A stretch of DNA of 54,926 nucleotides from Girardia tigrina (taxonomy: Eukaryota). Below the pieces are notes generated by a model. It did no database searches. It was given only the letters and a program-made list of their open reading frames with translations, and was not told where the DNA came from. A program made the translations under genes and the position numbers. This document shows, one piece after another, positions 1 to 54,926 of the stretch. How positions within the stretch are numbered: position 1 is the first letter of the stretch; every line of letters begins with the position of its first letter. The stretch is taken from NCBI GenBank assembly GCA_001938485.1, contig MQRK01231705.1, positions 1 through 54,926 of the forward strand, written 5' to 3'.

Positions 1-2
1 TC

Positions 3-170
3 AACAGCATGACAGTTACCAACGATATCGCAGAACGTGGTGTGTCACTGATTCAAGAATTCAACAAGCTGCACACTAACGATGAGGAGCAGAAGCAATA
101 TCTGTTGTTAGCTGTCAAGTGACATCGGCAGAAATATCCCGACAAAAAGAAGTCCACATTGAGTCAGTGA
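3..170 (+). pseudogene. C-terminal fragment of a DDE DNA-transposon transposase, running off the left edge
   Basis: Frame 3 reads NSMTVTNDIAERGVSLIQEFNKLHTNDEEQKQYLLLAVK*HRQKYP; the NDxAERG...DEEQKQ.LL...HR..YP pattern is typical of invertebrate transposase-derived proteins; one internal stop; hairpin GGCACAGAT-T-ATCTGTGCC near 393-411 in the putative subterminal region. Confidence 0.6.
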
Positions 171-826
171 TGCAAAATCATTAAAGATGACGTTCTTCTT
201 TCTTTTTCTAAAGTTTTCGTACATTTGTATTTAGGTCACCTTGTCATTGTTAATAAAGCAACTATTTCTTAGTATTTTTGTCTTAGGAATCGAAATGACC
301 ATGGTAAAACTAACTTTGCTTGGTGGTAGCGACCCCTAATAATTGATGAAAAAAGGTGAAATTTTCACATTCTTAAAATTATCAATTACAAAGGCACAGA
401 TTATCTGTGCCAAAAAATCGATTTTGTATATCAAGATTATACAACCGCCCATCTTTCAGCTGAAACCACCATCTTCTACAAAGTAAGCATTACAGTCTTG
501 TCCACCGATCTGTTTACTCTCAATGTGTAAAAGTCAGCGACAACAGATACTTTTCAAAAATTAAAATTTGAATTGCCTTTCAGAATGGAGATGAACTTCG
601 TAATTTTTTAGCTCAGGAGCTGATCTTATTTAGATTTAAAACCGTCTCCATTTTCTTTCTCTTAATGATGTCATCATATGAATTCTGATAAATAAGATTC
701 TAAAGGATGTGTTGTAGTCTCCCTATATCGCTTTTTCCTCCATTTTGCACTGTCTCACATTCTCAATTTATCAGGATTGGTGCATTAGCAGAATTTTTGC
801 TGCCATGGCGTTAATAGATAAGTACA

Positions 827-1065
827 GTAATGTTCCTCTTCCCCTCCAAAAACTCAACCTGTCAAAAATTTGGCTGTTCTTAGAAATTAAGGAATAAAAT
901 AAAGACGCCGGAAAGGCGACGAAATCGACCGAAAACCGTACAGGTCGTTATTAACCCCCCAAAATTCTGAATTTTTTTCAATTTCACATAGAAAGTTTCT
1001 ATCAGCCGTAAATTTCTGTTAACCACCATTTTTTTTTAAAAACTGGTGGGTAAGGGGAACTTTAC
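827..1065. mobile_element. MITE-like element with imperfect 22-bp terminal inverted repeats
   Basis: GTAATGTTCCTCTTCCCCTCCA (827-848) versus reverse complement of 1044-1065 GTAAAGTTCCCCTTACCCACCA, 18/22 identical; non-coding interior. Confidence 0.45.
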
Positions 1066-3036
1066 AATATTTTAAAAATTAACAAAAACTTTAAAATCTA
1101 GATGTTCCTCTTATAATACATATTTTTTATGATATGTAAAAAAATATTGTCTCCATTTTTTTACAGTAATTAAATTTTTTTGTAAATAAAATGCATAATT
1201 TTAAGAAAAATCTCGTTTTTTAATATCCCAATTTTAAAATATTTATATTTTATTTTAAGAAATATTTTAATCTAACACACTTAAACAACATAATAAAAAG
1301 TAGGGATAATAGATAAGCTTAGTAGTTATATTTTTTTACTGAACATAAAACCTATCTGTATTTTACTAATAATAATCTTTTTTTTAAATAATTATAGAAT
1401 AGGTAAAATTTGAATGTAATCTAATCAAATACGAGCTAGAGAGGGCGAATTTACTCTGACCCAGAATAGGATAATTTGTTTGAGACACAGACGACTAATA
1501 TATTGATATGATCTTGCTGCATCATTAGAACTGACTGAGCTCTAATTATGATACAGGTGAACATGAATGGATACCACAAGATACAAGAATCACTGGAACA
1601 GAAGAAGCAGGATAAATATTAATTAGATGTCTTAATAAGCCTCACACACTCTCAGATGCCAATTATATTTGATAAAAAGAAAATTAATTATTTATTTATC
1701 AGGTGAATGTTTAATGATGAAAAAGGTTGATGGTGGTGATTGTTTCATTTGCATTTTGAAAAAAAACATCATATTTTTACAACCGTAAAAAATTATTATT
1801 TTCTTTTTTTGTCTTTTTTTCTAATCTGCTTTATTAAAAAAATGAAAATTAAAAAAAATATTAAAATTGATTTCTGATTTTTGATTAATTTATTTCAATT
1901 ATTTAGATTTTTTTAATAAAAATTGTCGGATGTTAAAAGTAGATAAATGTATGATTGAAAATTATTTTTGAATTATATTTAATAGAAATTAGGAATTTTA
2001 GAATTATGAGGAGTAAATAAATTAATGAGGAAATTAAATAATTACGTAAAACATAAAAAACACATGAAGTTTATAATGCTACAATCCCATAATTTTCGAA
2101 ATAGTTAAACATGAAATATATTTTAGAAGAAAAAGCTTTTTTTATGTTACAAAAGTGACGAATTTATAATGAAATAGAGAATCTATTGCAGATAAGCAAC
2201 AAGATTTTTTGTCTTGAATATGATCATTTGAGACAAGATTCAACTGTAATGGAAAATAAGAGCGAGTGGATTTCTATCTTCCATTAACTAAATAAATTAA
2301 ATAACACAAAATAATCTGGAAAAATTTATTATTTAATTAGATCAACATAAGTTTATTTCAGGATGGTTGGCATTAGTGGTTTGAAATAAATAGATTGTTC
2401 TCTTTAGCTCCAAATCAGCAATAAGTACATTTCTGTACCAGTAAAAATGTATCAACTGATATCATCAACATGAGATTTGCTGAACAAATGTCGATTCCAT
2501 GTTTAGACTGCTACTAACCATTCAAGCAGTTTGGTGGAAATTCGTCGGCGACAGTGCCAAGTGTGACGAATTTCCAGTACCGACTAAACCAGAAAACCCG
2601 ATAAATGATTAGTGCTCCGGTTGGATGCGTCGCAGCTGTTATGGAAATCGATTTTTTTGTTTTCTACTTGCGACAAAATCCGCTGACATTGACTGGTACC
2701 GTATACCTACATACTAGTTTGGAACGGTAGGAATCTATTATTTCAACCTATGGTCGACGTATAGTGTTTGCATAACGGTACATATAATAACATACATAAA
2801 AATAACATTGCCGTACTATAAACAAAAATACTCCTTGTTACAGGAAATGAAAGACTGTTTAATTAAATCAAATTCTAGATAAAAGTTACACATAAAAATT
2901 CAAATTATCGGTATGACAGTTAAAAAAAATAATCATAATAAACCGTGTCTTATGATATTTGTGAGGTAGTCAATTGATGCATAGATGGACATGGCCCAAC
3001 TGCACGTTGTCACGGGATCTGACATGGAATTCTCTC

Positions 3037-3159
3037 TTTGAATTTGACAAATTCTGACAGATTGTGTCACGTTAAGCCAACCAATTTTATCCAATACGAC
3101 ACTAATGCGATCCGAATCTGAGGGTCTCCAACGTTGTATTTCGGATAAACAACACGTCG
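3037..3159 (-). pseudogene. MRPL23: N-terminal fragment resembling mitochondrial ribosomal protein L23
   Basis: Minus frame not in the ORF track: RRVVYPKYNVGDPQIRIALVSYWIKLVGLT*HNLSEFVKFK, matching the recalled metazoan mRpL23 N-terminus pattern R.V.YP.Y..G.PQ.R......W.KLV....P...V.F; one stop. Confidence 0.65.
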
Positions 3160-3160
3160 T

Positions 3161-3217
3161 TTTCAGCACATCGCCTTTACATTTCCTCGTGCAATGGAAA
3201 CAACTGATTTTATCCAT
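3161..3217 (-). pseudogene. Fragment resembling the start of the first LIM domain of actin-binding LIM protein (abLIM/UNC-115)
   Basis: MDKISCFHCTRKCKGDVLK inside ORF 2933..3256 fits the abLIM LIM1 start I.C..C...C.G[ED]VL[KR]; truncated before the H..CF half of the finger. Confidence 0.55.
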
Positions 3218-3318
3218 TAAAAAATTCGATTGGAAATGATTTCTGGCGATAGTCATTCTCTACTTGGATTGACTAAGACTTGGATTTAATTCCATTGATT
3301 TTTTTTTAAATCAATAAA

Positions 3319-3322
<4 letters not shown>

Positions 3323-3353
<31 letters not shown>
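3323..3353. repeat. (TA)n microsatellite
   Basis: Direct reading; further (TA)n tracts near 4116, 7159, 11418, 14122, 19258-19390, 35097 and 35472. Confidence 0.95.
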
Positions 3354-3357
<4 letters not shown>

Positions 3358-3362
3358 AAAAA

Positions 3363-3400
3363 GACGCGTTTCGAGATAATAAAAATCCCATCACCAGGTC
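3363..3400 (-). ncRNA. Degenerate minimal type I hammerhead ribozyme motif
   Basis: GAC CUGGUGA U GGGAU-UUUUAUU-AUCUC GAAA CGCGUC; A6>G in the core and the 3' strand of stem I is lost. Confidence 0.55.
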
Positions 3401-4036
3401 ACAAAATGTACCAAGCAGGTATACTATATGGAAACTTTCCGAAAATAGATTTTACCTTACAATGTATATATACTGACGTTAAAATCAATTATTTTTTGAA
3501 AAACTTTGGAAGAACGAAGGAATTCAAAACAAAATGTATTTTGTCGATGTGCGATTGTTTTGCATTGGTCAACTGTGTTATTATACTGAGTGTCACCAGT
3601 GTCAAACCTGGTACAGTTGAGAGAACACAACGTTCTCTCAGATTTCCATTTGGTCAGACATTTCAGTCAAATTGCATCGATGAGATTTCGGATTGTTTTA
3701 AGTTTAATGGGAAGGCTAAAATTGAGTTGATTGTAATGATTGTGAGAAGTTTCATCTCAAAGATTAGCTTTTGGTGTGCTGTTAGTTGTCATCTTTATCA
3801 TATGTCTCCGTTACCTTGTAAAGTATGGATTGATAGAGAAAACATATCGTTTTCTCAAATGGTAATTGATAGCTGCCAATGGTTGGTTTGCGAGAATGAG
3901 ATTGATTGCATTTAGTGCATTTTTCTTAATTTTAAGGAAAAGTGAAATAAAGTTATTTTCATCCAATAATTTATTGGATAAATTTTATTTATTTTCGGAA
4001 AGTTTCCATATAGTGTACCTGCTTGGTACATTTTGT

Positions 4037-4077
4037 GACCTGATGGTGGGATTTTTATTATCTCGAAACGCGTCGTC
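4037..4077 (+). ncRNA. Minimal type I hammerhead ribozyme motif (PLE-type, palindromic stem III)
   Basis: GAC CUGAUGG U GGGAU-UUUUAUU-AUCUC GAAA CGCGUC GUC; stem I GAC/GUC, ACGCGU palindrome, GUC cleavage triplet at 4072-4074; A9>G deviation. Confidence 0.7.
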
Positions 4078-5895
4078 TTGTTTTTATCCCTATTATATAG
4101 ATTTTACCTTACAATGTATATATATATATATATACATACATTTAATATATGTATATACCCAATATATGTATATATATATATATATATATACATATATACT
4201 AAAAAAATATATGCAATCACTACATCAACAATCTAAGGAAATTGTTGAGCGATTTCTTGAGTAAATATTTTAAATTCAGATTATCAACTTCCAAATAATA
4301 TAAGTAGTTCAAATATCTAGAAAATTTAGTTTTAATTTAATAGTAATTATTATTTTTTCAATGCTATCATTAAATAAAATCCTCTTGGTCTCGATCCGCC
4401 CGATCTCCGAGAACCGGACGGTGGTAGTAGCAGCGCGCAACGGAGATTAGAAAGGGAGTTCGAATTCATCGGTTTCCTGGGCCCATTTTGTTATGATTTT
4501 ATATTCACTCGATGAGATCATTTTATTGAGTATACAGATTTCAATTATTGTTAATCGAAATGTATTTTGACTTTGTTTTAACTCAAAAGAACGAAAATCA
4601 CAATAAGTAAAATATATTATTCAATTTCAAATTTTATTGAAAGAAACCTTTTTGTAAAGAAATCACTCGATTGCGATAATTTCGAAAATAAAATCGTCCA
4701 AAATTAGTTAAGATAAATTGCAAAATGTATACGCTCGTTTACAATTCTCTCAATCGAAATAATTCGTCAATAAATCGTTCAAAAATAGCTCAGTAAATCG
4801 TAATATTTCGATATCAGTGAAGGCAAATAAAAATATCAGTGATTGACATTAAAATTTTGTTCATTTGAATTGTCTTAAGGAGATTCTGGATGAAGGGTTC
4901 GAATTTAAATTGGAAGTATAAATAATGATAACACCACATACTAAAGTAATTTAAATTCCGAACAGTCTTTATATGCAAAGGAAAAGCCAAAAAAGAAGTT
5001 ATAGTCTTTTAAAAAGAAGTTATATTCTTTTATTTGGGTGGGCCTCTCAATTGAGAACTCCGGTAGTTTTTATTTTTTTAAGTAGTTTAATTTTAACTCG
5101 AAATTTTTAATATTTCATTACTGTATGTCATTTAAAAAATTAATTTAATTAATTAATATTTTTAATAGAAAATATTTATTATTTTTAATTTAAACCAAAT
5201 ATATTTTCATAAGTAAATGTAGTAATTATTAATATTTTTTATGTTTCTTTCAAATTAAGATGCTTAGTTTTGAAGGCACAATTTCTAATTCGGTTAATGA
5301 AAATTATAAATGTATTATTTAAAAAATATGAAAATATAAAATGTTTTTACTAAAAAATAAAGTATTTATTATGAAAAGTGATTTTTCTTAGAAAATAATA
5401 TTATTTCACCCAGTCAGGATATTAATTGCACATTAACATTCATACATGCTCAACTGGGGATATCACCCTCCAAAGGGAAAAAATTTCGCTGTCGGGTGAG
5501 TGATGATCATATGTTAAATACAAAGAAAAATTTTAAATAAATAAATAATATTCTTAGTTATAACTTGATAGGGATTGAAAACACGGCAAGGAGCACTAAT
5601 TCTAGAAGACAGAGAAAAAGTAGGATAAATGAAGAATTAAAGGAGATTTTAATTTTCAGTAAACAGATTAAAAATACTCTCCTCTACCAAACATAGTGGT
5701 CAAGAATATCAATAATTATAAAATTAATGTTAAATTCATATCCGTTTAAACAGTTGCGGTTCTTCCTCATTCAATCTGAAAGCGTACCCCTAAATTTGGA
5801 AATTAAAGATTGATAAATTTTCTTACGAACATTTATAATTAACAATGTTACAATAATTTTCAGAATTATGTATATATATTTTAAATAATTTTTAA

Positions 5896-6610
5896 CACTA
5901 TTCATACCGACACTTCACGTATACCTATTCCTACCGCGGCCTGTCAAATGACTGGTCTTTCACAACTTATATTTTTCAATATTGAATGCAGACCAATAGC
6001 CAGCTTACCAGTATAAAAATATATTTTCTTTTATTCAATAGTACATAAACTACATTTTATTCTTTTTCGTCGCGCTTTTTACAAATGGGTTTCTCAACTG
6101 TACATTTTCCGCATACGTATATTTTACATTTTATACAGATTTTATTCGCCATATTATCTTTACAATACCTTATCTGACATGTTTTCCGTTCACGGGAACC
6201 AGTACTTGTACTGGCGATGGGTATTGGTTGACTTTCTTTGCCTATCTCTTGTTGGTATTCGATTCCAAGTTCTTCTGACAATTGGAATAGAAATTCCTGT
6301 CTTGTAAATTCTCCTCCCGTAATTTCTTTATATAACACACATGCATTTATTCCAGCTAAATCCAAGATATTAAAAAAAATGCAAAGGTCATCTCCGTGAT
6401 TTAGATTTTACCGAATAATTTCTGGCCATTTGTTCAGTCACATCTACGCCAAATTTTGTTCTATAATACAGCTGAATTGTCTCCGATGTTCGGGTGTCAT
6501 TTTCTTCAACTTGTACGGAATTGCGCATTGAAATGAGAATCAGAACTTTCTTTTTTGGTTTGGCTTTGTAAACTGTCAACATATAATTATTTCAGCGATA
6601 GAGTTTGGTT
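5896..6610 (-). mobile_element. piggyBac transposon 3' remnant (transposase C-terminus and terminus)
   Basis: ORF 6388..6582 has YYRTKFGVDVTEQM (YNxTKxGVDxxDQ motif); ORF 6057..6365 has the Cys-rich domain CQIRYC...CIKCKIYVCGKC; TTAA at 5892-5895 precedes the terminus CACTATTCATACCG. Confidence 0.85.
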
Positions 6611-7029
6611 GACTGTTGCAAGACTCTACTGATTTGAATTCATGAAAAGACGTCTATATATTTCCTTCAGTTATAAGTTCATTTCTTTTCCGTCATAGTA
6701 GATAATATTGCGTGAGAAAATTCGAGGAAGTGGACCGTATCAGATCAATCAAGCAAATAAACACCTCTAACCCGATAGTCGAGCGAGAACTGCAAACACT
6801 TGGAAGTGCCGTAAACCATTTTCTGGAATGCACTTATAGGATAAAATCATGCCACAACTACATTTCCTTTCGTTTGTAACGAATTTGTAGTTTTGGCATT
6901 GAGTCTTAGAGAAAAACTTTACAAAAATGTATAATAAAAAATTTTTATTATTTTTTATTTAATTATTCAAGATATTTTTGGATAATAATGTAAATTTTAA
7001 AATTTAATAAAAATAAATTTAATTAAATA

Positions 7030-7157
7030 AAAATATTTAAAACAGCATTACGTTGTCCACTTTGAATGTTAATTAAAGGGTTGTGTTGTCGTATCAAAAA
7101 GGATTTACAGAACTGCCGCTCGTTATAAAGCTAATATAAAAAAGTAATATTAAAAAA

Positions 7158-7160
<3 letters not shown>
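7030..7160. repeat. Dispersed ~130-bp repeat, copy 1, ending in a (TA)n tract
   Basis: AATATTTAAAACAGC.TTACGTTGTC...CTGCCGCTCGTTATAAAGCTAATATAAA..GTAATATTAAAAAAG(TA)n; near-identical to 13996-14121. Confidence 0.85.
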
Positions 7161-7202
<42 letters not shown>

Positions 7203-8187
7203 TAATAAATCAAAGTTTTTTATTTTTTATTATTTATTAAAAGTGAAAAATATTTATTTTATTGTGTTTTATGTAAACCCTCAAGGTTCCACAAATCATG
7301 AACACCAAATATCAGAATAAAAATATTTTTCATAGCCAAAGACATTTCTTCAAGTATATAACTTTAAGCAAATTTTTACAAACGTTTTAATGTTTTTTTG
7401 TTGTCTGAAAACACTTGAAAGAAATATAAGTGTTGTTTCAGAGTGATTATTTTTCATATAAAAAGGATATTTTTTGTAGCTCATTTAATAGCGTTTATTT
7501 ACAGTCAATTACTTTTTATTTAATTCTTGCACTGTTAAAGACAAATTAAATAGGGAATTATTTTCGTTGAGAGTTATTGTTATAAAAAATATTGGATTAA
7601 GTTTCAGATAATGTGGAAATTTTAACAAAATGAAAAATAATTTTTGGCAAAGTATTACAAATCTTGACTAGCAATAGTGAAGAAAAATTTCGATTATCAT
7701 TTTTTAAAGTTATTTTATTTATAAATTTTTATATAATTTTGTTCTTTACGTAAGTTTGAAAATTAAAGCTAATGACTTTTATAAAAAGAAGACATTTCGT
7801 CTTGGATTCCCTCATAAGTTACGAGAAATGTGGATATAAGGAGTTAGTTAAAATCTTCACTTCATCAATTATCTTCACCTTTTTTTAATTCCAACGTGTT
7901 AAAAAATTAAATAAATACAAAAAGTTTTAAAATTTAAAAAGTTGAAAATGATTTCTAAATTATAAACAAACAAAAATTAAAAAATTATATAAAACTTAAA
8001 ATTTTTACATAAATAACAATATATATATTTTAATTGGAAAGTAATTAATAAAAATTTAAAAATAAATATTATAAATCAAATAATAAACAGATTAAAATTT
8101 ATAATATGTTTAAGAAATAATTTTTTAATAAAATACTCATTTTAAATTAAAATTTAAGAGTTTTAAGATAAATACTTTTAAAAAATT

Positions 8188-8285
8188 GGTTGAGATTGCC
8201 GCTTGAACATTTATTTTAGGATTGTGGGTCCTGATTAATAAAGCTTCACACGCAACTTTCTCCCAATAATTTGCAAAATCTGAAC
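8188..8285 (-). mobile_element. Penelope-like element C-terminal fragment
   Basis: DFANYWEKVACEALLIRTHNPKINVQAAIST, homologous to HFDSYW*RMSCEALLIRSRCPKINVQSAVST near 16890-16982. Confidence 0.7.
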
Positions 8286-9247
8286 ACTGTTTATTCAAAA
8301 AGCGATTACACAACTTTAGTACATAATTTTTGCTGCCATATATATTGTTTTGATCATTTTAAGATAAAAATTGTAAATATAATTTAAAAATAAAGTTAAA
8401 AATAATTTAAAACAATAATTTAAACAATTAAGTTCAATTTTACAAATTATATTGAAATAAAAATTGAATAAATGGATTATAGCAAACAAATAACGAAAAA
8501 TTTGTTAATATACGTGTATTATTTTTATTAATAAGTTTTTGAGTTGAATATGAATTTTGATCTTGCTGATAATGAAATTTGTATAAACTTGACTAACATG
8601 GATGATGTATTTTCAATAAAATTACTACAAATTAGGTCTGTTGAATTTTATATGAGTTTTTTTTAGTTCTTTTGGAGCTTATTTATTTATTAATAATTGG
8701 CATTCATTAGCATTCCAAAATAGCAAATCTAATGGTAAACATATCAAAATTAATCAAATCCTAAATGCAATCGTTAAAATGAAATTAAAATCGAAAAAAA
8801 CCCGATGCGAAGAAAACAAATTAAAAAAAAGAAAAAAAGCAAAAATTTTAGCCAAGTCAACAAACATTTTTATGAAGAATACAAAAAATCAAATAGACAG
8901 AATATCATGACGAAAATTTTGCACTGCGAACAATATCACTTTTATTTGTGATTTATTTGTAAATAAATCTTCACTGTTGAAATTTGTCTTCTATTTTAAT
9001 ACCGAAACATTATTGTATCTAATATTATCTGATTCGTCCGGCAATCCACTTAGTGTTATTTTCCACAATTAGAAATTTTCTCGATCCTAAAACAGATGGA
9101 CCTTTACCGGTTTGTAATAAATCTTTCAGACAATTTAGGAAACCCCGATTTTAAAAGACCGACGCAGAAATCAACCGACCGGAACCAATACATACCCTCA
9201 AAAATTATATCCACGTGATAAAAATTATTTATAGAAATCAGTATATA

Positions 9248-10636
9248 CAGGGTGGGCCAAAAGTAGGGCTACAGTTAACACCTAAACATTTTATCTTTAT
9301 TAGAAATTTAGACATTTATTTACATACATTATATTTACATAATAAACATTTTGCATTGAACATTTAATCTCTCAAGTGCTCAAAATGTCCACCTTCAACC
9401 TTGCAACAATCTCTATATCTGTCCAAAACACTCTGACACACAGTACGACACAAATTCCGATCTCCATCAATTTCAGTGAATGCATCTGAAATGTAATCTT
9501 TCAATTCATTCACTGTGTGGGGTTCCTCTCATAAACCTTGTTCTTGACTACACCCCAAAAAAAGAAATTCATTGGTGTCATGTCAGGTGAACGTGGTGGC
9601 TATTCAATTCAGGCCCGCCTTCCAAACCAATGCTGCGGAAAGACTTGATGAAGATACTCTCTTACAGTCTTCGCATAATGTGGAGGTACTCCATCTTGCT
9701 GGAAGTACAGTTCATCAAAGTTAGCTTTGGTTCTGAGTTGTGGTACTACCACGTCACGTAGCATTTCCAAATAATTGTCTCCAGTAACAGTTCCATCAAA
9801 GAACACGGGCCCGATAACACCTTCACTGGANNNNNNNNNNNNNNNNNNNNNNNNNNNNNNNNNNNNNNNNNNNNNNNNNNNNNNNNNNNNNNNNNNNNNN
9901 NNNNNNNNNNNNNNNNNNNNNNNNNNNNNNNNNNNNNNNNNNNNNNNNNNNNNNNNNNNNNNNNNNNNNNNNNNNNNNNNNNNNNNNNNNNNNNNNNNNN
10001 NNNNNNNNNNNNNNNNNNNNNNNNNNNNNNNNNNNNNNNNNNNNNNNNNNNNNNNNNNNNNNNNNNNNNNNNNNNNNNNNNNNNNNNNNNNNNNNNNNNN
10101 NNNNNNNNNNNNNNNNNNNNNNNNNNNNNNNNNNNNNNNNNNNNNNNNNNNNNNNNNNNNNNNNNNNNNNNNNNNNNNNNNNNNNNNNNNNNNNNNNNNN
10201 NNNNNNNNNNNNNNNNNNNNNNNNNNNNNNNNNNNNNNNNNNNNNNNNNNNNNNNNNNNNNNNNNNNNNNNNNNNNNNNNNNNNNNNNNNNNNNNNNNNN
10301 NNNNNNNNNNNNNNNNNNNNNNNNNNNNNNNNNNNNNNNNNNNNNNNNNNNNNNNNNNNNNNNNNNNNNNNNNNNNNNNNNNNNNNNNNNNNNNNNNNNN
10401 NNNNNNNNNNNNNNNNNNNNNNNNNNNNNNNNNNNNNNNNNNNNNNNNNNNNNNNNNNNNNNNNNNNNNNNNNNNNNNNNNNNNNNNNNNNNNNNNNNNN
10501 NNNNNNNNNNNNNNNNNNNNNNNNNTGTAACATAGAATAAGAGTTCAGTAATATTTTCTATAATTTATATCTAAACGTGATTGTGAAGGCGAAACAGATA
10601 ATGAAGCAACTGTAACCCTACTTTTGGCCCACCCTG
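9248..10636 (-). mobile_element. Tc1/mariner DD41D (rosa-type) transposon, defective, interior in a gap
   Basis: TIRs CAGGGTGGGCCAAAAGTAGGG.TACAGTT at both ends, TA flanks; QQDGVPPH...PPRSPDMTPMNFFFWG with 41 residues between the 2nd D and the 3rd catalytic position (D>N here); two stops. Confidence 0.85.
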
Positions 10637-10995
10637 TATATTTGTATTTTGTTGTATGTTTAACTTCGATTAAAACATTGTGAGAGGTACTTGACTTGCC
10701 AAGCAGACTCTGAAGTTACATTTTGGTCTTAGATGTTTTAAAAATTTGATTTTGTTCCGCCCGACACTCAGGTTGCCCAGAGAATCGGACGGAGGTAACA
10801 GAGTTGCGCAGGAAACCTTTCTCGATGTGCTGGGTCCATTTTAATTGGATCCGACTAATGGGATTATTCATATTGGGATTCTCCAATCTCATAGAAATGG
10901 CAATTAATGATCCTTTGATATTGGCCAATCGATTGATCATTTAGTGAGGAAGCGCAAATGAAATATCGAAATCTTGACACAAAAATGTCTCGTAT

Positions 10996-11100
10996 TTGCA
11001 AGAGTAGCAGACACAGTTGTTCGAGGGCTGACTATTGCATTTCTTCAGCACTACCTCGAAGCCGATTTAATAACAAATAAGGCAACTCGACTTCCTCCAT
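10996..11100 (-). pseudogene. HECTD1: N-terminal fragment resembling E3 ubiquitin ligase HECTD1
   Basis: ATG-led MEEVELPYLLLNRLRGSAEEMQ*SALEQLCLLLLQ versus recalled HECTD1 start M.DVD...LL.WL..G...ERDMQLIALEQLCMLLL; TAG at the Leu position; truncated after 35 codons. Confidence 0.6.
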
Positions 11101-11414
11101 TAATATTTCTTGTTAATATCAATTTGTCGAAATCGAATTCTCCAAAAGAAAAAATAAGGCAAATGATTCGATTTTATTTTCAAATTTTCATCTTTAATCT
11201 CATTTAATCTAATAAAACAAATTCATCTTTTTCACATAATCCAATTAATTTCTTAATAAAAAAATTATTTTAATAAAAATAGTTTTTTTCCAATCTTTTC
11301 ACATAAAGCCACAAATTCATTTTTAAATAAAAACACAATAAGAATCACACAAAAAAAGTTTTGTTTTTCTAGTTTTTTAAATGCAAATGAGGAAAGCGCA
11401 GGATCCATTCAATA

Positions 11415-11450
<36 letters not shown>

Positions 11451-11656
11451 TAATTAATTTGTAATAACAATAAATAAAGATAGTTGAATCCCGAACAGAT
11501 TTCATTTTTGAATTAGCAAGTTCAATAGATGAAGTATAAAACAACAAAAGATGCGTTTTGCAAGGTTTTTAAGGAATATGATAGCCGATCAAATATTTAT
11601 ATTACTAGGCAGTAAAAATAAGTTTGTTCATAGTAATTTATGGTTTAGAAACATTA

Positions 11657-12957
11657 CAGAATGATTCATAAGTCTGTTCATCCCCCTTATTTTTTTGAGA
11701 AAAAGATCAAATTTTTAAAAAAAAAACATTTATTACGTAGAACTTTCAATACTTAGTTGAATGTCCTTTCATGTCCTTTATTATTTTTAATCGCCTAGGC
11801 ATGGATTCAACAAGACTTTTACAATAGTCTTTTGATAGTTCGTACCATATTTTTTGAACAGCCACCCACAGCTGTTCTGACGATGTGCACCTTATCGTCT
11901 GTAATTTCCTTCTTGAAAATCCCCATACATTTTCGATAGGATTTGCGTCTGGTGAATCGCCTGGCCATGGTAAAGGGTCGACTTCCTTCTTTTTAAAGAA
12001 ATTAAATGTCGACAGTACACGGTGTGGTGGTGCAAGATCTTGCTGATAAATAAATTGTTGTTTTGAAAATACCAAGCGCTTTCCAATAATATCAATGTCA
12101 TGTATTATAGTTTCTTGGTACATTTGAGCATTCATTGAACCTTCTACTTTTCTAAGAAGACCTACCCCGTTTGCCGAAAAGCACCCCCAGACATAAACTT
12201 TGGCTCCGTGGCTCTTGGTTTCATGAATGTTTCCGAGTTTGAGCCTTTCATTTCTAGTTCGTCTGATCCAACGTCTACCACGATGATTATTCATTCATCG
12301 CTAAATATAACAGAATACCAAGTTTCTTTATCCCAATTTTGATATAATGAAGCCCACTGCATTCTTCTTTGTTTCTGTTTAGCGGTAAGGAAAGGTTCCT
12401 TTACAGCTTAGAAAACCCTTATTCCATATTTCTGTAATATCTTTTCGACTGTCGACTTACTTATGGCTATTGAGGAAGAAGAATTAAATATCCTGGTAAT
12501 ATTTAACGTGGAAATATCATTGTTTAAACGACTTATGCGTTTAATCACTCTTTCTGATCTGGCGCTTAGTTTATGAGGTCTGCCTCCACGTGGCTGATCT
12601 TTCACTTCTCCTGTTTTTAAATACTTCACCCATATTTTTTTCATTCCGCGTTTTGAAATATTTATATTATATCTTGTAAATAATTCGACCTTTATTTGAT
12701 TCCATGTACTTCCTGAATTTTTAAGCGCAACAATCATTCCAAGCTCAAATTCACTAAATACTCTTAACATTTAATTTATCTAAAATTTAAAAAAATAAGT
12801 CATTAATGAAAATTGCAATATTTAACATATAAATTCAAATGTATAGCATAAAAAACTATTTATAAACAAATATTCAAAATTAATATGACGTCAAATTTTT
12901 AGTTAGAAAATAAATAATCAAAATATGAGGGGGTGAACAGACTTATGAATCATACTG
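11657..12957 (-). mobile_element. Full-length Tc1 (DD34E) transposon with disrupted transposase
   Basis: TIRs CAG.ATGATTCATAAGTCTGTTCA.CCCCCT, TA flanks; ORFs 12408..12770 (HTH, GRP) and 11746..12294 (VWGC, QQD..P.H, WP.DSPD.NPIEN; 34-residue spacing); stop at 12408 and frameshift near 12294. Confidence 0.92.
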
Positions 12958-13714
12958 TACAAATATCAATTTGACCTCTATGACTCAGACACATGAACGA
13001 TCGGTCGAATATCTTAATATCGCCGTTTTTCTGATATGAATAGGGATCATTTTGTTGAAAAATTGTTTTTCGTTAATAGGAAATCATTTAATTTCGATAA
13101 CTCAAATCGCATGAATCATAGAAAGTCTCAGCAACATAATTTTTAAGTAAAAAGTTATTTTGTATCTTTGATTAAAATTAAAAAGATTTAAGCATATTTT
13201 TAAAGTAAAGAAATAAGTTATTGTTGAAATCCATTATCAATAATCTTTTAAATAACATGAAAGAGTTGTGGAAAAAATATTTTATTGAAATGTGCCATTA
13301 TATTGAAAGCTCGAACTCTTGCAGCCAAAGCCGTGTGAGAGGATCAGAAAAGTTTATATTTTTCAAATGATTTCTACTCGATACAAAGTTTATGATTCAC
13401 TATCCTGTGTGTCAATGCTGAGTATTATTTGTAATACACAGTTATCCCTCACAGTACGGGGATGCTTATTTTAAATTGGAGAGACATATGGTCATCTCAA
13501 AATCCGGATTAGTGAGCATTAACAATCAAGTCGATCGAATAAGGTTCTTGATCATTGGTTACATTGAAAAAATATAATCTTTTATATTTGAAAGGATGAA
13601 TTTTCTGTTTTACAGAAGAGCTTTGAATCACACTATGAGATGCATTTCTGTAAATCATTAGTGTTGTGACCTACATGTACACTGTGCTTTGTTATTTTTT
13701 GTTTTTATTCATAC

Positions 13715-13784
13715 CAATTGTCTTTTTGGACCAGTACCATTTGATGCGCGAATTAATAATCCAACACCTCCAAATATTTGGCTC
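13715..13784 (-). other. Candidate isolated 70-nt exon
   Basis: ttatttag|GAGCC...CAATTG|gtatga; open frame SQIFGGVGLLIRASNGTGPKRQL with AT-biased third positions; parent gene not recognised. Confidence 0.3.
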
Positions 13785-13995
13785 CTAAATAACCAAAACA
13801 ATAAATAAAAATATGTTAAAACTAAAAATAAATACATAAATAATAATTATTTTTAGAATGTCTGGTCAATTTGAAATTTTTGAAAATTTAATTTTTTAAC
13901 ATCTAAAATATTTAAAGTCGAGAATCTAAGTAAATGCAGTGTACAAAATTTAAATCTAAGTTAAAATAAAAACAAGTGTTTGGATAAAAATTTTA

Positions 13996-14120
13996 ATATT
14001 TAAAACAGCGTTACGTTGTCAATTTTGAATATTAATTAATGGGTTGTATTGTCGTATCAAAAAGGATTTACTGAACTGCCGCTCGTTATAAAGCTAATAT
14101 AAAGAAGTAATATTAAAAAA

Positions 14121-14121
<1 letters not shown>
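13996..14121. repeat. Dispersed ~130-bp repeat, copy 2, ending in a (TA)n tract
   Basis: Same orientation and near-identical to 7030-7160. Confidence 0.85.
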
Positions 14122-14163
<42 letters not shown>

Positions 14164-14399
14164 GAAAAATTTTATCTTTATAATTAAAGTTAATGATTTA
14201 GAAAAGTCAATTTTTGATACTTTTAATCTAAAATTAGCTTCATATATTTAAAAACAATAAAATATAAATTATTAATAATAGTAAAACGGTAAAATAACCT
14301 AATTTTTTATTAAAAACTATAACAAAGACAAGTGACCAGTTTATAACATAAGAGTTGTTTTATGTGCAAATGTATTTCTGAATATTTGAATCATTCTAA

Positions 14400-15553
14400 A
14401 TTTAACATTGATATATTGGCCAACACTGCATTTATCACCCTTGAAATCAATACTTTCGATTTTATCAAGGGCCTTTGCAATTGAAAAATTCTCTCCTTAC
14501 ATTTCGATTGCCAAAGTTGTCAGAAATTTGTACTGAGAAGTTATTCTCACCAAATTTTTTGCAAGGTTGGGTGATTGAATTGCCTTTCATGCAGTACTGA
14601 CAAGAACTCCTCCGTTATTGATGCTTTCAAATATTTCTTTGACACTTGGCAAATGTTCTGCATAATAGAAAGCTGCATTAATCCATGAGCCCCAGCGGGT
14701 CAAAATTGGTGCTGGTGAAACTCCTATTTTCAAAAAAAGCTTTCTCCGCTCGTGATTTTGGACTGTTCATGCTTTGACTGAAGAAATCAAAATTATGAAC
14801 CTCATTGATCTTATATCAAACTATTTCGACAGCATTGTGTATAAGGTGGGAAACACATGTGACATGAAAAAGCTGTGGATATAAAATTTTTAATGAATTT
14901 CCAGCAGAAGTCATGTATCTTGCTGCATCACTAAGCAAAAGACAAAAATTTTCTCTTTCAATAGCAGTCTTTTATAATTTGGTCAATTTCGATAGAAACA
15001 TCAGCAGCAGTTAGAGATTTATGAAACACAGTGGATCGTATAAGGTAAGTTTGCTCAGGATTTTTAAGTAATCAAACAAGAGTGTGACCAATATTCATAC
15101 CATTGATAATGGTTTCATCAAAAACAAGATAAATGTTTTCTCCCTGTAGTATTGATTTGATTTTCTGAATCATTCTTTCAAAAATGAAATTAATCTGGTC
15201 TCCGCAATGCGTTTCAGAAGGGAGTGGATTGTTCATTGCTTTGAAAAGCTGGATAATTTTTTCATTCCTTAATTTGTGCAGGGGAATGTCCGCACTCAAA
15301 AATGCTTCAGTGATTTGCAAAGTAAATTGCTGATTCCCATTCAAAAAAGCAGCTTTTGCCTTTTCTTTCAAACTTTTTTTTAGATTTCGGCATTAAATTA
15401 AACTAAAAATTAAAATAAATTAAATTATGTAGGGTGAAAAGGAGAATAAAAATATAAAAATAGTATTTATTTAGTTTAAAAATTATCATGTCCTACATTT
15501 CAAAAAATTAAAGACATTTTTCAAAAGACCATAATGTGATTTGGACAGGGCTG
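14400..15553 (-). mobile_element. Degenerate hAT-superfamily (CGGBP1-like) transposon
   Basis: AFLSADIPLHKL...IYLVFDET (ORF 15072..15371), then LLSDAARYM..., HVTCVSHLIHN (CxxH) and PAPILTRWGSW in broken frames; terminus CAGCCCTGTCC on the minus strand at 15553. Confidence 0.8.
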
Positions 15554-15560
15554 ACTGGGC

Positions 15561-15957
15561 CAGCCTTGTCTATGAAAAAATATTTTAAAAAATAATATAA
15601 ATTTTTTAAGTTATTTTACAAAATTTGTACATGTGTAGTCTTAAATATCAATTTAATATGAAAAAAATCTCAATTTATTATGCAAAATAAATTAAATATT
15701 ATAAAAATTAAATATATTTAAAAATATTTATTTCATTAAATACAGAATTTTTAATATTAAATTGATTTTGCTCATATTTAATTGAAATTTTTTCATATAT
15801 AATGCAGAATTTTTCATATTTAATTCATTTAATTTAGGGTAAAAAGTAAAATAAAAATATAAAAATAGTATTTATTTAGTTAAAAAATTATCATGTCATA
15901 CGTATCAAAAAATTAAAGATATTTTTCCAAAAACCATGATATAATTTGGACAAGGGC
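15561..15957. mobile_element. MITE derived from the adjacent hAT family
   Basis: Starts CAGCCTTGTC, ends GGACAAGGGC; about 15830-15953 is a ~125-bp direct copy of about 15425-15550. Confidence 0.55.
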
Positions 15958-16000
15958 ATTGCATTGTTAAAAAAATGTTAAAAATGCATTGTTAAAAGGG

Positions 16001-17160
16001 ACTAACAATGAATCAAATTTAAAAATTATATCACGATCTCCTTTAGTATATAAACGATACGTTGAAGATATATTTCTAGTTTTTAAAAATCAGGCTGATG
16101 TACTTCCATTTTTAAATTTCATGAATTCGTTACATTCAAATGTTACTTTTACAGATGAAAATGAAAGGAATGGAGTCTTACCTTTTCTGGATCTTTTGGT
16201 TGAAAGAAAATCTCTTAGTTACGAGACTGGAATTTATAGGAAGCAAACTGATACATGTTTAAATACTTCACCAGATAGTTTTTGTGAATTTAAGTATAAA
16301 AGAAACATGATTAAAGGTTTAAGTTATCGCTCCTAGTCGTTGTCTTCCACTTTTGTTAAATCTGTAGAAAATGTTAATAAACTAAGTTCGTTGTTAAATA
16401 AGAATGGTTATTCTAAATCTTTTCTAGAAAAATTAATAAAGGAAACAGTAGATAAAATACTTTTGAAAGATTTTTCGAAAAATCAGAGTTTGGCTTCTCC
16501 TGATGGATCTAAGAAAGAAATCGATGGATCGTTAGATATGAATAATATGCATAAATATTGTTTAATTGTACCTTATTCTGAAAGATTTAAAACTTTAAAA
16601 AACTTTAAAAGCAACTAACAATGAATTAAATTTAAAAATTATATCGCGATCTCATAAAATTCAAAATATGTTCAGTAATAAATCTATTACTCCTTTAACA
16701 CTGTGTTCTGATATTGTTTATGAATATAAATGTAATGGGTGCGATGCCACATACATTGGAGAGACTGCCCGTCATCTCTGTAAACGAATTCAAGAACATG
16801 GTCGAAAAGAGAGTAAGAGTAATATTGCAGAACATAGGAAAAATGTAAATGTGATGCTAATTTTGATAATTTCAAAATTCTGTGTAAGCATTTTGACAGT
16901 TATTGGTAGAGAATGTCGTGTGAAGCATTGTTAATTAGGTCACGTTGCCCTAAAATCAATGTTCAATCGGCAGTCTCAACCAGCTTATTGAGAATTTTTG
17001 ATTAGCATGATTTCATGCAATCGATTGCATAATCATCATTTTTGTATTTATATACAGGTGAATTGATTATTAATTAGTGACCTGAAGATGACGGTAGATC
17101 CGTCGAAATATTTTGTCTTAAAATATATTTTTTAATGGATCAGTGTTGTTATTAAAAGAA
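16001..17160 (+). mobile_element. 5'-truncated Penelope-like retroelement (RT C-terminal half, GIY-YIG endonuclease, pLTR)
   Basis: YKRYVEDIF (YVDD variant), LPFLDLLV, IYRK, NGY; IVYEYKCNGCDATYIGETARHLCKRIQEH GIY-YIG motif; multiple stops and frameshifts; hammerhead downstream. Confidence 0.9.
17079..17117 (+). ncRNA. Minimal type I hammerhead ribozyme in the PLE pLTR
   Basis: GAC CUGAAGA U GACGG-UAGAU-CCGUC GAAA UAUUUU GUC; intact CUGANGA/GAAA core, 5-bp stem II, near-palindromic stem III. Confidence 0.75.
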
Positions 17161-17402
17161 GATTTTCATCCGGACTTTCTTTTATCAATAAATAATAAAT
17201 TCTAATAATTACGATTTAAAAATTAAAACAGAAACATTCAAAGACTAAAATTCAGCTCATCCATCATACATGACGGGTCTTTTTCTAATTATATATTAAT
17301 TTATTTTTATAGTATAAATTTCATTTTATTGACGTATGTTTAATTTTATTATAATAAAAGACATAATTCAATATTATATATTATATTATTACTTCTCAAA
17401 TA

Positions 17403-18677
17403 TTATTTTGGTCGAAAAATAATAGCGGTTTTTGAGCTTCATACTTTGTTTATCTACTTTGATATGTATATAAGTTTAAATGCATTAGTGTTAGATATTA
17501 TTTGAAATCTTATGCTTAGCTGTATATTCCTATAGCCATTGCTGTTATTTTTTAGAATATTTACGGTGCTAAATTAATAATGGAAAAAATTAAAATTCGA
17601 GCAATTTTCTTGTACGAATTTAAACTGGGTCGTAAAGCAGCAGAAACGGCTCGCANNNNNNNNNNNNNNNNNNNNNNNNNNNNNNNNNNNNNNNNNNNNN
17701 NNNNNTGCAACGATGGTTCCGAAAATTTTCTGATGGAGATGAAAACCTTGAAGATGAAGAAGGTCGTGGTCGTCCAGTTGCTGTGAACAACGGCAATTTG
17801 AGGACAATGGTGGAAACAGATCACCGTACAACAATCAGAAAAAAATGCAGATGGGTTGGGCATTAGTCATTCAACAGTCCTGGATCATTTAAAACAATTT
17901 GAAAAAATCAAGAAACTTGATAAATGGGTTCCACATGATTTGAATGAAAATCAAAAGAACCGACGCTATGAAATTTATTCTGCCAATCATCTTCGCAATA
18001 AAAACGATCCATTTCTTGGTCGTATTGTTACCTGTGATGAGAAATGGATCCTCTATGATAACCGACGTCGATCTGCACAGTGGTTGGGCAAAGATGAAGT
18101 ACCGAAACACTTTCCAAAACCGAAACTAACACCCCGTAAGGTTATGGTGACAGTTTGGTGGTGTGATGCTGGAATCATCCACTATAGTTTCTTGAATCCA
18201 GGTGAAACAATCACCGAGGAGAGGTACTGTCATAAAATTGATGAAATGCATAAAAAAATGAAAACCCTTTGGGATTGGTCAATCGAAAAAGTCCCATCCT
18301 TCTTCATAGTAACACTAGACCTCATATTTCAAAAGTGACTCTTCAAAAGCTTAATGAGTTAGGCTATGAAACTCTGCTTCATCCACCATATTCACCAGAC
18401 CTCTCGCCAACGGACTTCTACTTTTTCAGGCATTTGTACAACTTCCTACGTGAAAAATTTTTCAAAAACCAAAATGATGCNNNNNNNNNNNNNNNNNNNN
18501 NNNNNNNNNNNNNNNNNNNNNNNNNNNNNNNNNNNNNNNNNNNNNNNNNNNNNNNNNNNNNNNNNAATGTATTGATGCCAACGGTTCATACTTTGATTAA
18601 TAAACTTTTGTTTCTGTGAATTTGCACGTCTTTGAAGTTTGTGTTCCAAAACCGCCATTATTTTTCGACCAACCTAA
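17403..18677 (+). mobile_element. mariner (DD34D) transposon, frameshifted
   Basis: TIRs TTGGTCGAAAAATAAT.GCGGTTTT, TA flanks; WVPHDL, TCDEKW, HPPYSPDLSPTD across ORFs 17580-18619; 2nd catalytic D reads S (LHSN). Confidence 0.92.
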
Positions 18678-19241
18678 TATATAAATAAAACATAGTATAT
18701 TCTTAAAACAAACAAAACAAGGATATTAAATCTTCAAAGAAAATATTATAAAATATGCAATTAAGTTTTTATCTATAACGAATTTATTATTTACAATAAA
18801 TTATATCAAAAATATTTATTTATTATCAATTTGTGATTATTGTAACAATAAATGAGAATTGTACGTTGAATTAATTATCAATTACGGTAAAAATTCGCGC
18901 AACTGGAAATCAATTTAGATGACGTTTTTGGTAAATATTGTTTTACTATTATGCATATTTGCTAATACTAGTAAAATTTAAACAAAAAATATTATTTTAT
19001 TGATGTTATTTTCATAGAATTTCGATACAAAAGTTTCATTTTGCTTTTTTTCGTATTTGCGATCTGTTGTGACTTATTGTGTATGATATTTATGTGTTAC
19101 AAACTTACTTCCAATACATCTATTAAAGTCTGCAGAATTTGATAATTGGTAAGAACTATGGGAGACTGCGTTTTATATATTTTTTAACAATAAAAAATTA
19201 TCAAACTATATATATATCTCTCCACAAAATCAATCCTTGTT

Positions 19242-19306
<65 letters not shown>

Positions 19307-19356
19307 NNNNNNNNNNNNNNNNNNNNNNNNNNNNNNNNNNNNNNNNNNNNNNNNNN

Positions 19357-19396
<40 letters not shown>

Positions 19397-19589
19397 AGGA
19401 AGAATATTAGTATTATTAAATTATTATTCAAAATTATAATCATTCAAATAAATATTAATTTATATAAAATTATTTAAATGTGGTTCAATTATTTCATCAT
19501 TAATTCTCGCATTTTTTATGTATTTGTTTTAATTAGTAAATATATTTTTGGGAAACGAATTTATTGTGCAATACTTATTAAAAACTAAC

Positions 19590-20578
19590 ATGGCGACCAC
19601 GTTCAGTTATTAGAAGAATCTGGTTCCCGATACATACAATGGAGAAGATAATCTTGAAGAATTCATGGAAGAATGCGGAAGATTTTTTTAAGTTTCCGGC
19701 ACCGACGCCAATATCAAAGGAATTATGGTGAAGGCTTTTATTTCAAAGGATTTAATTCCAATTTATGAGAAAGTGGATTCTAATATCGTGGAGTTTGATG
19801 AAAGGTTCAGGGCAGCATTTGCCAAACCTTCATCCTTATTCAAGATTTCATGAATTTATATTCATATGAAAAAGGATCAAATGGAGCAAATTTATATTTC
19901 GACAAAATTGGGAAAATGGTAAGAAAATTATTGTCCCATAAATGGGATGAAAAAGAATTGATGGCCTATTTCTTGGTACATTGTACGAGAAATGCCACGA
20001 TTAAACGAGAAGTGACTCTACGGGATGTCAACGACATGGATCAGATCAAAGATGTTATTCGAAAAATTGACAATGTCGAAAAGGAAGAATCAATGCATAT
20101 ATCAGCAATGAATTGTAAAGAAACTTATGCAAAAGTCATTCAAAAGCGTCAACAGTATTCAAATTCACAGATTGATAAATCATCAATGGAAAAGACAAAA
20201 TGGAGTCATCAAAACAAACCACAGCCGGGAAATTTAGTCATATGTTGGAGCTGTCAGAAGCAAGAGCATATCAGCAGGAATTGTCCAAACAAAAGCGTCC
20301 AGACCAAATGTCATGCATGTCAAGAACATGGGCATATTCGAAGAGAGTGCCCAAACATCAAATGCAGCCACTGTAAGAAAAATGGTCACGTTAGTTTTCA
20401 GTGCTGGCAAAAACGGGAAGAAAACTATATGAAGCAGAGATACTATCATGGAATGAAGGCTGACGGATCGAGGAAGAGCATTGCGGCATTGGATGAAAAT
20501 CGTAATGAAATCGAGGACTTTGATGACGAACACGAAGAAAGAGATCAGACCCCAAACTCTCAGGCTCCATCAAGGTGA
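19590..20578 (+). pseudogene. gag: gag with three CCHC zinc knuckles
   Basis: CWSCQKQEHISRNC, CHACQEHGHIRREC, CSHCKKNGHVSFQC; the upstream part MATTFSY*KNLVPDTYNGEDNLEEF has a stop and frameshifts. Confidence 0.85.
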
Positions 20579-23500
20579 GAAGTGATGGGAGCCATCTGTT
20601 AAAATGTAAGAAATTTTTGGAACCATTTATTTGTAATTTAACTAATTGTAATTGTAATAATAGTAATATTTTATTTGATAATTTTAATAGTAATATTTAT
20701 TTGAATGATAATTTTATTAATAATTTTTATTTGAATGAAAAAAGTAATAAGAATGATGATAATGTGAATAATTTTTTTCAAAAGAGAAACGAATTTTGTG
20801 AAAGGGAGCATAATAAAACATTTGTAAATGGGTTATGTAGATTGTTCGATAAGGGTATTAAGAATAAAATTAAAAAAGAATTATGTCATTACGACTCAAT
20901 AAAAACTAATTGCGAAAATGACCGATTATGTAATGTGTCTGGTTGTTGTATGTCAAATGTTAAAAGTTCAACAAATATAGGGGTATTGTGTAATAATAAA
21001 AAAAATAACTGCAGAATATTGTGTAATTTTAAAATAAAATATGACAAACTTGATGGACGACCCCGAATGATAGTTAAGTGTAATGATCTGTATTTTTCTT
21101 GTTTACTGAATACAGGCGCGCGAATAAATGTTATAGTAATAGAGGAAATTAATAGGTTAGGAATAATTCCGGAAAAATATAGTAATGAAAGTATTATTTG
21201 TGCAAATGGAAGTGCTTTAAGAATTGTCTCGTTTTAATTGTAAGAATTTTTTCGAATTGTCTTTCTAAAGATAGAAATAGGTGAAATTTATAAGATAATA
21301 AAATTTAATATTGCTGAAAAAGTATCACCATCTGTTATATGCGGTATGGAATTTTTAAATGCTTTTAAAATTCACATAAAAATAGAGAATGAACAATTAA
21401 ATAATAAAGGATTTAATTTTGATGATAGCAACTGTAGTAAAATATGCATTATCAGTGCTAAATTTGGATTGCAGATACCTCATAATATTAGGGTGAAAAA
21501 TATTCTTGATTTATTGAAAATAAAATTAGACTCTCCTTTATATGAAATAGTGAAGAAACATTTAGATGTATTTATGGCACATAAATGGGACGTGGGTTGT
21601 ATAAAACTTTTGAAACATAAAATTATAACAAAAGGCGATCCGATTTTAATGAAACCGAGAAGGCAACCAGCCAATTTAGAAGATAAAATTGAAGATCTGA
21701 TAAAGAATCTGGAGGATAATAAGATTATCAAACGATGCGATTCGCCCTGGAACACACCCATGGTTGAGTGTGGAAAAAAGACAAACAAGAAATACGACTA
21801 TGATTGGATTTTAGACAGTTAAATAAAGTAACAGAAAGACCAGCATACCCTATGCCTAACATTGAGGAAATATTGGATTCTCTTAACGGAGCTCGTGTTT
21901 TTAGCACAATCGATTTTGGAAATGCCTATTACCAAGTGGAGTTAGATGAAGATTCTAAACTGAAAACGGCGTTTTCTACAAAAAACGGTCAGTTCTGTTT
22001 TAATCGCATGCCATTCGGAATAGCTGCTGCCCAAGCAACTTTTCAAAGATTAATGAATATTGTTTTAGGGGATATGCTTTGGAAGGAAGCTTTGGTTTAT
22101 TTAGATGACATTCTTGTTTTATCAAAGACTCTAGACGAGCATATTTTTAAATTAAATAAATTGTTTGATAAAATTAAATGCGCAGGTCTTAAAATAAACC
22201 CAGAGAAATTTCATTTTTAAAACAGGAAACAAAATTTTTAGGTCACATGATTGACGAAAAAGGAGTTAGAACCGATCCAGACAAGTTAGAATCCATCAAA
22301 ACATTTGAAAGACCGAAATGTATTAAAAAATTAAGAAGTTTTCTGGGTCTTTGTAACTATTATCGGAAATTTATAAAAAACTATTCAAGTCTTGCAAGGA
22401 ATCTAGAAACTCTCTGTGGCAGCAACAAGGAAAAACTCTTTTGGAACGATGAATGTGAAAAATCATTTTGTCAACTGAAGGAAGCTCTAACGAAAACACC
22501 AGTGCAAGCATATCCTGATTTCAATAAGGATTTCATTTTAACTACAGATGCAAGTCACAATACGATTGGTGCAGTTTTATCGCAGTTAGATGACAAAGGG
22601 AATGAAAAAGTAATTGCCTATGGATCACATGCTATGAGTAAACATGAAATTGGATACTGCATAACAAGGAAGGAGTTGTTAGCAATTTATTTTTTCACAC
22701 AACACTTTAAGCACTATCTATATGGCAGACAGTTTACTTTAAGAACGGATCATAAAGCAATAACTTTCATACTGACAACGAAGAAACCTATAACATCCCA
22801 GTTTCAAACGTGGTTAAACTTTTTAAGTAGTTTAGATATGAAATTAGAGTATAGAAAGGGATTACATCATTCAAATGCAGATACATTATCAAGGAGAGAT
22901 TGTGATATGTGCTGTCAATGTCAAATGCAACACGATGAGTCTAAAAAAGGAAAACTGAAGACCAAAGTTTAAGCATCACTTTCTGAATCAGATGTTTTCA
23001 AATGGTAACATGATAACAAAGAGATTGAGGAGATTAAAAGACGGATAAATAATTATGAAATAGATGAATATACGTTAACCCAAGGAGTGGTAATGACACA
23101 TGATAGAAAAATATGGATTCGGCTAATAATAGATATCAATTTATTCAATATATTCATTCAATGTTGTGCCATGCTGGTATAGAAAAATTTTTCAATTACA
23201 TAAAAGACACTTATGCAATGGAAAATCGTAAAGAAAAGATCAAGGAAATAATAGAAACTTGTGAAGTATGTCAAAAAAGGAAAGTATTAGCAACAAGGAC
23301 AAAGGAAGTTATAATCAAACAGAAATGCGATTATCCATTCGAATCAATTTTTATAGATTTCTGTGGACCGTTAAAGGCCAATAAATATGGAAAAAAGTAT
23401 ATATTAGGTATAATTGACCAATTTAGCAGATATATTTCACTATCTGCAGATGCTAAACAAGATGAAGAGACTACATCTAGAACTATTTTGAACAATTGGA

Positions 23501-24100
23501 TATTGAAATTCGGTGCGCCAAGAATTATTCATGTTGTTCGTGGAAATACATTTGAATCAAAATTAATTAGAATCATGTGTGAAAAATTTCATATCAAATT
23601 AGAGTTTTCAAGTCCATACCACCATAATACAAATGGTATAATTGAAAGGCAATTTAGGACTATTCGGGATTATATCAACACGATAAGTAAGACAGATAAA
23701 AGTAGGAATTGGGTTGATTTACGTCCAGAAATTGAATTTTGTTTAAATGCTACTGTGCAAAAATCATTACAAATGAGTCCAGCAGAAATAATTTTCGGTT
23801 TTAAAATCAATAGAGAATGGAGTGATACAAATAGAGCTGGTAATAGAGAAGAACGGAAACAAACAGCTATCAAAAATCAAAATTTAATTACTTATCAAAA
23901 TTACAATCGTGAAAATAGGTTTTTCGAAATAGATGACAAAGTGTTAGTAAAAAGAGAAGGTCGTGGGAAAGATGAACACAGGTATGAAGGTCCTTATCGA
24001 GTCATTAAAAAAATCATGATCGCAGTTATGAATTGGAAAACGACATCGGTAAAAAAAATATACGCAATATAGAATGGTTAAGGTCTTTTATGAAAGGGGG
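20575..24100 (+). pseudogene. pol: pol (protease, RT, RNase H, integrase), fragmented
   Basis: LLNTGA (DTGA variant), MPFG, YLDD, TDAS, RKELLA, TDH, NADTLSR, H..LCH...C..C, IDF, IIERQFR, GPY in ORFs 20575-24072. Confidence 0.92.
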
Positions 24101-24176
24101 ATGTTAGGAAGAATATTAGTATTATTAAATTATTATTCAAAATTATAATCATTCAAATAAATATTAATTTATATAA

Positions 24177-24569
24177 GATTTATATAATATCAAATTAATT
24201 TTCAACAAATATCTAAACAATCTTCACTCTAACTTTCTACAAAATTTCAATTAAATGCTCAACAAAACTCCAATCAAATGGTCGACAAAATTCTACAGTA
24301 AAAGCATGACAAACCTCCAATCAAAAGCCCAACTAACCCCCCAAAAAAACAAAAACTAAAAATTGACCAATCAGAGCGATCCATTTCATTCACTGGTATC
24401 AGATGCACATATACTGACCACAATTACAATTTCAAGACACAATTACTCAGCCGACCTAATTATTGACTCCATGAGTCATAAATTGTGTAAAGTGAACAAT
24501 TTGAGTATTTTTAAATTAATTATATTAGATTATATATTCACAAACACACACCTATATATATATATAACA
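24177..24569 (-). mobile_element. Truncated LTR-like sequence of a second family replacing the end of the Gypsy 3' LTR
   Basis: Identity to the 5' LTR stops abruptly at about 24176; the segment ends in TAACA (TGTTA on the minus strand) and has the strand-skewed composition also seen in the 35140 LTR. Confidence 0.4.
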
Positions 24570-26829
24570 TTTAGATTTAATGGCAATTTATTTGTAAAGA
24601 AAATGAAGAACAAACGCCATTTATAAAGTTTTTTATTTGTTAAAAAATGTTTTGTCATTACGGCATCATCAGTTGTGAAGTAAATTTCAAATTACAAGTC
24701 ATTTATATGATAAATTGACTATTACACAATTAATCTTCTTTTTTTTTAATTAATATTAAAAGATTTTAATATGATTGGATAATTCACTTTGAACATTTAA
24801 GCATGGTTTTAAATGCTTTATTAATAATGCCTCAGTGACTATCCTCTCATGATATGTGTCAAAATTTTCTTCATAACCGTAAATTCAGTTTCATAGTTAA
24901 CTTTATATCTATTTCTGCATTTTTAATGTGATCTAGAATCGAGCTATTCCTACTCAATTGAGTGTGTTCAGCCATTCTAGTGCTTCTCATTACAATCTGA
25001 ATTGGGAGTTACAATCGTCATCAATTAAGCTCAATTATGGTGAATAATTGAAATTTATTTCTGATCAAACGACAAATTTCGAAGCATAGGTGTTGCTTAC
25101 CACAAAACGCTCAAGGGTCTCAAACCTGAAGACGCTGAATTACAAGAATTACTTGCTTGCTTATATAGTTATATTTCTTTATTTGATAAATTTATTTAGT
25201 AAATTATGAAATAATTGAAAATATTAATAAAGAAAATATTAATAATATCATATTGACTAAAAAGTTTGTATTGTTCTTTTAAAAATTATTTTAAAATTTT
25301 CTATAATTTTTTGTAGTTAACATTTTAATATACTTTTTCCAGAACCCTAACAATAAATTAAAAAGTGCTTTTGCAAAATGTTAATAAATGTCGAGCATTT
25401 GATCAACACTCGTTGGATGACATAACTGTAGTTTTGTATTGAAAAGATCACTTACCAAAAATATATTACGGTTAACATATTATATTTTATTAGTCAAACA
25501 GAATAAAAACTATTTAATTAAAAATATTCTTTTAAAAATAAATAATAAATTTTATTATTTTATTTGAATTATCTGTGAGTAAATAATATGATAAATAATA
25601 AGAATGATTAGTAAATAATATTAAAAATAATTAATAAAAAATCTTGATTTTTTAATGAATTTTTCGAAATAAATACATTCTCAGTTTCGGGATTCTTATT
25701 CAAACGAAATTTACTACAACAAAAAAATAAAATTGAGATTATCTAGATTTATAAAATAAAAGAAAACAATTCACTGAGTAATTCGCATCATGTAAGAACA
25801 ATTTCGTAAAAAATGCCTTTTAATAATCCATTAAAATAAATCGTTTCATTTTAACTGCTTCGGGAAAAAAATCAAAAAAATCCAATTAAAGATAAAATTA
25901 AAAAAAAATATTTTTATTCATTTCTCTACAAAAAAATAAAAACTATTTATTCATGAAAATATGAAAAAAAAATCTACAAAAAATCACTTATTAATTAAAG
26001 TCTGTAATATTAATGAATTAATAATAATGAATTATTTCAAATATATTTAATTAATAATTACTTTTATAATTTGACATATTAATTAAAAAAAGTAAATTAA
26101 AATTAAAAAAAATTAAATATAGTTAATCATTTAGGTAATTAACTGTTAAAAAGATGTATTAAATAATTAATTGTTTTTTTTTGAAAATATAATATAAATT
26201 ATTATTAAAAACAATTAATAAATATTTTACATAATTAAAATTTTGAAAAAAATTGAGTTTAATGTTTTAAACAAGTTTCTAATTACTTGATTTCTGAATG
26301 TAGCAAGGTTTATTTTTCTAGTAAAAAGAATGTCTGTTTCTTCGGAAATAAATAATCTGTGAGCAGCAGAATAATTACATATTCTATCCTCCAGGAAACA
26401 AACGGGACTTAAATCAGTACACCAAGATCTGGGTTAATTAATTCTAAAATTTTATTTAGAAATTATAAAATTTTTAATAATTTTAATTTTTTGTTAAGAA
26501 AATTATAGAAAATAAATTATTAAAATTATTTAATTAAGTGAGAAAGTCTATTTTTATGAAATTTATCGTAAAAAATCAGTTTAAATAATCCGGTAAATTC
26601 AGTGATAAAATAAAGAAATTTATTGATATACGTAAAATAAACTGGCAGATCTATTTATACTATGTTATGATCAAGAAACTTATTTTTACTTATAGTAAAT
26701 TAATAAAAGTATATAAGATGTGTAATATTTTATATAATATCTTAACTTATAACAAAATATAACGGAAAGTGATAATGAAGATGTTTCAATTTTTCACTGA
26801 ACAAGAAGAGAAATTAGTGGAAAAATAAA

Positions 26830-29045
26830 GTTCTAGATACGCAATTCTAGATAAGCCACACGTTTCTTCTTGAAGCTTCCAACATTTAAACTTTGTTCAA
26901 TTTCATTACTGAGATTGATCAGTCTTTCTCACTTCCATTAAAAAATGAAACTTGTCACTTTCTTTCGTGTGTTTCTCCAGCACTGCAGATTTTCTGCGGA
27001 AGGGTGCAATGTCCATTTCTATCTGTGGTTACTCATTTCGGTACTTTTTCAGTAGTGTTATAATAACTTTCTCTGTGTTTTTCCATCCTAGTTCTGCCTC
27101 CCTCATAGTTCGCTGAAGCTTGCGGTCAAGAGTTACAAGATCTCTCCGAATACTTTTATGCAATTCTTTTTCGGCTTCAATTTCTAACTAGATTTCTTAT
27201 ATCCTTTTTTTAGATATAAGACTACACAATTGTAATCGGATCCACAGTCATGAAAAGGCTTAGATTGTGCATCTTTGCTCTTGTTCATGTTTTCTGAAAG
27301 CAAAAGAAATTAATCCAGTAGTTCTCTCCTCTTCGAGTTCTGGGTGGGTCTAGCTGGTGCTTTTCCACTCATTATGGAGAAAAAAGGAGTTTACTACCTT
27401 CATGTCTTTCTCTTCAGCTAGTAATACTAACCTTTTCCCATTATCTGACATGTGTGAACTGTATGCATACTTTCCGACGCTGGGAACTGGCTTTCTCGTC
27501 AGAGTATATGCGGTAATTGAAGTCTCATTCAACCACCAACATGCACCCGGACTGTTTAGTTTCTGCTTTTCTTTTTCAACTATGGTGTTTAGAGAGTCAT
27601 CGAATGGAGTTTACTCACTGTCACTGTATCCAAAGTCAGTAGGAGAGTAAATTCATACGATAATTATTCTGAAGGAAATGATTTTCGCTTTGAAAATTCG
27701 ATCCGAGAATGCCTCAAACTCGATATCACATTTAGGTTGTCTAGTTAATTGTAGTGCCCTACTTATTTTGTTGTTATTATGCCGTGGAGAAATTTGGAGA
27801 AACAAATTTGCCGAGGAAAAAGATAATAGTTTTGTTGAAAAAATCCATTGAAAAATAAACATAAAATATGTTGTTATTCAGAGACACAATGAAGAATGAT
27901 AATCATAATAGATCTTTAAAAGAAAATAAAAAATAATAAAAAAGAGAAGAAATATAAATAAAACCAAAAAAAACCGAATATCCGAAATTATATATTGTTA
28001 ATTATATCGTTAAGTTGACGATAATTAAAAAATTAGCTGAAGGAAAAAAATCAATAAAATAAAATTGACAATATAAAAAAAAGATAATTAATAACCATGA
28101 ATCGTGAGTTATAAGTCTTAAGATAACGAATAAATTTGCTGTTCTTTTACTGAGAAAATAATATTTCTATATTCCCTAATCGCCTGAAATATCCGGATCT
28201 CGGCTCTCATGTTCATATACGAATATTCGACGTTCATCAATCATCAATTAACCGACATACTATAGAAGGAAATTGTCGTCTCACCATATAATCAAATATT
28301 TTTAAGAAGCAATTTGAACATTACAATTCCCGAATCGTCTGAAATATTCGGATCTCGGCTCTCATATTCATATACGAATATCCGACGTTCCTCAATCATC
28401 AATTAACCGGCATACAATAGAAAGAAATTGTCGTCTCACCATATAATCAAATATTTTGAAGAGGCAATTTGAAGTAACGTTACTTTATCCATTTTTCCCA
28501 CGGAACTCATTTCGTTTTACTGTGATCTATTTTAATTACTTCTTTTTAGTCCTTCCGTTTGTGTTTGATAATTAAGAGTTTTGATTATTTTATCTTTTTA
28601 TTCATTGCATTTGTTTCTTTTGTAACAACAATTTCAAGTTCACAACAACTGAACTTTACTTTGCTCTTACATTAATAAATCAACTCCTCTTTCCCTAATT
28701 TGTGCCATTTGTGGCCAACTGTTGTAAAGGGTCCACTTTTTGTACACTTCATCTACATTTAGCTTTTCTAGAGCATCAGTAACACTCAAGACTTTCTGAT
28801 GATCAAACCTTCAAACGTTCCATATACAGACCTTCTTCAAACCCAACCGCAAATCCCGGCAAGGGGAACATTGGTTGGGTCCCCACTTAGCCTGAGATCC
28901 TATTATTTTGCGAGCGAACCCAGTATTCTCTGTGCTTTCTATTTGTTTAGTAGTATCTAGTAGATTAAGGTGATTACTAATGGATTGCTAGTCCTAGCTG
29001 AGAGTACCCCTTCTCGAATTTAGTTGGGTATCCAGGATCGGCATG
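26830..29045 (-). mobile_element. Old, fragmented RTE-type LINE (5' UTR and APE endonuclease), interrupted about 27700-28500
   Basis: GLKKVCIWNV* near 28815-28845; VGKYAY..HMSDNGKRLV...VVNSFF in ORF 27350..27532; 5' UTR shares GATCCTGG and CTAGCAATCC with the younger RTE. Confidence 0.65.
28171..28473. repeat. Two-unit tandem repeat, period 155 bp
   Basis: ATTCCC.AATCG.CTGAAATAT.CGGATCTCGGCTCTCAT...GCAATTTGAA starting at 28171 and 28326. Confidence 0.9.
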
Positions 29046-29108
29046 TTTTTTATTTAAATATTTTTATTTACACACCACATCAATCTCACCACAAATAACA
29101 CACATATG

Positions 29109-32100
29109 TGGGCCTCCCATCTCTTTCGAATGATATTGAGCCTCTAGGCTCTTTAGAGGGTCCACCCAAACTAAAGAATCACTAGCAGCAACCCGATAGG
29201 CCTCCTACGGGGTCGGATAGTTTCGGTCTCCGAGATCTTTTCGACTTCCCTGAGAGAAACGACCACCCATGGGTTGTATAGCCATGGTTCTGCATACCTT
29301 TGGCTGTATTCGTGGACTTCGTACAGCTGCGAAAGGGACATCTGAACTCCCCCCTTGCAGTTAGATCTGCAATCCTAAAAGTCAGATGTGTTTCTTCAGT
29401 ACCTATCGCTTCTTCCACCGCCGTCGAGATAGTCGGGGGGTCCGTCACGGATTGAATCTGGTTGCCTGAGGTTTTCTACTACTCTTTCTTCTGTGGTTGT
29501 ACTGGTTTGCGCTGGTGTCATTGTCGGTTCTCCAATTTCTTCTGTCTCCTCCAATTTATGATCCTGGTAGAGGTGCCTGGTCAGCCACCCCTTCGTTTTG
29601 TACGACTTTTTGCATAGTGTACATNNNNNNNNNNNNNNNNNNNNNNNNNNNNNNNNNNNNNNNNNNNNNNNNNNNNNNNNNNNNNNNNNNNNNNNNNNNN
29701 NNNNNNNNNNNNNNNNNNNNNNNNNNNNNNNNNNNNNNNNNNNNNNNNNNNNNNNNNNNNNNNNNNNNNNNNNNNNNNNNNNNNNNNNNNNNNNNNNNNN
29801 NNNNNNNNNNNNNNNNNNNNNNNNNNNNNNNNNNNNNNNNNNNNNNNNNNNNNNNNNNNNNNNNNNNNNNNNNNNNNNNNNNNNNNNNNNNNNNNNNNNN
29901 NNNNNNNNNNNNNNNNNNNNNNNNNNNNNNNNNNNNNNNNNNNNNNNNNNNNNNNNNNNNNNNNNNNNNNNNNNNNNNNNNNNNNNNNNNNNNNNNNNNN
30001 NNNNNNNNNNNNNNNNNNNNNNNNNNNNNNNNNNNNNNNNNNNNNNNNNNNNNNNNNNNNNNNNNNNNNNNNNNNNNNNNNNNNNNNNNNNNNNNNNNNN
30101 NNNNNNNNNNNNNNNNNNNNNNNNNNNNNNNNNNNNNNNNNNNNNNNNNNNNNNNNNNNNNNNNNNNNNNNNNNNNNNNNNNNNNNNNNNNNNNNNNNNN
30201 NNNNNNNNNNNNNNNNNNNNNNNNNNNNNNNNNNNNNNNNNNNNNNNNNNNNNNNNNNNNNNNNNNNNNNNNNNNNNNNNNNNNNNNNNNNNNNNNNNNN
30301 NNNNNNNNNNNNNNNNNNNNNNNNNNNNNNNNNNNNNNNNNNNNNNNNNNNNNNNNNNNNNNNNNNNNNNNNNNNNNNNNNNNNNNNNNNNNNNNNNNNN
30401 NNNNNNNNNNNNNNNNNNNNNNNNNNNNNNNNNNNNNNNNNNNNNNNNNNNNNNNNNNNNNNNNNNNNNNNNNNNNNNNNNNNNNNNNNNNNNNNNNNNN
30501 NNNNNNNNNNNNNNNNNNNNNNNNNNACCCACTCAATACCGGCCTCAAGCTGGTGCCCAGCAGTAAGGATCCGAGTATCTCCGTTTAGGTTCAAAACTTT
30601 GGTTTTACCGATGTTAATTTTGAGACCTAAATCTAAAAAGGATGCTTTTAAAATGTTCAAATTATTTATCAAGTTGTTCCAGTCCGTGTCAATGAGGCAG
30701 AGATCGTCAGCATAGGCTAGTCTGTTGATCTCAAGGAAGCTTCCATCTTCATGTTTCATCATCACTCCTCCAGAGAGACTGTTCAATATTGCTCTTTTCA
30801 CAACCGTGTCGAATACAATATTGAACAGGAGCGGCCCTAAAACACAACCTTGACGCATTCCTTTATCCATGTTGAAGGTTTCATCACCTATAGAGCCTTT
30901 GAATCCCTCATGGAAAGCTTTGATGATCTCTAACATTCGCCCCTTATCCCTAGTCGCTTTAAACAGCTCCAGAGAGACTCCCGGGGGACACTGTCGAATG
31001 CCTTTTCCAAGTCGATAAAGATAACATACATAAGAACATTAGTTCTTGTATCGCGCTTCCTCCTGCAATTTCCGCAAGATACTTATAGCCATCTGAATTC
31101 CTCTTCCCGGCCGGAATCCATACTGCCACTCGTCTAGTATCGCTTCGGTGATAGGAGTGATTCGGTTCGCGATGATTCTGGCTAGAATCTTTCCTCCTAC
31201 ATCTAAAAGAAAAATGCCTCGGTAGTTATTTGGATCTTTTCTAGAGCCTTTCCTTTTGAAAAGAACCACCACTTTGGCCTCTCTCCAACTAGATGGAAAT
31301 GCCTCTAATCCGTTCCATATGTTCCTAAAGCACTCCTCCAATAGGGTTAGTATGTTCACACCCCCCCCACTTATAGATTTCAGGGATCAATCCATCAGAT
31401 CCCGCGGCTGTCTCACTCTTCAACTGCTTCACTGCCTCTGTTATTTCTTCTCTTGTCGGAGGAGAATCCAAATCATCGAGATTTAGAGTGTCTCCAGCGA
31501 TATCAGTCCGTTCCTTCTGCTCTAATGGAGCCCTAAAAAGATTATTAAAGTGGTTGGTCAGCTCCTTGTTCCCAATAGGGTTCGAGGGAGTACACAGGGT
31601 GTTCTCCTTCCATTGTGATTTACAGAGGATACGTAGTTCCGTAGTGAGCTCCTTCAGTTTTCCTTCTCCATTATTGTTTAGTATCTTCTCGATTTGTTCG
31701 CCTAGAGCCTCGACTCTTTCACGTTTCCATCTTCTGATATTCCTCTAGGGAAGTATTCTGCTGGATTTCCACCTGGAAAAAGTGTCGTTGTTTCTATTCC
31801 TCACAAACTCAGTGCGTCTCGCCCATTTTTCTCCAATAAGTATCTTTAACTCATCTAGGTGACCATGTAGCCACTTATGATTCGGAGGAGTTCGCTTTGA
31901 TCTTGTGCTTGCTCCTCGTACCACATCGCAGATCTGTTGATTGGTGGATTTCCAATCGGTACCTAAAAATTGAACATGTGGAAATGTTTCAATTATATTT
32001 TCTTTTTTCTTCATGATTGCTTCTGGATCTGGCATTTTGTGTTTGCGCGTGTTTCTGTCGTTTCTTAGCCTCTTCGGTCTTTTTCCTTCTTCTCTGACTC

Positions 32101-33060
32101 TGACAGTTATAACTACCAGATCGTGGTCGAAGCCACAATCAAATCCTGGGTAGCTTCGGATGTCCGTGTACCTATTAGCTCGATTCCTTTCAATAAGAAA
32201 GATATCAAGTAATGATCTCCTAGATGTTGCTGGGTGAGTCCAGCTCGTTCTCTGGCTAAGTTTTTTCCTGTAAAATGTGTTTTCAACACGCAGTCCACAT
32301 GATATNNNNNNNNNNNNNNNNNNNNNNNNNNNNNNNNNNNNNNNNNNNNNNNNNNNNNNNNNNNNNNNNNNNNNNNNNNNNNNNNNNNNNNTCTTCAACC
32401 TACAATTAAAGTCTCCTCCAATTAGTAGTTCCATTTTCTTTTCTCTAGCGAATTTCTTCTCCTTCTCGATCTCCTCCTGCAACTTCTGATAAAAATTTTC
32501 TTTTTCCTCATCTGTATACCCGCAGTCCGTCGAGGCATACACTCCGATTAGTATAATTGATTTCCTGATGTACCTGCAAATAAAAAGCCGGTCATTAATT
32601 GGTCTAAAATCCAGTTTGGTCGGGTCATCTTCTCTGATCATCAGCGCAACTCCTCTTTCTCTTCGTGTTCCAATTGCACAGCCACTGTGGAGAATTCACC
32701 ATCCGTCGTATTCAGTAGTTTCATTGCCCCAGCAGTGCGTTTCGGTCAGGATACACGCCTCAGTTTTCGTTTTTTTCAGAGCCTCATTTATTGAAAGTAT
32801 TTTCTCGTCGTTTAGTCCTCGCACATTCTAGGTTCCCACCTTCAATCCTCCGCGTTTGGTCCCTGTGTCGCCGGAACCGATCGGGAGCTTAATGACTTCG
32901 GGTCCTTTTAGATCCCTTGTTTGGGTTTTGAAAGCGTTCTTCATATCCACAGACAGGATTGCTAGCCCTGTAAGTTTCGTTACCACATTCGCCTAGAGAC
33001 GGACTTTAACCCATCTAGTTTCCCAGGATCCACCACGGGGAGGAGGGTAACACAGATCCC
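29109..33060 (-). mobile_element. Full-length RTE-clade non-LTR retrotransposon with 12-bp target site duplication
   Basis: TSD AACACACATATG at 29097-29108 and 33061-33072; single ORF from ATG 32944: APE (GT*NVRG, GDFN, NTFY, DH), RT (NYRGI.LL, QYGFR, FIDLEKAFD, GMRQGC.L.P.LF, YADD) and two C-terminal C2H2 fingers; several stops and frameshifts. Confidence 0.92.
32979..33060 (-). ncRNA. HDV-like self-cleaving ribozyme at the RTE 5' end
   Basis: P1 GGGAUCU/GGAUCCU with G1.U; P2 GUUACC/GGUAAC; P3 UCC/GGU around L3 UCCCCGU; GG for P1.1; P4 CUAGA...UCUAG; J4/2 GCGAA with the catalytic C; G1 coincides with the TSD boundary. Confidence 0.85.
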
Positions 33061-33757
33061 AACACACATATGCATTTTCTAACACTACACGTATTAGTAC
33101 ACTTATTAACATACAGATTATTTTGAATCACCCGAGTAACTCTCAACAAAACGAAATCGATTTTTCCCATTATTTTCGAGTACCAAATTGAAAATAACTC
33201 ATAATGGTGATTTTTAAAATGAAAATCACATTTATTTTTTTAAAATAATTATCGTTAACAAATTTAAATTAAATTCAGCAAAATCCGTAACAAAATCAAT
33301 CATTTATTTAATTTACTTTTTTAATTAATTATTTTATTTTATTATTAATAAATTTCCAAACTGGTAAAATGTTCGGTCAATCTTAATTTTCAACTCAAGT
33401 AAATTCATAAAAATAGTTTAATACACATAACACGCAAATATTCTAAAGGTTATAAGAAAGAAAACATAAACGTTACAATATAGTTTAGTCTCATAAAAAA
33501 TGCTTTATAAATATGATTGGATGAATCTACTTGCACACTTAATAATGGTTTATGATGGTTTATTTATAAGGCTTATATAATAATCATTTCATAATTGGTG
33601 TAAAAATTATTAAATATTTATTATTATTATTATAGACTTTAACATAAAAGTGAATATGTTTTCCTTGAATATTTTTTATATAGTAAAAATCAAACTATTT
33701 CTACACAAAATAGTAATTCTAATGTATTCAATGTTCAAGGATTCTAGTACAAAGATG

Positions 33758-34420
33758 CAGTGTCGTGCAGAGGTGTTCATCCACCTGAGTGTAAAATAAT
33801 TTTCGGCCGCCCCCATTCTTTATTTAAAAATATTTTTGTAATCAGAACGAAAATTAAACTAAAAATTAAATTAGCTACGAAAGAAAATACATATGATTAA
33901 ATTTTTAGTAGGTTTATATATATTTTTATTGAAATGTCACATGCAACAGTTTAGGAAAATTATAGCGTATTCGTTACAAAACAAAGTTATTTATGATAGT
34001 AACCGTTTTCTACTTACAAAAAAGACACTTTTCTTGCCTTTTTGCAAAACAAATTGTGAAATTAAGTTATGTATATCTAAATTATTTAGGATTTCTTGTT
34101 CACTTGAAATTATTGATATATTTTTTAAACGTTCCTTGTGCTTAGTTGATCTTAAATGTTCTTTTATTATCTTTAATTTTGAAAATGATCTTTCTCCTGG
34201 TGCAACTGAGATTGATAATGTTAATAAGATTATAATCACAATAAATATATTTGGAAATGTTGGCTGAAGACCATTTTAAAAAATATATAGTAGCATGGAT
34301 ATAGATTTAATATCTTCTTTTAAAAATACCTTATCTTCGGAAGATACTGACTTATATTACAAAAGTACACTTTTGTGGCATTTGAAATAATAAACTAGAT
34401 TTGTCGTAATCAATATTAGA
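33758..34420 (-). mobile_element. hAT transposon 3' remnant (dimerisation domain and terminus)
   Basis: LLTLSISVAPGERSFSKLKIIKEHLRST..ERL in ORF 33991..34239; CAGTGTCGTGCAGAGG terminus at 33758. Confidence 0.8.
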
Positions 34421-35092
34421 AGCTTCTTTATTTTTAGCTTTTCCTAAAAATGGTAATTTAAATAATCCTTTTATTTCATATTGTTTCCCGTTGACGGTTA
34501 TTGCAACTGGTTTCTTCATAACTTTCACAAAGATTATTTTCTAAGATTTTATTTTTTAAATTTTGACTTTGATAATTCCTTCAATAATTTTATTTAAAAA
34601 TTGTTTTATTTTTTAAATGATATCCTATAAAAGCATTTATTTAATTGATTTAAAAATTTATTAATTTATTTTTAATAGTTTAAATTTTTTGTAGTGTAAA
34701 GTATGAATCCTGCTCGAACAATTAATCATCACGAATATCCAAAGTACCAATTTTCCATCTGGGTGGGAGTAACACATTTCCTAATACTATACTCAACATA
34801 CAAAATACAACATATCAATTTCAACATACCACATTTAAAATATTCCTCTCACAGACGAACATATTTCTTCTCATTAACTGAGAAAAAAAGAACAATTTCG
34901 TTCTAGTTAACCTAATATTTTTTATGGAAATATTTCCTTAATAATATTCATTGGGTTCGTGATTAAAATACAAAGTCATAATTTGCAAACTTTATTTCTA
35001 ATACAACTTTCATTACTCAAACAAATTTATGAGAAACAATATTTCAGTTACATAAACCACATTTTGAAATTCTAAATAAAAATAATAATATC

Positions 35093-35139
<47 letters not shown>

Positions 35140-35142
<3 letters not shown>

Positions 35143-35468
35143 AAGGATGTGTGAATTATTATTATTATGGTTGCTAATTATTATTGAGATTATTATTATA
35201 AACATATTATTATCATTATTAGATGTATGTGGAAAGTATGCAAGATTATGAATTATGAGATTGAGTAACAGTTGATTGAGAGTTAGATGATATAATGTAT
35301 GCATGTAATAGTGTGCGGTGTCAATCATGTAGTGCTAACCCAGCAGATCTCCCTATTCCAATTATGCCACCGGATCGAGGTGTGCTTGTATATAAGATAT
35401 GTAAATTGAATGATTAGTTTAGTCTTGTGTTATTAATATATTTTAGAAAATCATCTTATCTCTTAACA
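35140..35468 (+). mobile_element. Solo LTR inside a (TA)n microsatellite
   Basis: TGTAAG...CTTAACA inverted termini (TG..CA), (TA)n on both sides, no internal coding sequence. Confidence 0.7.
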
Positions 35469-35521
<53 letters not shown>

Positions 35522-36844
35522 TTATNNNNNNNNNNNNNNNNNNNNNNNNNNNNNNNNNNNNNNNNNNNNNNNNNNATATATATATATATATATATTATTT
35601 TATTCAAATCATATTTTTTTTTTATTAATTTCTACAATGTATTAATTTGGAATATAAATTTAGATCTTAAAATTATTTTAATGGACATGTCCTGTAAAAA
35701 TTCAATTCCAAATAATTTTTCTTTGATTTTAAAATTCAATTATAAATAATTTTTAATGAGAATTTCCGCTGACAATTAAATCCAATAAAACATTATGATT
35801 TTTATTTTAGAACTTGATTTTAAAATGTTCAATAAATTATTTTTTTAATAAAACTTTCCATTGACAATTAATTTCAATAAACATTATGATTTTTGTTTTA
35901 AAAAGTTTTACAAGATGTATCAAAATTTTCTTTACAATATTTTTTTACTTTGAAACTGTTATTTTAATTGTGATTTTTTAAACCTTATTTTTTATAAAAA
36001 AATCTTCCAATTTAATTAATATAATATTATCATTAAACTATACTTTTTATAAAACTTATTTCACTTTAATTAGTAAAAATATTATCTATAAATTTAAATT
36101 TTTTATATATAATTTCTGTCAAAAGTTCTTTCAATTTAATTTGTAAAATATTATTTTTTAATTTATCTCAAATATAATTATGATTTTTAATCTAAAAATA
36201 TCAAAAATTTACAGTTCACCAAAAAGAACCCCTAACAATATTAATATTTTATTAATTTTAAATATTTACAAATGTTAAATTTAATTTTAAAATAATTTAA
36301 AAATATTTTTAATGAAATAGAAATTTTAATTATATTGAAAAAATAAAGATATATCTATTAAAATGAAATTTTTACTTGTAAATAATTTTTAAAATATTTA
36401 ATTAATTTTTATTTAAGGTAACAATATATTCTTATTAACCTTTCATTTTTTAATTAATTTCAATAATAATTGTCATTTTATGAAAAAAAATCTATTTTAA
36501 TTTATTTCAACATTTTTTTTATTTAAATAGTATTTCACAATTTTTTCAGCTATTCAATTTTAATCCGAATTGTGATAGAATAAAAACAGATGTAAATGTT
36601 GAAATTCCTTTCGCTCGTTCGTTGAAACAAAATTGAAGTAACTTTATATTTTACTCAATTCTCTTTTTAGTGTTTTAATCTATAATTAAGAGAATTTTTG
36701 TACTAATTATTTCTCATCTAATTAGAATTTAAATTTTAATCATTAATTAAGAAAGAATTAACTAAATAATTACACTGTTCCGAATCACTGAAGCAGCAGT
36801 TATAGTTCGAGAAATCTTAAAAATTATAATAAAATAATAAAATA

Positions 36845-37705
36845 TTAGGTCGTCAAGTATTAAATTTGTAGAACCGAATTCAAAATTTATTGATAATTTA
36901 CCAATACAAATATTTATGTCATTCATCAATGTATGCATCCATATTATCGATACACTTTTGACATTTGAGCGGCCGCTTGTTTAGGTCATTAAAAATGGGT
37001 GGGCGAGAATCTATAAATTTCTGGGAGGTCATTTTTACGAATCTTCGGAATAGTTTTTTTCTTATCAAAAAGTTGTTCAAATTGAGAAAGAAATAGTAGT
37101 CAGTTGGGGCTAGGCCTGGTGAGTATGGAGGATGATACAGAAGTTCCAAATCAAGGTCTTAAGTGTAGTATGTGGTTTTGATTTGAGTAGACTTATTTAC
37201 CAAATGTGACAGATTTTCTTTGTGTTTCCGCATCATACATTCCAATTGCTTTGTAACAACAAACGTTATAGATAAATTATGAGCACTTTGTGATGGTTCC
37301 AACCCCACGTTTCGTTATTATCAACCTGAGTTCCTGGGCGACCCCGAGACTTATTATTGAGGTTAAAATTACCTTTCACGAATTTTTTGAACAAATTTGA
37401 TACTGTCTGCTGAGTAGTAGCATGCTATCGGAATACTTGATTGATATTTTGCATGGTTTCTGATACTGAGGTTCCACGCAGAAACTCGTACTTCATAATA
37501 ATTCGAATTTCTGCATTTTCCATTTTTCAAAATACTGATTATTTAAACCAGTTATCAATAATTTTAATAATATTTTATTGATTTGTTCAATAGCCATGAA
37601 AATGTAGCAATTAAACTTAAGTAACAAAATGCTAAGTCGTTTTCAAATTACAGCTATTTGAATTTAATGTAGTAATGCCTAAAAATGTCATACTTGACAA
37701 TCTAA
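36845..37705 (-). mobile_element. Internally deleted mariner
   Basis: TIRs TTAG.T.GTCAAGTAT with TA flanks; HPPYSPGLAPTDY in ORF 36919..37149; MENAEIRIIMKYEFLRG N-terminus near 37520. Confidence 0.85.
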
Positions 37706-39187
37706 TAATTATATGCTCACTATATTACAAGGGTATTGGGTATTTTGAACGGTAAGATTATGCGACCAGCATGTTCACTGGTCTCTTTCTTTGTAGTCTC
37801 ATCTTTCCGTTATTGATAATTCATGTTTGGAAATGATAATAATTCTGGTACACTTGATTTCTTTTCATTGAATAAATCCATATAATGTTATTAAAAAAAT
37901 AAACTTAAAAATTATGTTTCTCGATCATAATTTTATATATAAAATCATAAATGATTTCAACTCATTAAAACACTTAAAATTAAAAAATATTCCTCACACT
38001 TATCCTTTAAGTACAGATCATTTTAGAGTCTATATTATCAAAGATATTTTCTTCCTGCTTTCTTTCTTATGGTTACCGAAAAATATAATTTTTATATCTA
38101 AATTTAGACTAATGAAATTTTATTTGAGTCTAAACAAAAGTGATTTAACAGTATTTTTATTGAAAGAACCCTTTCGGTGTTTCCATGTGTTGGATGGTCT
38201 GGTGGAGAAGACAGTGTCGGTTACGATCCGCGAAGAATATCGCTCTGAAAGTTAGAAAGGAAGTCCAAGAAAGCCAAAATGTATCATTGATTCAAAAATT
38301 TTGGAGCTTCAGCTGTTAATTATGGACAATAAACGTAATTCATTTTGTCTTAGTAAACAGTATGGCTTTCGAAGGTGATGGCTGTTATCTCCATATTGAG
38401 GCCGAAAAGAAGTTATATGAGATATCATTAGTTGGTCGTGTCAGTGGATCCAATTCGGATGACATGGAGAATATTCCAAACCAATTGTGTTACAGTGTTT
38501 TCCATCGTACAAAAAATTGAGAAACGATCAAAAAAATATATGAAAAATTTTATATTTGTAGTAACTGGTGTTTTCTTATTTTAAGTAACTGAATTTTGGT
38601 CGTAATATGTTATTTGTCATTTCTAATATTTCATCAGTCTTGTAAATTTGAATGTTTTTTATGATCATTTTCGTCTGAAATGTGTCTAAATGGTGTGAAT
38701 CTCAAAGTGTTGATGGATTTGGTTGTTTCAACTAATGTATATACTTTATTCATATTAAAGAAAAAATAATAACAAAAAAATGGACGCCAAAATGGCAAAA
38801 ATAATTATTTTATCCAAGAATATTTCTCGATTTGTTTGCTCAATCTGTTTTTTCAGTTACTGTTGGAATCACGAGTGATCGATTTTATTATTAAGGAAAG
38901 ACTGATTGTCTGAAAAAACATTATTAATTTATGATCGATTTGTTTAAATCGAATATTGAAATAAATTCGGCGCAATTTCTTTTGAATAGTGCGAGTTTTG
39001 TTCTCGAAATTGTTTAGTTGATATTTTCGAATAAAATTGTTTTCTATCGGGCATTTGAGTTTTACTTTCATTCATATCCTTCAAAAGATATCAGATTTGT
39101 TTTAATAATCTTCCGGCAAAGTTTTAATTTCGAAATTTATATTAAATCTGAGTTCTCTTCAATTTTCTTCTCGGATATATTGAAAGC

Positions 39188-39645
39188 ATGACATCTGCAC
39201 CAAAAATACAAAAAACAGAAAGGATTGGCAAAGTTTACCAAGATCAAGTTTTGAATTCCCTAATAGAAAAGATCGATGAGGTCCAAAGTGATATCCATAA
39301 ACTCAACGAACAAGGAGCGAAGAAATTATCAAAGTTGAAAAGACATTTAATAAAAGCCGACGATCGCTATTTCAGAAACGGGTGAATCTAATCAAAACGA
39401 TCCCGGATTTCTGGATCAATGTGTTGAGTAATCATCCTCAACTGATGTCACGTATCGCTGAACACGTGGAAGATCCACTTCAGTCTCTTACCAGTCTCGA
39501 GGTCGAAGAATTCGACGATATTAAATCTGGTTTCAAAATTATCTCAACGTTTTCTTTGAATGATTATTTCTCGAACTCAACTATAACGAAATCGATTCAC
39601 GTCGTAGAGTCGGAGTGTTCAATGCCGGAGTTCATGCGTTATTTT
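39188..39645 (+). pseudogene. SET: 3'-truncated SET/TAF-I (NAP-family histone chaperone) pseudogene
   Basis: IEKIDEVQSDIHKLNEQ then, after a 1-nt loss at 39314-39318, EEIIKVEKTFNKSRRSLFQKRVNLIKTIPDFWINVLSNHPQL...LEVEEFDDIKSGFKI..F..N.YF.N..I.K; the acidic C-terminus is absent. Confidence 0.85.
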
Positions 39646-39879
39646 GGTGAGATACTGTTGCATATTTTCCTACGACCCGCTAACCCCCAATCTTCGCCAT
39701 TTCGCGACTGCCACATCAAGCCCGCTCTTGTACCAACACCACGAATCAGTCAAAGGAGGGTTTCCATTTCCAATATTTTATAATTAGATATTACATATTT
39801 CATAATTGAAATTACAGTTCTTTATAATCTTTGTAAATTCACATTCACATTTATATTTAAAATTCAAAAATCAGTATTT

Positions 39880-40175
39880 GATGAAGTACAATATTCGAAG
39901 AAGTTCATTACGAAAAGTCAAAACTTAGCTAAGGTTTACAATATCTGATGACAGTTTATCTAGTCTTTGCATGTCAAGAGTAAACATGGAAAAATTAAGA
40001 GCAACATAGCAAAATTCAAGGATGTAATTAACGAGTTTGCTACTGGCTAAAGGCTTTAATTTTAAATAAAACACAATTCAAATTCAAGTGTTGTTTTATT
40101 TTATTAATAGATATAACACTTATTTCTAAAATATAATTCTTGCTCCCTTCTGTAAAAATCTCTGTCTACTACCAT
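39880..40175 (+). mobile_element. Degenerate hAT 3' remnant
   Basis: SSLRKVKT*LRFTISDDSLSSLCM resembles the hAT dimerisation motif S.L.R.KT.LRST....RL..L; terminus-like CCCTTCTGTAAAAATCTCTGTCTAC. Confidence 0.5.
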
Positions 40176-40274
40176 GTCCTAACTTTATTTTCAAAAAGGA
40201 ATAATGTTGATGGCCTAATGTGTAATTAAAAAAAGCAATGATACAATCTTTCTTAGATTATTAAGAGACCCAAA

Positions 40275-40715
40275 TTTAATGACCGCAATTAGGAACGCCA
40301 GATATCGTCGATCTCCAAAGTTAAACAAGCAAAGGCCACATTAGTACTTATATGGGTGAAAAATAGGGAAATCGCGGGGCCCAGGTCAGGTCAGACGAGC
40401 TGCTTGCTACAGATGTTATCTAAACATGTAATATCTGTCCCATGGTTGAATCGTTATCGACTAAACCGGCTCCCTCACCCAGAAAAACATGGGTGAAGAG
40501 GGTGTGTGGACACCTAGCAGGATGAAAAAACAAAACCTAGTAAATGGCGAATGAGATCTTTGGAGCCAATGGCTATCCATATCTGGAGAGAAGATAGGCA
40601 ACACCAGGTTTCTTGCCAAATGAGACACTCAAAATATGTAAAACCAAGCCATAAAGGCTTGTGCATAATTGAGTGCACCCACGGCCCAACGGCTACGATA
40701 CAAAAAAATTAATAA
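40275..40715 (+). mobile_element. 5S rRNA-derived SINE (SINE3-type)
   Basis: Head AACGCCAGATATCGTCGATCTCCAAAGTTAAACAAGCAAAGGCCACATTAGTACTTATATGGGTGA...GGGAAATC aligns by eye with 5S rRNA (box A, TTAGTACTT, box C), followed by a ~320-bp GC-richer body and an A/AAT tail. Confidence 0.7.
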
Positions 40716-42809
40716 TAATTATTGGGTTCTTGATTAAAAGAAGTTGTCATTAACGCAAAACTTTATTTCTATAACAATTCAAGTTTTTTAAACAAATATT
40801 TTCGAGGAACTTTTGCACTTTCTTTTTTTACACAAACCATTATAAATAAAAATAAATATAAATATAGATATGGTTATTAAGAATTTAAATTTATATTTTT
40901 TTGATGAAATTATAAAGTTATTAAAATTTGTCACAGTTTTTTGTTGCATCTTTTAGTAAATTTTCATTAATTTAATCGTTTCTCAATTACATTTCCCCAT
41001 TCTATAACACAAAATTTTAGTTTTGATTTCATAATTATTTAAATATTATCCTTTAGCCGGTAACATAAAGTTTTAAAAATAAGATTAAAATCGCAATTAT
41101 TTTAGATTAAGTACAATACGTTTTAAAGATACAATTAAAATCATAATTATTTTTAGAATTATTACAATAATTTTTTAAAAAAAATAAAATTAAAATCGAA
41201 ATTTCGTTTGATTTAACAACCTTTAAATTACCCCTTTTTTAGATAAAATCAAATTATATTTTTAATAATAATTACGTTTTTAGTTTAATTAAACAACTTT
41301 TAAATGACATTCGCATTTCTGAAAATATACTTTTAAAATGAAAGTTATATTTCTTAAAAAATTGAAAATAATATTTTGATTTAAATTTATGAATTAATGT
41401 CAAAAGTTACAAAATAGTTTTCTAGTTTATTTATTATTTCCTAAAAATTAGATTTTATGTTTCATATAAAATTACAATTCACTTTATTAATAAATCTATT
41501 TATTGGTTTTATGTTCAAATTAAAAATTAATTTTATAGAAATTATTTTTTTACGCTATTTTATAAAAATCTCCTTTTAACCTAATCTGTAAATAAAATGT
41601 TAAATATTGAATTATTAAATTGATTAGATTTCAAATTCGAAAATTTTATGAACTCAAAAAAAAGCTACTAACAATAATATTAATAATATTTCAGCAATTA
41701 TCATTTATCATATGAAATAATCACTGAAGCATTATTAATTAAGCATTTTTAACCATGCTTAAATTTGCAAAGTGATTCTTCCAATCATTAAATAATTTTA
41801 AAATATAAATAAGAGATGCAAAAATTGTAATAATTAATTTACTATTTTAGAAATTTTGACAAATCTTTGTCTATTTATTATTTTTAGTTTACAAAAGCAA
41901 ATAAAATATAAAAACAATGAAATATATGAGTAAACCTAGGTTTCATTAGAAGAAATAAATTTTAAATTATTTATTTAATATTTTGATAGAAAACTAAAGT
42001 TACTTACGAAATATGAAAAAAATAGAATTTATGAGACATCAAAGTCTCACAAACAAATTACACAATTAATTAAATGGATATAATAAAAAATAGTTTTTAT
42101 GAAAAAATAAACTATTCAAAAATATTTTTATTTAACTTTTATTTCTTTCGAAAAACGTTGTTTTAAATGACTTTCATATTATTTTTTAAAATATTTTTTT
42201 AAAATTTATTTCAAAGAAATCCGGAGTGGGTTTCTTTCAACAATATTAAAATAATTATAAAAAAATATCAAAATATAAATTTATTAAAGTTCAAAGAAAT
42301 AGATTTTTGTTCGAGAAAATAAAAAAAGTTTCATTTGTAAGCATAAAGTTTTCTTAAATCGGATTAAAAAAATTAAAAGTAGATTTAGCTAAGAGGAAAA
42401 AAAGAAAATAAATCTTCAGAATATTTAATAAAACTGAGTCGTCAAATCAAGTTAAAATAAATTATTTATATATAAATATAAGTATTTTTTTAAAAATAAT
42501 CATGTCAGAGTCAATAATTTATAGATTTCTCCAAGGTTATTTTCAAACTTATTTCGGGAAATGAAGTTTCGAAATTATGTTATTCGATTAATGTTCCTTT
42601 GAAAGAGGAAACATTTTTTGTTTGATTTTAATGCGCCGTTAGTTAAAAAAATAATCTCACCAAAATATTTATTTAGAAAATTTAAATCTAATAAATAAAA
42701 TTTAAAATTAAAAAAAATAATTTAAAATTACAAAACATAAAGTCATTTTAATTCAAAACTTTTTTTGGATCATGACTTTAACTTAGAATATCGAAAATGA
42801 TATAAAACG

Positions 42810-44440
42810 CAACTAACATGGCGACTACAATAAAACCCACGGCACCAAGAGCCATGTATTCATATTCAAGTCAATGATAGATCACCCAAACGATAAACAC
42901 GTGACCACGCTGATTGCACCACTTATTAAAGTAGCAACAGACACAAAAAACTACTTATTCAATATTAAATAGTCCATAAAATATAGTACTTACAACAGAA
43001 TGAAAATTATACATGTTAGGAATTAAAAATTTAAAGAAAATTTTTGAAAGAAGGTTATATTAAATATGTACAAATTAAAATTTTTATATAATTAAATATG
43101 TAACGTTTGGAAAAAATAAAATTACTAAAATTAAGAACATCAATTAAATTGCTAATAAAAATTTTTTGAGAGTTTTAATGTAATATAAAAAGTAAAAAAG
43201 TCTATAATTTTTATGTGAAACGATTTTAAAAAAATAATAAAATTAAATGAAACGACTAAATATTTTAAAGTGTTATCGTAATTTAAAATTGATTTATAGA
43301 AGTAATGGAAAAATCAAATATTTATAAGTATTTGTATCTATATCGGTTTAAGATTTATAAAACAAATTGTTTCTCAAAAAAAATTAATTTGTTTAAATAT
43401 TAGATTTAAACATTTGTTTTTGTGGTATAATAAAAGTTTTCATGTCTGCTACTAATAATTCCGACGATGTTCCAAGAACCACTAATAATACACACTTGTG
43501 ATTTTATCGAAAACCTTTACAAAAGAAGACCTGAGCCACTAATCTATACTTAAATTAAAGAAATCTGGAGGAAATAAAATTTACTCTGTCCCCACATAGT
43601 ATCTGCCTCACAAACATCAACAAATGGAGGTGTTAGCCAACCCAAATAAAATAGTACTACGCAATCAACAAAAAGACCACCAAGAAAACAAAAATTCATT
43701 TTGAAACAAAGTAGAAAATTCTATTGGATAACACAAAAAAGCTAGACAATATAACGCTAATATGCACAACTTTCAAACAAAACGAATATACATATTAAAA
43801 ATATCCGAACACGTCTTAATACCCAACCATTGAGTAACTCACAAGATAAGCAGGGGTAATGAAGCATTCTTTGGCTTAAGTATTACCTATTCAACATTTA
43901 TCGGTAAGAGTCTGATACTGTGCCCACTCTACGTATCCGAAAAACAAGGGATATAAATATGCATTGATCCACACAAAAAGAAAACGCCAATCCTTAATAG
44001 ATTGTCACAAATTACGTTAACCAAAGAGTAGCTATAAAAATCATCATTCTTTTTTTCTGAAATGAGACAAACAAATGGAATCCCGTCTAAAATGGAAAAA
44101 AAGTCCAATCAATTTGCTGGGAACGGCTACTGAATAGCCAACTATATGTTTCAGATTATAAAAAATAAGAATATCATCTATAAACAGGAAACTACATGGT
44201 TTTGAAAAAAAACACAATAATAACTGACCTGATAATACCAACAGAAAAACACGTAGGTCATAAGAACAATACTTACCACAAACAAGTATCAGTTGCTGAA
44301 AATTTCGAAAATGAAAACAAAAACAATATAATCGAAGAATTTGCTGATCTTTTCCAACAACTCATCCACAAAATCAAGTGAAAACATCCAAGAAATCATT
44401 TAAAGGAAAGATAGGAGAAACTACAGGGGAAAAGAGACAA
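42810..44440 (+). mobile_element. Heavily decayed LTR-retrotransposon remnant
   Basis: ACTAACA|TGGCGAC junction at about 42811-42825, matching the LTR/PBS junction at 19590; A-rich decayed coding-like sequence with ICID near 43960. Confidence 0.35.
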
Positions 44441-44456
44441 ATCTCCAATTAAAATA

Positions 44457-45245
44457 TAAAAGGGAATCCAAAAAGGTTATCAAGTCTTTTTTAATAAAAT
44501 AATAGCATTTTTGCAAATGTCGTACATTTTCATCATCCTAATGGATTTTAATCGCTTTGATATTCGTAAAAAAAATATTCTATTGCTGGGAAAGGGATTT
44601 AACACCCTCACAGATGACTGACGAAGTTAAAACGGCCCTTGGAGTTGGAACAGTCTCAAAGAGAACATGTGAAAGGTGGATTTCCAATTTTCGTGAAATA
44701 AACTTTAACACAGACGATCAAGTCCGCGAAGGGCAGCCCTCTCTTGACATAGACTATCATGTCAAAAATTTTGTATATTTGATTTTCTCTATTTATTTTC
44801 AAACATCTGTTATGCTACAATCAATGCGGATGTCTACTGTACTCAGCCGGATCGTCTCATTATCGCCGTTCAGCAGAAGCGCTGACGGTTGCTCTATGGA
44901 AGAAACAACAATGTTCATTATCTCCACGATAATAGTCGTCCGCATACGGCTGCTAAGACCAAGGACAAGCTGAATGTGCTTGGATTCACCGTACTATCAC
45001 ATCCACCATACTCCCCGATCTCTCACCATCTGACTACTATCTATTCTCTCCAATGAAATGTGCACTTAGAGGAAAGAATTTTGCCGGTGTCAACGATATC
45101 AACGAAGATCTTCTACATTGGTTTGACAAGAAACCGCATGATTTTTCCAAAATGGGATACGCAGCCTCCCTGAACGTTGACTGAGATGTATTGAGCACAT
45201 TGACGGCTACTTTTCGCATTTGCATGACGTGGACGATTGATAAAA
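44457..45245 (+). mobile_element. Degenerate, internally deleted mariner
   Basis: GTVSKRTCERW...D..REGQP HTH; LHDNSRPH and HPPYSP.LSPSDY in broken frames. Confidence 0.8.
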
Positions 45246-45524
45246 TATGAAAGGTTGATTTATACATGATGATATAAATTGTTGTTTGATTTTAATGTTG
45301 GCATTATCTTGCATTTGTCGATGTATAAATCATTCAACTGAACCTTTTGTGGCTTTTATTGGTGTGAAATCTTTGTGATAGATTGATTGTTTTTAGTTGC
45401 TTTACAAATATTTTTATAGAAGACGTTTTAAGTAAAACTAGCAGGACAGAAAACTTGGTTTTCTATATTTTAAATAAACATTACTATACGATATTTTATC
45501 TATTTCAACTGTAACATAACATAG

Positions 45525-45756
45525 CAGGGGTCTCCAAACTTTTTTCAATGCGGGTCGGATGAGGTATTTGAAGATTGTCCCGCGGGCTACATATAAATTA
45601 TGGTATTAAAAACGCATAATCAGTGAATACACAGATAAATGATAAGTTTATTAATAATATAAACATGTAAAATTATAATTGTAATTAAGTCGTGGGCCGG
45701 AAGAAATTATGTTGCGAGGTGAATTTGGCCCGTGGGCTTTAGTTGGAAGATCTCTG
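45525..45756. mobile_element. hAT (Charlie/SPIN-like) MITE
   Basis: CAGGGGTCTCCAAACT ... AGTTGGAAGATCTCTG termini with GCGGGCC/GGCCCG subterminal motifs; no clear 8-bp TSD. Confidence 0.7.
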
Positions 45757-45799
45757 GTTTAGAGAGTTTAAAGGAGAAGGCAATTCATGTTTTGATAAC

Positions 45800-45975
45800 A
45801 AAAACTAGTTAAAAATGTTTTAGAGAAATTGTTAACTACATGGATCTAAAATTGCAGAACATTATTCTTAAAAAGCATCGAATTCAGACGAAAGAGCTGA
45901 TCGCTAAAATGAACTTCAGTCTTGGTATGGTCTCGACCAAATTGAAGGCTTGGGTATCAAAATCATGTACTAGAT
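45800..45975 (+). mobile_element. Small mariner HTH fragment
   Basis: IILKKHRIQTKELIAKMNFSLGMVSTKL..LG..KSCTR resembles the second mariner HTH. Confidence 0.4.
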
Positions 45976-47139
45976 TTTTTCATCTTATTGACTTATATAA
46001 TGATATCCTAATTACTATCAACCAAGTATTTTATTTTATTTTCTGTATTTGATTTTATTAAATAATTATCAAATTAATAATAGGCAGATATAATAATAAA
46101 ATATTGCCTCAAATCTTTTTGACGGAATTCAGTCTTAGATTGTTCGTAAATTCAACAATATCATGTAATTAATTTATCTTTAATTAAATAATCATCCCAT
46201 AATAATCTAACTGACAAATTGCTAAATAATTAATTTAGATTGAATTAAATTAATTATTTTAAAAAATAATCTAACTAGACAGTGTATTTAATTATAATGA
46301 TAATTGGAAAAAAGCAGGCAAACTGCAATGGAGCAGCAAGAGGAATGCAAGACAATTTCGTTGAATAAATATTAATTTTTAGGAAAGTTATAATAGTTAA
46401 AATGACAATCATTTGTTTTTAATTATAGTTAAATTAAAATTTAAATTAATAATTATTTTTTTTAATTAAATTATAAAATAATTTAAAAAAAAATTAACAA
46501 AATGATAAAATTCCAAAGTTTTGAAAGAGAGAGAGAGATCAAAAAAGACATTAAATTTTGTCGAAGAATTTTAATTAAAAATATAAACTCCTCTTACACA
46601 TTGCTGCAAACGCATTTTTGGCTTTTGGAAATGAAAAATGATTTTTTAATTTTGGAAAATAAATTTTTGTTTCTGAATGAAACAGTAAAACATTTTCACT
46701 GTGATAATAATGAATTTTTTTTTGCTTGAATAAATCGATAATTTATTGATTCAGTCTTTTCTTTCCTTCTTTCTCTTAAACTTTCTTTTGTTTTTATTAA
46801 ACACGGCTTTTTTGTTTCGAGAGAAGCAAGATTTCTTTCATCAAGAATAGGAAATGTTTTGTAAAATATTAATATTTTTTATTTTATTTAATTATTTTAT
46901 TTATCCTTTTATATATTATTTATAAACATAAATATTCATACTAAACACTAAGATAAATAAACTAGCGAATTGTAATTAAAAATTAAAGAATAAAAGAATT
47001 TGAGTTTTTCTGAACAATAAACGACTTGAATTTAACTCTGAAAGACTGTTGACTGGTGCTTGAAGAGAAGATGTTGTAATTATAAATATGAATCAATATA
47101 ATATAAAAAAGATTATTTCTATTTCGAAATTCTGAAACA

Positions 47140-47300
47140 GGTGTGTTCCGATAAACCTAAGAGCGGCGACCCATTATCTCTGTAGGAGAATCAAAGAATA
47201 TGGTTGTAATGTTAGTGGAAGTAATATTTCAGAATACAGAAAGGTTTGCAATTCAGACGTAAATGTAAACATAAATAATTTTAAAATTATTTTGTGCTCA
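47140..47300 (+). mobile_element. Penelope GIY-YIG fragment
   Basis: THYLCRRIKEYGCNVSGSNISEYRKVC parallels TARHLCKRIQEHGRKESKSNIAEHRK at 16760-16850. Confidence 0.6.
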
Positions 47301-48120
47301 TTTTAGTAATTATTGAGAGGGAGTACCTAGATTTTTAAATTAATGTGCAAAGTGGTTTCCAGACAACCTAATTGAGTGTTCCCGTTGAAATTTATATTTT
47401 CTTGATGGTCTGACGATTAATGGTTGAAATTAATGGTCTTTAAAAATATTTTTTTTCTAAATTATATGCCTATGTTTTTAAAACTTCAAAAAGTAATTTT
47501 ATATTTCAACGTATATTAACTTTGAATTTTTTAAATTAAAATAAAAAAAATTAACGTTAATATTTTGAATTAAAAATGAAAAATACAAATTGATATTGAT
47601 CTAATTTGAAGAAAAAAAATATTATATTTTTATTTTATTTATCAATTTCTTAAAACAGTACCAAGAATTCATAAACTGATAAAATAATATTTATTTTTAT
47701 TTAATTATTTTTGCTCAATATAATTCTAAAATGATTATTATTCATTAAAAAATATTTTAATCAAATGAATTTTTTTCTGGAAAAAAAAGATAATAAAGAA
47801 ATTATTATCAAAAAAAAAATTCAATTATTAAGAAAAAAAAATAAAAATTCAATGAAATAAAAAATTTTTTTCAAACAGATAAATAGAGAAAAAAACATTA
47901 AGGATTCCCTCTAATCCTCCCGTAATAATCAATGAATATCATTTACAAAAAAAGAGAAAACAGAAGAAATTTTCCTTCTCAGTTTGGTCTAAAACATCAT
48001 TATTGAATTACATTTCTTACTATTTCAGAAAATCAATAAAGGATATCATATTGCATTTATAATAATCATAATGTTGTCCTGTGGATTTTCTGAAAGAAAA
48101 AATATAAATAATAATATAAA

Positions 48121-48165
48121 AAGAACAAGAAGAACAAGAAGAACAAGAAGAAGAATAAGAGGAAA
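48121..48165. repeat. GAA/GAACAAGAA low-complexity repeat
   Basis: Direct reading. Confidence 0.8.
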
Positions 48166-50924
48166 AATAAAAAGAAGGAAATATTCAGTTTTTTTGTCTT
48201 ATATCCGGAACAAATTTTCTTAAGGAATTAAATAAATAATATTATTCCTCGTATCCTAATAACGAATTAGACATCACTTCGTTTACGGTATAATTGTTAT
48301 AAGCTAGATTAAAACAAAAATATAATTACCAAACGTATAACAATAAGCTTCTCGGGTTTTTTTTGATCATCATTAATGGATATATTAATTAGTTGTACGT
48401 GAATTCCGTATGAAATTATCAATGTAATACCGATTTATCAAATAAAATAAACCAGATTTTTTGTCACGACATTTTCAATGGAAAAAAAACACTAAAATTA
48501 ACCGAGAGGCAATTATAATTTACTGTTTGGATTATTATTTTTCTTTCATTTTACTCTATCTTTAATATTGATTAATTATTAATTTCTTTTAATTTTTTTA
48601 TATATAAAAGATTGGGGTTCTTTTCTTGTTTTTGTAATGATTTTCTCTTATCTTTCTTTTTCGTTGATAAATTCTTTTTTTCCCATAAATAAGAAAAAAT
48701 AAGAAAAAATTAAAAAGAACGCAGAAAATTATTTTATTTTCTTCAATCGAACTTTACACTTGATTTTATTTAATTAATTTTTAAATTGTTTTTTTTTGCA
48801 ATTTTTTCAAATTTTTAAATCAATAAATTTTTAATTAAATTATGATTACAGTGTATATTTTGAAAAAAAATATTATATTTATTTTTTCAACTCTTATTAA
48901 TTATTATTAATTATTATTTTAATAATTATTATTCTAATTTTCATCCAACCTTACTGAATATCACGAGTAATATTTTATTTATTTTAACAAACTAATTTGC
49001 TATTCTCACGAATGTAAAATATTAATATTTTGTGATAAATTTTAAGTTTATTATTGTATTTTTTTGTTTACTTCAAGAATTATTAATAGCTTTTTTTAGA
49101 AAATTTAATCAAAATAATTTAATTGTGAGTAATTTTTGAATGTTTGATGTGTTTGAATGTTGTATGTTGATTTGGGATTGTGTCTCTTCTACAGAAGATG
49201 ACTGATTAATATTTTAATTCTTATTATCTGAAGCGAATTTTAATTTATGAAGAATTTTAATATTTGCCTTTATTTTTAACATTTTCATAAATGTTAATGG
49301 GTTTGAATAATTTATTATAATTTTTTATTTTTAATATTTCTCAGAATTATTAAAATTTCATTATAATTTTAACCAATAAAAATCGTGAGATATTGATTTT
49401 TTAAAATAAGTCGATTTATAATTCAGATAATTTGAAATTAGTATAAAAATAGTTGAATTATCAAAACCGACGAAATTGAAATATCATTTCGTAAATTTGT
49501 AAGTGCAGAAGTGACAGTCGTTCAATGGAAACAGTAAATAACTCAAATCGTTAAATTATTCGTTGAAGTGAATAGCTAAAATAATCAAAATACTTGTTAC
49601 AAAAAAAGCTCAAGTCATCAAGAAAAAATCAGAAAATTGAAAATTTATTAAGAAAATAATTTAAATAAATAAATATAAATATAAATAAATCAGTAAACAG
49701 CAAAAATTGATTTTTCAACCAATAAAAAATATTGTCTGACGAAACTCGTTCTGATTGGTTGACTAATTATTTTCTCATCCGATACTGGCCCACACCGACT
49801 CAATTTGGTCAATGCGAAATTGATTCTCAATGAATTACCAGTTATAAAAATAACTCGAAAAAGACATCTTTATTCGCGTTTCATAAGATAAACAAATTTC
49901 AAGTTTTTAACTATTTTTAAATTATTTTGTTATTTTAAATTTCTTTATTTAATTTTATTTCTTTTTTTTATTTATTGTTTTCATATATCGTTAAATTATT
50001 ATTAGTATTTATCACTATTTATACACATATTTTATATAAAAAAGCAACAACTAAATAAATATGCGATAAACAATTCAACATGATGAAATAGAATGTCAAA
50101 GTTCCTGAAACATCAGAATTGATCACGGTTGAAAGATTGGGTTAGAAGAGAAGAAACATTTGAAATATAAATAAATGGAACGGAAAATTAAATGTTTGAT
50201 CGAACATTTTGCCAGTTTAAAAGGATTATATAAATAAATTAAATAACATAAAAGATATATAATTCAAAAATTAAATAAAGTAATTAAAGTTACGTAAAAA
50301 TTTAAAATAATTAGTAAAAAAGAACAAATAAATAAATAAATACTAAGTAAAAAAGAACTAATTGGAAATTTAAAAACATATTTGATTACCTTGAAAGAAA
50401 AGTTTCTTTAAAATGATTAGTGAAAATCGTTGTAAATTTGTGATAATTTAATCGAATTTGTATACGTGATTGTTTGGAACGTTTAAAAAATCGAGTTCGA
50501 TTGTGAAGTGCTCAATTACAATTTTGTGTCAATTTTTGTGTTTAAAATAGGAAAAATGAATCGGTTTTATTTGCAATTTGTGTTAAAAAAGAAAAGTGTA
50601 AATAAATGTTGTTTCAATTAAAAAATATATAAAGTCTTCAATTTCAATTTTGAATTTTTGTTAAAAAAATGTATCACGTAAACGTGCGAAAATTTGAGCG
50701 ATGAAATATTTTCAAAAAAATATATGTCGTTTGATGCCGATGAAATGTTTATTGGAGCTCACATTTTAGTTTCAAACTTTTTTGTGCAAAATTTTTTTCT
50801 AATTCCGATTCGATCGGCACTGAATCTTGATTATATTAATGAACTTAAATAAGAATTAAGTAAAAGAAAAGCTGAAGTTCTTTCTGGTTCACTGTCTAAT
50901 TATAAACACTGTGATCATCTAATG

Positions 50925-50975
50925 CCGTGATTCCCAACCTGGGGACCGCTGCACTTTTGAGTGTCGCGAGCTCGT
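50925..50975 (+). mobile_element. hAT MITE terminus remnant
   Basis: CCGTGATTCCCAACCTGGGG...GTCGCGAG resembles CAGTG.TTCCCAACCTGGGG Charlie-type ends; the opposite end was not found. Confidence 0.4.
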
Positions 50976-51451
50976 GGGATGTACGAAATTATAAAATAAT
51001 AAAATATATATTACACAAAAAATATTATAATATATAATATATAAAAAAATGAAAAAATGAAATTGTACAAAAAATATCTATAAATATAGAAGAAATATTT
51101 AAATTACTTTTACTTTCAATTCATTTCTAAATAATAAAACTCAGTAAATTCCTGATATGCGCATGTCGTAAGAATGTCCAGTGCATTGGAAAAGTAGAAG
51201 CATAATATATATATCGAGAGCGACTGTTAGTTATGCTTATGTCGACATCCATTTTAAAAGTTTTTTAAAAAACAATAATATAAATACTTATTGATTACAT
51301 TTCAAACAAATTTTCATTTACCATTTTCACTTCGTTGATATGCAAACGTTTATCATTTCAATCAACTTTTATAACTAGGACAATTGTTTTTATAACTAAA
51401 ACAATTATTCTTAATACACCATTTTTCTTTCTGATGAAGATTCTCGTTTTA

Positions 51452-52066
51452 TAAAGTTGTCCTAAAAGTTCCTAGTCAATAATGAAAGTACAATTTTTTT
51501 CAAATTTCTTTTTGGCATTATTTATTTGATATTGATATATATCGATTTATTTATAGCATTATATGGACTACGAGATTACAAAGCTTGAAATCCGTGTTTT
51601 TGTGCACGAGAAAGCGCGTCAAGATCCACACAAACTCACCAAAGCACAGGCCGATAAAAGAGCCAAGAAGCTCAAGGAGAAGTATCCTGCCTTAATCAAC
51701 CGAAAACGTGCCACCAAGAAGACCACGGGCAGGTTCCAAGAGTTGGATGGAGACGAAATCCTGCCGCATCCTGCTTACAGTCCTGATTGCGCTCCATCCG
51801 ACTATGCCTCTTCCGATACATGCAGCACTTCTTGAAAGGCCGCTAATTCGAAGCATTCGATGAAGTTGAACTAGCATGTCAAGAGTTCTTCAATTCGAAG
51901 CAGCCGGAATAGTACTTTGACCAGATCCAAAATCTTGCAGACCGTTGGCAGAAAGTAGTCGAAAACGATGGACGGTACTTTGAAGATTAATTTTTATTTA
52001 TTTAAAATAAATTCTTGCACAAAAAATTGTATTTTTCATTCTTGACCGGGAACTTTTAGGACAACC
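51452..52066 (+). mobile_element. Non-autonomous (internally deleted) mariner
   Basis: TIRs GTTGTCCTAAAAGTTCC..GTCAA at both ends; MDYEITKLEIR fused to ILPHPAYSPDCAPSDY and RWQKVVENDGRYFED. Confidence 0.85.
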
Positions 52067-52068
52067 TA

Positions 52069-53353
52069 TTGGGTTGGTCAAAAAGTCATTGCGTTTTTAC
52101 TAAAATATTTATTATCAAAAAATGACATGGATGCAGAAATATTTTTACACGATATACTGTCCATTATTTTCAATCACTTTCTTCCACCTTTTCGGTAGCT
52201 TCATTATTCCTGATTCATAAAAACCTTTGCCTTTGTCAGCAAAAAAGCCGTCTAGCAACGATTTGATGTCATCATCACTGGCGAATGTTTTTTTCTGTTT
52301 TAAGGAATTCCGCAGTGATCTAAGTAAGTGAAAATCCGATGGGGCCAAGTCTGGAGAATACGGTGGGTGCGGCAAAACCTCCCAACCCAGTGAAAAGAGT
52401 TTCTGGCGAGTGGTCAAACTTGTATGTGGTCTTGTGTTATCATGCTGAATTACGACTCCTTTTCGATTTGCCAATTCAGGACGTTCCTGTTTAATTGAAT
52501 GAGCCAATTTCTCCAGCTGACCACAATATCTGTCTGAATTGATGGTTTCATTCATCGGAAGGAGTTCAAAAAACACAATTCCTTTAAAATCCCACCAGAC
52601 GGAAAGCATAACCTTCTTTTGGTGAATTTCTGCTTTTGGGATCGTTTTGGTAGGCTCACCACGTTTTGTCCATGATTGTCGGCGTTCCACATTGTTGTAA
52701 ACAATCCATTTTTCGTCAGCCGTAAACAAGCGCTTCAAAAATGGATCACTTTGTTCTCGCTTTAAAAGGGAATCGCAAATGTCTGTACGTTTCACCAAAT
52801 GAATTTCTTTTAGTTCATGTGGTAACCACATATCGAGTTTACTGACGAATCTAAGTTTCTTTAAATGACTTCCAACACTTGATTTTGATATTTCCAGAGT
52901 CTCTGCAACTTCTCTTGTCGTCATATGTGGATTAGATTTCATCAGTTCTGATATTTTGTCGCCATCAACTTCAACTGGTCGACCTGAGCGTGGTGCATCT
53001 TTCAGATGAAATTTTTCAGAACGAAATTTAGAAAACCAGTATTGACACTGTCGAAGTTTTAAGGAGTCACTACCATATACAAAACATATCTTCTTATGAG
53101 CTTGTACAGCGGTTTTCCCTTTACGAAAATAATGCAACAAAACATGACGAATATGCTCATTTTGATTTTCCATTTGGAATTGACGGTATAGTAATAAATT
53201 AAAACAAAATCAATTAATATTTTGTATAAACATAGTCTGAAAATTAAGGTTTCAGAATATATAATTGAATTTAAATTTTATCATATCGTTTTATATTTTC
53301 AAACTTTTTATTAGGACGTACTGAAAAACGCAATGACTTTTTGGCCAACCCAA
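52069..53353 (-). mobile_element. Full-length mariner (DD34D) transposon
   Basis: 29-bp TIRs TTGGGTTGG[TC]CAAAAAGTCATTGCGTTTT with one mismatch; TA at 52067-52068 and 53354-53355. Confidence 0.96.
52145..53173 (-). CDS. Intact mariner transposase, 342 aa
   Basis: Uninterrupted ORF with HTH, WLPHEL, TADEKW, QHDNTRPH, HPPYSPDLAPSD. Confidence 0.93.
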   Translation of the reverse strand: MENQNEHIRHVLLHYFRKGKTAVQAHKKICFVYGSDSLKLRQCQYWFSKFRSEKFHLKDAPRSGRPVEVDGDKISELMKSNPHMTTREVAETLEISKSSVGSHLKKLRFVSKLDMWLPHELKEIHLVKRTDICDSLLKREQSDPFLKRLFTADEKWIVYNNVERRQSWTKRGEPTKTIPKAEIHQKKVMLSVWWDFKGIVFFELLPMNETINSDRYCGQLEKLAHSIKQERPELANRKGVVIQHDNTRPHTSLTTRQKLFSLGWEVLPHPPYSPDLAPSDFHLLRSLRNSLKQKKTFASDDDIKSLLDGFFADKGKGFYESGIMKLPKRWKKVIENNGQYIV

Positions 53354-53456
53354 TATTTGACTACAAATTTATAATTCGTAATATCTCAAATTTATTCCAA
53401 TTTGAAAATAACATTATTGGGCAAATTTTACCAATGTATTTTCGTAAAATGTTTTT

Positions 53457-53936
53457 AACACTTGATATTGATATTTCCAGAGTCTCTGCCACTTCCCTTG
53501 TCGTCATATGTGAATTAGATTTGATCACTGCTGTTATTTTGTCGCCATCAACTTCAACTGGTCGACCGGAGCGTGGTGCATCTTTCAGATGAAATTTTTC
53601 AGAAAGAAATTTAGAAAACCAGTATTGACACTGTCGAACTTTTAAGGAGTCACTACCATATACAAAACATATCTTCTTATGAGCTTGCACAGCGGTTTTC
53701 CCTTTGCGAAAATAATGCAACAAAACATGACGAATATGCTCATTTTTATTTTCCATTTCGAATTGACGNTAAAGTAATAAATTAAAACAAAATCAATTAA
53801 TATTTTGTATAAACATAGTCTGAAAATTAAGGTTTCAGAATATATAATTGAATTTAAATTTTATCACATCGTTTTATATTTTCAAGCTTTTTATTAGGAC
53901 GTACTCAAAAACGCAATGACTTTTTGGCCAACCCAA
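53457..53936 (-). mobile_element. 3'-truncated second copy of the same mariner
   Basis: Near-identical to 52874-53353, including the TIR and the first ~100 codons (ORF 53361..53756). Confidence 0.92.
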
Positions 53937-53966
53937 TAATATTAGAATTTATATATTATTTATTAT

Positions 53967-54290
53967 ATAACTAGCGCGCTCGGCCCGCTTCGCGGCCCTC
54001 TCTTGCCGGGGGTTCAATGTTATTAGATCAAGCGACTTTTTTCTGAAAGCATTTTTATTGAAAATTTCAGTGTTTCGAGTATAAAAAATCGTATAACAAA
54101 AGTTTTTATTTCTGTTTAATGCAAAGTTTGAAAATCATATCTCGAGACAAAATGATATTTAAGAAATTACGGTTACAATATCTCAGTGTAAACTGTTACG
54201 GAAACGAGCTAGTGGGTCAAAGATTGCCAATAACCCGTCTACGTAACCTCATATAAAAAAACAAATAATAAAATAAAATATAAATGATTG
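53967..54290 (+). mobile_element. Helentron/DINE-like non-autonomous rolling-circle element (5' part; right end uncertain)
   Basis: TAACTAG followed by GC-rich hairpin GGCCCGCTTCGCGGCC at 53982-53997, a typical start of such elements. Confidence 0.5.
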
Positions 54291-54912
54291 TAAAACTATA
54301 ATTATATAAACAAATGGAAAGGAGTTAAGGTAATGCAAGTGAGTTATTGGATCACAAAGAGATGTATGTCACAAGAAAAAAATAAACAACAACACGTCAC
54401 TATATATCAAAATAATACCGCGTACTTCAGAATACAATCTTGGATGGAAAACGCTTGTCGATACGAGGTATTGGTTGATGATTGGGCGAGAATAGCGTAG
54501 AACTGATTCTTTCGTTTTTATAGAATTGGTACCCGGAATAAGAGAATTGGATACAAGTTCTTATCGATTTGGGAGGAATTTTGTAGAGTCGTTTGTTTCT
54601 GTTCGATTCGGTTGTGTTGATTGAAAAGGAATTCTATATTACAGCGTTAAACCAATTGTTTCCGTATCGGATGAAGTCAGTGGATTAATCAATTCACTGA
54701 TGGGTATAAAATACGGAATATTAATTTTCTCGTTCTTTTTGAATAAAGCGAAAATGTTAATTTAACATATCTTGATCACTCGTAATTGCCATTATGATAA
54801 TTTATTATTCAATTTTAAATTGTCAATCGATTTTTCGATTTACATTGCCATAGGCAATTCATTATTAATAATTAATGCGTACACAAATAAAAAAAATCAT
54901 AAGCTCGCTACA

Positions 54913-54926
54913 CACTGTAAAAAAAA
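54913..54926 (+). mobile_element. Possible CMC/EnSpm-type terminus at the window edge
   Basis: CACTGTAAAAAAAA; the partner TIR would lie outside the window. Confidence 0.25.

Follow-up and report, generated by a model that had tools for sequence, protein, structure and literature searches.

Probable capture of spliced host mRNA 5′ parts within BEL/Pao and Gypsy-primed retrotransposon LTRs in Girardia tigrina

Introduction

The closest known system to the one described here is LTR-mediated retroposition in animals, in which both LTRs stay intact and the cargo takes the place of some of the internal ORF sequence (Tan et al., 2016, PMC5131818). There, the cargo can derive from anywhere along the mRNA, and the carriers include a Pao element. 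In both systems, partial mRNA copies without introns are fused to LTR elements, multi-gene chimeras and secondary amplification occur, and the microsimilarity at the joints reported there may have a counterpart here at one Snapin–SET joint. The two systems differ in several respects. Here, the pieces lie upstream of the PBS, between the two ends of the LTR itself, and internal ORFs are not replaced; the pieces start near the mRNA 5′ end and are serially overwritten; and they also occur in autonomous-type elements, where they can lead the gag frame.

Two further systems are related. For the BARE-2 and Veju TRIMs, a review describes abnormal template switching into LTRs (PMC13317346). There, and presumably here, foreign sequence enters through a switch onto a co-packaged RNA, in BARE-2 into the LTR. 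The cases described there are isolated, the donor being either a different retrotransposon or DNA of unknown origin, whereas here many host genes are used recurrently. Pack-TIRs and Pack-MULEs likewise multiply short stretches of host sequence by means of a mobile element, but in the Pack-TIR study they are DNA transposons with TIRs, and intronless copies of multi-exon parents were left out (PMC8277862); here the carriers are LTRs, introns are lost and the inverted ends measure about 7 nt. The literature searched, partly available as excerpts, held no report of serial mRNA 5′-end capture inside LTRs.

Single components of the arrangement are familiar from other elements. In Ty1 the gag start lies within the LTR, and Cassandra TRIMs carry 5S RNA within their LTRs. 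An ORF beginning in the LTR and a cellular RNA sequence in the LTR are thus shared features, but there they are fixed, whereas here the slot is refilled from many mRNAs. Helitrons have a 5′ TC end, a 3′ CTRR end and no TSD, in contrast to the TGT..ACA ends and 5-bp TSD found here.

LTR carriers in the window

The analysed stretch (the window) comprises 54,926 nt of a G. tigrina contig. A sequence-only reading had proposed that the 5′ ends of genes are repeatedly taken up and chained together by transposable elements, which proved correct. The features concerned are the following.

2245..4224, minus strand: solo LTR A, broken by a nested insertion; TGT..ACA ends, identical 5-bp flanks, full-length copies
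3161..3270, minus strand: LIM-protein (abLIM-like) 5′ end, first read as 3161–3217; parent G000:C217779
3037..3160, minus strand: MRPL23-like remnant without start; lower boundary from the sequence-only reading
3355..4116 (approximate ends), no strand assigned: insertion nested within the (TA)n stretch of LTR A; 101-nt inverted arms at 3350–3450 and 3987–4087
4390..4964, minus strand: degenerate B-related LTR E; B-like ends, relatives of both ends; 3′ end eroded and approximate
4486..4799, minus strand: insert of LTR E, consisting of about 12 codons and the 270 nt before their ATG; match to G000:C230179, a putative gene
10753..11497, minus strand: solo LTR of BEL/Pao family B; identical 5-bp flanks; PBS, PPT and paired LTRs in relatives
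10857..11153, minus strand: HECTD1/TRIP12-type E3 5′ end, longer than the 10996–11100 first read; parent G000:C230983
38188..39738, plus strand: solo LTR-like element C; TGTTGG..CCAACA ends, flanks differing at 1 of 5 positions; both ends common to relatives
39182..39615, plus strand: SET/NAP 5′ end (PF00956; spliced protein P0001); parent G000:C137651
54194..54926, minus strand: LTR D with a Gypsy-type primer site, running past the window end; about 840 nt in relatives

Family B is characterized through its relatives, which have paired direct LTRs with TG..CA ends, a PBS, a PPT and a 5-bp TSD, and which encode a DUF1759 gag (PF03564, E 2e-9) and a Peptidase_A17 pol (PF05380, E 5e-22). A PBS follows 9 B LTRs and a PPT precedes 14. 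Exact 5-bp TSDs flank 10 of 20 solo B LTRs, compared to a mean of 0.5 and a maximum of 4 after shuffling, and matching TSDs also border two complete elements (5.15 and 5.30 kb). Family A relatives possess a Gypsy-type PBS and a PPT in the order LTR, PBS, short non-coding interior (164 and 161 nt), PPT, LTR. An exact 5-bp TSD is present in 16 of the 19 A-type LTRs with both ends; this census was used instead of a looser one that gave false internal 5′ ends in about half of its rows. The LTRs of TRIMs are miniature, a few hundred bases long. Family A is TRIM-like in its working, but its loaded LTRs, at 1.08–1.41 kb, are larger. Element C is probably of BEL type, a link that runs through its relatives alone: its exact end gave one match, which has no PBS, while SET-bearing relatives (L043, L044 and L046) have a BEL-type PBS.

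All three carriers are multi-copy, with 40/40 scored candidates matching for A (788 at first look), B (1811) and C (229). The copies were sampled by best hit and by exact pattern and form a non-random set. A blind scan of the window for TGT..ACA ends with a TSD returned many chance pairs and was used together with copy alignments only. No tRNA genes were found within the window. A TIR or Ginger-like carrier, suggested by the TGT..ACA ends, was ruled out by the PBS, the PPT and the paired LTRs.

Passage of the captured pieces through RNA

Four host fragments had been recognized from the sequence alone, all as N-terminal parts. All four are present and N-terminal, although the MRPL23 label is only weakly backed. 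The SET piece extends from 6 nt 5′ of the ATG into exon 3 and lacks both introns (50 and 241 nt), which are missing in all 11 loci from the element C copy search (three being identical assemblies). In the abLIM-like piece, 52–60 nt of 5′UTR and the ATG (exon 1) are joined to exon 2, which encodes a LIM domain in the parent, and the piece ends after about 19 codons; the 4415-nt GT..AG intron of the parent is missing. The Snapin intron (1630 nt) is missing in 12 of 14 loci, the remaining two matching exon 2 only, and that of a SET paralogue in three of five, the other two not covering it. Because parent introns were lost in these four genes, the captured pieces passed through RNA.

This bears directly on the carrier that had been suggested, a single Pack-type system (TIR or Helitron) that harvests promoter-proximal genomic DNA. 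Such a system would account for multi-copy cassettes with TSDs and a 5′ bias, and LTR E does hold 270 nt of unspliced upstream sequence. However, the pieces span splice junctions like cDNA, the very observation that the sequence-only reading had named as speaking against itself, and DNA-level capture is therefore wrong. No introns are carried, alignments reach at most 270 nt 5′ of the parent ATG, and at least two retrotransposon groups, with PBS, PPT, paired LTRs and gag-pol, contribute the carrier LTRs. Of the expected terminal signatures, the 5-bp TSDs are indeed present, but in place of long TIRs the inverted terminal match is just about 7 nt. Altogether, a Pack-type origin is extremely improbable.

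The piece tentatively named HECTD1-like consists of 53 nt of upstream sequence and 114 parent codons minus two in-frame blocks of 54 nt (GC..AG) and 45 nt (GT..AG). It matches TPR_TRIP12_N (E 2e-4); a HECTD1 motif-pattern search did not recover the parent. For the MRPL23-like piece, which has its own start codon in sister family A LTRs, uL23m accounted for 9 of the 10 PDB sequences matched at E≤10 by a two-row profile, a weak match (residues 2–43, E 0.2–0.8). Homologue and atlas searches with the single sequence gave 0 matches, a pattern search for its parent returned two LTR copies and one unrelated sequence, and a PF00276 search yielded RPL23A only. Parents were not found by a PF16182 search or among the VHP contigs. 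The insert of LTR E matches G000:C230179 at 82% over 314 nt, the sole long match among 22 scored.

Starts, joints and overwriting

Pieces start 6–29 nt 5′ of the ATG for SET, 7–22 nt for Snapin, 52–60 nt for abLIM, 53–59 nt for HECTD1 and 270 nt for LTR E, while in one further Snapin lineage the alignment begins only at +25. From these mostly short 5′ extents we infer that the captured pieces begin at the mRNA cap. Mid-gene starts are seen for SET behind Snapin and for the SET paralogue in three loci (L059, L061 and L062), and are compatible with, rather than proof of, overwriting. Within a family, the LTR ends are fixed and the middles are exchanged among sense-strand host 5′ ends: abLIM, MRPL23-like, SLC6 (PF00209) and two unnamed types in family A; HECTD1-like, DRC7-like and several unnamed types in family B. 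The nested order of the pieces indicates that newer captures overwrite older ones.

The joints lie mid-exon. One Snapin–SET joint has 12 nt of common sequence; microhomology is apparent at this joint and weak at two others. Reverse transcripts of mRNA 5′ ends that recombine in the nucleus into integrated LTRs would yield intronless pieces with microhomology, and the 5′ and 3′ LTRs of one element (L114) do differ by a mid-LTR block. Such cDNA-mediated conversion is nevertheless quite improbable, as it leaves unexplained why there is one slot directly after (TA)n and why pieces start near the mRNA 5′ end.

Read-in, or 5′ transduction, deserves more weight but is still unlikely. In this scenario, the promoter of a host gene drives transcription of an element residing in that gene, host exons are spliced or deleted into the element's LTR, and the chimeric RNA is reverse transcribed. 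Spliced sense 5′ pieces are equally predicted by it. Cryptic splicing could account for the abLIM/MRPL23 joint, as GT follows in the parent and AG stands at this point in one MRPL23-type LTR, and the ends of the blocks missing from the HECTD1-like piece point to precursor RNA spliced at cryptic sites. On the other hand, neither of the SET 3′ joints has a GT donor, nor do those of HECTD1 and E; 12 nt are shared at one Snapin–SET joint; and many unlinked genes have been taken up serially by the same LTR tail.

Proposed mechanism

We therefore favor, with good though not full confidence, the reading that the fragments are spliced 5′ parts of host mRNAs inside BEL/Pao and Gypsy-primed LTRs, likely acquired through template switching by reverse transcriptase. 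It is directly observed that the carriers are LTRs, that introns are lost, that the pieces lie in sense orientation, that LTR ends stay constant while their middles change, that captures overwrite one another in nested fashion and that they are amplified. A switch at the strong-stop stage with run-off, the piece beginning at the LTR start site, would fit them. Reverse transcriptase would start the minus strand at the primer site, synthesis would switch onto a co-packaged host mRNA, run off its 5′ end and then jump back to the element RNA. Run-off at the mRNA 5′ end would explain the 5′ bias of the pieces. As part of the LTR, a captured piece is copied at every transposition and left behind in solo LTRs.

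Captured start codons and the Gag frame

In the BEL LTRs, an ORF crossing the primer site into a ubiquitin-Gag shares its frame with the captured ATG, as illustrated by an open frame of 321 aa from LTR to ubiquitin in L111. Because the frame is already open, no splice from the PBS leader into ubiquitin-Gag has to be assumed. In-frame length is kept in 13 of 20 HECTD1-type LTRs, and 7 of the 20 are fully open. The DRC7-like, E and SET pieces are joined in the same or a PBS-crossing frame, the captured codons of LTR E continuing in frame into the shared LTR tail. In the BEL family, the element's own protein likely takes its start from captured pieces, and frame-keeping captures are likely favored. 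Family B also has an in-frame Met downstream of the PBS, so the ATG in the LTR is possibly dispensable. The pieces captured by family A are out of frame and terminated by stops.

A broader reading is more tentative, and we hold it at somewhat below even chances: in this lineage, the front of the LTR transcript would be a refillable slot, with strong-stop DNA routinely finished on host mRNAs, and elements of two superfamilies would, under frame selection, keep replacing their leader, their start codon and the N-terminus of Gag by host 5′ ends. If so, elements could pass for housekeeping mRNAs in translation or silencing, and solo LTRs would spread host gene starts by the thousand.

Whatever the extent of refilling, host sequence becomes a heritable part of LTRs, by a route to retrocopies of a polarity opposite to that of LINE-made ones. 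A single capture is amplified hundreds of times and can confuse gene annotation, and small RNAs from such repeats could match housekeeping genes. First-strand transfer onto non-element RNA moreover becomes testable from genome data, because nested LTR variants record successive switches.

Other repeats and composition of the window

The nested insertion at 3355..4116 is missing in sister copies of LTR A and is presumably Penelope-like, judged by its features. GC- or CpG-richer patches had also been flagged; four lie inside LTRs, and at least three others are other repeats or unassigned to LTRs.

2335–2780: inside LTR A
38160–38530: inside LTR C
54410–54720: inside LTR D
4530–4860: inside LTR E
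9000–9200: old dispersed repeat; LTR ends not seen
13290–13790: overlaps a repeat matched by 8 fetched loci
6620–6900: transposase-like reading, upstream of ORF 6057–6407

A Pfam search of the last region gave 0 matches; we take it to resemble piggyBac. The background had been called CpG-poor, which does not hold: CpG observed/expected is 1.04 for the window, and across 457 segments of 330 nt its median is 0.96. The three stretches singled out as CpG-rich are so indeed, with local values of 2.56, 2.59 and 1.9; among the same segments, 1.5% reach at least 2.5 and 12.7% at least 1.7.

LTR Carriers of the Host Fragments

The captured gene pieces in the window are a real feature and represent a novel form of LTR-mediated retroposition. 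When each host-like fragment was used as a query against the animal genome assembly G000 (1.43 Gb), dispersed and nearly full-length copies were retrieved. Alignment of their flanks revealed sharp TGT..ACA ends with 5-bp duplications. LTRs A, B and C were placed in the window in this way, and E and D are listed with them:

2245–4224, LTR A, with an insertion nested in its (TA)n
~4390–4964, LTR E, B-like
10753–11497, LTR B
38188–39738, LTR C
54194 onward, LTR D, with an A-type primer site

Exact target site duplications (TSDs) flank 16 of the 19 A LTRs having both ends. Among solo B LTRs they flank 10 of 20, where shuffling gave a mean of only 0.5. Two further patches that the sequence-only reading had flagged also lie in LTRs (E and D). 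Some G000 contigs are identical duplicates (e.g., C113900/C113901 and C128410–C128412), which inflates copy counts. The (TA)n tracts built into LTRs near their 5′ end (window 3322–3354, 11418–11452, and 35097–35517) draw other insertions, and many assembly gaps are located there.

Family B is a BEL/Pao LTR family. A primer-binding site (PBS) often lies past the LTR 3′ end and a polypurine tract (PPT) ahead of the 5′ end. Complete elements, 5.15 and 5.30 kb long, show TSDs as well as paired LTRs and code for ubiquitin, DUF1759 and Peptidase_A17. In L111, L114 and other B elements, Gag starts with the ubiquitin domain without a Met of its own, and the in-frame stretch before it resembles a retained small intron. 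At four loci (L087, L090, L216, and L217), LTR ends resembling those of B precede another primer site, and the frame after it in L087 and L090 presumably resembles the start of an envelope protein. For C, the G000 search yielded no PBS-linked copy, but SET-bearing relatives do have a linked PBS. Family A units are organized as LTR-PBS-161 to 164 nt-PPT-LTR, with a primer site that we take to be Gypsy-type.

Captured 5′ Ends

Copies of B have ~140 nt at the LTR start and ~92 nt at its end in common, and the middle is HECTD1-like, DRC7-like or unnamed. LTRs of family A are constant in their first bases and in their tail, and a variable stretch beginning 35–45 nt past the (TA)n is abLIM, MRPL23-like, SLC6 or one of two unnamed types. 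The window's A is a nested capture: in sister A LTRs the MRPL23-like piece has its own start, in place of which abLIM is found here. Likewise, Snapin supplants the SET front at two different points, with 12 nt shared at one.

Capture of gene 5′ ends, as proposed from the sequence alone, is supported by parent alignments beginning 6–270 nt before the ATG (SET, 6–29; Snapin, 7–22; abLIM, 52–60; HECTD1-like, 53–59; E, 270), and every identified piece lies in the sense of its LTR. At L310 (G000:C226383), short tandem BEL-type LTRs are preceded by an internal fragment, presumably PP1-like; this may be a capture of a part other than the 5′ end, located outside the LTR. Capture into the element interior may also occur, cf. 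L095 (G000:C59810), where a frame that we take to be TBP-like follows a family A primer site.

RNA Origin and Proposed Mechanism

Within the captured part, two introns (50 and 241 nt) interrupt the SET parent (G000:C137651), and the covered introns are absent from the window copy and from 11 of 11 loci taken from the G000 SET search. The abLIM-like parent (G000:C217779) carries a 4415-nt intron after the ATG, while the window piece joins exon 1 straight to exon 2. A 1630-nt intron is absent in 12 of 14 Snapin loci tested, and SET-paralogue pieces lack their intron in 3/5. The HECTD1-like piece derives from one parent exon minus blocks of 54 and 45 nt, both with splice-site ends; the parent frame is open across both blocks, and a Pfam alignment spans them. 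The DNA-level mechanism first proposed is refuted because the cargo is spliced, an outcome that its proposal had itself named as contrary. The data demonstrate LTR carriers, RNA origin, a single slot, overwriting and amplification.

In LTR reverse transcription, minus-strand synthesis begins at the PBS and copies U5. Extrapolating from these known steps, the minus strand would then probably switch onto a co-packaged mRNA, proceed to its 5′ end and jump to the element's 3′ end, giving U3, host 5′ end and U5; the pieces would therefore be 3′-cut and 5′-complete. The main rival, read-in transcription with splicing, is consistent with the abLIM joint but not with four other joints, which lack a GT donor.

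Template-switch capture has been described before, with copies replacing internal ORFs and any mRNA part possible (Tan et al., 2016; PMC5131818); here, in contrast, one slot inside the LTR receives 5′ ends. A plant review cites a switch placing another element's sequence in an LTR (PMC13317346). Pack-TIRs are DNA-level (PMC8277862), unlike the RNA-derived captures described here. Within the part of the literature covered by our search, no report of serial 5′-end capture within LTRs was found.

Reading Frame into Gag

The LTRs of B contain an open frame that continues across the PBS to ubiquitin-Gag; in L111 it is 321 aa long. The HECTD1-like ATG is in frame with it across one joint and two deletions. 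Length is kept in 13/20 HECTD1-like copies and the frame is fully open in 7/20; in the window copy it is disrupted. Both the DRC7-like piece and the E piece are joined in the same frame, and the SET frame passes through the PBS in L043, L044, and L046. Since these in-frame pieces contrast with the out-of-frame pieces of non-coding family A, selection for frame is suggested, but from few independent events, and B also has an in-frame Met after the PBS.

Genomic Setting

The window is rich in repeats (GC 29%), and its observed/expected CpG of 1.04 reveals no CpG depletion, contradicting the CpG-poor background assumed earlier. Tc1/mariner-type copies lie at 9243–10641, 11690–12959, 17560–18670, and 52067–53940. 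Two further repeats are:

19393–24210, + strand, decayed Gypsy-type element with zinc knuckle, RT-like frames and integrase
8700–9232, old dispersed repeat, with 29 further places at 70–86%

The LTR of the Gypsy-type element begins within a (TA)n, and no host piece was recognized in it. The dispersed repeat, in which no LTR ends were seen, bears a short conserved reading frame.

Follow-up and report, generated by a model that had tools for sequence, protein, structure and literature searches.

On the minus strand near the left end of a 54,926-nt stretch of Girardia tigrina DNA (contig MQRK01231705.1; the whole stretch is called the window here), what is probably the start of an abLIM/UNC-115 gene is joined directly to an N-terminal fragment of MRPL23 (uL23m) (Table 1). 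This is a dead chimera with one proven parent, MRPL23, and one probable parent, abLIM. A sequence-only reading had placed the two pieces at 3217-3161 and 3159-3037, followed by a peptide in a third frame; these coordinates and frames are correct, and there is indeed no linker or poly(A) between the pieces. The AT-rich window has 16-43% GC per kb and contains 1,919 N of a gapped assembly, the first of them not before position 9831. The chimera sits in a transposon-littered stretch in which relics of DNA transposons are dense. A hAT domain among these relics was confirmed by domain search, and broken mariner, Tc1, gypsy, LINE, piggyBac-like and Penelope-like relics are presumably present as well, judging from motifs in the translations. 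One mariner transposase ORF of 342 aa (52145-53173, minus strand) appears intact and has a partial tandem copy at 53361-53938 (minus strand, 95% identical). Other repeats are a CpG-rich tandem of two 155-bp copies (28171-28473) and a dispersed repeat of 167 bp (7032-7198 and 13995-14161, 95%) that ends in (TA)n. No phage or plasmid matches were found in the window, which therefore is not vector sequence.

Table 1 Features of the chimera, its neighbour and other possible gene-end relics in the window
Feature	Position (strand)	Characteristics and basis
CpG-rich block, 40% GC	2400-2769	Long open frames on both strands
107-aa ORF across the junctions	2933-3256 (-)	abLIM stub is the only part in its parental frame
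Third piece, 45% GC	2945-3036 (-)	Sequence and GC; no matches
MRPL23 (uL23m) N-terminal pseudo-fragment	3037-3165 (-)	42-43 codons; PDB, protein-database and alignment matches
Junction, putative microhomology	3161-3165 (-)	2-nt overlap, 4/5 nt with Trp codon; protein alignment only
Probable abLIM/UNC-115 LIM1 start	3161-3217 (-)	19 codons; motif scan, LIM1 HMM
Upstream leader, 32% GC	3218-3295 (-)	In abLIM frame, interrupted by stop 3262-3260
5'-truncated Penelope-like insertion in (TA)n	3322-4198 (+)	Inverted pLTR, tail, decayed body, pLTR
Penelope-like insertion: inverted pLTR	3350-3450	Pairs with 3987-4087, 93%
Penelope-like insertion: duplicated 28-nt tail	3445-3472 and 4097-4124	
Penelope-like insertion: pLTR with hammerhead-like core	3987-4116	
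SET/TAF-I gene, 5' part	39182-39614 (+)	Pfam NAP 4e-17; 75% nt identity

A PDB search with the 31 stop-free codons of 3162-3070 (minus strand) returned uL23m proteins as all of its top 8 matches, with a best E value of 9e-4, and among 1.84 billion representative proteins a single match was found (E 1.1e-5). This protein, referred to here as P0001, is a fused gene model of which the C-terminal half is uL23m (E 4.5e-14); it joins an unrelated coiled-coil N-terminus to uL23m and is probably mis-predicted. Used as a query against the window, P0001 was identical at 28 of 42 positions over 3162-3037 and showed no other match. When the codons are compared one at a time, a single base change is enough to explain 12 of 14 differences, and one of them creates a stop within the MRPL23 frame (3069-3067). 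A second stop, at 3165-3163, probably occupies the place of the P0001 Trp codon that precedes the match. Besides nonsense changes, the piece carries non-conservative changes relative to P0001, and its likeness to this protein collapses beyond 3037, giving a sharp end. No further parts of MRPL23 or abLIM were found elsewhere in the 55-kb window, and searches of metagenome and viral contigs turned up no DNA of an MRPL23 parent. The MRPL23-like N-terminus recognized in the sequence-only reading is thus confirmed by the PDB and P0001 matches; the two stops had been overlooked. The piece is an isolated, decayed N-terminal fragment.

The abLIM piece was not recognized in PDB and Pfam searches. The LIM1 HMM gave 13.2 bits (E 0.013 for the window), a score that one of 30 shuffles matched and a second nearly matched (13.3 and 13.0 bits); the full-length profile gave E 0.26, and BLAST within the window returned E values of only 0.02-0.9. 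Taken alone, the abLIM call is not significant at proteome scale. A degenerate pattern was derived from the Cys, Lys, Gly, Asp, Val and Leu positions of the piece, these positions being picked with the abLIM hypothesis in mind. It is unique in the window and is contained in none of 100 shuffles. A scan of metagenomes yielded 55 loci, of which 54 were read and 39 turned out to be abLIM LIM1 starts; the three abLIM loci that were examined each showed four LIM domains and a villin headpiece (VHP). A locus with a human gut metagenome title was kept out of the comparison. The Lys at -3, which lies outside the pattern and is not constrained by it, is found in 39/39 abLIM loci and in 0/15 other matches, and is present in the window. 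Furthermore, the Met at -5 in the window agrees with the start of several short abLIM isoforms. The 19 codons are probably, though not provenly, an abLIM LIM1 start, as had been proposed from the sequence.

The piece is cut ahead of the zinc-binding His/Cys of the first finger. This break lies mid-exon, because in each of the 39 abLIM loci the frame runs beyond it with neither a stop nor a visible intron, and splicing was therefore not the maker of the join. The other end of the piece is ambiguous: Met-Asp-Lys at 3217 stands at the splice-acceptor position of several genomic abLIM loci, and the site 3214-3217 is readable both ways, with one change as spliced sequence and with two changes as an acceptor. 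At the junction itself the two pieces had been thought to lie one base apart. The MRPL23 match begins at 3162 or at 3165, however, so that the pieces overlap: bases 3162-3161 belong to a Lys codon in either frame, and a further near match comes from the TG that every Trp codon must have. This microhomology is putative, being read from a protein alignment.

The third piece is only slightly richer in GC than the MRPL23 piece (0.45 versus 0.39) and has no match in Pfam, NCBIfam or PDB; its proposed nature as a gene fragment was not borne out. It may be the start of MRPL23's own intron rather than a third gene, because its first six bases are one change off a GTGAG donor; alternatively, it may be a third captured fragment. 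None of the 48 stop-free segments of 2350-4000 had a significant match in Pfam or NCBIfam. Hints of CNOT11 and ANAPC2 among these were dropped, since their best E values (0.02-0.04) are as expected from 48 queries.

The 107-aa ORF does exist at 3256-2933 (minus strand), but neither the MRPL23 codons nor the third-frame peptide is read in it in its own frame. A role of the ORF as a functional chimeric gene found no support: homologues were absent among proteins of 59-187 aa, as was an exact record, and no sign of purifying selection was seen. An ORF of such length occurred in 0.45-2% of shuffles (p 0.0045-0.02, for a region chosen post hoc). Sorted by ORF codon position, 8 of the single-base differences to P0001 fall at position 2 and 2 at position 3, which, as far as this alignment can tell, is the opposite of selection on the ORF; some of the changes may predate capture. 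The ORF is probably incidental.

No TIRs or TSD enclosing the cargo were detected, similarities between the flanks not rising above shuffled controls. In 1000-6500, outside the Penelope-like insertion, no stable hairpin was found ahead of any CTRR-T; old Helitron ends may have decayed. LTR or gypsy sequence was recognized on neither flank by blastn and tblastx against the window's own elements only, and the window holds no second copy of the chimera. The chimera is not classed as a Pack element or a Helitron because these terminal features were searched for and not found, and no carrier came to light for the capture cassette that had been proposed. A short frame in the left flank (1535-1612, plus strand) may be a chromodomain-like or transposon-remnant-like sequence.

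The immediate neighbour of the chimera is a Penelope-like insertion with (TA)n on both sides. Its layout, with tandem and inverted pLTR, tail and (TA)n target, is that of known Penelope-like elements (PMC8557442), whereas the chimera lies outside the element, past the microsatellite. Each of the two copies of the hammerhead-like sequence has one catalytic-core change that the other lacks, Rfam returned no hammerhead match in the insertion, and a GIY-YIG endonuclease remnant was recognized by eye only. The possibility that the 3350/4087 inverted repeat forms the TIRs of a carrier was rejected, as the repeat does not enclose the chimera and belongs to the anatomy of the Penelope-like element. 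The insertion is a neighbour and not the carrier, and looks younger than the chimera. Read-through could start from its inverted pLTR, which on the minus strand faces the chimera. The body of this insertion, like the MRPL23 piece, entered the searches as separate stop-free pieces. A second Penelope-like relic, unrelated to this one, lies at 15970-17100 (plus strand), with RT thumb and GIY-YIG motifs visible in translation.

Another 5' gene end, of SET/TAF-I, lies 36 kb from the chimera. This relic comprises the 5' 427 coding nt, with a frameshift caused by a 1-nt deletion, and ends exactly before GT. It shares its 75% nucleotide identity with a JGI transcript-like contig, is nearer to human SET than to plant NRP, an animal affinity with which the abLIM and uL23m pieces agree, and has CpG-containing DNA upstream; no downstream SET exons were found in the window. 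A stretch of 49% GC follows the relic up to 39770, and the two together are possibly a second mosaic. The MRPL23 piece and the SET relic both end at or near a splice donor, the former one change off and the latter before GT. The SET relic suggests that this genome copies 5' gene ends repeatedly, probably at the DNA level. The CpG-rich block next to the chimera (2400-2769), which gave no significant Pfam/NCBIfam or PDB match, possibly belongs to the same patchwork. Two further regions were noticed. A GC-richer stretch at 38180-38520, which precedes the SET relic by some 700 nt, has a 66-codon open frame without Pfam match. The region 4385-4990 contains a 106-nt block of 56% GC with 11 CpG, beside a promoter-like AT region rich in CpG, and may be a further captured 5' end. 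It has no Pfam match, a PDB search of 4450-4545 was blank or at chance level, and an eIF3g-like identity for 4385-4520 was rejected as unsupported.

Of the multi-gene capture that had been proposed, the chimera has held, with 5' pieces from at least one host gene and probably from two unrelated ones, while the third gene and the carrier have not. Our preferred explanation, held with somewhat less than even confidence, is that the dead chimera arose when a Helitron or Pack-type element, its own ends since eroded, captured 5' gene ends at the DNA level. A polymerase copying the beginning of an abLIM gene would have changed template at 2-5 nt of microhomology, continued on the start of an MRPL23 gene, and left that template after ~130 nt. 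The product would then have decayed and acquired stops, the Penelope-like element inserting beside it later; most likely the chimera is now functionless. The likeliest setting would be one in which open, CpG-rich 5' gene ends are captured as DNA by a non-autonomous transposon of Helitron or Pack-TIR type, through gap-filling or FoSTeS, with ends now eroded or out of reach. The microhomology, the DNA-level copying and the carrier are parts of this account that we infer. Capture at the DNA level is favoured because the MRPL23 piece ends sharply, abLIM is broken mid-exon and the SET relic looks genomic, and also because a 2-nt overlap fits the microhomology of animal Pack-TIRs in a window dense in relics of DNA transposons.

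The same sense of both pieces and the lack of a proven intron fit an RNA route too, in which a retrotransposon reverse transcriptase would have switched between co-packaged abLIM and MRPL23 mRNAs, yielding a multi-parent partial retrocopy. Pieces that have the same sense, are truncated at the 3' end, lack poly(A) and a TSD and show a micro-overlap are the signature described for such copies (PMC5131818), and Met-Asp-Lys at the abLIM splice-acceptor site is closer to a spliced reading than to an acceptor. However, comparison with the window's own elements revealed no LTR/gypsy sequence on either flank, the pieces are very short (57 and about 129 nt) and the SET relic appears genomic, which leaves this route rather unlikely. 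An origin without any carrier, as the patchwork of a single repair event (MMBIR, or end-joining that took up templated inserts) or as a segmental duplicate shortened by deletions, would account for the absent element ends, the single copy in the window and the short pieces with their micro-overlap. It is nonetheless unlikely, as two coding regions were each broken right at their beginning, which together with the SET relic points to a biased, recurring process.

It could also be argued that only one captured gene is present: a lone pseudo-fragment of an MRPL23 exon, still in its own flanks, in which case the likeness to abLIM would be due to chance and the third piece would be MRPL23 intron. 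The shuffle-range HMM score, the weak BLAST values and the silence of PDB and Pfam agree with this, and an ATG at 3171 could be MRPL23's start, explaining the last four 'abLIM' codons. Against it stand the specificity of the motif for abLIM database-wide, the Lys at -3 with its strict division between abLIM and other loci, the Met at -5, and the position of the abLIM-like stretch directly against an independently proven fragment; we consider this reading quite improbable. An assembly or library chimera might be suspected in a gapped assembly with so many N, but chimeric reads of intact genes would not show the nonsense and non-conservative changes observed, the junction contains no repeat, and no N occurs within 6 kb. 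Such an artefact is very improbable.

The sequence-only reading had regarded gene-fragment capture as described mostly in plants, a view that is weak given the published bat Helitrons (PMC4224331), animal Pack-TIRs (PMC8277862) and LTR retrocopies (PMC5131818). The Helitrons HelibatN3, N22 and N211 of vespertilionid bats carry 5'-biased, sequential captures from unrelated genes, comprising promoter, first exon and partial intron (PMC4224331). The chimera resembles them in having 5'-biased host fragments, probably from two unrelated genes, in an animal genome, and the SET relic, ending before GT and with CpG upstream, resembles their promoter-exon-partial-intron captures (PMC4224331). However, the bat elements have 5' TC and 3' hairpin-CTRR ends and exist in copies, which the chimera lacks in the window, and its fragments are shorter. 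In 100 animal genomes 370 Pack-TIRs were found, with a median microhomology of 2 bp (PMC8277862). Short host pieces, and presumably their joining at ~2 bp of microhomology by template switching, are shared with these and with plant Pack-MULEs (PMC8277862), but TIRs and a TSD, which those elements possess, were not detected around the chimera. LTR-mediated retrocopies with two parents, e.g. CG4799_CG11924_r of Drosophila (PMC5131818), fuse two unlinked genes, as the chimera probably does, and likewise show 3' truncation, no poly(A) and microsimilarity at the switch; flanking LTR-retrotransposon sequence, however, was not recognized at the chimera, where intron loss is unproven. In the literature no description of such gene-fragment capture was found for planarians, in which pseudogene-like piRNA clusters do exist (bioRxiv 10.64898/2026.01.28.702291).

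One dead chimera carries little weight, as 5'-biased capture from multiple genes is already known in bats, flies and other animals. It is improbable, though of larger consequence, that a recurring capture process new to science, possibly an unrecognized family of non-autonomous elements, strings together the 5' ends, 50-400 nt in length, of housekeeping genes (abLIM, MRPL23, SET, CpG-rich blocks) in heterochromatin at Pack-MULE-like density. If this were true, the mosaics could be a source of piRNAs directed at the parent genes or the starting point of chimeric ORFs. Two 5' relics per 55 kb hint that mosaics are common in the lineage; if they are, gene shuffling on the scale of Pack-MULEs would be extended to an invertebrate group, and the mosaics would constitute a testable source of gene-matching piRNAs.

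Follow-up and report, generated by a model that had tools for sequence, protein, structure and literature searches.

A probable dead, 3′-truncated 5′ end of a class II HECT ligase gene joined to a dispersed repeat in Girardia tigrina

The window analysed here is the whole 54,926-nucleotide stretch of Girardia tigrina contig MQRK01231705.1. It is AT-rich, contains assembly gaps and is dense in transposon relics, among which Pfam recognizes Tc1/mariner transposases, LTR-type reverse transcriptase and integrase, LINE reverse transcriptase and a GIY-YIG frame. The locus of interest is read on the minus strand, from about 11230 down to 10642, between two transposons. Its features and those around it are as follows, listed from high to low coordinates.

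11655..12959, minus strand: Tc1-type transposon with 31-base inverted repeats (DDE_3, E 1.4e-6), a self-contained neighbour and not the end of the ligase unit.
11418..11452, no strand: upstream (TA)n microsatellite, one of the window's nine period-2 arrays and probably outside the unit.
11101..11230, minus strand: AT-rich upstream sequence (5′ UTR, intron end or promoter side), copied with the gene start (P0002 match).
10996..11100, minus strand: codons 1–35 of a class II HECT E3 ligase, HECTD1/TRIP12-type armadillo region (match to P0004 residues 1–35).
11034–11032, minus strand: TAG stop, codon 23 (codon view).
10995, minus strand: one extra base in a run of A, a frameshift read earlier as a gene junction (codon view; P0001 is open here).
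Near 10988, minus strand: junction of deletion 1, 18 codons (alignment to P0004).
10956..10994, minus strand: "COG5-like" motif, equal to P0004 residues 36–37 joined to 56–66 across deletion 1 (alignment).
10956/10955, minus strand: junction of deletion 2, 15 codons (tblastn gap).
10857..10955, minus strand: equivalent of P0004 residues 82–114, after deletion 2 (tblastn match to P0004 58–114 with a 15-residue gap).
10943–10941, minus strand: TAA stop within the block of residues 82–114.
10746..10846, no strand: tail X, a dispersed repeat of about 100 bases, common to P0001 and P0002 down to 10752 (nhmmer, tail comparison).
10642..10751, minus strand: sequence beyond X, differing among the window, P0001 and P0002 below 10752 (tail comparison).
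9243..10641, minus strand: Tc1/mariner-type element at the 3′ side of the locus, with an assembly gap (9831–10525) inside it (inverted repeats).
4385..4495, no strand: second, diverged copy of tail X, with no ligase sequence found beside it (nhmmer; no tblastn match to P0004 there).

The element at 9243–10641 is bounded by 34-base inverted repeats that are 97% complementary and gives a weak DDE_3 match (E 0.03). Beyond this insertion, GC-richer sequence resumes at 9000–9242 (minus strand) and may continue the locus; its three minus frames have no Pfam match.

The minus-strand sequence 11100–10857 aligns in order to a single protein, P0004; within the retained blocks, 61 of 81 residues are the same. 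P0004 is an intact N-terminus of the HECTD1/TRIP12 class, 141 residues long. Its residues 1–35 correspond to 11100–10996 and its residues 58–114 to 10982–10857 (tblastn, E 8e-22 for both blocks), and the identity of 71% over the 35-codon stretch is far beyond chance. The 35-codon frame itself, running on the minus strand from the ATG at 11100 to 10996 with a TAG at codon 23, is exactly as the first-pass annotation had described it. A phmmer search with the frame 10665–10997 against 1.84 billion proteins returned five matches at E≤0.001, including P0001 (E 2e-38), P0002 (E 1e-36) and P0004 (E 7e-9). P0003 and P0005 were dropped as relatives since they are repeat-rich and of low identity (25% and 34%, respectively); a Pfam scan identifies P0003 as an Ig-like repeat protein.

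The window frames alone have no Pfam match and, thus, the link to the ligase family runs through P0004. This protein matches PF25579, the TRIP12-like repeat region of Pfam, with an E of 2e-4, below the curated cut-off, and aligns with human TRIP12 chains over residues 10–86 without large gaps (E 0.001). Its two best structural neighbours in the Atlas both carry PF25579 (TM 0.72 and 0.67). An N-terminus of the HECTD1/TRIP12 class is therefore established through P0004 for what had been called a HECTD1-like start; no HECTD1 sequence was returned by the protein, PDB or longer-relative searches. A HECTD1 orthologue would carry SUN and MIB-HERC2 domains downstream, past the 141 residues of P0004. 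The start Met lies nine residues before the domain, which we take to favour HECTD1 over TRIP12 to a moderate degree. A search for longer relatives of P0004 scored none of 410 candidates, which is weak evidence as proteins of more than 2000 residues lay outside it.

Other searches at the locus gave little. Pfam, run on 12 frames of the 11100–10642 locus and of 2933–3295, produced chance-level matches only (3 of the 12 frames), and the PDB, searched with the window frames, yielded a designed repeat protein and chance matches only. None of 67 candidates scored in a word-index search with the first frame over protein lengths of 119–2000; both P0001 and P0004 fall within this range and were missed, so the search is lossy. 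A bacterial or archaeal relative was rejected: one of 47 pattern matches passed, 23 residues in a Rhizobium bin, and was judged to be chance. Phage DNA had no match to the locus.

According to a published account (PMC3673628), the HECTD1 and TRIP12/Ufd4 families both belong to the class II HECT E3 ligases. The armadillo-type N-terminal region common to both is shown here through P0004. Unlike these ligases, the window copy keeps 81 of the first 114 codons and has no HECT or other downstream domain; it is damaged by two stops and one frameshift, the homology ends near 10857 and the open frame never reaches the HECT domain. The locus is thus very probably the dead, 3′-truncated 5′ end of one class II HECT ligase gene, present as at least three copies of a rearranged unit. 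The window copy makes no ligase and most likely does nothing.

Immediately after the first 35 codons, YETFLCQDFDI is indeed read from 10994 in another frame, as previously noted. From this frame change, a multi-gene mosaic had been proposed, in which a HECTD1 start is joined at 10996 to part of COG5 and then to pieces of other genes. The frame change at 10995 is present, but it is a one-base insertion private to the window copy, and P0001 reads straight across in one frame, so that no gene junction lies at 10996. The motif and the next 33 codons are colinear with P0004, the same protein to which the first 35 codons align. The likeness to the COG5 N-terminus is confined to a few residues compared by eye, which belong to the ligase, and the databases lend it no support: no Pfam family was found on the motif-bearing frame at E≤1 or on 10860–10994 at E≤5, and COG5 was absent from the Pfam scan of all five phmmer matches drawn from the 1.84 billion proteins. 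Of the approximately 250 bp described as coding-like and lacking an assignment, the 138 bases from 10994 to 10857 belong to the same ligase gene. An assignment is lacking just for about 10846–10642, of which the first 100 or so bases are repeat X. A turn into unrelated sequence does exist, and the tail beyond it may be a coding relic, but the switch lies near 10846 instead of 10996. Colinearity with a single gene, which had been named as the observation that would speak against a fusion, holds for 11100–10857 with two internal deletions, although not below about 10846. The COG5 part being already refuted, the mosaic as a whole is now scarcely credible.

P0001 and P0002 lack the same two pieces as the window copy and end in the same 35-codon tail. 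These common deletions and the common tail indicate that the three are distinct copies of one deleted ancestor. Of 37 codons checked, 3 must differ between P0002 and P0001, which marks them as distinct copies, and P0002 has a frameshift of its own. The two tails are identical (35 of 35 residues), compared to 29 of 35 for the window and P0001. In a profile search of proteins of 68–247 residues, P0001, P0002 and P0004 were the only ones found among 57 candidates. Over the 81 residues, private changes number nine plus codon 23 in the window copy (two of them stops) and one plus codon 23 in P0001, a pattern that would fit a window copy decaying without selection. At 10 of the 81 sites, P0001 and the window stand together against P0004, which may thus be a relative of the true source. 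No publication on this family was found by title or abstract start, within partial literature coverage.

The three sequences could instead be one old pseudogene, seen as alleles or orthologues in different samples. P0001 and P0002 do come from short contigs (642 and 679 bases) that offer no context, and alternative splicing of a single transcribed locus could explain part of their divergent continuations. However, past a common point each of the three continues into a sequence of its own, and P0001 and P0002, for all the identity of their tails, are separated by a frameshift and by several codon differences. We regard a single locus as rather doubtful.

P0001 has an open frame of 124 residues that neither deletion disrupts, and three sequences make up its cluster. 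A copy of this type might be a young chimeric gene whose expressed product, an armadillo fragment of 124 residues ending in a new tail, may act, for example, as a decoy of the ligase, with the window holding its dead paralogue. The 10 changes that set the copies apart from P0004 are mostly conservative, which agrees with this proposal, although they may only mean that P0004 comes from a related species. Protein searches, moreover, favour open frames; P0002 carries a frameshift and the window copy is dead; parts of the TRIP12-aligned region are removed by the deletions; and the best score of an Atlas feature search is 0.83 for P0001 compared to 0.95 for P0004. On balance, a young gene seems very unlikely.

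Below about 10846 there is no alignment to P0004, a comparison limited to the first 141 residues of the parent. The similarity of tail X to a second site in the window begins where the ligase similarity ends: nhmmer aligns X to 4385–4495 with 16.6 bits (E 3.4e-4), a score reached by none of 100 shuffles (best 6.8) and far above the at most 5.3 bits of four control stretches of the locus. A Smith-Waterman comparison of X with the masked window is weak, with 2 of 100 shuffles reaching its best score and the copy at 4385 scoring below that best. The locus, as judged from these alignments, appears to contain one real junction, that of the ligase piece to repeat X; X could in principle derive from further down the same parent locus.

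X folds here as a GC-rich hairpin (z −2.8), whereas the second copy does not (z +1.7), and a conserved hairpin was rejected since 196 of 200 shuffles fold as well as that copy. As to structured RNA, ribozymes or tRNA, none of five Rfam matches (E≤1) falls in X, and ARAGORN found 0 genes. In the best plus-strand frame, 6 of the 17 codons that differ between the two X copies are synonymous; the mirror minus frame gives 5 of 16, and the two remaining plus frames give 1 of 14 and 2 of 16. This hints weakly at a coding origin of X on the plus strand, opposite in sense to the ligase. BLASTP gave no alignment between the two X peptides, and Pfam, PDB and plasmid searches with them returned nothing named. 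The plus strand of 4385–4495 holds a 45-residue open stretch with no library match. Past X, the three minus frames of 10645–10760 have no Pfam match, and the divergence point after 10752 marks a splice donor or else the place where the copied unit stops.

Compared to P0004, the window copy is short of 18 codons (54 bases, deletion 1) and 15 codons (45 bases, deletion 2). Both lost stretches lie inside the continuous P0004–TRIP12 alignment, which makes them old coding sequence as opposed to introns. Neither deletion disturbs the reading frame, an outcome with a chance of 1 in 9. This may point to an RNA route, in which cryptic GT..AG splicing of the exitron type would have removed two exon-internal pieces from a parent transcript, X would have been joined by splicing or by a template switch of reverse transcriptase, and retroposition and amplification would have followed. 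Of Arabidopsis exitrons, 45.8% are likewise multiples of three, according to PMC4484396. Deletion 2 begins with Val, which makes GT certain, and ends with Gln, which gives AG if the codon was CAG (estimated probability 0.23); it is among the only 8 of 324 placements of 45 bases that are GT..AG-compatible, in a test made after the junctions had been seen and on the P0004 protein, not on parental DNA. That one deletion fits GT..AG hints at an RNA intermediate. Deletion 1, in contrast, as it stands has a probability of 0 of GT-compatibility with P0004. It can end at AG, a join after the first codon base explains the Thr at the junction with no substitution, and it can be read as a 45-base GT..AG piece on the assumption that a further three codons went in a separate event.

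The window also contains LINEs, and all three copies diverge at one point where P0001 continues Gln-Val-Ile, which would be compatible with a splice donor. Against an RNA route, a one-base microhomology would explain deletion 2 equally well, and the marks of retroposition are missing from the locus: no poly(A) tract is visible in its sequence, and no target-site duplication was found, the longest direct repeat being 7 bases, a length reached by 94% of 488 random pairs. The RNA route is, in our estimate, possible but somewhat short of an even case. A fuller version, in which the unit is a retroposed, twice cryptically spliced 5′ ligase transcript that was joined to a repeat and then spread as a small mobile family, at least one member of which keeps an open frame, so that exitron-type splicing errors became fixed and multiplied in the genome, is improbable.

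Copying at the DNA level that involved template switches or repair deletions, in the manner of transposon-associated capture of gene fragments, is favoured over the RNA route and stands at about an even chance. At least 130 bases upstream of the ATG came along with the copy; residues 6–94 of P0002 match from 11230 downward in one frame, with 58% identity over 89 residues, although the true 5′ end of the unit was not located. The lack of a target-site duplication and of poly(A) also speaks for this route, as do the best reading of X, which runs antisense to the ligase, and the many transposons of the window. Counting against DNA-level copying, no inverted-repeat pair or other terminus brackets the unit within 8500–13100. 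Some route other than these two is unlikely.

Both routes would yield an identical end product, a dead fragment. By whichever route, the upstream region and the first approximately 114 codons would have been copied to a new place, the two pieces would have been lost in that copy and X joined on, the rearranged unit would then have been copied again, and the window copy would have decayed. As the deletions and the join to X are common to all copies, they would predate the later copying.

Several known systems resemble parts of this arrangement. Pack-TIRs and Pack-MULEs are described, in PMC8277862, as gene pieces copied into DNA transposons by template switching, and the same text documents such switching at microhomologies for gene capture by animal DNA transposons. 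The locus is similar in its short captured gene piece, its junction to other sequence, its several copies and its transposon-rich surroundings, and a one-base microhomology is possible at deletion 2 at the codon level. It differs in that no terminal inverted repeats bracket the unit in 8500–13100, where the two clear pairs belong to the flanking elements; a carrier that is larger or has decayed may exist.

Helitrons are marked by a 3′ hairpin followed closely by CTRR, a 5′ TC and the absence of a target duplication. A 5′ gene piece with upstream DNA and a GC-rich hairpin near the common 3′ end of the window copy recall capture by such elements, but no CTRR follows the hairpin at the distance usual for Helitrons, and the second X copy shows no significant hairpin. 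The in-frame loss of exon-internal coding pieces is exitron-like, with one of the two deletions fitting GT..AG; an exitron in a retrocopy would, however, need an extra step for the other deletion, and retrocopy hallmarks were not found at the locus. Compared to a processed pseudogene, the locus has neither a poly(A) remnant nor a target-site duplication, both of which can decay in an old copy. The locus would resemble transposon-associated gene-fragment capture or a truncated retrocopy, yet over the region covered it fails the tested defining features of Pack-TIRs and of processed pseudogenes.

The architecture of the locus had also been said to match that of 2933–3295, giving a second independent mosaic. 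Neither claim is upheld: nhmmer finds no similarity between the two loci, no tool supports a second mosaic, and 2933–3295 has no Pfam or PDB identification. A (TA)n array upstream of both loci was not counted as evidence, the window having nine such arrays. At 2933–3295 (minus strand) lies a coding-like frame, and GC-richer sequence continues down to about 2400. A LIM domain is not established there, as the likeness to the start of such a domain covers 14 residues with an E of 0.66 and ranks below a BIR-domain chain and a chance peptide.

A better parallel than 2933–3295 is the relic of the 5′ part of a SET/NAP-family gene. This frameshifted sequence lies at 39190–39790 (plus strand; Pfam NAP, E 4e-17) and among solved structures is closest to human SET, ungapped over 100 residues (E 2e-25), a likeness indicative of an animal. 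Near 39612 it turns into unrelated coding-like sequence that has no Pfam match at E<0.05.

Other observations concern the repeats and mobile elements of the window. Two 101-base inverted repeats (3350–3450 and 3987–4087), 93% complementary and lying between (TA)n arrays, make 3350–4087 a probable non-autonomous DNA transposon. A 167-base repeat ending in (TA)n occurs at 7032–7198 and 13995–14161 with 95% identity, and a 155-base tandem pair at 28171–28473. The frames at 15971–16934 (plus strand) end in a GIY-YIG match (E 4.5e-4) and presumably resemble a Penelope-like element. A frameshifted LTR-type retroelement with reverse transcriptase and integrase matches spans 19802–24072 (plus strand). 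At 52148–53938 (minus strand), a mariner transposase frame of 354 residues is free of stops and is accompanied by a 500-base tandem partial duplicate (95% identity). An HDV-like ribozyme match (RF00094, 33.3 bits, E 0.46, against a gathering score of 50; also RF02682) at 32979–33062 (minus strand) lies just upstream of the LINE frames at about 29180–32700. Its position fits that of the 5′ ribozymes described for R2-type elements in PMC3774820.

As it stands, the locus is a decayed gene fragment typical of transposon-rich genomes, and a two-gene fusion is absent. With a second truncated 5′ gene copy, the SET/NAP relic, in the same window, the origin of fragments of this kind could be surveyed across the genome. 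That the unit is a retroposed transcript and, together with this, that the genome may routinely make 5′-gene chimeras, counting the SET relic and possibly 2933–3295, is an unlikely combination. If the parental DNA has GT..AG at both lost pieces, the family would preserve, in datable form, exon-internal splicing that had entered the genome through retroposition.
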